Shown here one piece after another: positions 1-64,000 of a stretch of DNA of 64,000 nucleotides. This DNA is from Lophium mytilinum (lineage: Eukaryota), in contig MU004181.1 in assembly GCA_010093605.1 (NCBI GenBank), positions 124,001 to 188,000 of the forward strand, given 5' to 3'. The translations under genes and the position numbers were made by a program. The notes under the pieces are model-generated. The model had not been told where the DNA came from, made no database searches, and saw nothing but the letters and a program-made list of their open reading frames with translations. Numbering within the stretch: the first letter of the stretch is position 1; every line of letters starts with the position of its first letter.

Positions 1-429
1 ACGACGTGAAAGGCAGACATCGCAAGAATAGGACGTAGACTTCCGGAAGACGGTTCTTTTCATCACTATAATGCTATGTGTGAGGAATGGTGATAGCGCT
101 GAGATGCGGTTGTGCTTTCGGAGGTGCTGCGGGGAGAATCGACCCCTGACGCTAACCGCAAAGGGAAAGGTTCCGTCGGTTCCTCTATTCTTCTGGATGC
201 ATCTCTGAACGTCACAAATATCATGCATTCGACTGAAAAGAACGAATGTATCAGCTTCATGAAATATTGCATCCTGAGTTATGTGGTTTCTCCCTAGTTG
301 CCTGCCGTCGCTCTCCTGTCCCAACGCGTTGCACATTCATTCCCCGCAAACTTGCCAGTACGCAACACAAGCTTGTAGAATTAATAGCTCATCGTCGGCC
401 TGTATTGTCTCGGCACGTAAAAAGCGCCG

Positions 430-888
430 CTAAGGATGTGGAGCACATGTCTTGATCCAATCCTCAACGCGTCCTGCTAAATCATCGTGCTTCGCCCTAT
501 GAAGCCCATACGAGATGACTTTCGCTCCGAAAGGAATATCGCGTCTGTACTTCCGCTCTACTAGTGCCACTAATTTTATTCGTCCATAGATAGGTGCTGT
601 CACGTCGGGCGCCGGAAAAGCGGCCAGATCGTCGGGTGCTGCAGGATTGTACATCATCACAAATAAGTCTTGAGAATCGCCATCTCGAGAGTTTCGAATG
701 TAATCGTGAAGATATAACATACCGACCGGGTCTGGTACGTTCAGTCCTGCTAGACTCACTCCTTGGTTTTGGAACATGTAGCTTGAGTAGAGCTAGTTCC
801 ATGCTTCCGCGTCGCTGATTTTGAACCCGAAAATTGGTCCTCTGAACGGATCTGCCGCGTCTCTTAGCCAATGTAATGCGACTGCCAT
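430..888 (-). pseudogene. Family C paralogue (distant) with one in-frame TAG
   Basis: ATG at 888 reads MAVALHWLRDAADPFRGPIFGFKISDAEAWN*LYSSYMFQNQ (TAG at 793-795), in frame with ORF 430..777. It aligns with the 2050-2328 copy (WLR...PF.(G)PIF.F.I.EAE.WN) and carries LYLHDY..QDLFVMMY, similar to family C LYASNY..GQDLVGILW. Confidence 0.6.
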
Positions 889-2049
889 TTTTTCTCTCGC
901 GGAGCTTGGATGAGGAGAGATAAGTGGATGGAAAGAGTGTATAAGTAGGGTTATTCTACGTTTGCTACAAAGTTAGCGGACGATCACTCTGTTTCGTGCT
1001 CTTTTCAAAGCAATGGTCAGATCAATCTCTACCTGCTTCCGTCTTGACCGACTGGGCAGTCAATCTGGCGGCCACATGTCCCATGTAGTAAAGTCTAATG
1101 AACCAACCCTCGTGTCTTCTTGACTTTCGGGCACCCGTCAAGCACGCGAAAGTTATCAAGCCGTCACATTGCAATCAGCAAACCTTCCAAAATCATCCAT
1201 GACTATTCCGATACGTGTTTTCACCTGTTATGCCCTCCCACACTGTCAGCCTTTGGGAAAATCTGAGATGTCACTAGAGGAAAAACGGAAAGAGTAACTG
1301 GACGTTTGCGGAAGTAGCTTCATTGGTTCATTCCGTGTCTTATGTGCCTTGATCAAACGAGTGACTGGAAACGTTATTACGGACCCAGATGACGCCTGTG
1401 TCATATAGCCGTGAAAGACATGCTGCGCCGGCGAAATTTCTGACCAATCAGTGCAGTAGCCAAAGGAAATTCATAGTTCCATGCCGTGGCTTCAACAATA
1501 TGTTATCCGAAAGAGATCGCTCGATTCAGGCCTTTCAAAATGAGCGACGATCGCCAGGTAAAGAGCGGCTACGACAAGGCGTAGTTCGATCTTCGCTTCA
1601 TCAATATTGGGTTTATCCCCTATCCATTGTCTTTACGAATGTCCGCCATGGCCCTCTCCTTCACTGTGATACATCCCCGCAAATATCTCCAGTCTACAAA
1701 TCAAACACATTAAACCTGCAGCTATGATTCACCCCGAATTCTAATAGAAGGCATGTTGTAGACGTCGGCTACCGATAGCGTCTTATCTGTCTTTGGCCAT
1801 CTTTTCCCCGCAAAATTCGCCCTACTAGCTCGTGATTAAGCAGCGATATTTGATATGAAGACACCAGTATGATCGGACCGTCAATGCACAAAATTGCGAA
1901 TGATGTCACGAATACTTTTCGTCAAGGCGTCATGATCCTCCGTATCACCATCCTTGTGATACACCACTTTCGCTCCTTGAGGCGTATCTCGGAAATCGGA
2001 TCGTCTGCGTGGAAGGAGCAGTTGAATGAAACAGTGATCAGCTTCCTCT

Positions 2050-2328
2050 TCAAATCCATCGTACGTACGATGAAAATCGTGGGCTTTGGAGCTCCCATAT
2101 AAAAGCTAACAGGTCTTGGCCGTGCTTGATATCAAGAAAGTGATTAGGCACATTCATGACGCCAATCTTAGTGATTTTGAGTAAGGATTTGGGTAATATA
2201 GCCCTTGATGACTCCAAAAAGTATTTCGATGTGAGGACGTAGTTCCAACCCTCCGCCTCGTCAATTTCGAACCGAAAGATGGGTCATGTGAAGGGGCTGT
2301 CTTGGGGTCGAAGCCACGTGAAAGGCAT
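2050..2328 (-). pseudogene. Family C paralogue, disrupted (absent from ORF track)
   Basis: Manual translation from ATG 2328: MPFTWLRPQDSPFT*PIFRFEIDEAEGWNYV...HGQDLLAFIWELQ...WI*. The TGA at 2284-2286 sits where the paralogue has Gly. GQDLLAFIW matches family C. Confidence 0.65.
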
Positions 2329-2548
2329 ATCGGTGAGCTTGCTGGAGAGACTTTTGATGAGGTTGAGAAAAATGCACCAGTGAGAAGGGACTTATAGGGT
2401 TAATTTAGTGGGGTTTGCTACCGTATTGATCGAAATTCAGAGAAGATTCAAGAAAGGAGAGAAACTAAATGCGTTATCCCGCAAATGCATCATCCCGCAA
2501 ACCCAGTTTTGGGATTGACCAAAATCGCAGCAAACCATGGATGATACC

Positions 2549-3670
2549 TCAATCGTAGAAGAGCCCGAAAGAAGCGCGCTCCCCTTCAGCCAGTGTTCTA
2601 TTACGATAGTAGCGGCGGAAGTGACCTGCTCGGCGGTACGCACTATCTTGAAAATGGCACTCCACCCACCCAAAGTATGCAAAGTGACGGTTACACATTC
2701 GCTCATCGTCTCCCTGCGTGATGCAGATGAATTGCGTGTCGTCGACGTGAGCGTCGGAGGTTGCGGGCATTGCCATTCCTTCGCCGTCAAGCGCCATGCT
2801 CCAGGTATGGCCATCGCTGAGGTTTCGGACGATTGTAGTTGAGTTGTCATATTCGTCTTGACCCTGGAGCCGGATGTTATGAATAATCCTACGAGCTTCG
2901 TAGACCAGATGAAGCGCCTCCTTTGCAAGCTGTATAGGAGCAGTATCGGTCATCATGTACGAGCGGTGCTTCTTGAACGTCCAGCAAGCATATGGTGCAT
3001 ATGCTTTCGTGGAGGTGATGATATTAGAAAGGTCTGTGCAGTACTGGCGGCCAAGGGTAAGGATTTCCTCTATCGGTTCGGTGCGATACGAGGAATCACG
3101 CATGTATAGATGATCAGCACGTCTGTAGTGTAAGAAGATCCTAGTCCTCGAGCCTTCCTTAGACCACACGGAAATTGACGTCTCATCCGCTTCGACGAGC
3201 TGTGCCGCAGCCCCTGAATCAGATGCGTAGCCAGCGTCTTTCAAGAACATTGTCATATTCCACTTGCTGTCGTGAGCCGCTTTGATATACAGGTCGAGGC
3301 GGTCGCCCGGGCTGCAGCGATCGAAGAAGTTAAGAGCGAATTTGCCGGATATGAAGGCGGATAATTCACCCATTTTGTTGCGGAAGGCGATGGGGTCCTT
3401 GAAGAACTTCCTGAGGGAGGTGTTGATGTTCCATTGGCTCTTGGCTGCGGTAGCGTATACCTCCGCCAGGCTTGAGCTTACACGACGTAGGTTGATGAGG
3501 TCTGAGGGTTCGAGGTTGCGGGTGATAGCTTCGAAAATGGGCCAGTGCGAGTCCGCGTTGGAAAGGAATTTAACCAGAGGACTTGGGGTTGGAGGGCTCA
3601 TGGTGGCGGAATGAGAGGGTGGAGCGCCGACCGCTGGAGAGCACTCAATCATGAGCATAGTGGGAGCCAT
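2549..3670 (-). CDS. Family A: F-box-like N-terminus + degenerate nucleotidyltransferase-like domain; C-terminus diverged, possibly truncated
   Basis: Likely ATG 3670. Motifs SPLVKFL..IFEAITRNLEPSDLINLRRVS, QWNIN..L.KFF, ISGKFALNFFDR..GDRLDLY and NIITSTKAYAP are shared with the other family A members. Confidence 0.75.
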   Translation of the reverse strand: MAPTMLMIECSPAVGAPPSHSATMSPPTPSPLVKFLSNADSHWPIFEAITRNLEPSDLINLRRVSSSLAEVYATAAKSQWNINTSLRKFFKDPIAFRNKMGELSAFISGKFALNFFDRCSPGDRLDLYIKAAHDSKWNMTMFLKDAGYASDSGAAAQLVEADETSISVWSKEGSRTRIFLHYRRADHLYMRDSSYRTEPIEEILTLGRQYCTDLSNIITSTKAYAPYACWTFKKHRSYMMTDTAPIQLAKEALHLVYEARRIIHNIRLQGQDEYDNSTTIVRNLSDGHTWSMALDGEGMAMPATSDAHVDDTQFICITQGDDERMCNRHFAYFGWVECHFQDSAYRRAGHFRRYYRNRTLAEGERASFGLFYD

Positions 3671-4149
3671 CTTGTTGGTGGTCGAGACTGCAAGATCAAT
3701 GCAAAGATGGGGGTTATCAGATTCGGGAGGCGCGAGAAGTTGGTTGTGATCGCAAACCTGAAAGCCCTGTGGCAAATGACAGCAATGAATTATGGAATTC
3801 TTATGCTATGTGCATCATTCACTCTTGGGCCTTACAAGGTGTTCCTATAGCCGCCAGGGAGAGGCATTTCGAGCAATGTGAACCCCTGAAATAATTACCC
3901 CAGGTTTCCCCAAGGTTACTTCCATTTCATTAGTTTTAAACCCCTCAGATATCAGACTATCATGTACAGGCCTCCTGCAATATTGGTGTAGGGCCAGCAA
4001 GCTGAGTCGTTGATGATATTTCCTCTCACCAATATGGTGTTCAATGTTCTTATGAACTTGCCCCCGAATCTTTTTGTTCTCAGCAGCTATAGAGAACTTA
4101 CCAAACCACCACAACAAAGCTGACACGTTCTTTCTCCTTCTCAAAGCGA

Positions 4150-4458
4150 GTAAGCTGGCAAACCGATATTGAGCTCTGCATTGATATCGGCATCTGGAGA
4201 TAGATGCAGGATCAGCACCGGCGAGTAAGAAGAAGTAGCCATGCGGACGATCTTACCTAATCGAGCAAAAAAGACGGGTATAGCTTGATGAGGTTTGATA
4301 GCTCAGGTATTGATCGTGATGGCTTCTGAGATAGGCCAATGGGAGTCTCCGTTCTTGACGAACTCAACGAGAGGGCTTAGGTGGTTCGTAGCGGCGGGCT
4401 CTGGATAGGGGTCGCCGAGCATTTCGGCTTTGTCACTCATGAACGTAGTAGGGAGCAT
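4150..4458 (-). pseudogene. Truncated, decayed family A paralogue
   Basis: SPLVEFVKNGDSHWPISEAIT closely matches SPLVKFLSNADSHWPIFEAIT of the 2549-3670 gene. A frameshift follows (PELSNLIKL in another frame), then decay. The 3' boundary is approximate. Confidence 0.65.
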
Positions 4459-5289
4459 CTTTGCCACCTGCTGACATGCAGGAGTGATGAATGGGACGAA
4501 GGGTGTAGTAGGAAGGGGTCGGCGGGGGTATAGCCAGGAATCAAGATTCTCGGCAGCTAATGGTAGCAGTCGTAGGATCCCGAATACAAACGACCCGGCG
4601 GTAAAATCTTCTGATGAAGTGTTACCTAAACTTAAGTGCCTTTGTTGGAGGTACAAGCAGAGCTCTGCCGATGAGAGAGGTTTCCTTCTTGCGTTTGTCT
4701 CTTGCACGAAATAAGAATCGACTAGTCTTGGCCTCTAATATCGAGAGTTTTTTGCTGCCTGCTGGTCAGTTTCAGTCTATCAGAGGGGACATCAGCAAAC
4801 CTGCGTTGCATTTGGCTATAGAAGAAAGCTGTTCTCGCCTCCAGCTTATCGACTCCGACGCTGAGCAGTCTATTGTTTTGACCGATATTCCGGGAACCTG
4901 TGCATGAATCATATCTGTTTCCCAGTATAACCCCTCCGAATCTCTTCAGAAGTATAACCTTATAAGCACGAAAGATTTCTGTCTGTTCATGTCACCAACC
5001 GATTCGGAGCAAGACACTAGTATGGTGAACCTGGAACTTTGAATCGGCTAGCGGCGTGCCGAGCACGCGCATTTCGAGGAGGAGCCTTGTACTTCAACAC
5101 ATTCAACTCCTTCTTGATTCTCGAACTTTGCGCATCCACACACTCCTAATCACCACCTTGCCACCACCATCATTACACCATCGGTAAGTAAGCTCAACGC
5201 AAAAGAACATCCGACGTGAATGACGGCTGACACCAAGTAGGCACAAAACTCCTATTAGACACAGTCTAGGCGCAACGCCTCGAGGAACA

Positions 5290-6489
5290 ATGTCCACTTC
5301 TTCCGATGCCTCTACCAATGGCTCTTCCCATGTCCCTATCAATTCCACGACGGCGCCGAGTCCATCACGCCTTGTTGACTTTCTGGCAGAGCCAAACGCC
5401 TACTATCCAATCTTCGATTCTAATACTCGCAATCTAGAAGCGAACGACTTGCTGAAGCTACGCCATGTATCGAAATCCCTCACCACCGTGTACCCAACTG
5501 TGCAAAAGACGCAGTGGAATGTCAATGAGGCGTTGAAGAAGTTCGTGAAGGATCGGAAAGAATTCCGCAATAAACTGGGCCTGGCCTCCTGCGTCATATC
5601 AGGGCAGTTTGCGCTGGACTTCCTCGACAGGAGCGCCGTGGGGGACCGCCTGGACATTTTCGCACACGGAAAGATGGGGGGTCTAGCAAACGCGGAATAC
5701 ATGGCATGGTGGATCGAACACGAAGGCTATGCCGTTGTTCGCTCCTACCCATACGACGATGAACTTATGACCGAAGTCTACGTACGCCCAGGCACAAGCG
5801 ATCCGACTATCTATCTACAAAACACTCGCGATACTCCAATCGTGAGCCTCTTGAGAGTCGGCCCCCAGTACAGTCTTGCCCTCGCCAACATTATGACATC
5901 TACCAAAGTCTACGCACCGTTTGCGAGAGACACTTTCAGAGAGCATCGGTCCTATCTCAACAAGCTCCTCGACGACTACTGCGCCGACTTGCTTACCGCT
6001 GTAGCGCAAACCGGACGTCGCATGCTCGACATACGCCACATAGCAACCCGGCAGGGGAGCGTCATTCGTCAATTTACCGACGGCAGCACCTGGACCATGG
6101 AATTGAATAATGCTGGTATTGACAGTCCCACAACTCCGGACTACGTTGTAGATTTCACCACGTTTGCAATCAGTGTCACACGAAAACATCCGCAGTACTA
6201 TTATTGGATTGACATACTCCAAATATCACATCCTGCGCTTGCTTATACCTGGGCGCACTTATGTAGCCCCAAAGGACGCTTAGATGCAGCTATGGCGATG
6301 GAACTCTCAATGACCCCGAGGGATAATTGGCCTGGATCCGGCAATAGATCATTCGACGACATTCTGCTCAACGGAGATCACCTCAAACCCGACTTGCTGG
6401 CGCTTTCAAGGTACTATGATGACATGCTAACTGAGTGGCTTGAGGAGGAGCTACTCGAAAGGGACGATGTGGGGTACAGTGGATGGTGA
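5290..6489 (+). CDS. Family A paralogue (399 aa)
   Basis: Intact ORF with family motifs QWNVN, ISGQFALDFLDR..GDRLDIF, LANIMTSTKVYAPFARDTF, DG.TW.M, TPDYVVD, YYDDM..W. Confidence 0.85.
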   Translation: MSTSSDASTNGSSHVPINSTTAPSPSRLVDFLAEPNAYYPIFDSNTRNLEANDLLKLRHVSKSLTTVYPTVQKTQWNVNEALKKFVKDRKEFRNKLGLASCVISGQFALDFLDRSAVGDRLDIFAHGKMGGLANAEYMAWWIEHEGYAVVRSYPYDDELMTEVYVRPGTSDPTIYLQNTRDTPIVSLLRVGPQYSLALANIMTSTKVYAPFARDTFREHRSYLNKLLDDYCADLLTAVAQTGRRMLDIRHIATRQGSVIRQFTDGSTWTMELNNAGIDSPTTPDYVVDFTTFAISVTRKHPQYYYWIDILQISHPALAYTWAHLCSPKGRLDAAMAMELSMTPRDNWPGSGNRSFDDILLNGDHLKPDLLALSRYYDDMLTEWLEEELLERDDVGYSGW

Positions 6490-7219
6490 TAGTACGGGCA
6501 AGGGGCTTGTAGCGGGCTAAGAAGCTGAAGTTCGGAAGTTTATCAGTTTGGTAGAGGATGTGTGATTCAGTATCTATGATGATGCCATTCAAAACTGACA
6601 GCTGATTCCGGCTCAGCATATGGGCTGCGAATTTTAACTGTGTTATATATTTCTAAGAATTAAGCAGCAAAAGATCGCCGGGCTGAGCTTCTACCAAAGG
6701 CCTCAACAAACAGTTCCATGGCAAGATGGCAAAGCAGGTTTGAAACTAAGCTAGCATTGATGAAAGTACACCATTCTTGATAAGACGTTCCTTAACCACG
6801 GCTTTCCCTTGACTTGAAAATGGTGACTCTTCTGGTACTTACAGAGATCTTCCAGAGTTCTCAAGTTTAGTAGACTACACCTAAACGAGTACATGGAAGT
6901 CCCGGTGAAGCGTTGTTCTCACGTGAACAGACGTAAATGGCACGTTCAGGTGGGCAGCTACAGGTTTAAGGCATATCTTGCTTCCTACCCTGATTCACCA
7001 TTCTCACGCGTACTACTGACAGGCTCTGTGCCCACTCAAAGACCCCCCTCGCCCATCACCTAACGTCAACTTGAAGCTCTACAGTAGCCAACCAACACCC
7101 ACGGCCCAACACGTCTCAACCACCCCACCTCCAGAGCCTCTGCGGAGCCATACCCGAGCGTGAACTCAACCTATACCCCAACCCGCAACCCAAGCACAAC
7201 GTCCGCCATTGTGAACACC

Positions 7220-8434
7220 ATGGACCCGACTCCGCGCCAAAGCCCTCTAGTAGACTTCCTCACAGATCCTGGCCGCCACGTGCCCATGTTTGACGCTATT
7301 ACGCAGAACTTGGGCCCGGCCGACATCGTCAAACTCGGTCGCGTGTCCAAAGCTCTCGGCAATGTGTACCCCGCCGTCCAAAAGTCTCAGTGGAACATTG
7401 ACGCGTCCTTGAAGAAGTTCTTCAAGGAGCCCAAAGCTTTCCGTAACGCACTGAGCGAGGCCTGGGGAGTGATCTCAGGAATCTTCGCCCTCGACTTCCT
7501 AGATAGGCGAGCGCCAGGAAACCGGCTCGATACTTTCCTGCATCATGAAGTACCGGATGATGACGAGGATAACTTCTCATTTCTTGGTATGGAGAAATAC
7601 CTGAAGGATCAGGGATATACTGAAGACACGCCCCAGCGCATTCTTGGACAGCCAGTTGACATTGACATGAATAACGATTTTGGGTTCAAGATCTACGCCC
7701 TGGAAGGACATGGCGCTAGTGCAAAGCTGTCAGTTTACCTTCACGGCTGTCTTGCGGATCGCGTGTCTGATATCTTGACTAGCTGGACAACTTCCCAAAA
7801 TTCAACAGCTTTGTCTAATATCATCACCGCCACCAAGGCGTACGCGCCGTTCGCGCGGGAAACGTTCAAAGAGTACCGATCGTATTTAACCCAAGAAGCG
7901 AGTCAGTGGACCGTAGGGGGACTCCATGTGGTTGAAACTACTGGAAGGAAGATCCTAGATATCCGGCAGCAGGACAAACTGCTAAAGGACCATGCTCGGA
8001 GTCTCTCGGATGGCATGACGTGGACTTTAGTACTCGACTCTGAGGGGATCCAAGAGCCCTTCGCACCGGAATATATCACCGACGCCACGGTATTCTCACT
8101 CAGTGTCGACAAACGCCATGGTGTCAACTTCTACAACGTCGAAATTGAACCATTTGACCACGCGGTGTTAGAGCATACCTGGTATGTGCCGGAAGCCTAC
8201 CATGCGCCCCTGAGAGAAATACTTGACTCCATCGCGGTCCTCTCGTTCTTCAGAACCCCGAAGGAGAAGTGGGTGACGGAACTATCGGCATATCATACCC
8301 ACCAGGACGTCATCCGGAACCGACCTGATAAGGCTACGAACGCGATTGCTTGGCCACATAAGAAGCCGTACTACGATGACATGATGGTAGAGTGGATCCA
8401 AGAGGTGCAGAAGCAGATCAAGGAGACGAAGTAG
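7220..8434 (+). CDS. Family A paralogue (~404 aa)
   Basis: First ATG at 7220 (the track start is GTG). All family A motifs are present. Confidence 0.85.
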   Translation: MDPTPRQSPLVDFLTDPGRHVPMFDAITQNLGPADIVKLGRVSKALGNVYPAVQKSQWNIDASLKKFFKEPKAFRNALSEAWGVISGIFALDFLDRRAPGNRLDTFLHHEVPDDDEDNFSFLGMEKYLKDQGYTEDTPQRILGQPVDIDMNNDFGFKIYALEGHGASAKLSVYLHGCLADRVSDILTSWTTSQNSTALSNIITATKAYAPFARETFKEYRSYLTQEASQWTVGGLHVVETTGRKILDIRQQDKLLKDHARSLSDGMTWTLVLDSEGIQEPFAPEYITDATVFSLSVDKRHGVNFYNVEIEPFDHAVLEHTWYVPEAYHAPLREILDSIAVLSFFRTPKEKWVTELSAYHTHQDVIRNRPDKATNAIAWPHKKPYYDDMMVEWIQEVQKQIKETK

Positions 8435-8852
8435 TATTAGCGGCGAATGCGGTGCTGATGTGCACACCCTATCAATTCACAGCATTGTGACAGGAGTTTG
8501 GGCTTTCTTTGGTACTGTTTGGGGCGTTCCAATAGGCTCTTAATATTCGGACATGTTGACAAACTTCACACAATGAAAATTGGGCTACCGTTTGACTGGC
8601 CAAAGTCGTGATAGCTGAGGCACTCCTGACAGTGGCGTCGTGCAACTAAGAGTTGTTGCCGGGCAGTGAGATATATGTGTGCGTAAACTTATGACCTTAC
8701 TGTACCATTCTCCCTTAGAGGCTTAGCGTCGTGGGGGCCTTGGCGTGCTCGTCTTGTTCCGCATTCCCAACATCCACTCGCTGTTCGACCTCCACTTCAC
8801 CACACCGCGTCACACCCACAGCGTTCAACTCCAGCAACCGTACTAGAAGAAC

Positions 8853-9995
8853 ATGTCCAATTCTACCAGCATCCCGCCGCGCGCCAGCCCGCTCCTCAAC
8901 TTCTTGACGCAGCCGGGCCGATATGTGCCCTTTTTCAACGCCATCATCGAGCATCTTGGTCCAGCCGACATTATCAAGTTACGTGGTACGTCTCGAGATC
9001 TCGGCAACATGTATTCCACTCTCATAAGCACGAAATGGAACATCAACACCGCCCTATGGAAATTTTTCAAGCACCCGAAAGCCTTCCGCAACAAGCTAGG
9101 AGAGACGTCGGGGGTAATATCGGGACAGTTTGCGCTCGATTTCCTGGACAGAAAGCCGCCCGCGGACCGACTCGATATCTGGGTGCAAGGACATGCGGAG
9201 AGCCGGGAGGAGGAAGACGAAAACACGTCCCAGAAATGCTCCCACACCACTGTAGGTGAATGGATCCAACAGCAAGGCTACGTAGAGGACACGATCCTAC
9301 AGGAGATAAAAAGAGACGCTAAGTGGGGTTACAAGATGTACAGAGGGACTGCAGGGCGCGAAAATTTGACGATCCATCTCCACGGCTGCATGTGGAAGAA
9401 CCCCGTTCCTGACATCCTGGCCGACCGCAGCGTCCCCCAAGGCACACTGGCGCTAGTAAACATCATCACCGCGACGAAAATTTATGCACCATTCGCTCGA
9501 GACACGTTCACCAAAAATCACTCCTACATGCAAAAGGCCATTAGACAAGACCTCAAGGGACCGGTTGGAGAGATGGTCAACGTAGTAGCTCAGTCGCGTC
9601 AGATCCTAGACCCTCCGCCTCAAGCCGAAGACCACATACGGAGTTTCTCCGATGGCAACACCTGGAGGATGATGCTAGACTCCGAGGGCATCGCGCCGCC
9701 AGCCATCCCGGACTTTGTGACTGATGCCACGAGGTTCTCGGTCCGCGTCCAGCCCGAGTGCTATTCCATCAACACCGGTGAGCTCGAAGACCCTGCGCTG
9801 CGCTATGCCTGGGCTATGCCGGTCGATTACTTCCTGATTCTCTCTAAGAAGCTGAAGTTCCGCCGCGAGGTTCAAATGTATGAAACACCGCACGAGCTAG
9901 GATACTATGATGATAGAATGCCGAAGTGGATCAGTGAGACTGATCGGGAAGTTTCTTTGAAGATGCAAAAGGATATAGGCTGGTCTACACTATGA
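8853..9995 (+). CDS. Family A paralogue (380 aa, shortened C-terminal segment)
   Basis: Intact ORF with family motifs. It lacks roughly 35 aa between YETP and YYDD relative to its neighbours. Confidence 0.85.
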   Translation: MSNSTSIPPRASPLLNFLTQPGRYVPFFNAIIEHLGPADIIKLRGTSRDLGNMYSTLISTKWNINTALWKFFKHPKAFRNKLGETSGVISGQFALDFLDRKPPADRLDIWVQGHAESREEEDENTSQKCSHTTVGEWIQQQGYVEDTILQEIKRDAKWGYKMYRGTAGRENLTIHLHGCMWKNPVPDILADRSVPQGTLALVNIITATKIYAPFARDTFTKNHSYMQKAIRQDLKGPVGEMVNVVAQSRQILDPPPQAEDHIRSFSDGNTWRMMLDSEGIAPPAIPDFVTDATRFSVRVQPECYSINTGELEDPALRYAWAMPVDYFLILSKKLKFRREVQMYETPHELGYYDDRMPKWISETDREVSLKMQKDIGWSTL

Positions 9996-10049
9996 CGAAG
10001 CGTAGTACACCGAGACTGTAGTTAGAAATGATATTATATGTCTCTGAAA

Positions 10050-10760
10050 ACCCTGACTGACGTTCATGGCGTTTGTTTTGCTGATATTGGGAAATTTACT
10101 GGAACATAGATACCATAAGCAGATCGTTTTGGGCTTTATTTCTGAGCCTTTGTATTTGTTACTGTTCGGCTTCGTCTTGCTCACTTCACACCGTTGTAAG
10201 AAGTAGCCAAGTTGGCTGGGAGGTGTTGAGATAAACAGTACTCTGATTCGCACTATCTGCAGATTGATATCGCGCCTAGATGCATCTAGAAATATCTTAC
10301 AAGTCTGGGTATCCGAAATGATCCTGTTCGGCTTCAATTTTGCTTGCTTCATACCACTGGAAGGAGTAGCCCAGCTAGTCCTGAACTAATGAGTTAAACA
10401 GCACTCTGATTTGTCCTGTCTGGAATCTAAAATCGTACCTAGATAATTGCAGTACTGTTCCATAAGTCTGGGCACACGAATTTATATCTATTTGTCTCGA
10501 ATTTTGCTCCCTTAACGCCACTGTCAGGGGTAGCCTGGATGGTCGGTAGCTAGCTAGTCCAAACGCAGTCTAATATACACTTTCTGGAACCTGACATCAA
10601 GCTTAGATGCCTGCAGTACTAATCCACAAGACTGAAAACACCTATTTGAATCTATTCGCCTGGATTTTGCAACGTCAATACTACTGTCAGGGGTAGTCTA
10701 GCGAGTCAGTAAATAGCCGGTCAGAATAGAGTGCAGATTGTACTGTTTAAGACTAAACAT
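10050..10760. repeat. Degenerate tandem repeat, ~164-bp unit, ~4 copies
   Basis: The core (a/g/c)(c/t)(c/a)..CTGTCAGGGGTAG-like motif recurs at ~10190, 10353, 10517 and 10681, with aligned flanks (CTAGAT..CAGTACT..AAG.CTG; CT.TT.G.CT..A.TTTGC). Boundaries are approximate. Confidence 0.7.
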
Positions 10761-10959
10761 CGGCTTTGGATCCTTGAAACTTCGTGGGGGACTCAAGACC
10801 TATCACGTGATACCGTTATTCGCGCCAAGCCTTGTGTTCACGCGTGAGCGCGTCGTAGGTAACGTTACACGAAGTTCAAATCAAACATCCACCATAATTA
10901 CAACTTGCCATCGCCTCGATACCGCTATACTCTTCGCACTTCCACACAGCTTCAGCACC

Positions 10960-12357
10960 ATGGCTAGCTCACCAGCCGCTACGGACATGCTTCTCCACGA
11001 GATAGCTGCTCCTAGCACCAATCCAGCCACCATTTCGGACAACGCGAAGGCGCCGACTGAGACCCCCGCAGATAGTCCATCTTGTCAAGCTGTAGCGACG
11101 TTCGACACTGCCAAGAAGCCATCGAAAGGACGCCTTATCGATCTCCTCGATCCCGATAGATACATTCCTATGCTCGACAAGATCACCGAATACCTCGACC
11201 CGGCAGACTTAGTGAATCTGCGCCGCGTGTCTCGAAAGCTGGGCGAAGTGTACACGAAAGTGCAGCAAACGCAATGGAATATCAATACAGCTTTGAAGAA
11301 GTTCGTCAGGGATCCTGTAGAGTTCCGAAACAAGCTGGGAGAGGTATCTGGTATCATATCGGGTATGTTCGCGCTGGATTTTCTGGATCGACGTGCAACT
11401 GGTGATCGACTGGACATTTTCGTCCGCGATGTCAATCAAGAGGTCGTCGTCGATTGGTTTCTTCACAACGAGGACTATGTGTACGCAGACACTCTGGATA
11501 AGGACGGTGTTTGGCAGGACTATCACGCAAGTTCCTTTGTGGAGGAAAGACGTCCAGAATGGGAGAATCGGGATGGGATTCGCGAGGAATACATTCTTTT
11601 CCGCTTGACTCGTCTTGAGGCTACAAAACTCAGGGTGTACGTCCATGCCTCGCTCGATATACCACGTTCCTGCTTTCTTGCAACCAACGGCACCCAACAC
11701 TCTCTCGCCCTTGCAAACTTCATCACGGCGACGAAGGTGTATTCCCCCTTTGCGCGGGGCACATTCCTCGAATATCGCTCCTACACGCACGGTGTTGTAG
11801 GTGAAGATGCCGCATATGCCTTGAATGCCGTTGCATCGACTGGTAGAAAGACAGTTGGCATCCGCCTACAGGACTCGAGGATGAAAACGACCCTTCGCAA
11901 GTTCGCCGACGGCGAAACGTGGAGCATGATCCTCGACTCAACCGGCGTCCGAGCGCCAGAAACCCCTGACTACGTTGTCGACGCTACTGCCTTCCTGGTT
12001 GGTGCAAGTCATATGCTTATGTGGTTCTATGAAACAACCACGACCGAGATCTGTCACGTGGGTACTAATTACGTATGGCTGTATCCGTATCCAGATCAGA
12101 TCGTCCCCCATCTGGACACAGCGGTTGCATTGGAACTCTATAAAACCCCGAGGGAGAGTTTCGCGCATTGGGTGGATATACGCCCTACTCTTGCTCAGCT
12201 TGTCGAGCAGAGACATCATCGTAACCATCATTCTTTCCCGCATAAGACGTTTTATGATGATATGATGCCGCAATGGATCAAAGAGATAGAAGACGACATG
12301 GCGGCAGAAGAGAATGGGAGTCAAGATTACCCGAGGAAGCGCCCGAGGCTTCATTGA
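10960..12357 (+). CDS. Family A paralogue (~465 aa) with C-terminal NLS-like PRKRPR
   Basis: Likely ATG 10960 (MASSPAA). All family motifs are present; the protein ends YPRKRPRLH. Confidence 0.85.
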   Translation: MASSPAATDMLLHEIAAPSTNPATISDNAKAPTETPADSPSCQAVATFDTAKKPSKGRLIDLLDPDRYIPMLDKITEYLDPADLVNLRRVSRKLGEVYTKVQQTQWNINTALKKFVRDPVEFRNKLGEVSGIISGMFALDFLDRRATGDRLDIFVRDVNQEVVVDWFLHNEDYVYADTLDKDGVWQDYHASSFVEERRPEWENRDGIREEYILFRLTRLEATKLRVYVHASLDIPRSCFLATNGTQHSLALANFITATKVYSPFARGTFLEYRSYTHGVVGEDAAYALNAVASTGRKTVGIRLQDSRMKTTLRKFADGETWSMILDSTGVRAPETPDYVVDATAFLVGASHMLMWFYETTTTEICHVGTNYVWLYPYPDQIVPHLDTAVALELYKTPRESFAHWVDIRPTLAQLVEQRHHRNHHSFPHKTFYDDMMPQWIKEIEDDMAAEENGSQDYPRKRPRLH

Positions 12358-13453
12358 AAGCCAAACTTCTAGGACCGTGATTACCTCGTGTTTATGTTGA
12401 GCAAAGGTGGACAGAGCATCCGAGGGTTACGATTGTTGGCATGTCGGGCCTCTCATCTGATCATGGCGAGCTATCGACGGTGTTCTTAGAATTAGTGTTT
12501 GGGCTATCTGACGGTGCAGACATTGGGGTGGGACAACGTTGGATGTGCAGCCATCAGCTCATCACTATACGATCACTCTATGAACAATCAGATCACTATT
12601 CAAACATCTGGAAAAGTCAACTTTGTTTTCATACGAAAGAGTAAGGTTGAGAACCCTGTCATCTTCTCATGTGATATCATGAGATTCTTCTGCAATTCTA
12701 TCAATAACTCAGCTTCATCTCTCTCCCAGCTGGATCGCTTTAAAAAGTGTGCATCTCACAGATAATGGGCCCGAACGTCGCAAGGAGAGCTTTCGATTTG
12801 GTTACCATTGCATCTCATAGTGGCTTGTGTTTTACAAAAACGATTGCTTCCAGCTAGGGCTTGCTCTAAGCTTGTACCAAGATCGCAGATATAAATAGAA
12901 GCCCGTTATCTTGATCACTAACCTGTTCTTTCCCTGAGTTGAGGTTCTTGCTTCTACTCCAGGCGTGCCCATTCATGCGCGGTTCATACCCTCCCTAGGC
13001 TCGAGCAATTATAGATTGGGCAGTATGTAGTTCTGCCTTTAGTTGTTTGAACCGTGCTCTAACAATTCTCTTAGCGATACTATGTATATACAGGGCCCTG
13101 AAATGCTCCAGCTCTCTTACTGCTAGAGGTCTTCGTAGACGGCACGTGCCCGAGTACCACATGACTTTCACCGAGTCCGTCACGTCAGGTCGCCCATGCC
13201 TGAGGCACATTCACCATCCATCGCGAGCAGCATCAACTTTGGCACATGAGCTCTATTTATTCCTTCGGGATTTTCGTGTAGGGATGCAAGCTCTATCTCA
13301 CACCCACCGCACACCCACACCACACTTTGTCCACGTCCGAACAACCGGCATGAGCAACAGTTTCGTACTTATCCACTGCTACCTCATTCCAACACCAGCC
13401 CCAGTTTCTCAACCTCTCCTTTTCCTAACGTGCGGCTAGCTACTTCCAATACA

Positions 13454-14751
13454 ATGGCTACCTCTATCTTGGAGATGATTGCGTCCCTACGCAGTCTTGC
13501 TATCTTTGGCAACAATGTTGATGCACTTCAGGTCCCGGACACCGACGCTCCAGGTCAGCCCACCGTCGACAGCGATCGGCAAGAGATGCCAAAGGGGCGC
13601 TTAATCGACTTCCTCGAGCAACCACACCGCTTTGTGCCCGGTTTCGATACTATCACAGGCTACCTAGAGCCAGCAGATATAGTCAACCTGCGACGTGTTT
13701 CACACAAGCTAGGAGAAGTCTACACGAAGGTCAGAAGACGCAATGGAATATAAACTCATCATTGAGAAAATTCTTCCAAAATCCCGTCAACTTCCGCAAC
13801 AAGCTGGGCGAAGCTGCAGCTATCATATCTGGCAATTTTGTCCTGGACTTCCTAGATCGACGTGCAACGGGTGATCGAATGGACATATTCTTCCATTCCT
13901 ACGATTGGGAGCCCCTAAATGAGTGCTTGGTACAGGAGGGCTATGTGGACACGGATGTACCTTGGAGCAACGATCCCAGAAGCCAATTCGTCGATCCAAA
14001 CGAGGACGAGTTTGGTGACCTCTACTGGCACAAGCTGTTCACGCGCTCTCGGCCTAACGCAGAGCCACTTCAAGTCCACCTCCACGGCGCCAACGGAACG
14101 CCCCTCGCTTGCCTTCTCAGCGCGACAGGCAATCAGCATTCTACGGCTTTTTCAAATTTCATTACGGCGACCACTGTCTACTCCCCCTTCGCCCGCGAAA
14201 CCTTCCTGGACTACCGATCTTATCAACATGGTAAGACACGCCGTGAACAGTGCGGCCACACCCTCAATGCGATCGCTTCCACCGGGCGAAAGACTCTTCA
14301 GCACCGGCTGACAGCTGACAAAAACCGTGTCAAGCACCGAAAGTTCACGGATGGTGAAACCTGGCGCATGGTGCTCCAGAATGAAGGGATCAAAACTCCT
14401 ACTACACCTGACTACGTCATGGATGCCACCACGTTCAAGATAGAAGCGTCGTGGAATTGCGGCTTTTCCACCGTCACTCAGGATGCCGGTCATCCGGTAC
14501 TCGAGCACGCTTGGGTATCGTCGCATTGGGATCATCTTAAACCAATTCTTCAGGGATTACTGGAGATCGAGTTTTACAAGACGCCGCGGAAGAAGTGGGG
14601 TTCGACCTTGGACGCGACACTTACTCGAGATGAAATCTTGGCTACGATCGATCGTGATGATGTGGATGCACTGCCATTTCACGTCAGCACTTTCTATGAT
14701 GATATGATGCTGGAGTGGATTCGGCATGTAGAAGAAGAGGGGCACTTCTAA
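13454..14751 (+). pseudogene. Family A paralogue with a single 1-nt deletion near 13731 (pseudogene or sequence error)
   Basis: aag gt- cag aag acg caa tgg versus aaa gtg cag caa acg caa tgg in the upstream paralogue. Restoring one base joins ORFs 13430..13753 and 13762..14751 into a full-length member. Confidence 0.8.
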
Positions 14752-17700
14752 GAGGGTCGTCAAGACTCACTGATAGACGTCGGGTATTTGAATGTGGCAA
14801 ACCCTTTTGCGTTGAGAACATCAAAGGGACTGAGTGCTAAGTTTGGGATTGGTGACAAGGGGCTTGGGGAATAGACCAACTTACGGTCGTCTTTTCACTC
14901 TTGTCGGCGCTTTTCATTACATGCATCGCCCTAAGGCTAGCCATTAATGAATAGGAAGAAACTGGTACCTATCCTACGTTTCGAAACATCCCTATGATCT
15001 CGGTTGTGAGATACGTAATTGATTTAAGCAGTGTAACTTTTTCCTCTTGAATTTAATAAATTTGGATGAAGAAATCTCCTTTGATCTTTGGAAATGTGGT
15101 CGACATCCTCATGGTTTATTCATTTCTTCATCTTCTAAAACCCGGTTTGATTCACTATCGTCGAGCCTAGCACCTTACGTATCGTCTTCCCCTAAACATT
15201 TGTTCTTCCCCTCTATCAGCTAACTTTCTTTCTCATCATTACAACAACTTTTTGCCCCACATCGTACAGTACTGGGACGAAACTCTAGGCATCGTGATAT
15301 AGGACTCTCCGCCTTCTAATCTTGATCCCTCGATACCACCATGGAGCGGAGCCTAGCCAGCCGTTGGTTAGCAAGTCAAGAGGCAGCTGACTTTCCACTG
15401 CACCCACCTTCTTGTCCCAATTGGAGGAGGAAACCCTCATCGCTTCAACTCTAGCAGTAGTTTGGGATCGCCTAAACTCAGAATGTATCTCGAACGCGGT
15501 GAATGTTTATGATAAGGCATCGATATTGGGCGGTGTCGATGTAGGCGTTTCCTCCGCCGTAGACGATGCCGATATGAAAACGCCGAGACGATAACGGTGA
15601 CGGCGTGAATAGAGGTGAAGGGATTCGAAGATCCTCCGACCACTACTCCAGGGTGAATGAAAAAGATCAAGACAGACGTAATGATGTGCATTCAGCTCCC
15701 GAGGGATTCACCGGGACGATTGATGACGCTCCCAGTCTTCTCGGACGCCTGTTCACTACCCCCGGCTCGAGACTTTAGGATAGCCACTAAGACGGATACT
15801 TCTCTGCGGGTGGCGTACCTCCCTCTGGTCAAGCGGGCCTGTATTATTTTCTGGGTGTCTCTGGGCTCGCATCTGAGTTCCTCTGCTACATCCTCCGTGG
15901 CAGTTTCCTTCCTCGAGCTCAGGAGGCCTATATCAATGGTCTTTGGGACCTCGTGTGCACCAAGGGGATGGCATCGATCGGCGTCTTTCCAAAAAAGGAC
16001 AATGAACGATCCTGTATCCAAAACTCCAGGCTCTCAAATTTTCAACCTCCAGCTTATCCTCATTAACGGTGTTAAAATGTTGATATGACAACTCCATTAT
16101 TCAAGGCTGCTATTGCAAACATACCTTACTTCATCCAAAATCAGCGCACATAACGAGTCTGCCCCAAACCGGAGTGTCTTCGGAACGCGCTTCTGCTTCG
16201 TCAAAGCCTAGATACGCAGAGGCGGTTTTCATTCACTACAACTCAGCAAATAAGTTGCCGTACACCAGATTGCCTCATAGATCCGCTTCCCACATGATGG
16301 TTCTCCAGGAGCATGGCCCTGTGTCCTCTAGAACGGATTTGGGTCAAAATCTTTCAGCGCTGTGCTATTGTGGTATTGGCTGATGTCGGACGGGTAGTTT
16401 CCGAACTTGGCTGTCTCTAAAAGGAGAGCACGTCAGCATTGGCTAAGAGATCTAAAGAACCACGATTTAAATCTTTAAAGCGCATTTAGAATACCGGCAC
16501 TGTCGGTCGCGGTGACGCTCATTGGGGTGGATCTGGAGGCGACTGGCGCCAGTATTTGACCTCTCAACATATGGTAAGACAGCTTGGGGTTGGCAAAAGG
16601 CTAGCTGAGACTCATATCCTCCCCTACCTCGTAAACATGTTGTGAGGAAGAAGGAAAGGCCAACGATCCGTAGCATAGAGACTCGATGCATGGCAGAGTG
16701 CAAAGGAGTAAAGAGCAGACCCAAACGATTCCAAGATTTAGTATACAATGTACCCTCATTGCGGAAAGAGATGAACTCGTCCTCGAGCTAACTCGTTTCA
16801 CCTAACATCTTATCAGCTCCAAACTCCTCATCCAGCTCTCCGATCCTTTCCAAATTTCCAATCCTCTTCCAGCTCTGTAACCCTCCTCAAACAAAATACC
16901 ACTCGAGCCCCGATATCGACTACCTCGGTAGTCCCACGAACGAAGATACCCGTAGGTACTTGATCAACGCCGGGATACTACCTTTGCCATCGCTGCATGC
17001 TCAGCTTCCTCACACTAACCAAGGCATGAACATCGCCGTCACTATCACTGGATAGCGAAAGCAGTAGAAGAACCAAACCCCAGGACATGCGCCAACCACG
17101 GCGACCCACATCTCGTTCAAGATGAAGCGCCCCTCCACAATTGTGCCATGTCACATCTTCCTCTGATCCGAGATGCTTCTGTCGATGAAGATCGAACTCA
17201 GGATTCCAAGGGCGTCGCTGTTGCATTCTGGCATGGTAATCATGATGTCGTACCGATGCGATGGCTCTATTTTGATGTTGTAGCTTGTTTGCTGGGACGG
17301 ATATAAGGGATGGTCATTTGGTGGAGGAATTGAGTGGCACCGGTCTCTTCGTACGGCTTGCTGGTTCCTAAATTGGAGATCTCGGCCTAGTCACCTCGTA
17401 TCGGTCGTCGTGCTTGAGTGGTGAGGGGTTGTCGGCTTGATCGACTGCGCCGGGGGTAGCAGGGTGAGAAAAGAGGTAGGCAGCGTAGAACGTAGTCCTC
17501 CTTGTCGTCGCTGAGCAGGTCAAGGTGTCGCAACTGAGTAAGGTCCTTGTACAGCTGGGAGAGGTCTTTGAAGCATCACTAAGTGAGAATTTGGAGCACA
17601 GTTAGGTGAGGTTTCTATCCAGCTCGTGGACGGATGTGACCTTCTTCTCGCTCTAAAAGAAGACTATGGAGTTTGGGTGCAGGGTGTGGATACAGAAGCG

Positions 17701-19157
17701 ACCGATGTTAACCTTAGACCTCATGTGGCACTAGAAACGTCAGCCGATATAACGTAAACATCCCCAAGAACTTGCACAGGATCGATTCAGATATGGTGAA
17801 GGTACTTGCAGGTAGTTGTGTTGATAGGCAGGTCAAGTATTAATTGGTTGATGGGTCAGTGGGGAAGCTAGCTACACAGAAAGGACAGATACACGGTATT
17901 GCGCTAAGTAAAACCAGTAGCCAGGAGCTGATCCTTCTTGCACTTCTCTTCACTCCCTTCAATGAGTTCGCTCTTCTAGTCGGGTCCTCTCTCTAAGCTG
18001 GTTAGTGTCTACGTTAAAAGAGTGATGGATATACGTACGCTTCGAACCTATTTCCATTGTATTTGGTTTTTAGGACAGCGCAGCGGCTGGTCATACGAAC
18101 TTCGATACGATTTGCTGGTGTTGACTGGCGGGTAGCACCGGCGGCGGGCGGGTCTCCGGCTCGATAAGCTGATGATTGGAAGGTCGAAGATGCGAAAGGG
18201 TTCCCCTTGGAACATGTCGTCAGATTCTGAATCGTTATCCTTGTGATGCGTCTGAGTGGGCCCCTGCCGGAAGATAAGACGGCGGCATGGTGGGAGAGGG
18301 GCACGTTCTGCAGGGCCCATAGAAGAACGCCCTTGATGAACGCGTCGACGGCGGACTTCATGACCGGGCGGAGGGTGAGCTGAAGCGCCACGGGCATGTT
18401 TCCACTAGGATTCTGTCCACGAAGACATCCACGGATTCCACGTCTTGGGCTACGAGGTCCACGGACATCGTCTGTGGTGGTCAACGACGCGACGACGAAC
18501 CTAAGAACCTTCCCGGGACCGACAGAATACAAGGAACGAACACCGAATCGGCCTTTTATCCATTTCCGGTCTTCGAGGTGCTCTCGCTTAGTCCAGGTCT
18601 TTGGAAACACCGGCTGATATCCTACACGGTTGTCAGTATCGATGTATGCTCATGGAGCCAGGAAGTTGCGTACACTAGGTAGGCGATCAGAAGGCCTGTG
18701 AGAACAAGGCACATGCAAGTCCAGATGACCAAACACATCTGCGGATGGTTGACGCAGATGCGGCCGGGTCTAGTGGCTCTCAGGGAGGCTCTCGCGACCA
18801 ACAGGGCTTGACGCTGGCTCTCCAGCATCTTGGCTGTCGCGACGTTGAAGAAGGCGGGTGCCAGGGTGGGCGATGCGTTGAAGACAGCACACCGTGTCGT
18901 GCGCTGGGAGCCTCGTCAACAGACGCATCCTTGTTGTGCTGGTCGTATCTGAGCGAAGTTAGCAACAGATATCGACAAGGCTCACACAGGGAGTGCGGGT
19001 GCCCTCGCAAGAGGGTGCCTTGCTTCGATGTCGGCGAGCAGTGGAGGAGCTTTCGCGACTTACGGGAGATGACTTGCTCTCGAGAAACAGAATACAGATA
19101 ACTGACCGCAATAGAGGAGGCAACCAGGCACGCTCCCCCCATGATGGGTCTGAGTGG

Positions 19158-19307
19158 GCCGGACATCGAGGCGACGTAGACGAAGGAGCCTCCGTTCTTG
19201 TTGTCGATCATAGCACGGGCAACCTCACGGCTGATCTTGAAGGCACCGTTGAGGTTGATGTCGATCGTCTTCTCCCACATATCGTCTTCGTAGGTCTCGG
19301 CGGGGAC
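19158..19307 (-). pseudogene. Isolated internal fragment of a short-chain dehydrogenase/reductase
   Basis: PAETYEDDMWEKTIDINLNGAFKISREVARAMIDNKNGGSFVYVASMSG is a typical SDR central segment. No TGxxxGxG or YxxxK motif was found nearby. Confidence 0.75.
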
Positions 19308-22300
19308 GAGGCGCACCTCGCCCCGAAAAGTAGAACAAAGATAACACACTTCTTTAGAGGAGTTGACCGGCTTTGATGTTTTCGTGTCGGGGGTGATGCG
19401 GAAGAAAAGCAGGGCGGGCCGCAGGCGAATTTGTGGGCGGTGGGTCTTGGCAGTCCCGTGACCGATCCTCGCTGTGCTTGTTGGGGCTAGGATCACCTGC
19501 ACATTCAACAATCAACACCCATCACCCCGCCTCTTACGAGCGACTGGGAATGGTTTCGAGATTCGGGGAACAATCTGGGATTTTAACAGTCATGTCAAGC
19601 ACACAGAACTAAAGTGCGGATCACTTGTATACCAAAGCTAAAAATGCGATTCAGTCTCCATGTGCTACCTATATCCAAAGCCCAGGAGGCACCGAAAGAT
19701 TTCCTATAGATACCAAGCGCAAAAGTTTGTGTAGAGAGATGCCAGAACACGTACCGTCCAAATCAATCCGCTGACTAGTGTCACAGCCTAGCGACCGAAA
19801 CGCCAAATGCTGGTACGGTACCCGCAGGAATCCAGCGAGGAGACATGACAGTACACACTGGTATATTATGTCTAGTCCCGCTCTCCCACTTTACTCTCGC
19901 CCGGCCATCAAACATCACGATTACCATACTGCTGGCGAATTGAAACGGCCCCCAATGCTTTAACGACCGAGCGTAGATTGAGAGAACATCTAGCTTCTCG
20001 AGAGCAATGCAGAATGTTGGAGTAGGTTGAGACTGTGTTTCGCAGCTTGCTGGCTTTGTGGAATGAATTGCAGATTATCAGGATGGAGCGTGTAATTAGA
20101 CCTACCCACTCCTCTTCTCGAGCGCACCTGGTTCACGGCGAAAGGGACATGCTAGTTTCGCCCGAGTAGATTTCAAACACTCCTATGCCCAAGCGAATCT
20201 ACTTGGAAGCGACCCCAAAGGTTCTCGAGTGCGCGCACATGCCGTGCTAGAGGGGTCGCGCTGGGAACAGATCCGTAGCCTTCAACGAGGACTTATAGAC
20301 TTGGCGGACGGGCATGTGCAGGTAACTTCAAACGATACCTTTAGGTCGCGGCGTGCCTCGCTTTTTGGCTGCATCGTAATACGACCCTTGCGGCGTTCGG
20401 GTTCTGCTGGTGGCGGCATGCCGTTACCGGAGCTTTCGAATGCTAGCATTGACATCGGAGCAATTCACAAAGAATGCATGGCGGCAATGAGAGTAGATGG
20501 CGATAACATAGCACACGTGCTCAACTGCTAGTGCTCCGTGTGCTTGCGTGCATTGCCAGTAAAGCGCTGGGATGCTGAGATAAGTTTGATTCCCGCACTA
20601 AAGATGGCAAGCGACGTCCGGTAGATCGCTATCTCCCTCTCGTGAAACTAGATGACTATCGAAGGGGCAGATCTGGCGAAGGCGTGGGCAGTTTGTACGG
20701 CTAGGAAGCATCCACTGTGAGGTCCGTAACTAGATATTAGTGTCCTAGTCGCTCGCAGAACACAATCCTTACATCCGCTTTTGAACGTGAGACTGCAAAT
20801 CTTTGACCCTTTTCGATCTGAATGAGTCCGCTCGAGAGACCGCTCTAATGCATATTTCATATCTCGGTGTCGACCCTTTCATGTGAACGGCACCGCCAGC
20901 TAGCTCATTTGGAAAGCGCTCCGCGCGCTAGGGACTGTCGAATGGAGTTGGGGTAAACTTGCCTTCTTCTTGAACAGCCTGAGAGTGGTTTGCCCCCGGC
21001 GATACCCCCAACCCTAAGTGGTGGAATAGAAATACCAGTAACAGTAGTACATCATCTTCAGGGCGACTCGTGTTAGTCGTCCTCGTAATCAATCGAGTCT
21101 GATGCGTTGGTAGCGCCCAAATGTCCGTCATCCCGGTAGCCAGCACGTGACGGTAGCAAAGTCTAGCCATCGAATTTTCAGGCTGCTTCCAACAATCTTG
21201 TAGACGGCCACTTCACTAAGGTAGACGGCAGCTCTTCCCTACCTACTTTATGCAAGCCTTCACCTTGAAATCTTGTGCGACTCAGCACTATCGTGATCTC
21301 AAGGCGGCGTTGCGATAGCGCTACTCTGGCAGGGAAGGGCAAAGCGGTAGCTGGATAGGAGTGCCGGAGTTTGGGGTGAAACCGGCTTTTCAGGTAATCT
21401 TCACCCAGATGTTGACGTGTACGGGAAACTAGAAGTGAAGCAGACAGCGAAAAAGTGACAGATGGAGATGACCTGCTCTATGGAGATCCTTGGATTCAAA
21501 TCTGTTCAAGAATCGTTAGCTTTATTATGAATTGGCGCAGGTCACCACAGATTGAGCACAAGGGCTGAGAGGCGCCATCAACATGCGACGAAACGCATAC
21601 CTGAGATCTTCAACTGGGCTCAGACTCTGATAACTACATTGTGGCGTCCCAACCCTGGACTACAGCCGGGACATCTATAAGACTCCAGGAATAGAATAAA
21701 AGTCTGCAAGTGACTGATAGAGGTGCTTTCTACGTGCAAATTTGGGCCGTCGCTTAGCCAATGGAAGTGGCCAAGGCAACTGCATGCACAGTCGACGATA
21801 TCACCTCAACGTGCCCAATGTATTATCTGCTCGTTTTATCCCAGTCCCGGGAGGCGAAAAGGCTTCATGGTGGCTCTTTGCAAAGGCTTCGGGGATAATT
21901 TAGCGCTTTCCACTCATAAGTAAAGAAGTTCTGGGGCAAAGTAGTTGCTTAGCCGAAGACGCTCCACAATAGTCTAAGAGTCCAGTAATCTGCTGTCTAG
22001 TTACCTCAGGCAGTCTTGCTTGCCGAAATATTGTTGTTCTGTAAGATTCGAGGTTGTGACTTTGCTAAGGCTGGGAAGCGCCGACATATATGGAGTAGTT
22101 TGAGGGCGTCCTAATAAAGGTGAGGCTGACATATTCTTTGACGAGAGGCCAATTGCGAGAGTAGGCAATGGTACAGCACTAAATGTAGCATCTCGGCGAG
22201 TCAAGCCGTTAGGACGCTTCCAAAGTATCATATTTCCCGTCTGAACTTTCCACCAGTCTCACCCTCAGTCCCGCCTTTCAAAATTAAGATTGTGATATCG

Positions 22301-24889
22301 GGAGAGCGCTGTTCTTTGCTTGCCAACGTGTTCTTTGTATAACACCCAGCGCGCTTTAATATGTGGGGCCTGCTGTTCAGCGATGGCTTAAGGGAAAAAG
22401 TCTTGAAAATCAGAGACTTGCTCTTGCGTGGGTGCCGAATAGGACTTTAACGGATGAGTGCAGGGCCGGGGAGAGCTATGCGAACAAATCCGTGGCACAT
22501 ATAGAGCTGGGAGGTCTGCTATGGTATTGTACTGTAGCTGTTTGCCCGACGGCAATTGCTGAGCGAATGGTGGTCACGAAGATGCTTGGCATTAGCGAAT
22601 TGAGCGACCAGGAACGTGAAGCCATGTCCGGGGCTCAGAAACGCCAGGACGATAGATGACCTTTCTCTTCCGTGCACGCAACGCTTTGGTCGTCGTAAGA
22701 GAATGTGCCTGAGTCAAAAATCCAGGTATGATGCTAGACCTGGCTTCCACAACCAAAGCTCATCAGGTCGCAAACTTTATACTAAGCCGAAGATGAATGA
22801 GAGGCGCCGCTGAAGAGGCTTAGCCGATGCAAAGGAATCCAGTTTTCAAGGCTTTACGGCGTTGCTTGTAGGTGTTTCTTGTTGTGAGATAGTAGGCGTG
22901 TTGTAGGTCAGGCCAGGCCCAAGGCATCCGTGTGTCCGAACTAGGCAATGGGATGCTGCAATACGGCTACGTAATGATGAACATCCGATGAGTAGGGAGG
23001 ATGAGTATCCAGGAATTAAGGCTGAAGAGGGTCTAGTAAGTAGGGCCGACAAGTTTCCAGACACTGAGGAGGAGAAAAGACCGACAACAGGGCTACCTAG
23101 GGACGGGGAAGAGGGGATTGCAGTGTTGGCAAGAGGTGTTGTGTAGGGATTCGACATGGAGGAGGGCTCGAGGGAATGACGTTTACGAAATCCGACCAGG
23201 TTCATAATATCAAGCCTATGCCTCTCTGCGCTAAGTCGAAGGACGATCCTGAAAACCCAGTAACACACGACAGCCTCCTGCATAGGCGCCAGCGTGATCT
23301 TCCTCTTTAACACCTTGGCCACCGCGAGCGGGAGTATGTTGATGTCGACAATCGTGCGTAAGGATGGAAAGGCTGAGCGATGAGCACATGGTAAAGGTTG
23401 GCTTCGAGGAGGAACGCTCTCCCAGGTGATGCCGATGCTGCATTCCAGGGGGCAACGAGCTATATAAGGAACAGACTGATGGGGACGCTAGCAAAGTCTT
23501 CTTGTAGGATGCAAGGGAGCTGGAGTCGCATCTTTGGAGCTTTCCCGTGAGTACTGTGCTCGCGGCCTGGCGGCTGGTGTTGTGGGCGTGACAGCTGCAC
23601 AGTCCATTGACGGCAGTCAAGCCGGCAAGTAGTAGATTCGAGATGAACTACACATCGGCGGAAGTAGAAGATGAGTAGAAACCAGCATCTCTGTGGTATC
23701 ATTGGAAGGCTTTGGACGGCTGCGAGCTGGTCGGCCAGTGCTGGAGGCCCGGCGCCCAGTCTACTGCCACCCTGCCAACCCCAGCGACGCCATCGTCAAA
23801 ACAAGCCACGCAATTTGGGCGAGGACAGCGGCGCGCACCGTCCACGCTCGCACTAATCAAGAGGGGGCCGCGTGGCAATTGGGGAAGGCAAACGCAGGAT
23901 GTATCCAGAAGCAGCTGGCGTGAACGCTTCAGACAGCAGCGCACCCACGATGGGTGGGCCTAACGGCGCTCTCCCGAGCAGGAACTTGCCATCCTTGCGA
24001 AAAGTTGCCGGCCAGTTCCTCACGAGCTCGTGGACTGTGATGTCGCCGGTGACGAGCAAGGCTAGCAGCTTGTCTATGTGCCAATCGCCGAGTTGTACCC
24101 GCCGAGGGGGTAGATGCGTTCGGTCAATCGGGCAGTAGAACAGGTACAAGGCGAGATCGTATTCCGCCGGGGGAATGGGTTTGGCGGGATGGGCCCGACG
24201 CCGTTCTTCAATTTAGGGCGGGATAACGCGGTCAGGTGGAGGGCCAATTTACCAGTGACCTGCTCAACTCGAAGAAGATTGAGGAGCTCGCCGCCAAAGA
24301 TGAGGCTGCCGAGAGCTCGGCGATGTGGTCAAGTCTGGGTGGTGGAGAAAGCAATAGGTTTGAAGTCGAAAGCTTCACGGAGACCGCGGGAGCTGTAGAC
24401 AGGGCGTCGATGCGGCGGCTTGTGGTGCTGCGGTGTGAGCAGAGGTAGGCAAAGATGCTGTTCGAGGTACTGCTGTCGAACGATGAGCTGCTGGAAATAC
24501 TAACCTATTTCTTCATGCGCTTCATAAGATTTACAGACAAAATGTTGATGAGTGATCTTGCTCCTAGGACACGTAACAAGCGAGCACCAATTAGAGCCTG
24601 CTAGGTAGGCTTTAGGGGGCTCGAGGGGTGCTGCAAGCAGTTACTAGAACGTCGGGCTAGTGGAGCAACTGAGGCTGACGATCAAGCCGGCGTGCCCGGG
24701 AAGTGCACTGCTACCCGAGACATTCGGGCCGGTAGGACGGGAGCTGCAGACGAGGCGGTGGACTCGAATCCCGCCTAGCTGTGAGTGCCCTTCGGCATGA
24801 CTACACGGGAAGGTGTGCGCATCAGGTACCCCAGACCCGGACGGCCCTATTCTCTAACTATATATTTGCTATAAGTTAGAATGTTTCTC

Positions 24890-25027
24890 GCCCTCACCTG
24901 TTCACGGTGAGGGTGGTTGTGAACATCGCTAATATCTATCATAGCATATAACAACGGAACCCGGGTTCGACCCCCGTGGAAGGCGTGATTACCTCCTTTG
25001 AGTCCTTAGGAGGAAAACATCTTTTTT
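24890..25027 (+). ncRNA. Putative Pol III small RNA, unrecognised family, copy 1
   Basis: TATATAT at 24859 (-31). Hairpin GCCCTCACC-TGTTCAC-GGTGAGGGT, then TGGTTGTGAAC, then GCTAAT..TAG (ends 24944). B box GGTTCGACCCC at 24964, GAGTCCTTAGGAGG, T6 at 25022-25027. Confidence 0.7.
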
Positions 25028-26929
25028 GCATTTTGGAGTCTTCTGGGCTGGCTTGTTTTTCGCAAAGGGCCGCGTGCTGGGGTATGGCAAAGTGAGGGTT
25101 ATGAAAACGTTTTCGGAGAGGGTCATGGGTGCGTATTGCTCTTTTTATTAAGTTAATGAAGGGTTTACCCGTTGCGGCCAATCTTTTGAAGAAGTATTTA
25201 TAGTAAACATGGTCATCAGTAATAGCATAAGATGAAGCACCTCCCACAGCATGCCAGGAATCCGTTATCTACAACTATCTTTTCGCGAACGATATAGCCC
25301 CAACCAAGCTTACACCGGAACATGCTTCCTGTACCTCCAAAGCCTCTGAGCTAGCTATATATATGAGCCAGAAACTGACTCCGGCCCCGATACCAGATTG
25401 GAAACAGCAAAGAGAATGGAGACTGACATCGCTGCAGACGCCAATAACACATAGCGAATCGGTGTTGCTCTGTTCGGAGTACGAGACGACGTCTGCCGTG
25501 TGGGTTGCAGCGGAGACTTTGCTGAGCGGGACGTTGTCGTCTAGAATAGCAACTGTGATGTTGTAATCCTCCCAGATGACGGCGACTTTGATAGTCTTTC
25601 CAGCCACGGGAAGGAAGTAGCTGGAGTCGTCTCACTCTAGACTGCCCTGACGATGTGGTTTCGATGGCAGACGGTCATCGAGGAAGGCGGTCGTACTGGG
25701 GTAATCTCCGTAGGGGCTCGAAATAGAAACTATCCGCAGAGGACGTGTCTTTGACCGGCCGCCGCGTGAAGGCATTTAGCCCGCCGCGTAAAGGCATTTA
25801 GCCCTCGTTGCCCGTGGTATCGATCCTTTCCTGCAAACTAGGTCTCTCCTTTTTCTCTCTATGGATGGGTGTTGCCACGTGCTAGCATATAGTTACGAGC
25901 GAGAAGAGAACACAATCTTCTTGACTGACTCCTCCGGCGAACGTCTTCGATGGGCGCTTCACGAATATAGACCCAGGGATCGATCCAGCAGGAGCAATTG
26001 TCATGGCACCGAAGGAAAAAGGAGACGGTGGTCCACCACTATGTATGCGGTTTGGGCACCAAGAACTCATGCGGCTTCCCTTTCTCCTTCGGATCCAAAG
26101 TTCATGGTCAACAGAAGTGAGAGCTCTTTCGTCTTGACCGGCTTAGTGACGTACGAGTTGAACCCAGCCAGCACAAAGCAATTGCCTCTATGCCTCACGT
26201 TCAGATATGACACGTTTGGTATTCTGAACACAGAGCTGGCGGTCTTGGACCAAGGTCCTCGGAGTTTCGAAAAGGACTTGGGCGGCACGGAGGACGGCAT
26301 TGAGTGTCCTCGAAAGCAGGAGGAAGAAGGCGACAATGACCACATAACGTAGTCCTCATGGCTTAGTCGATGAAAGAAGTCGGTTATGCCCTTTTGTCCT
26401 TCGCTGGTATGGCACGTTTCGGATCGATCTAGTGGACCAGTCAGCATGATTTATAAGAACCTAGACAGTTTGGGCTCTCACAATCTTGCCGTCAAGACAG
26501 TGCGCCGTCACTATTAGGGCGTTGACACACTCAGTACACCGAGAACCATTTCTCTCCAAAGTTTTATGGCCAGGCCGAAAAATGTGCTGAACGCGAGCGA
26601 TCATACGAACTTGACTTCGGAAATGCAGACAGTGACCTGCGTCTGGCCAAGGAAGGCAGATTCTGACCAGCGAAGCAGAAGGGCTGCACGGTATGCTGCC
26701 TACTCGAGAAAATCAGGGCTCCGGCGCCGGAGAAAGGGAAGGTTCTGTAGCTCGCGACGGACGACGCAGGTGATTCGAGGACGACCTATGGCAGGTCCGT
26801 TGTCGGATGCGTGGCCGGCGAAAATCTTCGAAGCGTACTCTGACATTGCATTATCTAGCCGGGACTCGCTAGATCCACTTGCCAGTGGGCACTTAACGCC
26901 CAAAGGCGCTTCTTTCGTCCCGGTGTGTG

Positions 26930-27120
26930 TCGTCAAAAGCTCCTCTTGATCCCCGCTCTCCCGAGCACAGGCCTCCTCAAGACGGGTCGAAGAAGCCGCC
27001 TCTCACGTTCTGCCGCTGCTGGATCAGAGCTGCCAGATCGCCCAATCCATCGTCTATCGATGCGGTCGCCCCCTTCTTCTTAGCCTGGTCATCTTCCACC
27101 TCGTGCGCATCCTTCCCCAG
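26930..27120 (-). pseudogene. Fragment resembling the C-terminus of DNAJC9-like J-proteins
   Basis: DDGLGDLAALIQQRQNVRGGFFD[frameshift]RLEE resembles the LAALIQQRQ..R..FFD.LE motif of fungal DNAJC9-type proteins. No J-domain (HPD) was found nearby. Confidence 0.5.
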
Positions 27121-27343
27121 ACTTCTGTTGGATAGGAAGTAGCTTTGGCGGCATCTGTAACATCCTATTGAACTTCGAGCATTGTGATGGAACCGGACTG
27201 AGAAGGAAGGAGTAGCAGGACGTAGGGTCTGATCGTGTGGGGGCAAACCTTGCGGCTGCGAGGAGATTTTGTGCCCGGTAGGGAGCTTGTCGTGACGAGA
27301 GTATCCTTCACATGGCCAAGTGCTGCTTCGTCCCTGGATGTCG

Positions 27344-28860
27344 TCAGTCAGCTAAGCGAAAGACTTTAGACGCAGGTGTGAACATACGTCGGCGGTCCCG
27401 CGGCGACGGCGAGCAGTGGGCGGAGATAGTAAGCAGATGCGCCATCGGATATGGTTGGTATGGGACCCCACTCTGGGGATGAATCAGCGCATATTGAGCG
27501 GCCATGATGGCGTTCTGAGCATCGTAGAGAGCGTCTAGAGTAGATTGAACTGTGACCGCGGGCGGGCGTCTGCAGTCCATATAGGAAGTCATTGGCGGGG
27601 CAAACGACTGCTGCGAAATCGGGATTGCGCGAGCTAGGGTAACGTGGCAGAGGTTGAACTGGAGCGTTGTGACCTTCTTGACGACGCTACTGCTTTTCGC
27701 CGTGTTCTGGGTACACACGTGCGCGTTCGTAGGCGTTTTCCTTCTGTCGCACTTCGAGATCTTGCTCATCTCTTAAGAGCTGCGAGTGTTTGACTTCCAA
27801 GGCGTCGAGCTGGCTTTGCAGATGTTTCGCCTCTTCTATAGCGTCGGCCTCCATGTTGAGCGCTAGGAGGCGGTCATAAGATGGTGGGGGCGGTGATGGA
27901 GCAGACTGGACGGGGAGATAATTGCGCCAGCTGGACTCTTCAACTACGGTGGTGTTGCTAGAGTCATCGGTGCGGACGAGGGAGCTGATGCGACGAACGA
28001 CGGGAGAGCTGGTACTGCATCGGGTGCGGACAGGGAACAGTCGTCACACGATAGAGGCAGAGATGGAGCGTTGTGATCTTCGTAACCATGTCACTGCTTT
28101 CGCCGTGTCCTGGGTACAGGTGGTCATAGGACGGCGGAGGCGGCGATGGAGCAGACAGGAGCGGTAGAAAGTTGCGCCAGCTGGGCTCGCCAACTGCGGT
28201 GGCATTGCTAGAGTCAGCCTCGGTGCGTAGCGGGACCCGCATCCTGCGAGAGAAAATGATCGCAGACCTCAGATGTGCACTTCGAGAAATCGTCTACGAG
28301 CTTGTTGTCATCATACACGTTCGACATCATACTCAAAGTCCCCGGCGCATTGCCAAGCCGCTTCTCCAAGACTTCCGTTCGAGTTTCGGGTTTTACGCCT
28401 TGGGCAGTGATCTTGCGAGCTCGAATCCAGGCTGTTAGATCTCATTACCGACTCAATTGCGAGGAAGTCAACATTCCCTCATAAGCGGTGCATATCCTGA
28501 GATTCCCTATGTAAGATTTCTTGGAGTGTGCTGGTCGCAGTTTGACACATCTGAATCCGCTCTGGAAGAGATCGATAATGCGAGGGATGAGGCAGCTGAT
28601 GTGACGAGCGACGGGAAGACTGGTATAATCAAAGTGCCAGGAGAGCTGCGGCGAGCGTGACGCGGGGTTTGTACCATAGTCTTTCGCGCGGTAGATCTTC
28701 CCAGGACGGGAGTTGACAGCGGGAGAAGCGAGCTTGGACATGAAGATTTCGTCGGTGGGTGGAACGTCTGGCGGACTGAGGGACGTGGCCCAGGTAGGTG
28801 TTGGAAAGGCAGAAGAAGTACGTTGCATTTGTTGGGGAGAAAGGTGGTATCCAGCCATGA
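27344..28860 (-). pseudogene. Fragmented unknown gene with internal duplications
   Basis: Several short minus-strand ORFs. Duplicated segments 27661-27715 ~ 28065-28118 and 27868-27975 ~ 28119-28227. Confidence 0.3.
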
Positions 28861-29898
28861 TGGAAGCAAGCAGGTAGGGCGTTTAGTGTGGGTTGAGAAG
28901 GACGCAAGTGACGCTGAGCGCGCAAGCGTTGCGCATCGGCCGTGAGCCTGTTCGATATATAATCCATGGCCGGGAGGGGATATAGACCGTAATGGGAGAC
29001 ATCTAATCCAGTGCTGTTCTAGGGGCGACTTGATAGCTAGGTATGTTGACCATCGTGGGAGCTTCGAAGCTGCGCCGATTCGCAATAACTATCGTAGCAG
29101 GAAGCTGTTGGCGGGAGTTCTTCATGCGGCGGCCATGATGCTTCGACGAGTATGCGCTCTGGGTCCGTCGACGGCGAGGGGCGAGGCTGGCATGGGGAGC
29201 CAGGGCTTCAGGCTGCTCCAGAGTCGACTGTTCCTTACAGGGCGGAGGAGGAGGATTCTGCTTCGGCCGGTTTACGACCACTCGTGGGGCAGGCGAGCTA
29301 CTCTGGAGACATTCGCGCGGCTGTCAATAGAGGACGCTCGCGCGGCGGTTAGGGTGTCGATGGCGTGGTTCTACGAGAGAGATCGAAGACGAGGGTATCG
29401 CAGCTGGTGATGGAGGTACGGCGAATAGTGAAGGTGTTGTTTCGAGTGGGGTGTAAAGTTTGCGGAGGAGCAGGTCAAAGCAAAATGTGTGACGTAGCTT
29501 GTAGGAGACCCTCGCCAGAGCCGAGAAGTGCGTCTGCAAAGTGTAGCTAAGAGCATAGTGGGGGGTCATTGCTAGAACTGTCAGGCTTGAGGTCGGAGAC
29601 ATAGACGGGCAACTGCTAGGTATGGTGAAGGTGTACCGCAAGAAATAAATGCGTTGAGGGCTTTAATGGTGGAGAGCGGCCACAGGGTCCATCTCGGAGA
29701 CGTTTCCTGAACCTCATCGTCGGCAGTGCAGCCGCAGGGTCTCAAAAGAGCCACAAATATCTACAAGACAGTAGGAGTAGCCTTGCGAGACACTCTCAAA
29801 TCCCCTAGGTGACCGTAGGCAAAAATGAAAGCCCACTGCCGCCAACAGAGCGAACACAAGTACATATAAATAGACCCCCAAAGCAAAAGAAGAAGTCT

Positions 29899-29971
29899 TA
29901 GCGCAAGAAGGACTCGAACCCCCATCTTCCTCTGCCAGCAGAGGATATGTTTCCATTCACACCATTGCGCC
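29899..29971 (-). tRNA. tRNA-like gene (73 nt) with non-canonical 8-nt anticodon loop; no amino-acid assignment
   Basis: GGCGCAA TG GTGT-GAATGGAA-ACAT A TCCTC-TGCTGGCA-GAGGA AGAT GGGGG-TTCGAGT-CCTTC TTGCGCT A, with a T-run downstream at 29885-29888. Confidence 0.7.
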
Positions 29972-30240
29972 TTGTGATTGATTTTGAGATTTGCTCAAAA
30001 TAAAAACATTACCTACCCTAGCAGATCGAGACCCAGATAGGCAGATAGCAAGAATAAGTGGCAGAGCGGGCCCACCCTATCACTCCACGTCACGGCCACT
30101 GCCTCACGCCAGTGGTCGGCTCACGATGTGCATCTTTTTGCATCCTTTTCCGCGTTTTGCAGCTCAACGCCCACACCACGGGGTGTTGCACTTCAAGAAT
30201 TAGCCTGCGGGTATCTCACAGTAGTACTGCAAGCATGAAC

Positions 30241-30303
30241 AAAAAAGATTAGTCGATGTTCTCGACGACTTCTACGTAAATAGAAGTCGTCGAGAATATC
30301 GAC
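30241..30303 (-). ncRNA. 23-bp hairpin in the 3' trailer of the tRNA-like gene, followed by a T6 terminator
   Basis: Arms 30252-30274 and 30281-30303 are 22/23 complementary around a 6-nt loop. The hairpin starts 2 nt after the discriminator. A6 on the + strand at 30241-30246. Confidence 0.7.
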
Positions 30304-30305
30304 GA

Positions 30306-30381
30306 TGGCGAGGCACGGAATCGAGCCATGGGCTCTGATGCTAGAGACTAGATCTGCGTGTTACTACTACACCACATCGCC
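30306..30381 (-). tRNA. tRNA-like gene (76 nt) with aberrant 12-nt anticodon loop
   Basis: GGCGATG TG GTGT-AGTAGTA-ACAC G CAGAT-CTAGTCTCTAGC-ATCAG AGCC CATGG-CTCGATT-CCGTG CCTCGCC A. One acceptor-stem mismatch; T54 is replaced by C. Confidence 0.65.
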
Positions 30382-31214
30382 TTTTGATTTGACTCTCAGC
30401 CAAATAAGACTGAACATATACCTTGATGAATGAAAGGATACATTAGCGACTGCAAGTGAAAGTAGTGGGATGAGATGGCCCAGAGCCTGGGAGGGCTGGC
30501 AGGGGTGAGACGCAGGGCCACTTTCACTTCGGTGAAACGGGCTTAGTGCGTGATCGTGGCCATCACGTCTCCGACTGCATTCACGTCACCGACTGCATCT
30601 ATTGCTACGTGTATGTAAGGCTGTAGAGGTGTCGACATGCTACGGCTTCTCGTCTCATTTCACAGTCAGGCCGCTAGAGGAGACGCACGTCGAACAAAGC
30701 GCGTATCTTAGTGCTCCGGCATAGCATTCATGCATGAAGACCTAGAGGGTCGTACCTATGGACACGTGGGGAAGCGTCTCTACTTGGGGCCATAGAAAAT
30801 ATATCAACAACAACTAGCAACCGTCATTGCTTCATTATGGAATGAAGACGGTCACGACAAGTCCCATGTGTAGGAGATTTTGCATTTACTAGTAACGGGT
30901 TTAGTGTCTATGGAGAAAAGAGCTTCATGCTTCCACGCCGGTAGTTTCAAGAAAAGCACTATAAAAACAACACCCACAGCTGAACCGATATAGAACTCAT
31001 GCTTCACTTCGGAAGAAGCCAGGCCAGCAATACTAGGTTCTTTGCAGTAATGATCCTTCGCATGAAGCCCATGCGACATCGCCTACCTTAATAATCAAAT
31101 AACCAGAGCAGTGCTTCTTCTGCAATCTCTAGACACTGTCCCGATCGTTTCACAAACCCGGTCTTCCCATTTGTTACCTTGACCGTAAAATCTACATGGG
31201 GCTTCCCCTTTTTT

Positions 31215-33015
31215 TCATGGTTTCTTGTACCATTGGAGAACCAAGGCTGTCTCCGCCGCTCGCTGCGCTTGTTCCGCGTGCCCATGAGACTTGAAGCTAT
31301 GGAGCTGGTGAGTAGAATCGTCCAGTAGGGGAGGGGTCGTATTGGCGGTGCTAGCGATCCCGCGATCTTCGACCGAGTCAGTCTGGGGCATGGCCTGGTA
31401 GTCGAGTTAGTTAGAAGAGAACTGCGGCTTGATGTATGCATCGCATGAAGCAACGCTGCCTACGCACCTGACTTGCAATACCTGCGGACGTGCTCAAAAT
31501 CCCATGTCCATCCCCTGAAATTCCCATCTGACCCCCTTCGCTTCGCAACTGCGCATTGCCCCGCACGTGTGCTCTTGATTGCAGAGCGCGCGGCCGGTCC
31601 ACATCTACGGTCAGATCATCCCCAGCTGCTTCAATCTCATCCCCGCGAGCTCCGTTGATGAGTGAACTATTACCATCGCCTGTTGGACCTGGAGCCCATG
31701 GGCGGCTCGCATCGTTGGTGTTCGTGTTTGGTAGGACGAAGTAGGATGGAGCTATTGTTGCGCCGGCGTTGGTGTGGTAGGGTGGTGCTCCACTCATTCC
31801 TCGCAGATGCCAAATGTAGCGCAGGGCCGAGGCTCGGAGGTCGTATTGTCCCAAGGGAGTGCTGTTGCTCGCAATGGCAGAGGGTAGAGGGGTGGAGCAG
31901 GGGGGCGCGTTTGTAGAAGTTTGCGCTTCTGTCAGGGGAGTGCCCTTTCCAGTGTTGGTGCTGTCGTCGGTATATGCGGTTTGATCAACAGACTCCCCTG
32001 AAAGATATGTCAAAGCTCCACGCGGCTCAGGACCTAACGTTCGGCTTCCTCCACCTTCCGATGGTCGCTGGGCCTCCCAAGAACCATCTGCGGTCTGCTT
32101 GAGACCATCTGCGGTCTGCCTGAGAGGTGTCATATTTTTCCGCTGCTGGGAAGGCCCTGGCAAACCGCCTAGAGAGACATCGCTACCATACTGGCTGAAA
32201 TCAGGGCTGGAGTCGTATGGAGAGCGATTCTGCCGAGTTGTGTAGTCTACGGCGTTCTCATGTGCTACCGGCAGGGACTCCATAACGTCGTCGTCTCCCT
32301 CGCGCTCTGACGGCACAGGCGTTGATTGGGAGGAAACTTGCGACACCAGGTCTCCATAATATCTAGCGAAGAACTTGGCGGGAGACATCGTCATGGTTAG
32401 GTGAGGAAGGCATTCCTTGTGCTCTACCGGTGGACGCGTTCTATCTGCAGCGCGCTCTTTGCCACATCTGCAAGTATAGTGTCCGACTCTGATGCCAGGA
32501 TGATACAGAGGTGGTGCGCAATCCTTATGCGACGACTTGTTATTGCTGCTTTCATGGCTCACCGTGAGCACAGCTCCGCAACCACAGACATATATTGGTT
32601 CTTTCCTAACTTTAGTAAGGTCGCATTCATTGTCCCACTTGTTGCAGTTGTCGCAACGTTCCTCGCCCGTCTGTACACAACGCGCTTTTTTGTGACGACA
32701 AGATAAACCTAGCCCCTTCAATTAGCTAGTGCATCATTCTGGAAAGAGGATACAGGACTCACATCTTAGTGTGGCGGGCGTGCCGAGCTGATTTCCCGCA
32801 GAAGTTGACCTTGATACAACAGTAGCGTGCCCATCTTGCGCGTTGTTGTTCACACTCTGCGCGGAGACAGTGCCGCTGGCCACATCGCTCTCATAGTCTG
32901 TAAGAGGTGACCCAGACGTGTCTGATGCTTCTGCGGACTCATGATTTTCCATCTTATCGGTGGCGTCCTTCTCGGGAATGTCATCGCCTAGCCCCCTCTT
33001 GCGCTTTGGCGGCAT
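31215..33015 (-). CDS. Zn(II)2Cys6 binuclear-cluster protein, 3 exons (33015-32763, 32708-31468, 31394-31215)
   Basis: Splicing GTGAGT..GCTAAT..TAG (32762-32709) gives CLSCRHKKARCVQTGEERCDNCNKWDNEC (Cx2Cx6Cx7Cx2Cx6C). N-terminal PPKRKR is NLS-like. The second intron GTGCGT..CTAAC..CAG (31467-31395) keeps the frame; the last exon is less certain. Confidence 0.8.
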
Positions 33016-33776
33016 CGCGAACTGGTATTTACTAGACGTGACCAGCGTTAGCTGTCTGTAGTGATAGGGGCGTACTGATGTAGTTAAGAGCGACCAAGGC
33101 CGAGGGCGAAACGCGAACCTCGCCAGTGTTGAATGAGGTCGCTGCATGAACGGGCAAAGCGAAGACCACGCGATGGCGAAGGGGCTTAGCACTTGCCTGT
33201 GGGATGCTATCTACTGGTCTAGCGAGCGCAGCTCGTAGTGCGACCTCGATGTGGGTCGTATCGCGGGTGGATGGGGTGGGGAGCGGGTGGAGAGCGGGAG
33301 CTTCCAGAGCAGCGGTTATGACAAGTGCTCCGCCTTTGGCTGTCCACGTGATAGCATTTTCCGACCTTAGGAACGAACGGCTGAGCCACCTCATACGGTA
33401 TCATCACCATGCCAGAATGCGACCGAAATGGGCCCAATACCAGTGCGCATTGCCTCAATGCGCGGAACTGACGTTCCTATCCCTAGGCCTCCTCCTTTAC
33501 CTCCAATTCAACACCGCGACACATCAATGAAGACGAATCTTTTCCAGCTCACCAAAGCGCTTCACGCAGCATCATCACAAAGTCAAGGGCCACCAAAACA
33601 CCGTTCAACTTCAAACCTCCATCCATGTCACCCTCAAAATCCCTCCCTCTGCCGCTTCCACACCCCTCCTCTGCAACCCCCGCATCACAGCACACCGGCC
33701 AGCCCCTTGCTCATGCGGCGCGAAGTCCGCAGCGCCCCCTGAGCTCTCCCACCTTCCCTCCTCTCCCACCCCCAAA

Positions 33777-34114
33777 TCAGAACATCTCCTCCAGCCCCTT
33801 GCTCATCCGCCGCACCACCCGCGGCACCCCGTCCCCCACCGTCACCGTCGTAACGGCAATGTCCTCGTCCTCCGTCGTTCCCCTTCCCAGGTGGATGGTC
33901 CTGGTCCTGCCCAGATTCAGGGCCGCCAGCAGCACCTCCTCCCTCTCCTCTCTCTCCCACAGTTGTGCGAGCTTCGACGTGTCAGCGAGTCAGCCAAAGA
34001 GGTGGAGCAATGGGGCTGGTATCGTACCTTAGTGCTGATGCGGTGGATCTTGCCCTTGAAACGCGCCCAAATGGCTGCGCGGAGGCCGAGGGTGTGGAGG
34101 TTGGTGCCGGGCAT
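33777..34114 (-). CDS. Small 93-aa hypothetical protein, 2 exons (34114-34028, 33971-33777)
   Basis: Intron GTACGA..GCTGAC..AAG (34027-33972) joins MPGTNLHTLG...ISTK to LAQLWERE...RRMSKGLEEMF*. TATAAA lies upstream at ~34270. Confidence 0.6.
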
Positions 34115-34449
34115 GCTGATGGATGGATGGATGATTGTTGGTTGTGGGGCTTCGAGGGTTGTGGATGTGGATGTGGATGTGGACTTGGATGTGGATTGTG
34201 TGATCAAGATGGATGTTGGTTTGTGAGGCTTTGGAAGATGGAGGTTGGAGGAAGGCAGGAATCAGGGTTTATATGGCACGGCTTTAGAGAGATGATAATG
34301 GCTATTCAAGGTGAAGTTGCATGAAACAATGGCACCCGGTTAACTTCACTGTTGCGAGGACTGGGTCAAGCGACTGAGCCGGAGGGCCCGATTTTCACTT
34401 AGATAGATCCGGGTACAGCCACCGGTAGCCACTACAGACGTTGCTACCC

Positions 34450-35085
34450 GATCGACGTTTTGTGAAGCTATGAGTTAGAGGCAAAGATGGAGGATGCGAA
34501 ATAGGGGTTGTCTCAGGGTGTTGGATCTTATACTACCTCCTACCTTCAATCTAGAACTGCATGAAAGCACAATCGGGGGAAGAATACTTACAGGCGCCAA
34601 GCCGCCTCATGCATTGTCACTACGAAGTCGAACGTTGGGAAAAACGGTTCTAATCCGAATGCTCTACTTTTCACAACCAAGAAACCACCCCCATCCCGCA
34701 TCCTTCTTCCAACCTGTCTATATGTGGCCACCATCACCGCCAGTTGAGCTAAGAATAGTCCGGCTCGACCGGCCGCCTCATGCAGTATCACCACAAAGCC
34801 AATAGCGATTGTAAAACGTTCCAATTTAGCCTGCTGTAACATGCGCCACCCTCAGACAACCCCTATTTTGCCTTCCTCGTCTCGGCCACCAACTCATAAG
34901 GTCATGGAAAGTCGATTCAACTTAGTATTTTAAGCTTCATTAGCCCGCCTCATGCAACGCCGTCATGGTGCCAGGAGGATGTAGGATGTGGTTTGTATTT
35001 AGGTCACAGAGTATATGAAATTTGGTTTGGAGCGGTTCTCGGTAGGCTTTGATTCCGTCACTATAGTGCATGATGTAGCTTGGGT
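34450..35085. repeat. ~171-bp degenerate repeat in direct and inverted orientation
   Basis: CCGCCTCATGCA at ~34602, 34773 and 34945. 34451-34520 is an inverted match to 34847-34916, and 35020-35083 is an inverted match to 34598-34660. Confidence 0.7.
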
Positions 35086-36264
35086 AAGAACACTACGGGC
35101 TCAATCAGAGGCCACCGGACTCCGCCTTCTCGCCGTTATCAAGAGACTCTTTCTCGAAATCTCGAGAGAACAGCGAATCGTAGTCATACCCGTCCGTCGT
35201 CCATGCTGTCCATTCCCTGCGCCAAACCAGTGCTAACACTCGCTTCCAGGGCGCACTTCTCGCACTGATGATCCTCTTCGAACGCCGTTTCGGGTAGGTC
35301 TCCCTGGCGGTGGATGAGAAACGCAGGAAGATTGTCATGTCCACCGCCCAAATTTCTCGTCAAGTTCGGGAAGCGGTACGCAGCTGCAGGCGATGGTTAG
35401 CCCATTTGGAGCATCTACCGTGGTGCTCCCTGTGCCTATGGTAGTAGATGGTGCCAGGCGCCTAGTGCTCGATCGAGTTCGGTAGGTTGGGCCCATCTAA
35501 CGATTTCGCTGGCAGGTACGAAAATGGTTGAGAAAGCACGATTTCCAGCCTCGTCAAGTGAACTCACCTCGACGGTGTACATCCTGGGTACTGGAAAGGC
35601 AGCTGGGCGTGTGCTGTCGTCGATGCGTGCGCGCAGGTCTCAGCCGATGGGAGAATACCAAAAGGGAGCATATACGAACCGGCGCGTGTTGTTGGATGTA
35701 CCGTAGGCTGACGGATTGGGTATAGCGGAGGGCAACCTGGGCATTAGACTATCATGGCGTGCTTCTGTGGCGTCCGGCGTCTGAGTATATGAGAGACAAC
35801 TGGTAGAGGATTGACCGCCCTGAGGAGAAAAGGGGCCATATGTTTGCAAGAAGGGGTTGTCGGAGACGGGGAATGCTGCGAGTAGCGCTCCATCTTGGTG
35901 CTTCTGAATTAGCATGGTTTGCTCCCGCGAGGTGATTGCTCTCAGTCGCCCACACTGTCAGACTGGGCCCATCCCCGGCTTGGTGGGCTGCTTTGCGCGC
36001 CATTACTGGAAGCTGTGCTGCCAAATCGACCAGCGCAAAGGGTGGTCGCGGCGGCGTTGAGGAAAAGATTCCTGATCAGCGCAATGCAGCCTTCCTTACG
36101 GATGGATGCTTTATGGGTATGTGGAATTGAAGAGGGGCGCATTGGCGGGAGCATCGAGCGGCGAGCGAAGCCAATGAGCACCTCCGCCGTGGCTCCTTCG
36201 CTCCGCCTTCACGTGACGTTCGATCCTAGAACCGAGATAGGCGGAAATGATGATTATTGGGCAG

Positions 36265-37110
36265 CATTTGCATTTGGGTCACAATGTGAGCTTGCAGTGA
36301 CGACGTGTATGTCTATGCGCACCTTTTGCCGCTGCTAGGGGTGCCCCCATAGCTTTTCCATAATAAAGAAGCCACGTCTTGTTCCATATCGTGAAACTTG
36401 AACTGCCTTTTGACTAGCTAGCTCTCTAGTTTCTAGGGCACTCCTGACGGTGGTATCTAGCTTCCGAAAGGGATGCGAAAGGAATTGGGCTTCAAGGCTA
36501 GAAAAATGTTTGTCCGAAAGCATTTGCATATGGGTCACAATGGGAGCTTCTAGCGATATTCCATCGGTTTCTGCACACCTTTTACTCCTGCTAGAAGTGT
36601 CCCTTTAGCTTTTTAATAATCTAGAAACCATGTTCTGTTCTACACAGTAGACTCTAGGCTGCCTTTTGACAGGCTAGCTTTCTAGTCGCTAGGTACTCCT
36701 GACGGTGGTGTTTAGCATCTAAAGGTGATGCTAAAGGGATGGGACTTGGGCGCTTAGATCCACGGCGTTGAATTTGCTGCTGATAGAAGTACTACTATAG
36801 CTTTTCCAAAATCTGGAAGCTATGTCCTGTTTCATACAGTGGAATTTGGACTGCCTTTTGACTGGGTAGCTTTCAGGTCGCCAGGGTACTGCTGACAGTG
36901 GCGTCTAGCTTCCAAAGTGGATACGCAAGGAGTGTGACTGGGATGCATAGATCTACGGCCTTGAATTAGCTGCTGCCAGAAGTGCCCCCATAGCTTTTCC
37001 AAAATCTACACACCATGTCATGTTCTATACCGTGGAATCTGCACAGCCTCTTGCCTAGCTAGCTTTCTATCCACCAGGGTGCTCCTGACAGTGGTATTTG
37101 GCTTCCAAAC
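36265..37110. repeat. Degenerate tandem repeat, 4 copies (spacings ~255, 193, 192 bp)
   Basis: TAGCTTTT..AA, CTGCCTTTTGAC..GCTAGCT and AGGG(C/T)ACTCCTGAC(G/A)GTGG-like motifs recur at ~36440, 36695, 36890 and 37082. Confidence 0.85.
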
Positions 37111-37446
37111 GTGATGCTCAAGAAGTCATATTCGTGTGCGTGGAGTGTAAAGTCACGCATTCAAGGGGGCATCGCTGCCTGCATGTTGGAGGTGTGGGCA
37201 TATGGTGCCCTCAAGCGCCTTTTTTGATGAAGAAGGAGATATACAGAAGAACGCCACTCTCACTGACATACCCACATCTTTCCGATACTACTAGTGATCT
37301 CACAATCCTTCCTTACGGCACAAACAGCCCGCAGAACCGCTTCCATCCCCACATCCTACAGGCTACTCCAACTTCCCCTAGTCAGACCGACATAACTTCC
37401 AGTAGTACGGGAACGATGGAGGGGAACAAGCGGCTCGTTGTTGCGC

Positions 37447-38092
37447 TTAGTCGCCATAGAGGGAATCATCATCCACCCAATCGTCTAACTCACATAGTCA
37501 GCGAACAATTCCCAACAGTGGCATGCATCTTGAGCAAGCGTGCCGCTTTGCTGCGCGGAAAGCAGCTAGATAACACTCACCCTCGTCTACACCCTCGCCA
37601 GGCGTGCCCTCCTCGTCGGCCACATCCGCGGTGAAGAGCTCCTCGTTGCCCTACAAATGCAGCGTGTCAGTCACTTGGTCTCCGCGTAGCTATACGCGCA
37701 GAGGCATTGGGATGCGTGGGCTGCCATACCTGCTCCGCCGAGGAACTGGGCACGGCTGAAATCGACTCGGAGGCCGACGAGTCACTGGCTACGGCGTTGT
37801 CGATGGTGCCGGGGGCGCCTGTAGGCGTAGGTGATTGTGCAGAACCGGTCTCAGGGCTGGCCGAATCGCGCTGTGGTGCCGCAGCGTCAGCGGAGACGAA
37901 GAGGGATCCGCCAGCGCTTCTGGGTCTGCTCGGGCGTGTGGTGGAGGGTGGGGGGGTGATGCTGGCCGTGTCCGCGAATATACCAAAGCGTGCCGAAATG
38001 TCTTGCAGCAGCATGCGGCGGCGGGGTGCGAGCAGGGTTGGCGCGCTCTTTGACGTTGCGCCCTGCTGGACATTTTCCTTGCCGGGGGCCAT
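37447..38092 (-). CDS. 156-aa disordered protein, 3 exons (38092-37730, 37650-37581, 37484-37447), KEN and D-box-like motifs
   Basis: Introns GTATGG..CTGAC..TAG and GTGAGT..GCTGAC..TAG keep the frame. Protein: MAPGKENV...RRRMLLQDISA...SSAEQ|GNEELF...GVDE|DDWVDDDSLYGD*. Confidence 0.7.
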
Positions 38093-38894
38093 CTTGAATA
38101 GGCCTTGAAGAGGATGCGCTGTGCGGAAAGGTGTGGCAGGAGGGGGAGGTGCGGTTTGGGCTGGCGTGGACGACGACGCAGGCTTGCCCAGCAGATACGC
38201 CAGCCTCCTAATTTAAATTCTTCCCCGCGCTCACGGAGACGGCCTCATTGCCGCCGAAACAGAGTTTTCTTTACACGTAAGGAACAGAAAACGAGTGATG
38301 ATTAGTCACACTTGGGCCATCATGGGCGTCAAGTCGGGCGGAGAGAGCTGAGTATATGGGAATCGGGTAGTCTTAGGGGGGTTTTCTGCTGCAATATAGA
38401 GCTAGACGTACACGCTATGTGGGAATAAAGTTATGAACTTGTCCTTCACAGCTCAGGGCTAAATCTAACACATGGAACACTTGATGAAACATCTTCGTAG
38501 GGCGGGGTCAGTATGCGAGATATGCACGCGGGCGCTTGTTTTACAACTTCATTTTGATTCATTCTACTGCAGGTTTGGAAGATTATGAAAAGAAAAGCAA
38601 GTGACGTTCCCTTTCGAGCCCACCAGTTGCATTGATGCCCGAGAAGCAACCTCTACTACCATGTGTTGCCGCCCATTTTTATGTGCCTTTCCGCCAGACA
38701 GATGATAGTAGTACCACTGACTATCGCAATACCGTAACTCAGCCTTCCCACCTACGTCCCTGTCGGCCTTCTGACAGTCTATCATCTCTGGGAAACCTCA
38801 GCAAGGCCCTCGCACTCCCTCGCCGAATGTCCTGTCATTACTACCTAGTTCAGCGGTCAGCAAAGGACACCGGCAACATAGATAGATGTACTAC

Positions 38895-40770
38895 TTACTC
38901 TCGCCAGTAGCCAGGGTAGAACGCAGATCGGGCCATGTGCGGGTCGTCATCCTCGTTTGGCTGCGTGCTTGCGTCTCGGCGAGCTTGAGAGCTTCCAGCG
39001 GGAGCTGGCACTGGCGCCTCATTTGCAACCATTCCAGCACCGTAGTTGGCGAGTACCCTGTAATGGCTCTCGAATGGATCAGCTCTCGGTGTCGCGAACT
39101 CCGCTAACTCCTCCGCGAACCAATTTGGCTCCTCGTCCGTAGCCTGAGTTATCATGAGCATGGAGGGATCAACAGTAAGGTCCGTGATGCCAGCATCTGT
39201 CTGGTTCCTAATTTCTTCCGGTATCTCGTTCATGGAGGCATCAATGGACGGATCCAATTCCTCGCCCATGCCGCTGCCCTGGGTCTCCGCGACGCGGTCC
39301 CCCGAGACCCCTGAGCGCTGGGGGTCGTACGCGCGAGATGGGTCCATCCCTCTGGCCTCACAGATTCCAAGTGCATCATCGTAGTCGTAGAGTGCGATAT
39401 TGAAGCTTGTCTGTGCGGCATCGAAGCTCGCCTGTGCGGCATCGACGGTTGCTCTTGTGGCATAGACGCTTGCTCTTGCGGCATCAAGGACTGCCCTTGC
39501 GGCACTGGAGTTTGCTTCTGCGGCATCGAGGACTACCCTTGTAGCTTCGTAGCGAGCCAAACAGGCGGCATCAGACTCAGGCTCCTCGTTGAGGCCGTGG
39601 CGGGGCTGATAAGGGTTAACGAGCGCACGCTGGGCTATGGCTTGCATTTGCTCAACTGGTCCAACTCCAGGGCGTTGCGCGAGCGCGGAGTTGACGGGAC
39701 CACGGCCGGTGGATGCGCGCACCTGTCTAGCCCGAGGGTGGTGAGCTTGTGCACCTGCTTCATCTCTCTCCCGTTCTTCTTGCATCAAGGCCTGGTGACG
39801 GGCATTGCGCTCGGCCATGGTCAAGCGAGGGCGGCGCGGTGGTGTAGCTGTCACTACATCGTCCCCCTGGCCTTGCGCGAGTGCGCTGTTGCGGGAACCA
39901 CGGCTGGTGGCTAGACGCAGCTGTTCGGTGTGATGGCGAGGATCATGTGGAGATGCCACTGCTCTACCTCCCAAACCATGCGTGCCCCTGGCGTCGGGGA
40001 AGTAACGGTCAGGGCGTACGGAAACCCGTCCGACACGGGTTTGATAGGTATTTGGCGCCGCTTGGGGTTCGTCCTCTTCTTCTTCATCCTCGTCTTCCAT
40101 GGCCTCAGTGTTGAGGGAACCACGGCCAGTAGCACGTGGGGTCGGTCCAGCACGAGGTCGCTCAGCCTGCCGAGAACCTGCTCCTCCACCTCCCTGGCTC
40201 CGCGTGACATTAGTGGCGAGGGAACCGCGGTTGGTGCTTGTCGTGCGCTCTCCAGAAGAGTTGCTAAATGGAAGTATGGTTTCATCATGGCCCAGCACCT
40301 GCGAGGTGCTGAAGCGGCGACCTGGAGTCGTAGCAGGCTGAGCGACGATCACTCCCGTGGACGAGTGGCGGCCTTTGAGTGCAATTGTCTGGCGCTTGGG
40401 CTGGCGCTCGGAATCGCTGTCATCGTCGGACTGCTCGGCGGGGGGAGCAAGTCCTCTGAGCGCGGAGGTGATTCCTGTCTTAGAGGCGCGCCTCTTCCTC
40501 TTCTTCGCGCTCGGTTGCGAGTTACTGCTCGCGTCGCCGCACCTGTGGCAATTATGCTGGCCTGCCTTCTTACAACGCTCGCAGGTGTCGTGGCCGGGGC
40601 GCATCCAGCAGGGACCCTTTTTTTGCCTACGACAGTATGTGCCTTGTCCATGCTGTTAGCTTGTGGTGTACAGGTTATCATAGGACGCTGAAGTACTCAC
40701 AGCAATTGCGTCCAATCTGCTTGACAGCGTCTTTGGGGACGTCCTCTTCCTTCCCTTTTTTGGGCGCCAT
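38895..40770 (-). CDS. Zn(II)2Cys6-like protein with long low-complexity and coiled-coil region, 2 exons (40770-40701, 40642-38895)
   Basis: Intron GTGAGT..GCTAAC..AAG (40700-40643) gives CTYCRRQKKGPCWMRPGHDTCERCKKAGQHNC. KKRKRR is NLS-like. Ala-rich heptads (LDAA/VDAA/FDAA). Confidence 0.8.
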
Positions 40771-41409
40771 GAACGTAGCGGCCTCGAAATGGGCGGCGAC
40801 GTCTACGAGGTGGGGAACGACCACGGCGCTGGGTATCTGTGGAGCAGCGCGAGGGGTGATGGAGTTATTGGCGTGCGGACCAAAATGTGGAGTGGAAGTT
40901 GAAGAGGTGGATGGCGAAAAAGTGGAGAGGAAGGTGGAGAGTTGGAGGGGCGGGCGACGAGCCTTTACACTGTTGACTGGAGTTGTGTGAATGGTGCCGC
41001 CTCGCAAGAGCAGGCGATGCCCGTCTTCCAGGATACCTTGCCGAGATTGAGATCGTTTTCGTGATTAGTGCAGTGCCGAGCAGAAAGTTGCGAACTGCGA
41101 GATGATGGTGTCGTAGTGTTGTGAATAGAAACCACTGGCCGCAGGACGTTAAAGTCTCCACGCCCAAGCACATGAAACTCTCGGCGGGCAAACATGGATG
41201 TCAAATCACTGCCTGCGAGGGGGCAAAAAGCTGTGTTTCGCATAACTCATTGTGCCATAGTGCGCTGAGCTTTATTTTGTTCGCCGCTCGCTACACTTCC
41301 TCACGTTTCTCTACACGCGCTAAACCATCACCACCAGCCCGCAACTTCAATAACCAGCAGCAAAAGAACACAACGTCTATAGATAGAGCCACATAGACAT
41401 ATCAAAAGC

Positions 41410-41531
41410 AAAAAAATGTTTTCCTCGTAAGGACTCTAGGCGAATACCGCCTGCTCGGGACTCGAACCCAGCATGTTCCTATGATGATTGTCAGCATGTT
41501 TCATTACCACCCTCACCACCGGGGTGAGGGC
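41410..41531 (-). ncRNA. Putative Pol III small RNA, unrecognised family, copy 2
   Basis: TATATAT at 41562 (-31). GCCCTCACC-CCGGT-GGTGAGGGT, TGGTAATGAAAC, GCTGAC..TAG (41479), GGTTCGAGTCC, GAGTCCTTACGAGGAAAACA, T7. Confidence 0.7.
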
Positions 41532-42213
41532 GGGGTACAGTTCGAACTGTAGGAAATATATAGCTAAGGTCAGGGCCGAGCCCCTCCTCCCCATTTCCCC
41601 CCCACGGCATTTTAACTAGTACTACCACAACCCGCAGAGCTCCTAGGCTAAGCTTGCTTTCTCAGCGAGTTGAGTCTTCGCCCTGCGCCAGGGGTGCCCC
41701 GCCCATAGGGAAAATAAGAAGCTATTGGCGAATTTTGCGCCTGCGAGCCGCAGGGCCCTGCCACCTGTGCCACCAGCCGCCACGCAACACTACCCTCCCG
41801 AACTGAATGTTCTACTTTGGCCGCGGCCTCCTTATGCACTGTGCTTTCTTCGTCCCCCATACTCCTTGGCAGGGCGTCTTCCTCAAGGGCGCCATCACGC
41901 AGCCGTTGTCACCAAAAGCTGTGCCCCATCGGGTTGTTTGGCTGGAGCGTCTTCGCCTCCTACCTGCACGCCCTGTACGGCTACACATGTGTCACTCATG
42001 TTAGGTCAATGGAGAATCATCCAGCGCCGTCTGTCTACGCTCATCATCCTCTAGAAATCTTCAACCCAGGCTACAGCTTCTGGCATCACAAACGCGACCT
42101 CGCCCGCTCCATCCCTCCAGCACTACAAACAACCATCGCTTTCCATATTCCTCTACTCTCTCTACTCTTCCACGAATCCGTCAACCCAGCGCCCCCTCCA
42201 TCCCTCGCATCCA

Positions 42214-43458
42214 TCACTCGCGCTCAAAGAACTTCTTAAAATTCTCATGCCAATAATGCCACTCCGACCACCCCCCCTCGTCCACAAGCTTCTCCACTCT
42301 CCTCCCCTCCACCCTCACGCTCTCCGGCGGCACCGCCCCACCCCACAGCAAATCCTCCTCCTCCTGCCACGGGAACAGCTTCTTCCACACAAATCCAATC
42401 AAATCCTCTCCGTCACTGAAGTACGCCCGAGCGTGGATCGTCGTCATGCTTTCCGGCATATCATCAAGCGTGAGGATGGGGCGGTTTGCGCATTCGGGAG
42501 CGCAGCGCTCGATGATTGCTAGCGCTTCTGAGCGCGGGAAAGCCTGGCCGATTGTGAAGGAGCCGGGGAAGTCGGGGCGGGGGGTTAGGGAGGGGAGGGG
42601 TGGGCCTGCTCTGGGGGCGGGACGGGATGGACGGGGACGGGTAGGTATACTAGGGCGAGGGTTGAGATACCGGTTTAGGAAAACAGGGGCAAAGGGGAAC
42701 TGGCTGGTTCGGAGACCGACAGAGAGGTTGGCTCTCAGGCCGGGGGAGGGATTTGCTCTGCGAGCTAGAGGAGATTGGCCGACTGGAAGACCTAGGGTGA
42801 AGCCAACGTCGCCAGGAGTTGGCGTGAAAGGACTGATTGTAGGAGCCCTCGGAGTGGCCTGGGCCGGGGTAAATGGACTGACCGTGGGAGCCCTTGGAGT
42901 GACTTGGGCTGGCGTGAACGGACTGACCGTGGGAGCTTGGGGAGCGTATAAGAATCGACGACCATCGATTGCGTTCCATTCGCGACTAGGCGTATGAGGG
43001 TGTCCAAGAGAGGGTGGGAGCCGACTAGTGGAGGGAGTTAGAACAAAAGGATCTGTATGAGTACCTTGATCGACATAAAGGATTGCAGCTGCTGTCGCGG
43101 GAGAAGTGTGTTGCTCTCCGATTCCAGTCAAGCCACTATCTGTCTGCGGGGCGTCATTAGACCGATGCGGCCTATGTAGTCCGGAGGAAGAAGTACGAGG
43201 AATACTATGGCCTGCTTGATCGTCCTCTGGTCGACTTGCACGAGATGAGCGGAGAGGATGAGCTGGTGCTACGCTTGGTTCCTGAGGTGTGGGCTTAGGA
43301 TGCCGAGCGAGTGGACTCTTGCTAGAGCGTGAGTGTTGTTCCATGTTTGATTCAGATTCGGAGGCTGGTGTTGTAGGTTTGTCGTTAATCCTGCTAGGAA
43401 GGCAATCTCGGACGGGTCCACGATGGTAGATCTCACGGCTTGGGATCAGGTCATACAT
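42214..43458 (-). CDS. Family C domain at the C-terminus of a Pro/Ser-rich protein
   Basis: C-terminal PDFPGSF...IHARAYFSDGEDLIGFVW...EW..WH. About 3 copies of the 15-aa repeat APTVSPFTPAQ(V/A)TPR at ~42815-42936. Confidence 0.75.
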   Translation of the reverse strand: MYDLIPSREIYHRGPVRDCLPSRINDKPTTPASESESNMEQHSRSSKSPLARHPKPTPQEPSVAPAHPLRSSRASRPEDDQAGHSIPRTSSSGLHRPHRSNDAPQTDSGLTGIGEQHTSPATAAAILYVDQGTHTDPFVLTPSTSRLPPSLGHPHTPSREWNAIDGRRFLYAPQAPTVSPFTPAQVTPRAPTVSPFTPAQATPRAPTISPFTPTPGDVGFTLGLPVGQSPLARRANPSPGLRANLSVGLRTSQFPFAPVFLNRYLNPRPSIPTRPRPSRPAPRAGPPLPSLTPRPDFPGSFTIGQAFPRSEALAIIERCAPECANRPILTLDDMPESMTTIHARAYFSDGEDLIGFVWKKLFPWQEEEDLLWGGAVPPESVRVEGRRVEKLVDEGGWSEWHYWHENFKKFFERE

Positions 43459-43625
43459 GTACTTGCGTGCGGGAGAAAGTGCGCAGAGTGGAGCAAGCTA
43501 CTATATACGCAGACTATCACGCATTTTGATCACGCTGTCACTTCGTACTATGCATGGAATTAGATCTTAGACTAAGATTTCGTGAAAAAGTTTGCCTTTG
43601 CCTCTATTCAAACTCTTGCGGAAGC

Positions 43626-44108
43626 TTAACGGCCTTCTCTCTTCCTATTACAGTATCCTCCAAGTGCAGTATGCCATAGTTGCCATTCATTCAACTCATT
43701 AGCGTCGTCTTCAAGATCTTCGCCCCATACCAACGTCCCATCAGGAGGATCCCCAACTCTCCCACCATCTGGAGCTATCGCACTTTCTTCGTTGCATGGA
43801 AGAGCCCAACCCATCGCTGTCTGATCATCTATTGCGCCGACCCATTGTAATTCGTAGTGCCCTGAATTCAGAAGACCTCCGCGCCAGAGAATCCCTACAA
43901 GATCTTGCCCATTGGTGAAGTAGTTCGACGCATAAAGCACTACCAACGAAGTGGACTTCGGTATTTCATCCAGTCCAAAAGAGATATCTTCTTCTGAGTC
44001 GCCCGCATCTCGGATGAGTTTCATGACGTTGAAGTCATCAAAGGGGCCGAATTGGAATGAGCCCGGAAAGTCTGTCTTTGGCATCGGGAAAGAGTAAGAA
44101 GAAGCCAT
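43626..44108 (-). CDS. Family C small acidic protein (160 aa)
   Basis: ATG 44108 with TATATATA ~30 nt upstream. DFPGSFQF, LYASNYFTNGQDLVGILWR, GHYELQW.GA.D, PPDG.L.W, EW..W. Confidence 0.8.
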   Translation of the reverse strand: MASSYSFPMPKTDFPGSFQFGPFDDFNVMKLIRDAGDSEEDISFGLDEIPKSTSLVVLYASNYFTNGQDLVGILWRGGLLNSGHYELQWVGAIDDQTAMGWALPCNEESAIAPDGGRVGDPPDGTLVWGEDLEDDANELNEWQLWHTALGGYCNRKREGR

Positions 44109-44252
44109 GATGGAGTTTAGAACGGCCGGTGGCTCTATATATACACGAACGCAAGGAACAGCACAGAACGTAGCAAGCTGACACAAACGCAATGTATCAC
44201 ACGCTATAGTCCGGCCCCAACTCTACACTTCACATGCGCCCGGATCATCCGA

Positions 44253-44819
44253 CTACAACTCCTCGAACATGGTTGCCTGTACCTCCACTCCTTCTGGAAA
44301 CCCCTCTTCCAAGTCAACCGGGAATCTCATCTTGAAATAGAAGTTCAACTGGCTGTTCCAAATCCTCCATTCAGTCGATTCCTTGCCGATGTTTTCTGGG
44401 CCGAGAAGCTGCTCCACCATAGGTTCTGTGAGCCGCCATGCTAGCAGCCCATCAGGCGGATTGCGAACCTTGCCGTCCCTCTTGATCTCATATATGACTT
44501 GGTATGGTATCTGCCAAACATCCACCGCTTCGTTATCCAGTGCCCCAGCCCACTGGAATTCGTAGTGCCCTGTACCGTCTGAGCCTGTGCGCCAGAGAAT
44601 CCCGATGAGGTCAAGCCCATTTGTGAAGTAGTTTGCCGCGTGGATTGCTAGTACTGTGGGCTCTGCTTGAGGGATGTCGGTTGATTGTAGTTTTCCTCCA
44701 TTGACACCCACTTGCTTGACGAGGTCCAAGACGTTGTCCTTGTGGAAAGGGCTGAACTTGAAGGGGCCGGCGAAGTCATCTCTGGGGCTTGGATTGAAGA
44801 AAGAGATGAAAGAGGCCAT
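44253..44819 (-). CDS. Family C small protein (188 aa)
   Basis: ATG 44819. Close paralogue of the neighbour (NYFTNGLDLIGILWR..GHYEFQWAGALD..PPDGLLAW). Confidence 0.8.
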   Translation of the reverse strand: MASFISFFNPSPRDDFAGPFKFSPFHKDNVLDLVKQVGVNGGKLQSTDIPQAEPTVLAIHAANYFTNGLDLIGILWRTGSDGTGHYEFQWAGALDNEAVDVWQIPYQVIYEIKRDGKVRNPPDGLLAWRLTEPMVEQLLGPENIGKESTEWRIWNSQLNFYFKMRFPVDLEEGFPEGVEVQATMFEEL

Positions 44820-45245
44820 GGTGTAGGGAAGGGAGGACGGTGGGTTCCAGAAGTGATAGGAAGTTGAACAGCACACGCTTTAAGGTTGGATTATTACAGG
44901 TCGTTTTATGCGAACAACGAACAAAAACGGTGAATCTGGATGCAGTGAAAGCGCAGTCCCTTAGCAATGGACCAAATATTGTACTGTCTCATAGCATCCT
45001 ATTGTCCACATCCTCACCACATTGAGCCACTTCAACCCGTCATACCTGAATAGCAACATGAGTCTCTCTCACTCACAGTATCAAACTTCACCCTATTCAA
45101 TCACGCTCTAGATTGTTCTCTACCTTCACTCTTGATTCCACAATCTACGCTTTATAAATCTGTCCCCCCCGACCATCTCTTTGACAAGCAGCGACCGACA
45201 TTTCCACAACCTCAACAAACCAAACAACCCATCAAAACCAGCACC

Positions 45246-45659
45246 ATGTCGACCGCATCCCTCCCCTCCGCCGACTTCGCCGGCGCCCTCCACCTCGGCT
45301 TCATCACCGCCGCCACCGCCTGGTCCGCCATCCACGCCCACGACCCCGCCAATGCCACCATCCCCGGCTTCCGCGAAGAAGACCTGCCCGACGACATTAT
45401 CTGGATCTTCGCCGACGCGTTCTGGGACAACGGAGACGACCTGCTGGCGCTGTCGTGGCCGCACGCGGGAGAAGATGGAGAGGTTGGAGAGCGATTGGGC
45501 GCCGTGTGGAAGCTGACGTGGGTGGAGAAGCCGGAGTTCGCGGGCACGCCGTGGTTCGTGTTGCGGAAGGAGAGCGACGTGGAGAAGGAGATGGAGGATT
45601 GGGGCGAGTGGTGTGCGCGGGTCTGGAGGTGGGCTGTGGCTGAGACGGCGAACGAGTGA
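45246..45659 (+). CDS. Family C small protein (137 aa)
   Basis: ATG 45246, TATAAA at ~45153. DFAGALHLG, IFADAFWDNGDDLLALSW, W..W; GC3-rich codons. Confidence 0.75.
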   Translation: MSTASLPSADFAGALHLGFITAATAWSAIHAHDPANATIPGFREEDLPDDIIWIFADAFWDNGDDLLALSWPHAGEDGEVGERLGAVWKLTWVEKPEFAGTPWFVLRKESDVEKEMEDWGEWCARVWRWAVAETANE

Positions 45660-46419
45660 GGGGAGGAGGTTAGATTGGTAGAAGTTCTGGCGGGAGAGGG
45701 AGTCTGGCACGTGGTTTTTGGGGGTTATATCGGCGGTGGGGGGTGGATATTCGGGAGTTTTGGGGGTTTTTTCGGACGGAGTGGGCGGGATTTGGCAGAC
45801 TTCGAGAGTGATAGATGAAGTTTTCGATCCTCGTGAAAAATGATCCTTATGTCACCAGGATGGTATTCTGTACCTTGCTATAGAACTCGTGTAACCTCGC
45901 TGCCACTGTTTGGAGGACTCCAGTGTATCAGTAAAACTTTGGGCAAATAGATACGCGCCGAAGCTGTGTACGCCAATCACGTGCACAACACCCCATCAAA
46001 CTGTTCGCGAAATCTCGCCTCTCAATCGTACCAACACCAACACCACAACGCAAGATCTTCCGCCTCGGAACCAACGAATCCCTCAACCGAGACCATCGTT
46101 ACGATCGCAGCCGCACCAAGATCAAGAAAGAACATGAAAATCTCGAAACGACCGACGCTCCCTCCCGACACTGGCCGGAGCAGAGATTCACATAATTCGG
46201 ACAGGCACCAATCCCGCTTCTCACATCCGCGCGGTGACTTTGTAAATATCCATCCGTCGACTCCTATGGCTAGCTGTAAGACTGACAGCGGCAGGAGATA
46301 CCGTTCGACGAACCTGGAGCCAAACGAGTGCGCCGCAGCACGACCGGAGATGACGAGACACAAAGGAATCGTGTCGTTACGACGAGTCTGGAGAAAAAGC
46401 AGTGGGCCGCGCCACAGCC

Positions 46420-46908
46420 TGTCGGCATCGATCCTATGACAAACCTCGGCGACGTCTATATCAAGTTCATCGACGTTGCTGGTGGCACAAAAGCCATCAA
46501 CCGCCTCGATGGTCGTTACTTCAACAGCCAGGTTGAAGGCGGCGTCACTCGCTGCGTCCGCACTTGACGCAGAGGAGGATTGGAACATGCCCACCTTGAC
46601 CCGCATCGCTAAGGGCAAAGACCGCAAAGTTAATAAGATCAAGATTCGCAAGGAGAGAGGTATATGGGGAACTGCTCATACTTGGCATAATCGTGCTAAA
46701 ATCTTCACATCGCAACTTCGTGGAATTCAGATTCGGCAGCGCCTACGAGGCCCTTGTCTTCAAGTAGGAGCTCATGGACGACGAGAACTAGGAGCCGACC
46801 ACCATCGTCTATGCACCAAACCCGTGCGACGTCCATAGTGGCATGATCACTGCAGAGCCTGTCTCTGATGCCATGTACAAGATTCGATCCCCAGGCTCGG
46901 AGGAGTAA
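46420..46908 (+). pseudogene. Split fragment resembling the C-terminal RRM/UHM of RBM39/Pad-1-type splicing factors, with an intervening decayed segment
   Basis: VGIDPMTNLGDVYIKFIDVAGGTKAINRLDGRYFNS (46420-46528) and SGMITAEPVSDAMY (46837-46878). The intervening frame FRFGSAYEALVFK*ELMDDEN*EPTTIVYAPNPC carries TAG stops. Confidence 0.55.
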
Positions 46909-47590
46909 GCGCGACAACGGTACTCTTCGATATCTATCGACCAGGAGCCTGAGGTGACTGGAATGAAGAGTCTGATAGTGAACATCGCGATGATAGCCGT
47001 GATAGGGAGCGCGCCCTTAGCTTCGAACTGACGTTTCGGCAACAGGGATGGAGGGATTCTTTTTCGAGATGTCAAGTAGACCTTCGAATCTATCAACGTC
47101 ATGGGAACATTGCACTTGATCCAGTCTGGTCTGAAGAGTGATGTCTTCTTGATCTAATGCTTCGTTATAGGCTGCGTGAGTGGCTTCAGAGCATTCCAAG
47201 CATTGCGAATGTGATAGAGCTCCAGCATTTTGGACAGCCGCCTCCGGATTGAACGCCCAACTCTGAGGCGATGCCACTTATTACACTCTAACGGAAATGA
47301 GTCTTAAATTGTGGATTCAGCGGCACTCACTAGGTGTCCGGGGCAGAACCGCTTGTATATTTACTTCACATTTCATCTAGTTCAGGACATTAATGGAAGA
47401 AGCTGATACAGCCGCAGACAAACGCACACCGCAATCTACCTAGGCGAGGTTCACAGACCGAGCGCAAGAAACTAGAGTTCACCGTATTTCGGAAGTACGT
47501 GAAAAGATCTCTGATGTCATACAGAACTGTAAGCCCAGCCTAACAACAAAGCTAGTGCCGAGTTACCAACTTCCATTACTAGAAGATCCC

Positions 47591-48898
47591 TCAATCTGCA
47601 TTCACCTCCGCGAGACGCTTATCCATATACATGAGATGCCTCAAGTTCTCTTCGCCAAAAGCACATAGACGATCAACGAGGCCCTCCATAATCCCGATCG
47701 CGCAAACGAGCTTGGTCCGCTCTCTCCAATTCAGCGTGCTACTGAAATATCCCGAGTGATACTCGGTAATATCCTTTATTTCCTTCTCGCTGAGGGGTTT
47801 GATCTCTGAATTGCCCAACAGGAAATGGCGCCGGATGCTCTCCTCATGCTTGTCGAACGCTTGAAGGAAGTTGGCGCAGAACTCATACGTGATGTTTTTC
47901 CTGCCACACTTCTGGCGCAACTTAGTGAAGAAGTCGCCCGATGTGTCAACCGTGTAGTTGATGTAAGCGTGTGTATGGTGCTGGAATCCCCCCTTCTGCT
48001 TCGAGATCTGAAAATGTTCCGAGGTAAGTCCTCCAATCCCAATGCGTCGAATATTCGAGTTGTCGTAGAATAGTGTCGGATCCAACAAACCCTCGAGACT
48101 TCGGAAGAAGAACGAGCGGATGTCCCCATATCGGCTGGAAAGAGAGAGCTTTTCCAAACGTCGTGTTGCAATGTCCCAATCGTCGACATCGAAGCAATGC
48201 GAACGTAGGAAAGATCTGGAGAGCTCGTATAGCTCCTTGTTGACCATGGTGATGGCCATATAGGTGCTAATGGAACGAACATCATGGCTGTGTGAAGCTT
48301 CCATGATTCTGTTCGAGCCGTCTCTATGAGGCGCGGCCTGCCAAAGCTCACTTACGGTCTGCCCCTTCCCGAAGGCACGTTCCAGGCACTCTAACTTCAA
48401 CTCGATTAGAAGGCCCAAGAAGTTTCGAGTTGGCTGCCACCCTGGAACTGCCACTCTGGGGAGCAGAAGCGTCAATAGGTTGGATTTTGTCGACGGGACC
48501 TTTGGAACACGGCCAGAGGAAGTGGGCGATCGATAGCAAGGCTTGGGGGCGGACTCGGAGTCATCTTCCCCGGATGTCTTTTCGTCTGCATTGTCATCGG
48601 ACTCCTTCTCGGCAAGGGCCGCCAGCTTTTGCTCCAACGTCTGGATGAGCGCTGCAGACTTCCGGATCTTCTTCACTTGCTTAGACGCTCGCTTATCATC
48701 TCCATCTGCTCCTCGGCCGTCGAGCAATATGACAGATTTAGCAGGGGAAGATTCGCTGTCATCCGGCATACTGGGACTCTGTGTACGCTTGGTGATCGCC
48801 ACCCCCACCTCATGCACACGTTTCCGCTCGCGGTTTAACTGCTTCTGCAATGCTTGCGCTGTCTCTCGACCCTTGCATTTCTTTTAATTCTTTGCCAT
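47591..48898 (-). CDS. Family B protein; probable ATG 48898 is followed by TAA at codon 5 (pseudogene or downstream start)
   Basis: FLGLLIELKLECLERAFG, APH.DGSNRIM...HS.D...ISTYM..., F.ANF...HEE..RRH.LL..S.IKPL are shared with the other family B members. Confidence 0.7.
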
Positions 48899-49382
48899 AC
48901 TTGGTGGGACCAGAGCTGCTGGGTAGGATGTTGAAGCTGGTGGTGGGTCGGTGTGACGGATTAGTGGGGTGGGGGTGTGGGTGTGGGAGCAAGTTGATCT
49001 AAGGAGCATGATCGAAGAAGGAAGATATAGATAGTTCGTCTGTCCGCGTGCGATTGATTGCATGATTCACCAGAATGATCCGTTGAAACCGTGAATTTCT
49101 GGGCTTCCTTGCCTTAATGCGCCTTCTGAGTAGTTGGGAATGAGTCCCCCCCCGCGAGTCTCCAGCTATCTTGGCAGTAAACCATTCGTTTTCACGACAT
49201 GGCAATTATAGAGCTGGGAAATAGCACAGTTGGTTTATTTGGACTTCTATCTCTTGATCATTCAAAGACATGCTACCTGGGGCACCCCTGACAGTGAAGT
49301 CGGATGAGCAAGGGGAAACCCCGTTCAATCTCCGCTTAAATCATGGTGACGGCCAGAGACCTCCTCAGCGGGTTTGGCCTCT

Positions 49383-50822
49383 TCACACCGAGTCGGGCTC
49401 GTCCAGGTGCTCCTGCAAAGCATCCAGAGATGCCCATTCAGCTTCAATTCTTTCTCTAAAGGTATCCAAAGCTTCCGGATCAGCGGTCTCATCTTGAAGT
49501 TGACTTTGCAAGCTCTTAATCTCTGTCCTCGTTAGCTGTATGATCTCCCCCAAACTTTGCTTCTCTCTCTCAGCAACAGCAGCTCGGAACTGTTTAATTA
49601 ACTCCAGTTCAATCACGCTGATATCCGCATCTTCCAGGGGTTTGATCTCCGAATTACCAAGAAGATATTGCCTTCTCACGCCCTCTTCGTGCCGGCTGAA
49701 TACGGCGTTGAAGTTGGCGAGAAAGTCCAGCTTGAGGGCACGCTATCCAAGAGATATGCGGCAGTCGACAAGGGCCTCGCCCAAAAGTTCCACGGTCTGT
49801 GCGATATATAGTTCCGTGATCTGACGAAAGTGGCCTTCCGGGTTGCTGATGTGATACGTATCCGCAGGCATGTTGCCAATCGCGATCCGCTTAAGATTCC
49901 GATTGCTACGCAACACCGCTGCGCCAAGAGTTCCACGTAACGTGCGGAAGAACACGTTGTGCACGTCCTGATTCCTACCAGATGCGGTCAACTTTGCGAA
50001 GAAGCCGCGTAGCGATGTCTGCGTCTTCGAAGTCCATTGCGAGGCCTCGGAGAAAGGATCGGGACATCTCGTAGAACTCGGGGCTTACGAGGGCGATGGC
50101 CATGTAGTTGCTGATGTACCTATTGTCGACGGTATGGTACGCTGCCATCACCCGGTTGGATCCGTCAGACATGTTATGGCCGCCTCGCCAAAACATGGCT
50201 ACAGTGCCCGTCTTCCCGTATGCACGTTCCAAGATCTCGAGTTTCATCTCTATGGGCAGGTCGTTGAACTCCCTTGCCTGCTCTCGGTGTGAGAGTTTGG
50301 TTCGGGGCAAGATGAGGGTAACTTGCGAGGTCTTCGGGGAGGTGGGCTCCATCGAAGCTGGAATGTATGGTAATTCTTCATCTGCGTCCAGCCTAGCATG
50401 CATATTGAAGCTGAGTTTGGAGCTCAGGCCTCGTAGGTCCGAGAGCTGTCGGGCACCAGCTTCTCCTTCCACACTCTCGTGCGCGGCGAAGGGCGATTCC
50501 ACAGACTGATTAGGGATACATTGTGTCGGATCCACCAGTGCTAGACTTTCCATCTTGCCTTCGACCTTTCGGAGAGTCAACGTGTGCACACGATCCTGGA
50601 CTCTCCGGAGGCTCCGATCGAGCTTACGCTCTCGTCTCAGACGCTTTGCAGCTCCGCGATCGGTGATATCTGCTATAAATAAGTCAGCGGATACATCAAC
50701 AGACTACGACGCGAATGTTTACCTTTCTCCAGGCCCTTGCGCGTTGCGGTGCTGGATCTTGCAGCACGAAGTATCCTCAGCTGCGCTTCGCACTCTTTCA
50801 TCGTTCGACGCTTCGCCATCAT
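49383..50822 (-). pseudogene. Family B paralogue with one intron (50722-50673), a frameshift (~49992) and a TAG (49743-49745)
   Basis: GTAAAC..GCTGAC..TAG intron keeps the frame. FNDLPIEMKLEILERAYG. ORFs 49975..50589, 49743..49991 and 49383..49679 are colinear with the 47591 paralogue. Confidence 0.8.
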
Positions 50823-51511
50823 GAACAATGCTTTCGGACACGTGTAAGATGAGTCAGTTGGACTTTTGAGTGATTGGTGTGGTGGTGTGGTAGATCAGTG
50901 ATTGGGACTGGTGATTTGCAAATTTCGGTGGAAGATGAAGATTTATAAAGCCATAGGGATGCGCCGCATTCATTGCCTGGCATCGCCCCGGCGCTTTGAG
51001 ACACATGATTTCGTCCAAGCAGTGACTTGTGGCTTTCATCATGCTTCTAATATTATAAGCGTAGTTGCATCCAGCGATAGCATGATGTATAGCTTCGTTT
51101 TCAAAAGGTCGCCCTTTCGATAATGTGGCGGAATTGCAATAGGGTTATTTCCAGAGGACTAAATCTGCTCCAACGTCAATGTGAGCGTATCGGAAGGATA
51201 GATTCGGAAGAGTAGGGGCCATTGGGAGTAAAATTCATAGCGCCATGCTTGCGTGTGTCACACATGCAGAGTTTGCAGAAGGAATCTACCCCGAAAAGTT
51301 TGTACCACGATCAGCTCGCAAGCAGCCAACTTTGCATCTATTTCTGGCGATGTAGAAAAAGCTTCAATCCGCTTCTGGCAGTATTGCGTGGCTAGGATAA
51401 ATAGACAGAGCTTAATGGAACACGCCCTCTCCAAAATTGAGAGATAGCCCCTATCCAGGCAGCCTTACGTAGTGAGCACCGGCCTGACACCCACACTCAT
51501 CATGCAGAAGC

Positions 51512-51651
51512 AAAAAGAAACTGCCTCGTAAGGTCTTGAGAGCCGAGGGGCTCGAACCCAACTCCCCGTTGTGCAATGGAGGCTGATTCAATGAGAGCCT
51601 AGTAACCTGTTAGCGATGTTCTTAACCACCCTCACCACCGCGGGTGAGGGC
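51512..51651 (-). ncRNA. Putative Pol III small RNA, unrecognised family, copy 3
   Basis: TATATAT at 51682 (-31). GCCCTCACC-CGCGGT-GGTGAGGGT, TGGTTAAGAAC, GCTAAC..TAG (51599), GGTTCGAGCCC, CCTTACGAGG, T5. Confidence 0.7.
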
Positions 51652-54020
51652 GAAAGACGGTCGAACTTACAGCAGATATATAGGCGAAGATTGAGTGCAC
51701 ACTAGCCTCGGGTCTTCACCTCGGGTCTCCACGCATTTAAGCCTGCGCAACCCCACTTCACTCTACTAAGAGTCTATGCCACAATGAAGCCTACGTCTCG
51801 GTCAAGGCTTAGTAGAAATGTCGTAGTTTCATCACCTCGTATTCTGGTATTTTTAGATCGACGAGCCAGAAGCTGGCCCCTCTCCCCCTGCTGTACTATA
51901 TGATATAGTATGTAATTTCGCATTATGTAGGTAAGCTTGTTCCTCGCTACAGCTAGTATGGCCTACTACAAGAAACATCTTGCTCACATTTTAGTATTTT
52001 AAACACAGAGAGCAAGCCGATCATGTATTTATACTTTCAGTTCATCACACAGTAGCTATAGCCAATTCAAGAGGTTGAGCATGATACCACGACTTGGTCT
52101 TCTTAAAATCCCGACGTTGGGCTATCTACCGTTTTGCCCGCCATATACAAGAGTATGTTTGCTCCAGACTCTGGAGCATGGCTGGATTGGATCCGGATGC
52201 GTTACATGTACTAAGATTAATTCGAAACACTCATATGGAACGGAGAGGATTTCATCGATACATCCTAATTCATACTCCGTAGCTTCAACCTCCGCCTTCA
52301 TATCCCCGTGCAAGCGCTCGACTTCCAGCAGCTCACTGTTTCACTTATCCCCCCGCCCTCTTGCCGACATATAAAGAGTGCCCAGCGCATGAGCTCCTGC
52401 CGTGACTGTTCGTCAGATACCGGCACTCCATCTAGCACATGATGAATTTTCCACCTACGTCGAGTCGCTGCCTTCTCAATGCCTCCGGGCACGCCTTGAA
52501 CCTCGGCCATGCGCTCAGTAGACTGTGGCAGCATCTCCTTCGGCGCCACCATGCGAGCGCTTGAGACGCCCTGAATCTGCTTGATCTTGAGGCCCTGGCC
52601 GATGAGCCAAATCTTCGAGCTCCGCGGCGAGTTTGCTCCATATGTAGAATGAGCCCTCAGACCCAACAGGCCCTTTCCTCAGCGGTGGTAGTGTTCGATG
52701 GTGGCTCGGAGGCCAAGTATCGGAACGGCTCGACGGGGTGTCGTTGGACGCAATGTTTACGTCTCGGTTGTCTCGAAGGGCGACGTCTTCGTTTTTGAAA
52801 GTCAGGGCCGCGGTCCTCGCTGTAGTAGGGTTCTCAGACCCTTCTATAATCTTGTCTTTGCACTGTCTGTCCTACATGATGTGCTTAAAGGCCCTGATCT
52901 GGGCAGCGTGGTTGTCGCTCGTGCTTGGCGTCCTCGGCCAGTACTCGGCGATGCGGCCGCATGGTTGAAGCTGTCGCACCTAGGGGATGAGGACCTTATG
53001 CCGTGATCGGAGAGCAGAGTCTGCTTCGCGTGCTTTGGGGTACTGGGGACCGCTCGCGCGAGGCTCTTCTGCTTTGCGTCGGCGACCTGTGCCTTCTGAG
53101 CGGGTGTGAGGGCTGCCTCGTCGAGCGTGAGGCAGAGAGACGGATTGACCTGTATGTGCTCCTCTGGCTTCCGGACGACCGCTACGTGGCGTGGATTATC
53201 CGAGGCCGTAAACGAAATCGCTTGCTTCGTGAGGTGGGCGTTTCCGCGTATGTAACTTGAATCAGCGTCTTGCGCAGTAATGTTACGTCCGATGGGATCG
53301 TTTCCAGAACAGCCACGGGCCGGCTCTGTATTCGGACTCTGCCGGGAAACTCAGCCGCTGGGTCCTGCCTACATCTACGGCGACTGGTATCTTCTGGCCA
53401 CGGATCTCGCCAAGCTCTCTTCTGGTCATGTGCATCTACAGCATCTGTTAGCGATTGTGAAGAGTGGTAGAGACTTCAGGAATTTTACCGTCATCCTCCG
53501 CATTGCTAGGGCCATCCACGCTTGAGACCCAAGCTGGAGCAGGTTGCAGCTGCTCCCGATCCTCACAATCGGCCGTCTGGCGTTTATCAGTTGCGGCTAT
53601 ACTTGTATCCAATGCTGTGCTTGACTAGATTTGTGTTGGCACTAGTGCGAGTGGCGTGCCGAATTTGGTGTGTTTGGGATAATGAGGTAGCGACGGTGAT
53701 GGAGATTGGCGATCGTAGTGGAGCGCTTCGGCGGCGGAAAGACACTATATTTGGAACTGAAGAATGACAGCAGACCGTGGGTGGGGTCCTAACGTGGGCG
53801 GGCACGGTAGGCAAAATAGAAGAGGGCCCCGCTGCCTCAGTGACCGGCAGACCGGTGCCCCCTCTCGAGGGCTTAGTGACGGGCGGGTGGCTCAAGAAAG
53901 CCTCAAAAGAAGGCCGACGCGGAGAAGAACTCAAGAGAGCCAAAAGAAAGGTTATTTAGTTATTAGATCAAGATCTATAGCGACTATTACAAGAGATGTT
54001 AAAAATAAATCAAAAAGATT

Positions 54021-54123
54021 AAAAAAAGACTGGGACTCGAACCCAGGCCCATAGGCGAAGTCAAGAAACTAGTAAGCTGTTAGCACTGTTTCATGACCAC
54101 CCTCACCGTGAACAGGTGAGGGC
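54021..54123 (-). ncRNA. Putative Pol III small RNA, unrecognised family, copy 4 (lacks the 3' module)
   Basis: TATATA at 54154 (-31). GCCCTCACC-TGTTCAC-GGTGAGGGT, TGGTCATGAAAC, GCTAAC..TAG (54069), CTGGG-TTCGAGT-CCCAG stem-loop, T7. Confidence 0.7.
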
Positions 54124-55149
54124 GAAAGACGGTCGAACTTATTGCTGTTATATAGCCTAGTTGAACGACAAGTCCGTGCGGGGTACGACTTTACTTGCGG
54201 GAGCGGGCTGCCCAGGGAACGCCAGCGCGGACTTGCCCCGAGAGCTAGGCGGCCTACAGTAACGACTTCACCATACTCGTCCTATTCTACAGCAGTGAGT
54301 TACACGTCTTCTATCTTTGCTAACACGAAGCAGCACTTGACTGTATTGGCACTGTGATTGTACACAGGCGGCGAATACGGCTCCTCTAAATCTGAAGTAG
54401 ACGCACGCACAGTACACACTAGGTTAAATTCTGGATCTTTGGTATCTGCGATGAGATTCTCCCTGCACCGTGCATTTTTGTCCCATAAGGTCTCGCTTTT
54501 GAATTTTCGGCGGAAAGTATGATCCGTACGCGTCTAATTTAAGAGAGTCGCTGTATGCTCAAAGACCCTCTGTGTATACTTGACTTCGTGGAGTAACGAA
54601 TACATATTGCCATCCTATCACGCGACTTTTGATGATTCTTTATCAATTGTCAAGTCGATATCCACGTTTGCTCATTGTGAGGGTTCAAGTTATAGATGCA
54701 CTCTATTCGCGGCAAGCTGGACCTTCTGCAAGGCTACATATAATGGAGGATCACAGCGGTTGAGAAATGTTTAGATCAGAGACACCTTCCACTTGCATCA
54801 TCGAAAAATGATGCGATATCAGAGTTTTAGGAAGTGCATCTCCGAGGATCCTTAGGATTGTTTGGCAAGAAATTACGATTACGTATCGTCTATGAAGCTA
54901 TCAGGATTCTTAATGTCCATTACGAAGATTGAGAGGCTGGCCCCCCGCTAGACTAGGGGAACATTGTCCCACTCAAGACTGCACAACCAAGTGTAAGCTC
55001 GTTGTCAATTTACGGACCCCACTTAGCCGACCGCTAGCTGAAAAAGTCTGTACCCCTCCACTGCTTCCATCGCGTGCCCGGGAAACTGAAGCTGGCGGCG
55101 TTCTTCCTCTACAATCACACGCTCCCGAGCGTCTAGTAGGTCCTGAAAC

Positions 55150-56166
55150 CTAACCATCAACGCCTTCCCCGGCCACCGCAATCTGCTTGTCGTCCAGCGG
55201 CTCAACGGTTGAAGTACGTAAGAGCTTGTGCCTACGCACTCGCTCCTCATGCCACTTCAACACTCCATTAAAGTTCGGGAGATACTTCACCTGAAACGTG
55301 CCCTTGCCCTTCTTCCTCCGCATCTGGACGATGAAATCGCCTAGCACTTCCATGATCTCGTCTTGCGAGACCTTCGCCACATCGTCGAAATACCCGTGAT
55401 GTGCTTGGAGAAGGTAGCCTTTGCACATTGGAAACCAGAGGCGTTGGAGACCTTCCTCTTCCAGTAGTGCGGTTTTCAGTTCCTTGGCATCGCCTCCGAC
55501 CAGGCGGAGAATGATTGACCGGACCTCTGATGGGTCCCCGTTAAGCCTAAGTTTCGTGAGTGTACGGCTCAGCATGTCGCAGTTCTCGACATTCAGTACG
55601 TTGTGGTGCCAATACTCTTCCCGGGTAATCTTGCGGAACTCCTTGCTCACTAGGCAGCTGATCATATACTCACTGATCGAGATGTCGTCATACGAGTGCT
55701 CCGTCGTCATGCAACGAAACTCGGGCCCGTTGGAGTGGGGCGCTTTGTCGTGAAGTTGCCTGCGAATGGCGCCGGTGCTTAAGCGCTTGCGCCTGATGTA
55801 CTGCTTCAGCTCCCTGGGGAAGTCGTTCCATTGAGGGAAGAAAGTCAGGAACTGGGAGTTATCTTCGTCGGCATCCGGAAGTCGTTCGTCGGTCGATATG
55901 TCGTACTCGAAGTCTGCGTCATCGTCGAACTCTGCGTCATCGTGGAAGTCTGCGTCTTCGTCTAACTCGTCCAGGGCTCTCTCAGGAGACAGTGGTTGTC
56001 TGGCTTGTTGTCCTTCAATTATTTCGACATTCTCGGAGCGCCCGGTCGTTGGTTCATCGCTTAGGTCTACAAAGCTGTCTTGGCTAGAAGGCCTATCATC
56101 TGCATCATTCATGTCCATAGAAACGTCATCATGACCAGGCTGATCGCTGTTTTGCGTCGCCATCAT
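55150..56166 (-). CDS. Family B protein (338 aa) with acidic N-terminus
   Basis: WNDFPRELKQYIRRKRL, PHSNG..FR.MTTEHSYDD..ISEYM...LVS.EF, HEERVRRHKLL. The ending may be frameshifted: MVRFQDLLDARE in another frame matches the 59446 paralogue. Confidence 0.8.
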   Translation of the reverse strand: MMATQNSDQPGHDDVSMDMNDADDRPSSQDSFVDLSDEPTTGRSENVEIIEGQQARQPLSPERALDELDEDADFHDDAEFDDDADFEYDISTDERLPDADEDNSQFLTFFPQWNDFPRELKQYIRRKRLSTGAIRRQLHDKAPHSNGPEFRCMTTEHSYDDISISEYMISCLVSKEFRKITREEYWHHNVLNVENCDMLSRTLTKLRLNGDPSEVRSIILRLVGGDAKELKTALLEEEGLQRLWFPMCKGYLLQAHHGYFDDVAKVSQDEIMEVLGDFIVQMRRKKGKGTFQVKYLPNFNGVLKWHEERVRRHKLLRTSTVEPLDDKQIAVAGEGVDG

Positions 56167-56934
56167 GGACCGTTGTAACGGTGTATGTTGCCGTAAAAGC
56201 TAGCGAGGATGGCGTGTGAGGCGGAAGTGGGAATGATGTTGAAGGAGGTAGGCTATAGGTCGGGGTGGTATGGTGTGTGGGGTGGTAGGTGATGATGCTG
56301 AAGAAGAAGATAAGCTTAAGATGGGCGAAGTTATATAGGGACGCGAGAGACGCCGTCAGCTGCAGCGTGCGGAGCACTATAGCAGTGAATGACTCTAAAT
56401 ATAAACAAACCCAAAGGGGATGAGAAAGGCAGGCGGGTCTTTGCTACGCAGGCGAATGCAGAGAGGAAGCTGGGGAGGTTAGCGACATCTAGATTGTGGA
56501 AGTGGCTATTTCTGTGTGCGGTCCGGCCCAGATACAGTACAATAAACAACACAGTCGGCTTAAGCTTAGCGCAAGGTGAGAAGTACACGGCCTGAGAACA
56601 ACGGTATATCTTCTCCAGGTAGAGTCGAGGGGATTCATTCGGTATCAGGGGATGGCAGCGGTTCTCTATCGTCTTCAATCCCACCCAAGACAATCCCATC
56701 CACACGTCCTTACGGCAGTTCGCCGCTTATATCAATACAGCTGTCCTCGCTAACTTCGTTGCCGTCTTTCGCCATCGCCGGCATCTATTCCATTGCTAGT
56801 GCAGAATTGCTATAGCAGGTAGCAGGCTAAGTTACAAAAGCCCTCCGAAGCTGAGAATCTAACATCTCGAAGACCACCCCAGAATCTCAGTAGTTGTGGC
56901 CACCATGTTGGTGTCCGTCTACCACATCGTGGTC

Positions 56935-57800
56935 TCAATCTCCCACATCATCGACGGTGCCCAAGGTCGCTTTATCATCTTTGTCGTTCTCCGCCTTCAT
57001 TTCCTTTTTGCCTTCGTCTCCTTCTTCTGTGCAGAGATAGCACGACAAGTCTTCTTGTGGTGTTCCTATTGCTCCTTCTAGCAATCTTTCGAGCAGTACT
57101 TGACGCACCAGCAGCTGGTGCAGAGGCGGGGACCTTCTCGCGCGGAGTGCGATTCTCTCCAATTGCAAAGCCCGCATCCTCTCCTCGCATTCCGTGGGTG
57201 ACGGTCTGGGTAGCGGCCTGGGAAGCTGTCTGGGTAGCGATTTGGGCGGTGCTCTGGGTCGCAATTTGGGAGGCCAAAAACGCCATCAGCAGAATTTCGC
57301 GAGCAACGAACTCCAAACGCTGCACAAAGTGACCGATGCTCAGATCCTTGAGCAGCTTCGCCAAGAAGGAGTTGCATGCTTTGTCGTGGTTCAGAGCAAC
57401 GTCGCTGTACACGAAGCGCTCAAGAAGATTATAGTAACGCGTCGATGTAACGTGAAGGTTGTAGAGCGCGCTTGAGCACCATGGATCATGTGGATTGGCC
57501 GGTAAAGTAGCAGTTCCGGCATTGCCATCATCAAGCCAGTGCGGAGTAGCAAGACGACCGACAATGTTGAATATAATTGCTTCTGGGATAGTATCTAGCG
57601 AGGTGGAACACGGTCCGGGTCCTGCAAAAGCAGCATGAAGGCTTCCATATTAGCCTCGGCGTTGGCGTTGGCGGTGGCGGTGTTCTGGGTAGGGACCTGG
57701 GAAGCGGTATGGGTAGCGATCTGGGCGGTGATCTGCGCAACAGCTTCGGCTGCGCCAGGTTTTAGATTAGTTGTTGATACACTTGTAAATGTGATTGGAT
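56935..57800 (-). pseudogene. Decayed gene with a MYND-type zinc finger (57045-57176) and duplicated Thr/Gln/Ala 12-bp repeats
   Basis: CGLC-x14-CTSC..VKYCSKDC*KEQ*EHHKKTC fits MYND (YCS..CQ...W..HK..C), with Q and W replaced by TAG. ATQT/AQIA repeats at ~57200-57270 and 57685-57745. Confidence 0.75.
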
Positions 57801-58655
57801 TCTGGCTGTGGATATAGTCACCTTGATCAGCAGGAGTGTCATCTGCAGTCGAGCTGACAGCGCAGTGGACGTGTCAGACGCGTCGAGACTTTCGGCATGG
57901 AGGCGCTCTGTGTCGGAGGCGAGAGCCTCGGTAGACGTCATCATAAGAAGTTCGTGTTTCGGATAGACTGGACACGGATGTGAGGAATTGATGAAGGCTG
58001 AGGTGAAGGAAGCTCACTTCGAGAGTGGTGGAGGAGAGGAGGAGAGTAGGCGGGCGACGGTTTTGAAGGCAGATGTAGTCTCTGCCCGAAGATCCTTCGC
58101 TTTTCGATCCTCGGTTTTAGTTCGCGCTTCTTGTCGTCGCAGGACCGTCTTCAGATGCGGGATTTTGACACGGTGATTGTTGGGACGCGCTAGGAGAAGG
58201 ATTGAGTATGGATGGGTGTCGTGATAGCAGGCAGTAGGTGTGCGGCGTGAGGCGGTACGGTTCTACGTGGTAGAAGTTGCTTCATAAGGCAAACCAGTCT
58301 TTACATAAGAGTGAGGAAGTTTTGGCGGCGCGACATGGAGCACTTTAGTACACCAAGTTTCCAAAAGCCCAACCTATCGAGGTGAGAACCGCAGGTCACG
58401 TGTTCCAGGCTGTCCAGCCGCTGTGCTTGGGACGAGCAGGCTTACTTCTACAATGGAGGTTCTGATGCTCTCTGCTGGTGTTTGGTATCAATTTCATAAT
58501 CAAGGCAAATAGACTGATTAAGACGTATAAAGAGGCTTGATTTTCCACTATCAATACTAAAGCCATTGACGTGAGAATCAACCAAACCCATCATGAGCTA
58601 GCAGGTTTGCCGTAAATGGAAAACGAAGAACACATACAACGCTCCATATACCGAG

Positions 58656-59288
58656 TTGCTTCTTGTTTGTGGGCCGATAACTCCACGGTTGCGCTATAGG
58701 AAGTACTCATCACTAAATGTTTCCCTTATTTCGAATTTCATCTTTTGCAAAGGCTTCTACTTCCCCAACACTACCGAACACTTTGGCTTTGAACGAATGT
58801 ACCTGGGAGGTGGAGTGCGGACTCTGTCTGATATCTAGGATCTGTGTGCTCGGAAGCATCTCCGGGGACTACTTGGTCTGGAAATTCGTCCCGAAGTACG
58901 AAAGTTTCGGCATATCAAACGATCTCCTAATATCTCGTCCCTGCGCGCGCTTACCGTTCGGCGGCGCCTTGCATCGTAGGAATTGGAGAGGATTCGGGCG
59001 ATGGCGGGATGGGTCGTAGAAAAAAGCACGATCGGCTGGGTGGCGGGATGTCTTCGGGAAGAGAGTATGGATCGCATGCGTATCCAAATTGGTAGGTTGG
59101 TTTACGAGGTTAGGGACGTGACATCGTCGTTACGGAACTTCCTACCTGTGCGAGGTGCCCAAAGCAGCCCAAAACGAAAAACCGAGGCCATACAAAGTAC
59201 ACTGCTGTATGACAGGATAGGTCAACTATCTTGTAAAGTTTACGGGTGTGATACACATGGTCAAGAACATTACCTTCGTATATCATGA
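58656..59288 (+). pseudogene. Possible pseudogene: one ~210-codon frame interrupted only by two TAGs
   Basis: ORFs 58656..58838 and 58983..59288 are in the same frame, with TAG at 58836 and 58977. No recognisable domain. Confidence 0.3.
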
Positions 59289-59445
59289 ACTCTGCGCCTG
59301 CTTGAGGCGCTCAGAGCAAAATCGATCCCCTCGAAATAAGTGATCAAGAATATACCAGATGCAATGACTGTCAAGGAGTGCGGATGTCGTCATTTCATTG
59401 CCATAGCCTAGTCTACCGGAAATGCGTTAGGATGTCCTAAGATCC

Positions 59446-61887
59446 TCACTCTGCCTCCGTTTCTGGAGGGAAATTTGGAGTATCATCCCGTTCTCCTTCC
59501 GGCTCTGCGCTCTCCGCTCCGAAGAGTGCCTCCTCCCTCGCCTCGAGGAGGTCTTCAAACCGAACCATGATGCTCTTGCTGCTCTCCGCAATCTCATCCT
59601 CATTTAGAGGCTCCACATCCGACTTCTTCAATATCTTGTGGCGGCGGACTCGCTCCTCATGGTATTGGTACGCCGCGTCCAGGTTGGGCAAGAAGTCAGT
59701 CGTGAGATTCTTTTTGCCTCTTGCTCGGCGAAGTCGTACCAAGAAGTCTCCAAAGACCTCCATGATGTGGTCTTGGTTGAAAAACGCCACAAGCTCGAAG
59801 TGGCGCGCACCTCCCATCACGTCGTACCCGTTTCGCATTGGGAACGAAAGCCGCCGAAGACCGGTCTCTTCGAGCAACAAAGACTTCAAACCATCGATAT
59901 CAGTGCCATGGGGACTACCGATAATCACGTCGCGAAGTTGCGAGTTGGCGCCACTGGAAGTCAGGTATGTAATAGTCCTGGTTAGAAGATCACAATCCTC
60001 GACGTCGAGGATGTTGTTCCACCAGAACTCTTCTTTGTGCATTTGACGGAACTCAGGACTCACGAGGCTTCCTAGCATGTAGTCACTGAGGATCTGATCG
60101 TCGAAAGAGTGTTCAGTCGTCATACGCCGGAAGGCTACACCGTTCGAATGCGGACCTCGTTGCCATCTTTGTCGAAGAGTTGCACCGGTCCCGAGACGCT
60201 TCCGGATGACCCACCGTTGGAGTTCTGGGGGAAGGCCTTGCCAATTGAACGTCACAACTGATGGGACGTCTTCTTGCACTTGGTGGCGAAATGCACTCCC
60301 CGTGATCCCGTAGTCAAAGTCTACATCGACATCCGCGTCGAAGAGCTCGTCCGGGAGCTCATGTTCAGCTTCATAGAATCCATCTGTTGACGCTGTGCCA
60401 CTGGAGATTCGATCGGGAAACGTGATACCGGCGGCGACTAGATCCTCGATCGTCGTGTAAGGCTTGCTCTTTAACGTCAGGTCCTGGAAAGCCCGGTCCA
60501 TAGAGCTAGTCAGTCGAGCTAGCCTGGAATGGGAGTAGGATGTCGACTTCATACCTACTTCAGGTATTACACCCGATTCCGCGAGGAACGGTTCCGAAGA
60601 AGAAGGTGTCGTAATTGGGCTAAATGACGGTGGACGGCGCTCTGGTGACGCTCTGCTGCTAGAAAATCGATCTGTAGGTGTTGGGACTGCTTTCTGGGCA
60701 TGGGTCAGGCTGCGGAAATAGTCGGTAGCAGGTGAAGTCCGTTGAGGTCGCCTATGCCATTCGTTTCCTGCCGAATCCACAGCTACGACGGGGTCTACTC
60801 TCGCTGCTAGGAGGCGGCTTGCGTCTGGGAAGCCCCCTTCTGGCCTCGGTTCCGGGCCCAAGTCGCGACGGGCAGGACGATTCCTGCCACCCCGCGCCCC
60901 ATAATACGCGGCACGATAACGACGTGCTGCGCTGGGAAGCGAGTTGGCACGACGACGACCATAGTCGATGGGAAACTCCTCGCGATTCACGCCAGCTCCC
61001 CTGCCTCTACCCCTCCCTCTGCCTCCACCTCGCATGCCGCCCCGGTCTGGCATATGTCCGGCTGCTCTCATCGTTTCTACGTGACGGGGAATGCGGTTGG
61101 GCACTATGCCGCCTCTTGCTGGTTGTGCGGGAGGTTCCGAGGAAGGGATGGTGATCGTGCTACATGTTGCTGGGATTGGCGACGCCCTGCCACCGGAATA
61201 TCGATCGAGGAATGCTAGGGCTGATTGCGGTGTCTGGGAAAGGCTGCGTGGAGAGCTGGCCGCAGGTCCAGTCACTCGAACGCGCTTGTGGTCGTGGGAT
61301 GATGCCGATTTCCCGCTAACGTTGGGGTGAATCCCGGGTTCTGGAGAAGGGATGGTGATCAGGCTGGATGATGGGGGGAAGCGATCCGCCCAGTCCTGAG
61401 CCTTCATTCCACCCTCTACGTCTTGGCCTACACTCGTATCCGGGACAAAGGGTTCCGAAGGTATGGTGATGTTGCTGTATGTCGGTGGAAAGCGTTCCGC
61501 CCAGTCTTGAGCCCCCATTTCACCTCTCGTCTGCTCGGTTGCCGCGTCAGATTCCAATGCCTCCTTGCTCTTCTTCTCCAGGCTGGAGACTCTCTCCTCG
61601 GCCCCCTCTTTATTGTTCTCGGTATCCCTGACTACCGCGGGGTTGTGGGAGGCTTCTTTTGGCTTGCCTCTCATGGCTCCACCTTTCACGGGACGCAGCC
61701 GGCCAAGCCATGGCCTGCCCACTGTTGTGGTCTGGCTTGGGTCTGCAATGTAGTTTAGAGTCATAGATCTAAGCCTCGGGGGAGCACGCATACCTGGGTT
61801 GTTGCGACCGGTTCCAGCCTCTTGCTGCTCTTCCTGGGAGTCTTCAGACTGTCGAGACGCGTGCTTGCGCTTGGGAAGTCCAGCCAT
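59446..61887 (-). CDS. Family B protein (813 aa) with long disordered, repeat- and RGG-containing N-terminus
   Basis: The C-terminal domain FNWQGLPPELQRWVIRKRL...PHSNG..FRRMTTEHSFDD is closely similar to the 55150 gene. N-terminal AQDWA.RFPP..ITIPS repeats and RGGGRGRGRG. Confidence 0.85.
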   Translation of the reverse strand: MAGLPKRKHASRQSEDSQEEQQEAGTGRNNPGMRAPPRLRSMTLNYIADPSQTTTVGRPWLGRLRPVKGGAMRGKPKEASHNPAVVRDTENNKEGAEERVSSLEKKSKEALESDAATEQTRGEMGAQDWAERFPPTYSNITIPSEPFVPDTSVGQDVEGGMKAQDWADRFPPSSSLITIPSPEPGIHPNVSGKSASSHDHKRVRVTGPAASSPRSLSQTPQSALAFLDRYSGGRASPIPATCSTITIPSSEPPAQPARGGIVPNRIPRHVETMRAAGHMPDRGGMRGGGRGRGRGRGAGVNREEFPIDYGRRRANSLPSAARRYRAAYYGARGGRNRPARRDLGPEPRPEGGFPDASRLLAARVDPVVAVDSAGNEWHRRPQRTSPATDYFRSLTHAQKAVPTPTDRFSSSRASPERRPPSFSPITTPSSSEPFLAESGVIPEVGMKSTSYSHSRLARLTSSMDRAFQDLTLKSKPYTTIEDLVAAGITFPDRISSGTASTDGFYEAEHELPDELFDADVDVDFDYGITGSAFRHQVQEDVPSVVTFNWQGLPPELQRWVIRKRLGTGATLRQRWQRGPHSNGVAFRRMTTEHSFDDQILSDYMLGSLVSPEFRQMHKEEFWWNNILDVEDCDLLTRTITYLTSSGANSQLRDVIIGSPHGTDIDGLKSLLLEETGLRRLSFPMRNGYDVMGGARHFELVAFFNQDHIMEVFGDFLVRLRRARGKKNLTTDFLPNLDAAYQYHEERVRRHKILKKSDVEPLNEDEIAESSKSIMVRFEDLLEAREEALFGAESAEPEGERDDTPNFPPETEAE

Positions 61888-62433
61888 CGTATTCAGCTGG
61901 AGTGGTTGTGAAGGTAGATGTGGTGTGATGAGCTAAGCTGTGTGGTGGGAAAGGTTGATGTTGGCTCCCTGGGCTGTGTGGAGGAGATGTAGTTATAGGA
62001 AAGGGATTCGTTGTTGGTGCTTCAAGTGCGTGAAGAGGTGGTGTGGTGGGCGAGGCTGTCTGGGAAACGTTGTTGATGTCGTTTTGGGTTTGGGGGAGGA
62101 GGTGTATTTATAGGTAGGATATACAGGCTGTCGACCTACGGGGCGCACAGAAGGAACAGCACGGGTCCGAAGCGGTGAATTTTGTGGATGTCATAAACAA
62201 GCCGAGAGAAAATATGCCAAGCCGGGCGTTGATCCGTCGTGGTGAATGAAATTCTTCGATGTCCGTCCCTGGGCAGCCGATGCTTCTTGTATTGGGCGTA
62301 GTCGCGTGTCGGCAAGGGCTCATAATCGAAGCAAGCTATATCTCTCGAAGGAGGCTTGTGGAGGTATGTGTCGGGTAGTATATCATCAAGCTATAAGCCG
62401 AAATGGCCGTAATGAATGGCGACGAGATTACCC

Positions 62434-63551
62434 ATGAGTCCCGAGGGGACACCCACACGCAGTGCAGCCAGCGCTTCTGCCCATTATATGGAGGACGAAA
62501 ATTTCAGTTTGCCTGAATCCTTTCTTACGATTCAACCCCAAGGAAGTCGCGCGAGCAAAACCGACGTAATCCTCACTGAACTTCGAAGCAAACCTCCTCT
62601 GCATCCACCATAGGCCTAATTGCTGTTTCAGAGGCGATTTCTCCTTTTTTCCTCAACAGCTCTTCGCCATCCTCATTTATTTCCTAGGCTCAGCATCCCC
62701 CGATCCCAAGTCATTAGACTTTCCCACGGTGCTGGTACTATCATCTCTTTCATCCATTTGCCACTCTAATCCATCGTCATTATCTTCATCCCAGCCAAGG
62801 TGCCAGTACTAGGATACCTAGCCAGCAATACGAAACTAACCACAACTCGCTCGCTGCCACGAGATGGGTCCTGGCGACTCTTCCCCGCAACTCCCGTCCA
62901 GCAAGCGTTCCGCCGAAGACACCTGTCCGAAGTACAAAGCTAGCATCCCGATTCACCGCAAAAGAATGCTAAAAGAGGTCCACCCCTCGCAGACTGACCG
63001 CATGTGACCCAAATGCGCATCCCCAAACTTGCTTTCGGCGTAAGCAGAATGCTGTCCCAGCGCTGCGAGAGTAATGACAACGGAGCTCCTGGCGTCGTTT
63101 CCTCTGCGCAATCGTTCGGGAAAAGGTCTCGTGTACGGCATTCTACTCCGCGCTCACCCACGACGTCCAAAACGCAGCCATCTTCCTACGCAAGCTAGAC
63201 AGGCCGCAGAAGCTCGGGTATGGAAGCTCGTCACTAAAGTGCTGATCCGCGGCCCCCTATATCTCTCCCGGTGCGATTATCACCTCGGCGACGTTCTACA
63301 TAGCTTTCTCGCACTCGACAGGTGGCAATGTGTTGTCGGCCATAAACAGGATGTACTCGGCGCTATTCAGAATGACCTCCCTGCCTCCACAGCTTGTCTT
63401 CAAGGAATATGTCGTCGCCGATCTAGGAGACTTTCTCACCACAACTCGGCGCGATTGGGGAAAGATGTCGTTCATGGCCGAGTCCTTCGCCGACTATCAT
63501 GGAGATGAGGGGATCTGGGGTTGGGAAGAAGCCTGTGGACTCAAAAAATGA
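62434..63551 (+). pseudogene. Fragmented unknown gene
   Basis: Successive protein-like + strand ORFs in different frames (62416..62613, 63074..63508, 63330..63551). No motif recognised. Confidence 0.25.
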
Positions 63552-64000
63552 GCTGGCGTCTCAAATCTGTGGTAGGGACATGAGTGCGACACTTAAGGAA
63601 ATGAAGGTGCTAGCCGACCAGATGGCGGAAGCGCAGGCGAGGATTGCAGAGACGAAGCAGTGTCTGGAGTAGGGAAGGATAGAGTCGAGGGATCGTCCGT
63701 GAAGTCTTCTTGTTAGTATAGTAAAAATGTCTTCAGCACGGGAAAGTATTCGGTCTGGCCAACCCCATGACTCGCGAAACATGGAGCATGGTCTCCTTTA
63801 GAGATCAAGAACTACTTCGACACCTGCTTAGTCTCCAGCTCGCAGAAACACTCCAGCAGATGCGCTCTCCACTGCCTCAGAAATATCATCGAGGCGATGA
63901 CTCTCCCTCTCTCTTTCTGCTTTACCATATGCTCAACGCTGATCATGAGCCCCGTATTTCCTAGCTTCCTCCAAGCATCAATGACGCCCTCGACATCCGA

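Follow-up and report, generated by a model that had tools for sequence, protein, structure and literature searches.

A four-copy family of candidate Pol III small-RNA genes in Lophium mytilinum with the appearance of remodelled tRNA genes

The window, a 64-kb stretch of DNA analysed as a whole, contains four copies of a small gene that look like remodelled tRNA genes in which the Pol III signals and one invariant hairpin have been kept. On balance, and with moderate confidence, we favour their assignment to a lineage-specific family of Pol III small-RNA genes that derive from a tRNA gene and have lost its cloverleaf. By direct reading, the copies are c1 (24890, forward strand), c2 (41531), c3 (51651) and c4 (54123; all three on the reverse strand), and all four lie within 30 kb. 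A preliminary description of this DNA had credited four copies with TATATA, a 9-bp hairpin, TGGTnnnGAA, a B box and a run of five to seven T, and the reading bore this out. Counted from +1 through the first T run, c1 to c4 have predicted lengths of 138, 122, 140 and 103 nt, respectively, in agreement with the 103–140 nt given there. The pattern GCCCTCACC-N4–9-GGTGAGGGT matched four times in the window and not once in 100 shuffles. A covariance model built on the 5′ block, a search suggested in the same description, recovered only c1–c4 as strong matches in the 64-kb window, at 92–105 bits. At E ≤ 10, this search returned 10 matches; the six beyond c1–c4 scored ≤21 bits, and four of these were hairpins echoed on the reverse strand. 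As had been expected, Rfam yielded no match for c1–c4 at either the gathering thresholds or E ≤ 10. No relative of the family was found outside the window, and the comparison therefore comprises only four sequences, with zero compensatory changes in the hairpin.

Conservation among the copies is arranged in blocks. TATATA starts at −31 in all four copies, within an invariant CTATATA (7/7 columns) located at 24858..24864 on the forward strand in c1 and at 41557..41563, 51677..51683 and 54149..54155 on the reverse strand in c2, c3 and c4, respectively. The spacer between the TATA box and the hairpin is invariant at 7 of 25 columns; in c2, its AGTTCGA motif is moved by 1 nt with respect to the other copies, the total spacing being kept. 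According to reading, pattern search and folding, a 9-bp hairpin stands at +1 in each copy: GCCCTCACC-TGTTCAC-GGTGAGGGT in c1 (+1 to +25; 24890..24914, forward) and its counterparts with loops CCGGT in c2 (41509..41531), CGCGGT in c3 (51628..51651) and TGTTCAC in c4 (54099..54123; all reverse). Both arms and GGT are invariant (21/21 columns; hypergeometric P = 2.6 × 10−9). The loop is invariant at none of seven columns and ranges from 5 to 7 nt, and the region from +24 to +55 is invariant at 9 of 28 columns. Since the loop varies in length while the arms are fixed, an RNA hairpin fits better than a dimeric DNA-binding site. The RNA may be the selected product. Whole-RNA folding was better than that of shuffles for c4 (z −4.3; 0/200) and weakly so for c1 (z −2.0; 6/200); no excess stability over shuffles was detected for c2 (31/200) or c3 (77/200).

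Behind the hairpin, TGGTnnnGAA begins at +23 to +25 in all four copies. This element had been described as an A box; the motif is present, but only its first four bases, TGGT, fit the tRNA A-box consensus. The A-like box is TGGTTGTGAA in c1, TGGTAATGAA in c2, TGGTTAAGAA in c3 and TGGTCATGAA in c4, followed by GCTAAT at +39, GCTGAC at +37, GCTAAC at +38 and GCTAAC at +40 and by a YAG that ends at +55, +53, +53 and +55, respectively (24914..24944, forward; 41479..41509, 51599..51628 and 54069..54099, reverse). The set of spliceosomal-intron-like signals G/GTGAGG, GCTRAY and YAG is complete in 4/4 copies, with would-be introns of 38, 38, 37 and 38 nt in c1 to c4. Between the YAG and the B box lie 18, 9, 39 and 24 nt, respectively, corresponding to the variable middle of 9–39 nt noted previously.

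Exact matches to GGTTCGAnnCC start at +75, +64, +94 and +81 in c1 to c4, 41–70 nt from the A-like box. A search of the 64 kb found five such B boxes: GGTTCGACCCC in c1, set in a T-arm-like hairpin (24964..24974, forward), GGTTCGAGTCC in both c2 (41458..41468) and c4 (54033..54043), GGTTCGAGCCC in c3 (51548..51558; all reverse) and one in a tRNA-like gene. In c4, the B box lies in a perfect 5-bp T-arm hairpin. Otherwise, the T-arm stem is poorly kept, with 3 bp and an internal loop in c3 and bulges in c1 and c2 according to reading and folds, so the B box may be conserved as DNA only. The 3′ module CCTTA(C/G)GAGG, claimed for three copies, was indeed found in c1 (CCTTAGGAGG; 25004..25013, forward), c2 and c3 (CCTTACGAGG; 41423..41432 and 51524..51533, reverse); c4 is without it and has T7 directly behind the T arm. 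The first run of at least four T is found at +133 in c1 (T6), +116 in c2 (T7), +136 in c3 (T5) and +97 in c4 (T7), with none earlier, and in 4/4 copies homology ends at a T5–7 run that has another T run closely behind it. The predicted terminators are thus located at 25022..25034 in c1 (T6, GCA, T4; forward) and, on the reverse strand, at 41410..41416 in c2 (T7, then a second T4), 51512..51516 in c3 (T5) and 54021..54027 in c4 (T7, with two more T5 runs behind). Overall, the TATA box at a fixed 31 nt, the exact B box and the T run at the end of homology support the Pol III-style layout proposed earlier. According to the available part of the report on Neurospora (PMC3547838), recruitment of Pol III at a non-tRNA small-RNA gene needs a TATA-like element, a filamentous-ascomycete precedent that supports the Pol III reading of c1–c4.

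Sequence comparison further ties the family to a tRNA-like gene of low score located among the copies (29899..29971, reverse; Rfam tRNA, 37.7 bits; anticodon loop of 8 nt). This gene is kin to the copies and possibly ancestral to them, the similarity lying in the T arm and, more weakly, in the trailer and terminator. The relationship is new, and it leaves unsupported the independence from tRNA implied previously: c2 and the tRNA-like gene are equal at 22 of 26 aligned columns (z 6.1; 0/300 shuffles). The alignment runs from the 3′ strand of the anticodon stem through the T arm, equivalent to the c2 B box and the 14 nt before it, and in the 12 nt that precede the T stem, 10 are the same in both; the B box part could be convergent. 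The T arm, the old 3′ acceptor strand and an AAGAC trailer align in c3 (12/300 shuffles), for c1 the alignment covers trailer, terminator and the flank behind them (5/300 shuffles), and the c4 alignment consists of the B box alone. In a five-way alignment, the matching pieces occur in the same order in the copies and the tRNA-like gene. Like nuclear tRNA genes, and this tRNA-like gene in particular, the copies have a TGGT at the A-box position and a B box/T loop, which in c2 and c4 is identical to that of the gene (GGTTCGAGTCC); the gene, too, ends in an oligo-T terminator. By contrast, it does not have the canonical TATA at −31 present in the four copies. These differ from tRNA genes in having no cloverleaf, a lost or degenerate 3′ acceptor strand and a new 5′ arm that gives rise to a terminal hairpin. 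Similarity of the 5′ part (acceptor/D arm) to tRNA-like genes was not significant by itself (across eight comparisons, the score was equalled or exceeded by no fewer than 65 of 500 shuffles), so the equation of the hairpin 3′ arm with the old acceptor strand is one of position only. ARAGORN called a tRNA in 0/4 copies, and c1–c4 had no Rfam tRNA match even at E ≤ 10. By these sequence features, the predicted RNA is not a decoding tRNA. The cluster holds two low-scoring tRNA-like genes in all.

We propose that the four paralogous Pol III-type units descend from a tRNA or tRNA-like gene and multiplied locally as DNA. The TATA box 31 bp upstream would position TBP/TFIIIB, with TFIIIC on the exact B box assisting and the A-like TGGT box being degenerate. 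Pol III would start at the G of GCCCTCACC and stop at the first T5–7 run, the T run behind serving as a back-up, to produce RNAs of about 103–140 nt. By its position, the old acceptor 5′ strand may be the hairpin 3′ arm, pairing at present with a complement newly gained upstream, and the resulting 9-bp hairpin would close the 5′ end of the RNA. The likely working part is this hairpin together with the ∼30 nt of UGGUnnnGAA(A)CAnnGCURAY-n7–8-YAG. The linker, the B-box/T-arm hairpin, the optional CCUUAsGAGG hairpin and the U tail would act mainly in transcription, termination and, probably, La binding.

Homology among the copies starts at the TATA box and, in c1–c3, continues beyond the terminator; none was found past about +145. 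Target-site duplications were found in 0/4 copies, and the longest flank repeats, of 4–6 nt, were equalled by 120–479 of 500 shuffles. The copies thus share the 31 nt before the predicted start as well as post-terminator sequence, both of which would be missing from an RNA copy, and, with no target-site duplications, they spread as DNA and not as a SINE. The rejection of a SINE in the preliminary description therefore stands, on stronger grounds. A SINE, or another tRNA-derived element copied by retroposition, would account for the tRNA-related origin with B box and T run, and low-copy, tRNA-related SINE-like elements occur in Aspergillus fumigatus according to the available text of PMC5063351. 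However, c1–c4 also have no A-rich or LINE-like tail and are clustered within 30 kb, and we consider retroposition highly improbable. Duplications and orphan genes abound in this region, where 28 of 29 ORFs have no Pfam family. Kinship among the copies is mosaic: c1 and c4 have the same loop, c3 and c4 agree at 88% in the spacer, and c1 and c2 agree at 77% in the 3′ part. Exchange between copies thus occurs and could mimic some of the constraint. The units might then be relics with functionless RNA, pseudogene-like and tRNA-derived, multiplied by local DNA duplication, their blocks being kept by gene conversion or as a TFIIIB/TFIIIC-bound chromatin element and any RNA being a by-product. The abundance of local duplications and orphan ORFs, the mosaic relationships, the pair of low-scoring tRNA-like genes, the poorly kept T-arm stems and the c2 and c3 folds are consistent with such relics. 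Nevertheless, a conversion tract would have to take exactly both 9-nt arms and GGT and skip the 5–7-nt loop in every pair. Moreover, the TATA-to-hairpin spacing is kept despite the motif shift in c2, c4 retains a terminator at a new position, and a DNA-only role leaves unexplained why the inverted repeat is invariant while its loop varies in length. We regard relics as unlikely, if still credible.

The remaining alternatives concern the product of transcription. The S. pombe U6 gene carries an mRNA-type spliceosomal intron, and transcripts of c1–c4 might hold a real intron of this kind or mimic splice signals, with G/GUGAGG in the hairpin 3′ arm, GCURAY as the branch site and YAG 11–12 nt past the branch A. 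All three signals occur in every copy, the GCTAAT, GCTGAC and GCTAAC variants are all within the CTRAY degeneracy of fungal branch sites, and in most pairs alignable conservation ends at the YAG. By contrast, the signals were noticed post hoc, a length of 37–38 nt barely reaches, or falls short of, the usual minimum for introns of filamentous ascomycetes, the 9-bp stem would enclose the 5′ splice site, and a signal-based scan of the window, in which intron sizes were uncalibrated, found no enrichment over shuffles. In addition, the c2 TAG belongs to the segment matched to the 3′ strand of the anticodon stem in the tRNA-like gene, and GCTGAC of c2 looks by eye like the GCTGGC loop of that gene; tRNA ancestry could therefore explain both. 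Splicing or its mimicry is, in our view, doubtful. Even less probable are Pol II units, in which the TATA promoter and a short first exon and intron would belong to a longer RNA, each copy perhaps being the leader of a downstream ORF. Although all four copies have the intron-like signals and a same-strand ORF about 670–800 bp downstream, these ORFs have no evident mutual similarity (translations read by eye) and no Pfam family, inter-copy homology does not reach them, and Pol II leaders would not be expected to contain an exact B box, to have T runs where homology ends or to be akin to a tRNA T arm and terminator. Finally, Cyanidioschyzon has circularly permuted tRNA genes. Genes of this type would give a mature tRNA after circularisation and loop processing, the 5′ arm being the 3′ acceptor strand. 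The topology fits, in that the 5′ arm pairs with the would-be 5′ acceptor strand, with the T arm placed at the 3′ end, and at lowered thresholds ARAGORN assigned a cloverleaf to two of 48 constructs rotated in silico. The other 46, including all those of c2 and c3, gave no call, and the two calls are discordant (Tyr-ATA with a 15-nt intron versus Cys-ACA) and require a 3-bp D stem and mismatched anticodon stems. Permutation is thus largely refuted and scarcely plausible.

As putative remodelled tRNA genes, the four copies share features with several known systems. The yeast U6 gene has a TATA box near −30, a 5′ stem-loop, A and B blocks and a T-run; the copies resemble it in the upstream TATA and B box, the hairpin at +1, the UGGU...GAAAC stretch behind it and the oligo-T end. 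Unlike U6, they have no ACAGAGA or AGC-triad context and their B box is internal, upstream of the terminator. The U6 comparison made earlier was not supported by Rfam, in which c1–c4 had no U6 match at the gathering thresholds or even at E ≤ 10. Rodent BC1 RNA is a lineage-specific, non-decoding small RNA derived from a tRNA gene, with internal promoter boxes kept and a 5′ hairpin domain in place of a cloverleaf, as proposed here. It differs in belonging to another kingdom with no sequence relation, whereas the present family is predicted from sequence and numbers four paralogues, diverged from one another and each with a TATA at a fixed distance upstream. Among filamentous ascomycetes, the available text on AfuSINE2 of A. 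fumigatus describes a low-copy, tRNA-related element with degenerate A and B boxes, an oligo-T tract, no cloverleaf and sizes from 140 nt (PMC5063351). The low copy number, tRNA relationship, oligo-T tract and missing cloverleaf are shared with the four copies. AfuSINE2 has target-site duplications of 4–14 bp and a tRNA-unrelated 3′ region, whereas the four copies have no duplications, share an upstream promoter and have an invariant hairpin; the word TATA does not occur in the available text of that paper (PMC5063351). Neurospora milR-1 and milR-4 are non-tRNA small RNAs made by Pol III and ending at a T cluster, milR-1 using a TATA-like element and milR-4 a tRNA module (PMC3547838, available part). 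These features are reminiscent of c1–c4, but the milRNA precursors have long Dicer-type stems as opposed to a stem of 9 bp (PMC3547838, same part). Elsewhere in the window, 30241–30381 combines a tRNA-like gene with a 23-bp hairpin and is far closer to milR-4, as described in that part of PMC3547838, than the four-copy family is.

Four copies of the candidate small-RNA gene occur in the 64 kb, clustered within 30 kb at 24890(+), 41531(−), 51651(−) and 54123(−), and are referred to as c1 to c4, respectively. TATATA, a 5′ hairpin, the A-like box TGGTnnnGAA, a B box and a T5–7 run were read directly in each copy, as the preliminary description had reported them. The hairpin pattern, GCCCTCACC-N4-9-GGTGAGGGT, matched four times in the window and not at all in 100 shuffles. 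TATATA starts at −31 from the hairpin in 4/4 copies, and transcription would start at the first base of the hairpin, here numbered +1. The A-like box begins at +23 to +25. The A box consensus is TRGCNNAGTGG, located ∼20 nt past the start; the A-like box matches only its TRGY and lacks the GG. The B box, GGTTCGANNCC, is exact in all four copies at +64 to +94. Only five exact B boxes were found in the 64 kb, the fifth lying in a tRNA-like gene at 29899–29971(−). In every copy, the earliest T run of length ≥4 is a T5–7 run at +97 to +136, and the lack of an earlier T4 is not significant by itself against a background of 2.65 runs per kb of strand. In c1, c2 and c3, the T run is preceded by a 3′ module, CCTTA(C/G)GAGG; c4 lacks this module and has a T7 directly 3′ of its T-arm hairpin. 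All copies therefore share a TATA ∼30 bp upstream, an internal B box and an oligo-T terminator, elements of a hybrid type 2/3 Pol III layout. A covariance model built on the stretch between the TATA and +55, the kind of check proposed beforehand, recovered exactly c1 to c4 within the window at 92–105 bits. At E ≤ 10, this model gave 10 matches; the six besides c1 to c4 scored ≤21 bits, four of them being reverse-strand echoes of the hairpins. On sequence grounds, the four-copy family is a well-formed prediction.

Conservation among the copies is confined to blocks. From its start at the TATA box, homology has faded by +43 to +55 in most pairs. Its onset is at approximately −31 in five of the six pairs and at approximately −47 for c1 and c2; c2 and c4 are alignable only from +15. 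The B box forms a separate island of similarity, and only c1 and c2 could be aligned end to end. In the aligned 5′ block, invariant columns make up 7/7 of CTATATA and 21/21 of the two stem arms plus GGT, 0/7 of the loop, 7/25 of the TATA-to-start spacer and 9/28 of the stretch from +24 to +55. The hypergeometric probability of the 21 invariant stem columns is 2.6 × 10⁻⁹. In c2, the spacer motif is displaced by 1 nt with respect to the other copies, yet the overall TATA-to-hairpin spacing is kept. The loop varies from 5 to 7 nt between fixed arms, a variation that an RNA hairpin would tolerate better than a dimeric DNA site. The c2 spacer also contains a perfect 14-nt palindrome, ACAGTTCGAACTGT (41535–41552(−)), found in this copy only; its AGTTCGA core, which c3 and c4 also have, looks like a B-box core set upstream of the start.

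Kinship among the copies is mosaic: c1 and c4 have the same loop, c3 and c4 are 88% identical in the spacer, and c1 and c2 are 77% identical in the 3′ part, so the copies do undergo some exchange. It is nevertheless improbable that, for every pair, a conversion tract took in both arms and spared the loop, and we therefore read the blocked conservation as purifying selection, acting on sequence or on pairing. No compensatory changes were found in the hairpin among the four copies. The 5′ hairpin was the only element predicted in all four folds. As whole molecules, c4 folded better than its shuffles (0/200) and c1 weakly so (6/200), while c2 (31/200) and c3 (77/200) folded no better than theirs. 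Because the 5′ hairpin alone is common to the four folds and the whole folds of c2 and c3 are unremarkable, the hairpin and the stretch behind it are likely the working part of the predicted RNA, and the role of the 3′ half would lie mainly in transcription and termination.

From these elements, we infer Pol III transcription and the following mode of action. The TATA at −31 would position TFIIIB, and TFIIIC would bind the exact B box, the A-like box being degenerate. The predicted Pol III start is the initial G of GCCC, which opens GCCCUCACC; the first T run would terminate the transcript, and another T run downstream would serve as a back-up. The resulting RNA would be 103–140 nt long, its 5′ end closed by the 9-bp hairpin. 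Approximately 30 nt of conserved sequence would follow, then a freely varying linker of 9–39 nt, the B-box hairpin and a U tail with, optionally, a small CCU-UAsG-AGG hairpin between these last two. [quoted passage not shown]

The copies were compared with known RNA classes. As had been anticipated, Rfam named no family on them, with the gathering thresholds applied or, per copy, at E ≤ 10; the matches at E ≤ 10 were chance-level ones and one of the c4 T-arm hairpin to the tmRNA model, in its T arm. The likeness to yeast U6 drawn in the preliminary description was not supported: the copies contain no ACAGAGA box or AGC-triad context and gave no Rfam U6 match, whether the gathering thresholds or E ≤ 10 were applied. 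The reported absence of a cloverleaf was borne out, and a decoding-type tRNA was discarded, by ARAGORN, which called 0/4 copies with introns allowed, and by Rfam, which gave no tRNA match at E ≤ 10. A circularly permuted tRNA was considered because the 5′ arm could stand in for the missing 3′ acceptor strand. Only 2/48 in-silico rotations were called, at lowered ARAGORN thresholds; the two calls disagreed in identity and had poor stems, and neither came from c2 or c3. The permuted-tRNA reading was rejected on this test.

SINE insertion, which had been disfavoured from the outset, was likewise rejected. Homology does not begin at the predicted start, the 31 nt upstream of it being common to the copies, and target-site duplications were found in 0/4: the longest flank repeats were 4–6 nt and were equalled by 120–479 of 500 shuffles. 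Copies c1 to c3 also share GC(A)TTTTG beyond the first T run, in DNA outside the predicted transcript. A same-strand ORF lies 670–800 bp downstream of each copy. The idea that the copies are leaders of a duplicated protein gene was set aside, as these ORFs have no Pfam family and no evident likeness to one another, judged by reading their translations alone.

To examine relatedness to tRNA genes, local alignments of the copies to the tRNA-like gene at 29899–29971(−), which lies among them, were scored against shuffled controls. This gene scores 37.7 bits against the Rfam tRNA model and has an 8-nt anticodon loop, UGCUGGCA, in which ARAGORN reads a 4-base anticodon, CTGG. A G1-U72 pair is also present, the T stem contains two G-U pairs, and the gene may represent a pseudogene, an atypical tRNA or the ancestor-like relative of the four-copy family. 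The alignment of c2 to this gene starts in the 3′ strand of its anticodon stem, crosses the variable loop and takes in the T arm, with 22 identities in 26 columns (0/300 shuffles, z 6.1). The c3 match covered the T arm, the old 3′ acceptor strand and an AAGAC trailer (12/300 shuffles); that of c1, the trailer, the terminator and the flank behind it (5/300); and that of c4, the 12-nt B box only (5/300). In a five-way alignment, the shared pieces occurred in the same order. The 5′ region (acceptor and D arm), where TGGTGTGAA faces TGGT(T)GTGAA, was not significant alone: in eight comparisons of this region with the tRNA-like genes, the observed score was reached by at least 65 of 500 shuffles. 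The B-box portion of the c2 match could be convergent. Overall, these data suggest that the family probably derives from a tRNA gene. Judging by position, the 3′ arm of the hairpin may be the former 5′ acceptor strand, now pairing with a new upstream complement. We rate the family, on its sequence, as belonging with tRNA-derived Pol III small-RNA genes. Of the earlier interpretation, the Pol III-type, unnamed and non-SINE character thus stood, but the implied lack of kinship with tRNA did not, given the 22/26 identical columns between c2 and the tRNA-like gene.

The copies show a further regularity. By motif match only, all three spliceosomal signals occur in order in 4/4 copies: G|GTGAGG, which sits within the 3′ arm of the hairpin, GCTRAY, and a YAG 11–12 nt beyond the would-be branch A. 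The would-be introns of c1 to c4 are 38, 38, 37 and 38 nt long, respectively. Alignable conservation stops at the YAG in most pairs, as a real intron or a splice-signal mimic might have it. However, the TAG of c2 falls in the stretch aligned to the 3′ side of the anticodon stem in the tRNA-like gene, and its GCTGAC resembles, by eye, the GCTGGC of that gene's loop, such that the signals could equally be a residue of the tRNA anticodon region. The pattern was, moreover, spotted post hoc, and 37–38 nt is at or under the usual fungal intron minimum. An intron-signal scan of the window yielded candidates not above shuffles and no calibration of intron sizes. We therefore consider an intron or a mimic very unlikely. 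The fuller reading is similarly improbable: re-wired tRNA genes, with a loop-closed 5′ hairpin in place of the open acceptor stem, whose Pol III transcripts would each bear all of the spliceosomal signals at constrained length, the invariant hairpin enclosing the 5′ splice site, and which would form a spliced family or engage or decoy U1/U2.

Relatives were also sought beyond the window. A metagenome scan for the hairpin plus GGT returned nine loci, mostly GC-rich coding DNA, with no family member among them; prokaryote genomes searched for the hairpin plus A-like box gave three loci, none a member; and viral contigs gave no match. A run bearing the same species label (X1) contributed only two short pieces of 90–95% identity in unrelated places, neither on the copies. 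A search for predicted RNA targets within the window gave 82 HSPs, those outside the family being 10–15 nt with E ≥ 0.19. No description of the family was found in the literature among the matches listed. The nearest described fungal class is AfuSINE2, which is low-copy and tRNA-related; it has target-site duplications, whereas the four-copy family has none, and the word TATA is absent from the text of the paper on it (PMC5063351). If expressed, the copies would constitute a lineage-specific small-RNA family of a filamentous ascomycete, named by no current RNA library. They would also provide a clear case of a tRNA gene turned to another RNA, in which the cloverleaf was lost, the Pol III signals were retained, and an upstream TATA and terminal hairpin were acquired. 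Such promoters are also of practical use for guide-RNA expression in fungi.

Other tRNA-type sequences occur in the window. A second tRNA-like gene, at 30306–30381(−), was missed by the whole-window Rfam scan; it scores 34.4 bits against the Rfam tRNA model, over the gathering score of 29, and carries 10 inserted nt at the anticodon loop. Three nt past it lies a 23-bp near-perfect hairpin (30252–30303), followed after 5 nt by a T6 (30241–30246). The unit as a whole (30241–30381(−)) folds at z −5.9 (0/200 shuffles), and no targets of the hairpin arms were found within the window. Its layout matches that of Pol III precursors in which a hairpin adjoins a tRNA and RNase Z makes the cut, Neurospora milR-4 being one example (PMC3547838). 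This unit suggests that parts of tRNAs are repeatedly assembled into new Pol III small-RNA genes in this region. In addition, a near-consensus B box, GATTCGAGTCC, lies at 24750–24780(−) inside a GGCGG...CCGCC inverted repeat, ∼90 nt upstream of the c1 TATA and on the strand opposite to it. ARAGORN called no tRNA at this site, which may hold another decayed relic of tRNA type.

Five tandem paralogous ORFs of 382–546 aa, without a Pfam family, occupy 5200–14800(+) and have conserved blocks of 168 nt and 50 nt in common (repeat families D1 and D6). A Pfam family was missing for 28 of the 29 ORFs scanned, the exception being a short-chain dehydrogenase fragment at 18783–19511(−). Tandem arrays at 10174–10722 and 36239–37124, with periods of ∼163 nt and ∼193 nt, respectively, are inverted relatives of one another (repeat families D2–D5, I4 and I11) and share the core CCACTGTCAGGGGTAGCC. 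According to a protein atlas, the longest ORF of the window falls among Ascomycota-only protein clusters.

Follow-up and report, generated by a model that had tools for sequence, protein, structure and literature searches.

Does a 37–38 nt segment shared by four small-RNA copies constitute a miniature spliceosomal intron, or is it a look-alike composed of other parts of the gene? The question arises from a stretch of DNA of 64,000 nucleotides (hereafter the window), in which all four copies contain the succession G|GTGAGGGTGGT...GCTRAY-(7–8 nt)-TAG over 37–38 nt. The reading that we favour, with moderate confidence, is that these loci form a new family of tRNA-derived Pol III small RNAs whose segment only resembles an intron, being assembled from a hairpin arm, an internal promoter and a conserved motif that is single-stranded. 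The bolder view, that the core of a Pol III-type RNA would be a complete miniature spliceosomal intron, its donor masked by the RNA's own U1-like 5' arm and engaged by the spliceosome or by branch-site factors, appears distinctly unlikely. If so engaged, the RNA would act either as a structure-gated substrate freeing its 5' arm onto copy-specific bodies, or as a mimic titrating splicing factors.

Intron-type signals of the segment

Direct reading and a script parse (GTGAGGGTGGT + 10–11 nt + G + CTRAY + 7–8 nt + YAG) retrieved the segment in the four copies, with the coordinates, lengths and motifs that a first-pass annotation of the window had given for it:

24907..24944, plus strand: look-alike of copy 1, 38 nt, GTGAGG...GCTAAT, 8-nt spacer, TAG
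41479..41516 (41516-41479), minus strand: look-alike of copy 2, 38 nt, GCTGAC, 8-nt spacer, TAG
51599..51635 (51635-51599), minus strand: look-alike of copy 3, 37 nt, GCTAAC, 7-nt spacer, TAG
54069..54106 (54106-54069), minus strand: look-alike of copy 4, 38 nt, GCTAAC, 7-nt spacer, TAG

The intron-signal pattern is real in every copy. It comprises a GT donor with a consensus-like extension (GTGAGG in 4/4), the branch motifs CTAAT, CTGAC, CTAAC and CTAAC in copies 1 to 4, respectively, then 7–8 nt and TAG, with 11–12 nt from the branch A to the G of AG. Both changes within the branch motif fit CTRAY, as the annotation had proposed. Its description of a freely varying spacer between branch and TAG did not hold, as the spacer falls into two sub-types (copies 1 and 2, copies 3 and 4) and 2 of its 8 columns are invariant.

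In this geometry, GTGAGG + CTRAY + YAG occurred five times in the window (the four copies and 59413-59449), compared with a mean of 0.1 in 30 shuffles. Relaxing the donor to GTRNG gave 10 occurrences vs 6.7 in shuffles, and accepting any GT gave 58 vs 51.9. Since the four copies are paralogues, they count as one retained ancestral event and not as four, and the chance of the pattern in a single ~140-nt RNA is estimated at ~0.7% (GTRNG) to 6% (any GT).

Three further stretches of 37–40 nt combine a strong donor, a GCTAAC- or CCTAAC-type branch and YAG: 18949-18987 (minus strand), within a short-chain-dehydrogenase-like ORF; 54295-54333 (plus strand); and 59413-59449 (minus strand), overlapping the stop codon of an 813-aa ORF. 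Judging from their signals, they may be real very short introns. The extended GCTAAC form was seen again in other intron candidates of the window. An ORF-joining intron model returned 209 candidates, too noisy to set the intron lengths of the organism; four strong-donor candidates, picked by eye from these noisy 209, measured 54–81 nt, compared with 37–38 nt for the look-alike. This difference speaks against a real mini-intron, but weakly, since the three additional stretches imply that very short introns may exist in this organism.

Gene units and Pol III-type architecture

Each look-alike is embedded in a larger unit delimited by a TATA box and a T run:

24859..25027, plus strand: whole unit of copy 1, TATATA 24859-24864, start G 24890, T6 stop 25022-25027
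41410..41562, minus strand: whole unit of copy 2, TATATA 41562-41557, start G 41531, T7 stop 41416-41410
51512..51682, minus strand: whole unit of copy 3, TATATA 51682-51677, start G 51651, T5 stop 51516-51512
54021..54154, minus strand: whole unit of copy 4, TATATA 54154-54149, start G 54123, T7 stop 54027-54021

From 5' to 3', the units are composed of TATATA, GCCCTCACC, a 5–7-nt loop, GGTGAGGGTGGT, 10–11 nt including GAAC, GCTRAY, 7–8 nt and TAG, followed by a 9–39-nt body without common sequence, GGGTTCGANNCCC in a short hairpin, a tail of 0 to ~50 nt and T5-7. A short 3' tail module common to copies 1–3 is missing from copy 4. Alignment A1 of the four loci has 236 columns and a mean column identity of 65%. 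Mean pairwise identity reached 1.00 in the 5' arm and 0.64 from -36 to -1, compared with 0.31 from -100 to -37 and 0.26 past the stop; the copies are unrelated outside the unit, which therefore runs from the TATA box to the T run. Profiles of A1 and A2 (nhmmer) retrieved the four copies at E 1e-18 to 1e-57 and nothing else at E < 2 in the 64-kb window. Identity between copies is mosaic, with 30 of 30 nt shared by copies 1 and 4 (24888-24917 vs 54096-54125), 27 of 27 nt by copies 3 and 4 (51643-51669 vs 54115-54141) and 25 of 27 nt by the tails of copies 1 and 2 (25000-25026 vs 41410-41436), a pattern that suggests gene conversion or modular exchange.

The promoter signals follow a fixed arrangement. 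TATATA lies exactly 31 nt 5' of the G of GCCC, the predicted start, in 4/4 units. The 11-mer GGTGAGGGTGG is found at +15 to +17 in all copies, these being its four exact occurrences in the window. Downstream by 37–66 nt (4/4 copies) stands the 13-mer GGGTTCGANNCCC, which we take to be B-box-like by its fit to the B-box consensus, and which has four matches in the window, one per copy, vs 0.03 expected:

24963..24975, plus strand: B-box-like GGGTTCGACCCCC of copy 1, loop and stem of the T-arm-like hairpin
41457..41469, minus strand: B-box-like GGGTTCGAGTCCC of copy 2, from the 13-mer motif count in the window
51547..51559, minus strand: B-box-like GGGTTCGAGCCCC of copy 3, from the same count
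54032..54044, minus strand: B-box-like GGGTTCGAGTCCC of copy 4, from the same count

An A-box counterpart is less sharply defined: GGTGAGGGTGGT, together with the 10 nt after it, can be aligned to the part of a tRNA-like gene of the window that forms acceptor strand and D-arm, and partially matches the A-box consensus, a loose assignment made by eye against that consensus and this one gene. At the 3' end, no T run of ≥4 interrupts any of the four units, the first T5-7 run occurs at +97 to +136, and a back-up T run lies ≤4 nt from the first stop run in 3/4 units. The predicted RNA of copy 1, whose first run of T≥5 is at +133, is about 133–138 nt long. In the available part of PMC5855946, a TATA box together with A and B blocks is described for the yeast U6 gene, and the usual A-to-B spacing of tRNA genes is given as 30–90 bp. 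The Pol III promoter elements listed for plant tRNA genes include back-up T runs, and the B box has conserved GG and CC at its ends (PMC11700998, available part). The gene architecture of the four copies backs the Pol III small-RNA framing put forward at first pass.

Two further observations concern the spacer between TATA box and start. In copy 2 it contains a perfect palindrome (41536-41551, a 16-nt inverted self-match), and GTTCGA, a B-box-like core, is present in the spacers of copies 2–4.

A TATA box ~31 nt before the start would also suit Pol II. The units would then be Pol II core promoters, each supplying a downstream ORF with a short leader exon, common to the copies, and a mini-intron in its 5'-UTR, a layout compatible with the conservation from TATA box to TAG and with the same-strand ORFs found ~70–800 nt downstream of each copy. 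Such promoters would, however, leave unexplained the perfect B-box-like motif in 4/4 copies, the terminal T5-7 run (with back-up in 3/4) and the absence of internal T4 runs, and we regard them as highly improbable.

tRNA-like features and family identity

At gathering scores, Rfam identified in the whole window only a tRNA at 29899-29971 (minus strand, 37.7 bits), with an abnormal anticodon loop for which ARAGORN proposed a four-base anticodon (ctgg) and named no amino acid. The D-arm stretch of this tRNA-like gene is similar to positions +21 to +36 in the small-RNA genes. In alignment A3, which combines it with the four copies, 21 columns are invariant across all five sequences; they cluster in the T arm and over the acceptor strand and D-arm (GG.G..A.GGTG, AA). 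In the same alignment copy 2 is 69 nt long, compared with 73 nt for the tRNA-like gene. These invariant columns and the near-tRNA length of copy 2 lead us to read the family as tRNA-derived, on the basis of one alignment with a single, abnormal tRNA-like gene and with no cloverleaf drawable. Most likely, the family would descend from a tRNA gene that gained a 5' arm able to fold back on what had been the acceptor strand, and in which the D-arm stretch would still act as A box. The D-arm of tRNA is the usual seat of the A box, and bases 5–20 of the look-alike overlap the stretch that aligns with it, so that the segment probably covers the A box of these genes.

Several known classes were set aside. 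The loci are not tRNA genes themselves: no cloverleaf was found, and ARAGORN and the Rfam tRNA model match only 29899-29971. Rfam searches of the four loci at E ≤ 5–10 gave only weak, irrelevant matches, and U6, vault, Y, SRP and spliced-leader RNAs were ruled out by the lack of an Rfam match there. C/D and H/ACA snoRNAs were rejected because their boxes, sought by eye, are not in all copies, and an introner-like element because GT and AG do not bound the repeated unit. Guide-like variable bodies were likewise dismissed, blastn-short of the four units against the window having returned only the copies and chance words of 11–12 nt.

The tRNA-like layout of A- and B-type blocks, the likeness to the tRNA-like gene, the variable body and tails, and the mosaic identity that suggests gene conversion would all be expected of a decaying tRNA-derived repeat (SINE-like or tRNA pseudogenes) with a functionless RNA, kept, if at all, as TFIIIC/Pol III sites. 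Against this stands a TATA box at exactly -31 in 4/4 units, outside the RNA, followed by a spacer 64% identical between copies although the flanks are at random level; an upstream promoter inside the repeated unit argues against a retroposed RNA, which would not carry one. Moreover, none of the four copies is flanked by a shared word of ≥7 nt that could represent a target-site duplication, and conservation of the first 55 nt at the 5' end goes far beyond what would survive neutral decay. We judge a decaying repeat unlikely.

Circularly permuted tRNA genes are not known from fungi. The units would fit this class if the 5' hairpin were an acceptor stem whose strands the intervening loop connects, and if the gene were broken where the T stem meets the acceptor 3' strand; the TATA-like box, the acceptor-type hairpin with its short intervening loop and the T-stretch stop indeed match the described layout (PMC3978253, available part). 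However, a D stem or anticodon arm is not drawable in any copy, the A-like and B-box-like blocks stand in normal order, ARAGORN and the Rfam tRNA model find nothing at the copies, body length differs by 30 nt, and no bulge-helix-bulge was noticed by eye at the ends. Such genes are, in the available part of PMC3978253, reported only from six algae and one archaeon. We consider this origin extremely improbable.

RNA structure and conservation

The donor of each look-alike lies in a hairpin at the 5' end of the predicted RNA:

24890..24914, plus strand: 5'-terminal hairpin of copy 1, 9-bp stem, 7-nt loop, -16.8 kcal/mol
41509..41531, minus strand: 5'-terminal hairpin of copy 2, 9-bp stem, 5-nt loop, -16.5 kcal/mol
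51628..51651, minus strand: 5'-terminal hairpin of copy 3, 9-bp stem, 6-nt loop, -16.8 kcal/mol
54099..54123, minus strand: 5'-terminal hairpin of copy 4, same as copy 1, loop included

GCCCTCACC pairs with GGTGAGGGT in 4/4 copies, which confirms the annotated pairing of the 5' arm CTCACC(TG) over the donor. RNAalifold found just two helices in the four transcribed regions, this hairpin (11 pairs, a count that includes two upstream bases) and the T-arm-like hairpin (4 pairs); the middle of the four RNAs showed no common fold with RNAalifold or in single folds. All pairs of the 5' hairpin are invariant except one flanking pair (U-G to C-G), and such an invariant stem offers no covariation to prove it. 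The sequence architecture, these consensus hairpins and the absence of an Rfam match at the four loci are direct observations.

In thermodynamic ensembles computed for the four RNAs, the unpaired probability of the six donor bases was 0.000–0.059 each. The last 2–3 bases of GCTRAY reached 0.91–0.93 in copy 1, 0.61–0.92 in copy 2, 0.69–0.72 in copy 3 and 1.00 in copy 4, and GCTRAY is conserved without a consistent pairing partner across the copies. The A-to-G change in the branch motif of copy 2 would also suit a CUR/UAG pairing; as the copies do not agree in the partners predicted, this alternative is weak too.

Within the gene, conservation is highest in the look-alike and lowest in the "exon" 3' of TAG. 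The first 11 nt of the look-alike are invariant in the four copies, presumably because they form the hairpin, and six more of its columns outside the splice signals are invariant as well. The conserved block stops exactly at TAG, with 0/8 invariant columns in the next 8 nt and a distance to the B box that ranges from 9 to 39 nt. Beyond the hairpin, 6/8 columns of CTRAY and YAG are invariant, vs 6/20 of the segment's remaining columns (p = 0.04 in a one-sided hypergeometric test made post hoc), and the interior between donor and branch keeps the non-splice-signal bases G, AA and G. Removing the segment in silico left products of 61–99 nt with unrelated minimum-energy folds, and ARAGORN detected no tRNA in the eight spliced and unspliced forms.

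These data bear on two readings in which splicing factors would recognise the segment. A real mini-intron, or a substrate of the first step only, would be engaged by the spliceosome on opening of the 5' hairpin, so that structure would gate its splicing, and would yield a product in which the released 5' arm is attached to the variable body. It accounts for the complete set of donor, branch and acceptor in 4/4 copies with the branch A 11–12 nt from AG, for substitutions kept within CTRAY, for the higher invariance of the signal columns, for conservation ending at TAG and for the recurrence of GCTAAC among the other intron candidates of the window. According to the available part of PMC5855946, spliceosomal introns are found in Pol III-transcribed fungal U6 genes, in U1, U2 and U5 snRNAs and in ascomycete rDNA, and in intron-bearing small RNAs such as U6 the exons are the conserved part. 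Here the opposite holds, with "exons" that are the least conserved; furthermore, the donor is unpaired less than 6% of the time, the interior has invariant non-signal bases and overlaps the D-arm-like stretch, and the spliced products share no fold. A mini-intron or first-step substrate is thus very unlikely in our view.

The second reading dispenses with splicing: the RNA would mimic an intron, offering a branch-site-like loop and a masked donor to a branch-binding protein or U2, as a decoy or sensor. The mostly unpaired last bases of GCTRAY and the retention of this motif without a consistent partner are compatible with such a role. Nevertheless, this is pure inference, the conservation of a motif of five bases may have many causes, and we hold the mimic to be most improbable.

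The overlap of the look-alike with the gene's own hairpin and probable internal promoter makes it more likely a look-alike than an excised piece. Read in this way, the conservation of GCTRAY and TAG is left unexplained.

Homologue searches and genomic context

The hairpin pattern was retrieved at 121 or more metagenomic loci, and none of the matches listed combined an upstream TATA box with a downstream B-box-like motif. The hairpin + B-box pattern gave no match in genome_contigs or in viral_contigs. Without the 5' arm, the A-like + B-box pattern returned 24 viral and at least 120 prokaryotic loci, and the arm was upstream in none of the 144 listed. One spacing recurred in 20 of the A-like + B-box matches listed, about half of them with near-identical flanks, and these look like conserved protein-coding DNA. 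No description of such a family was found in the literature on fungal Pol III small RNAs, by motif search, or in the available part of PMC2377427.

The window has a G+C content of 49–55%, and two paralogous families fill much of it. Five neighbouring paralogous ORFs of 380–539 aa (one on the minus and four on the plus strand) occupy 2549-12357 without a Pfam family, one pair being 36% identical over 415 aa. The members of the second family, at 47591-48850, 55150-56166 and 59446-61887 (all minus strand), have no Pfam match either and are interleaved with copies 3 and 4; two of them share 48% identity over 237 aa, and the third member was judged by eye. No Pfam family was found in any of the 12 largest ORFs, and 44 further ORFs gave one short-chain dehydrogenase match and one KH match below the cut-off. 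The latter corresponds to a KH-domain-like exon at 52301-52678 (minus strand; 20 bits vs a Pfam cut-off of 21.5). Comparing the contigs of run X1 with positions 35001-55000 revealed just two short matches (36884-36920 and 52470-52599, 90–95% likeness), neither of them on the small-RNA genes; the match at 52470-52599, within the KH-like exon, is probably a conserved gene of a relative.

Discussion

From four paralogues in one window, we infer transcription by Pol III, its start site, the absence of splicing and an origin from tRNA. As tRNA-derived Pol III genes, the four loci would be paralogues encoding small RNAs of ~97–138 nt under a hybrid promoter. TFIIIC would bind the B-box-like GGGTTCGANNCCC at +63 to +93 and the A-box-like stretch at about +15 to +33, TFIIIB would occupy TATATA at -31, and Pol III would start at the G of GCCC and stop in the first T5-7 run. 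The stable 9-bp hairpin at the start of the RNA would hold the 5' triphosphate end. The conserved, mostly unpaired stretch after it (GAACA..GCTRAY..TAG) would offer a recognition surface, and would be followed by the variable body of 9–39 nt, the T-arm-like hairpin and a variable tail. In terms of the presumed tRNA ancestor, the 3' arm of the hairpin would take the place of the acceptor 5' strand, followed by the D-arm-like stretch and, at a tRNA-like distance, by the T arm. The 37–38-nt look-alike would stay in the RNA.

Among known systems, fungal U6 genes combine likewise a TATA box near -30, internal A/B-type blocks, a T-run stop and intron-type signals within a Pol III gene. U6 RNA also has a 5'-terminal stem-loop, a further likeness to the small-RNA copies. 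In contrast, no U6 sequence or Rfam U6 match exists at the four copies, and U6 introns interrupt highly conserved exons, whereas in the copies it is the look-alike that is conserved, and it extends over the A-like block and leaves the B box outside. In the Schizosaccharomyces pombe U6 gene, it is the B block that lies inside the spliceosomal intron (PMC5855946, available part).

tRNA-related SINE families are described in Aspergillus fumigatus in the available part of PMC5063351. The small-RNA units share with tRNA genes and tRNA-derived repeats the order and spacing of the A- and B-type blocks, the T-arm-like hairpin and a T-run stop with back-up, and the window's own tRNA-like gene resembles the copies. 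They differ by having neither cloverleaf nor flanking direct repeats, and by a fixed TATA box at -31 and an extra 5' arm folding on the former acceptor strand.

Vault RNA genes are clustered, lineage-specific Pol III small-RNA genes with mixed upstream and internal promoters. They also resemble the present family in that paralogues lie within tens of kb of each other, the ends or promoter boxes are conserved while the middle varies, and the RNAs measure ~100–140 nt. Unlike them, the four loci gave no Rfam vault or Y match at E ≤ 5–10, and the 5' and 3' ends of the small RNAs do not pair.

Fission-yeast telomerase RNA reportedly undergoes spliceosomal cleavage limited to the first step. Spliced-leader RNAs and this telomerase RNA provide precedents for small RNAs as substrates of the spliceosome, and for a donor base-paired in the 5' stem of the same RNA. 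Compared with spliced-leader RNA, the would-be leader loop differs between the copies, their signals are of Pol III type, and no Sm-type site was noticed by eye; they also have an internal acceptor, which spliced-leader RNA does not need.

If the bold reading were true, these genes would represent the first non-snRNA small RNA with a conserved spliceosomal mini-intron controlled by its own fold. The four copies also call for caution: what looks like a full set of splice signals can result from a short conserved motif combined with a hairpin arm and an internal promoter. If the plain reading is true, no concept would be changed, and the four loci would represent a family of Pol III small RNAs that is new, lineage-specific and probably fungal, with a hybrid promoter and tRNA-like ancestry; it would help annotation and could serve as a compact cassette for Pol III expression.

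Follow-up and report, generated by a model that had tools for sequence, protein, structure and literature searches.

A tRNA-like sequence that cannot decode, followed within two nucleotides by a near-perfect hairpin and then by a run of six T's, raises the question of whether it is a working Pol III gene for a hairpin RNA or the remains of a tRNA gene with a palindrome at its 3′ end. We examined one such locus in a 64,000-nucleotide stretch of Lophium mytilinum DNA, which we refer to as the window. The original prediction had described the locus as a tRNA-driven hairpin cassette. The coordinates and letters it gave were correct, and every part is on the minus strand, as follows.

30402..30420, minus strand: TATA-like A/T-rich elements TATATG (−39 to −34) and TTATTT (−26 to −21), counted from the first base of the 76-mer, from the sequence
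30381..30306, minus strand: tRNA-like 76-mer with acceptor, D, and T arms, from Rfam RF00005 and our own tRNA model
30305-30304, minus strand: 2-nt spacer UC after the discriminator A, from the sequence
30303-30252, minus strand: whole hairpin with 23-bp arms, from the sequence, folding, and a window-wide hairpin scan
30303..30281, minus strand: 5′ arm of the hairpin, 23 nt, from the sequence and folding
30280..30275, minus strand: loop of the hairpin, UUUACG, 6 nt, from the sequence
30274..30252, minus strand: 3′ arm of the hairpin, 23 nt, from the sequence and folding
30251..30247, minus strand: 5-nt spacer UAAUC between hairpin and terminator, from the sequence
30246..30241, minus strand: T6 run, presumed Pol III terminator, the first run of at least four T's after the 76-mer (offset +60)

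We confirmed that the feature is real, with a non-random anatomy, and that it is single copy at a likeness of 80% or more. The anatomy claimed for it was exact: a tRNA-like module and a 22/23-bp hairpin lie in one presumptive Pol III unit that closes with T6. The stem has 22 Watson-Crick pairs out of 23, the sole mismatch on the minus strand being A30297·C30258. The hairpin begins 2 nt past the discriminator and stops 5 nt short of T6, so that the 59-nt trailer of the 76-mer is nearly all one hairpin. No run of four or more T's intervenes there or elsewhere between 30381 and 30247, T6 being the first, and UAUUU is all the T-rich content of the hairpin loop. In human assays, an isolated T3 is described as nearly inactive as a terminator (PMC3141230). 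Folding of a 147-nt stretch, consisting of the precursor and 6 nt past T6, gave −59.4 kcal/mol (z = −5.9), with none of 200 shuffles as stable, and produced an acceptor-closed tRNA-like domain and a separate hairpin. In a scan of the window with loops of 3 to 30 and at most one mismatch, this hairpin was the only one to reach 14 matched pairs or more, and the longest hairpins in ten first-order Markov random sequences had at most 14 pairs. By a rough estimate, chance would place a lone hairpin within ~10 nt of either of the two tRNA-like 3′ ends in the window in ~3 cases in 10,000. The A/T-rich elements ahead of the 76-mer may serve as a Pol III upstream element.

This architecture fits a Pol III cassette made of a tRNA leader and a short hairpin RNA (shRNA), and we tentatively favor reading the locus as a non-decoding, tRNA-derived gene that is transcribed through the hairpin to T6. 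If so, TFIIIC would bind the internal A- and B-box regions of the 76-mer, and Pol III would start a few bases upstream of 30381 and read about 140 nt, up to T6. RNase P and RNase Z would cut at the two ends of the tRNA-like fold. The start of the 2-nt spacer is the expected RNase Z site, and since this cut would fall after discriminator A30306, the released trailer would begin with U; at about 60 nt, it would hold the 23-bp stem, the 6-nt loop, and a short U-ended tail. Dicer could then turn this shRNA-sized RNA into one duplex of ~22 nt for Argonaute. We infer every biochemical step here, and any regulatory use of the cassette, by analogy with the tRNA-led units of Neurospora crassa and gammaherpesvirus 68 discussed below, where this architecture has been shown to work. 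Nearly as likely is a plainer history, in which a tRNA gene decayed and its 3′ flank recently gained a palindrome, for example by template switching while a Pol III gene is replicated, leaving a locus that is silent or weakly expressed and has no selected role.

The tRNA-like fold of the 76-mer is significant in two independent models. Against Rfam RF00005 it scores 34.4 bits, with a gathering score of 29 and all 71 model positions matched. This match was seen only in a 901-base search with lax filters; whole-window Rfam searches (64 kb) and default ARAGORN missed the 76-mer. Our own tRNA model (R1), built from 50 tRNAs of metagenome loci and run on all 64 kb with the filters off, gave 33.9 bits and an E value of ~3.5e-8 at 30381..30305. 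That search produced two full-length matches in 64 kb, at 39.0 and 33.9 bits, and the next best, at 13.7 bits, was a partial T-arm match.

In the cloverleaf, the acceptor stem has six of seven pairs, with one U·C mismatch. The D stem is GUGU/ACAC around the D loop AGUAGUA, and the T stem, CAUGG/CCGUG, has five pairs and carries the T loop CUCGAUU, which has C at position 54 where the model consensus reads UUCGAUU. The anticodon stem, CAGAU/AUCAG, contains one A·A mismatch and surrounds a 12-nt loop, CUAGUCUCUAGC, whose insert can pair with itself (CUAG UCU CUAG) and so close the anticodon arm. The stems hold two non-standard pairs, flagged alike in the Rfam alignment and in that of our own model. 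The 12-nt loop means that decoding capacity has been lost: the 76-mer has neither the usual loop of 7 nt with U33 nor an anticodon that could be read, and the conserved GG of the D loop and UUC of the T loop are missing as well. Judged by its architecture, the locus as a whole would belong to the tRNA(-like)/pre-miRNA Pol III cassettes and not to the canonical tRNA genes, whose tests it failed on the loop, on the D-loop GG, and on score. A relaxed ARAGORN run called the 76-mer a tRNA-Pyl(cta), a call that needs shifted arms and irregular D and anticodon arms and that we rejected; the low-threshold calls of the same run at 6427, 29164, 48359, and 50352 look like noise.

Two of the departures fall within the presumed internal promoter. 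In the A-box region, the first G of the D-loop GG is replaced by A, and C54 of the T loop likewise lies inside the promoter region; the B-box region, GGCUCGAUUCC, differs from the model consensus at one position. The A is unusual: when we searched with a D-arm and B-box pattern that permitted A or G at this place and matches at least 118 metagenome loci, the listed matches with the same D arm had A in 0 of 118 cases and G in all. The features by which RNase P and RNase Z recognize a tRNA are largely kept, namely, six of seven acceptor pairs, five pairs in the T stem, and the T-loop region GGCUCGAUUCC.

Defects of this kind, scattered over the anticodon arm, D loop, T loop, and acceptor stem and reaching into the A- and B-box regions, are what a decaying tRNA gene would accumulate, and the overall score agrees. 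When the same Rfam model was run on 20 metagenome loci, it found 36 tRNA matches of 36.6 to 75.7 bits, 34 of them at 46 or more. The 76-mer, at 34.4 bits, and the second tRNA-like gene of the window, at 37.7 bits, are at the bottom of this range, which comes from mostly phage or bacterial tRNAs and not from fungal ones. Against real tRNAs of this mostly phage and bacterial set, the 76-mer scores like a pseudogene, which speaks for a decayed gene. The predicted folding of the 76-mer points the same way. Its cloverleaf has a predicted energy of −16.0 kcal/mol versus −22.9 for the minimum-energy fold, in which a GAGCC/GGCUC hairpin displaces the T arm; such a loss of the T arm, by ~7 kcal/mol, could hinder RNase Z. 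Because genuine tRNAs are often misfolded by energy models, we take this prediction as no more than a caution.

The 76-mer does not point to a particular parent tRNA. The D-arm motif GTGTAGTGGTAACAC together with the B box occurs at 118 or more metagenome loci and in many isotypes. Among the matches listed, ARAGORN called 55 tRNAs with the D-arm motif: 16 Trp, 11 His, 10 Gly, 9 Gln, 4 Glu, 2 Pro, and 1 each of Met, Asp, and Leu. The best global matches of either tRNA-like gene to metagenome tRNAs, again among those listed, were weak. With the motif spread over at least nine isotypes and the best matches this weak, no parent isotype is indicated. Many of the metagenome loci with the D-arm motif sit in dense tRNA clusters that look phage borne.

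The window contains a second tRNA-like gene, on the same strand and 334 nt downstream of the first.

29971..29899 (29898 in our own model), minus strand: second tRNA-like gene, 37.7 bits in Rfam, 39.0 bits in our own model, tRNA-??? (ctgg) in ARAGORN

It forms a good cloverleaf with an 8-nt anticodon loop, UGCUGGCA, which can fold up as a 7-bp stem capped by a CUGG tetraloop, and a T/A-rich element, TTTTATTTT, lies at about −33. No hairpin trails it. Its T4, at 29888..29885, comes only 10 nt past the 3′ end, and therefore a 59-nt hairpin trailer is not the local norm. Canonical tRNAs are absent from the 64-kb window, and two adjoining tRNA-like genes, one of them with an 8-nt loop and no hairpin, fit a local decay of tRNA genes. 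We also tried to align the two genes and their flanks as paralogs; the alignment was out of register and unconvincing.

The A·C mismatch of the stem, which stands on the tRNA strand, also agrees with decay. The hairpin as a whole is harder to accommodate. A 52-nt palindrome would have to slot in precisely, leaving the discriminator on one side and the T6 on the other intact and introducing no T run, and it would have to be the only hairpin of such size in 64 kb. To our knowledge, there is no mechanism that aims palindromes at tRNA 3′ ends, and we counted this against a decayed gene. The two parts also differ in their state of preservation: the arms have one mismatch in 23 pairs, while the 76-mer deviates from a canonical tRNA at six or more points. 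A hairpin this intact beside a far more altered tRNA part is either much younger than its neighbor or held by selection. The claim of a tRNA-driven cassette holds for the anatomy and the single copy and is weakened by the altered A- and B-box regions, the predicted loss of the T arm, and the degenerate neighbor without a hairpin. Those box changes, the predicted misfold, and the neighbor are explained about equally well by plain decay and by a dedicated leader.

Targets of the arms would help a regulatory reading. The original prediction saw no convincing target in the window, and this was borne out: the best 23-mer complements of the two arms have 6 and 7 mismatches, compared with 5 to 9 for 100 shuffled arms. 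With a 16-mer from an arm and up to three mismatches allowed, the window holds two 3-mismatch sites besides the arms themselves. A 23-nt arm pattern with two degenerate positions was matched by no viral contig and by no metagenome contig. Arms that have neither a target in the window nor an exact match in these viral or metagenome contigs add to the case for a decayed gene. By eye, the 3′ arm resembles a conserved block of a four-copy family described below (19/24). The local alignment scores 22, but 52 of 300 shuffles and 38 of 282 random window segments do as well, and since such a score is common among both, we regard this likeness as chance.

A different use of the hairpin is that of a 3′-end element. 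The product would then be the tRNA-like RNA or the whole RNA of ~140 nt, and the hairpin would aid Pol III release or protect the end without being a Dicer substrate. Yeast in vitro experiments described in PMC9278858 lend this some substance: hairpins 0 to 7 nt upstream of the T tract enhanced Pol III release, and the spacer here is 5 nt, within that range, whereas a spacer of 18 nt gave no enhancement. In the same system, as the paper describes it, release is already full at T6, and a hairpin does not enhance it there; the part is normally filled by the tRNA acceptor stem (PMC9278858). A stem of 23 bp is also far more than such a function needs. We consider a pure 3′-end role improbable.

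The hairpin can also be read from the other side, as part of a plus-strand Pol II transcript or as an element acting at the DNA level, with the tRNA-like gene beside it by coincidence. Pairing is in fact complete on the plus strand, where the A·C mismatch becomes G·U and all 23 positions pair. A single transition, however, cannot discriminate between the strands. No open reading frame (ORF) of 70 or more amino acids crosses the hairpin, and the sole plus-strand frame between 29,950 and 30,400 (29988-30203) stops ~50 nt short of it. The plus strand has no Pol III-type signals, and coincidence would leave the exact fit from discriminator to T6 without explanation. Such a reading is very unlikely.

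Mobile elements were a further concern, since 23-bp inverted arms around a 6-bp spacer resemble the paired terminal repeats of a DNA transposon, MITE, or foldback element after an internal deletion, and a tRNA-like sequence might be the head of a SINE. We searched for the locus, taken as 29800-30500 so as to include both tRNA-like genes and the hairpin, in the assembled contigs of two DNA runs (~45 Mb of contigs per run, both made from a single sample, possibly the one that yielded the window). A third run, which may be RNA, shared almost no words with the stretch and gave no contig there, which counts neither for nor against expression. Each of the two DNA runs contained the locus in one contig of 12,463 nt, with no partial or second pieces at a likeness of 80% or more; copies below 80% and matches too short for the aligner are outside the reach of this test. 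With one covering piece per run, a multicopy MITE or SINE is ruled out at that level of likeness. The flanks, ..CCATC and TAATC.., which put TC and TA next to the hairpin, have no direct repeat of 2, 3, or 8 bp as a target-site duplication, and no further copy of an arm was found in the 64-kb window. SINE features were absent as well, the locus being single copy and ending in T6 and not in an A-rich or simple-repeat tail. The multicopy MITE that the original prediction had named as its own counterevidence was thus not what we found, and a transposon remnant or SINE head is largely refuted.

Returning to the Pol III cassette, we compared it with known systems in which a tRNA leads another RNA. 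Fragments of tRNA 3′ trailers have ends set by RNase Z and by Pol III termination; natural ones are short and unstructured. Engineered cassettes that join a tRNA to an shRNA or a guide RNA have the same design as this locus, but they use real tRNAs. Two natural precedents had been cited for the locus, Neurospora crassa milR-4 and the units of gammaherpesvirus 68, and both match what PMC3547838 and PMC3141230 describe.

[quoted passage not shown] The present locus is alike in being a fungal small-RNA precursor, here a candidate one, joined to a tRNA; Pol III transcription is a property of milR-4 and is presumed here. The differences, as far as the source describes milR-4, are that its tRNAs are predicted tRNA-Ala genes and that the milRNA and its star strand flank a second tRNA. 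In the Lophium locus, by contrast, the tRNA part is non-decoding, and both arms lie in one compact hairpin directly behind it.

The gammaherpesvirus 68 units (TMERs) are described as having a tRNA-like internal type-2 promoter, followed by one or more pre-miRNA hairpins and a T-rich terminator, with tRNase Z freeing the hairpin (PMC3141230, PMC3547838). Our locus shares with them, by architecture alone, a tRNA-like module, a hairpin downstream in the same unit, and an end at a T run; its processing is predicted. TMERs, as these papers present them, are viral, clustered, and often carry two hairpins per unit, whereas we have a single cellular locus with one shRNA-like hairpin. A tRNA part dedicated to this use, if real, would be as in the herpesvirus units. 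[quoted passage not shown] Both, as described there, combine a functional tRNA with a known structural RNA, whereas here an anonymous hairpin follows a non-decoding tRNA-like gene.

A re-analysis of fungal milRNA loci states that fewer than half of the reported ones meet basic standards (PMC9757828). The prior for a new candidate should therefore be modest, and we hold ours loosely. Reports of RNAi and of milRNAs exist for the class Dothideomycetes; in our literature search, we found no report of a hairpin small RNA linked to a tRNA in this class. Papers naming Lophium mytilinum, among the matches listed, deal mainly with taxonomy, comparative genomics, and plant-health listings.

A real cassette would add a new cellular example to a class that so far comprises one Neurospora locus and one herpesvirus, the two cases in which the tRNA-leader route to Dicer substrates is proven. 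Were the cassette expressed and processed, this route would also exist as a compact, dedicated fungal gene, and the locus would be a natural model for driving hairpin expression with Pol III in filamentous fungi. Even as nothing more than a relic, it would exemplify how a single palindromic insertion could turn a tRNA gene into a cassette. We also considered a stronger version, in which the tRNA-like gene is non-decoding by dedication and acts solely as the Pol III promoter and the RNase P/Z handle for one shRNA, forming, with its neighbor and the four-copy family described next, a lineage-specific set of Pol III small RNAs. This version is rather unlikely. If true, the gammaherpesvirus tRNA-like/miRNA units would have their first counterpart in a cellular genome.

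Four partial T-arm matches in the filter-free tRNA search drew attention to four related sequences elsewhere in the window.

24856-25031, plus strand: four-copy family, copy 1
41565-41404, minus strand: four-copy family, copy 2
51684-51506, minus strand: four-copy family, copy 3
54156-53979, minus strand: four-copy family, copy 4

Each copy runs from CTATATA through ~25 nt to an 11-bp hairpin, CGCCCUCACC/GGUGAGGGUG, and, after a variable ~25 to 65 nt, to GGGTTCGA(G/C)(Y)CCC. A small UCCUUA(C/G)GAGGA hairpin follows in three of the four copies, and then T5 to T7. The GGGTTCGA..CCC element is a perfect B-box- or T-arm-like sequence. The 11-bp hairpin has conserved G·U pairs, in this orientation only. 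Upstream, conservation breaks off at the TATA; downstream, it is lost gradually over a few tens of bases past the T run. No Rfam family was found for these copies in whole-window searches, or for the copy at 41 kb with lax filters. The four copies form a candidate family of Pol III small-RNA genes, although they may instead represent a shared promoter module used on the opposite strand. We considered a permuted tRNA, since CCUCACC precedes GGUGAGG as it would in a permuted acceptor stem, and rejected it because what would be the D and anticodon arms are not those of a tRNA.

Some other features of the window were observed in passing. Orphan genes abound in the region: of its 43 long ORFs, only the one at 18780-19511, a short-chain dehydrogenase, matches a Pfam family. 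Five tandem paralogous ORFs of 382 to 546 amino acids lie on the plus strand at 5224-14748, have no Pfam family, and share a 168-nt block, at 5498, 7374, 9019, 11258, and 13727. An ORF of 828 amino acids at 59449-61932 has a single match in 5.8 billion proteins, a hypothetical protein of Lophium mytilinum that is 98% identical. Tandem 193-nt repeats (~2.7 to 4 copies, 69 to 75% alike) and four 59-nt blocks spaced 163 to 164 nt apart occupy 36311-37124 and 10174-10722, and a 78-nt stretch of one of these arrays is 71% complementary to the other.
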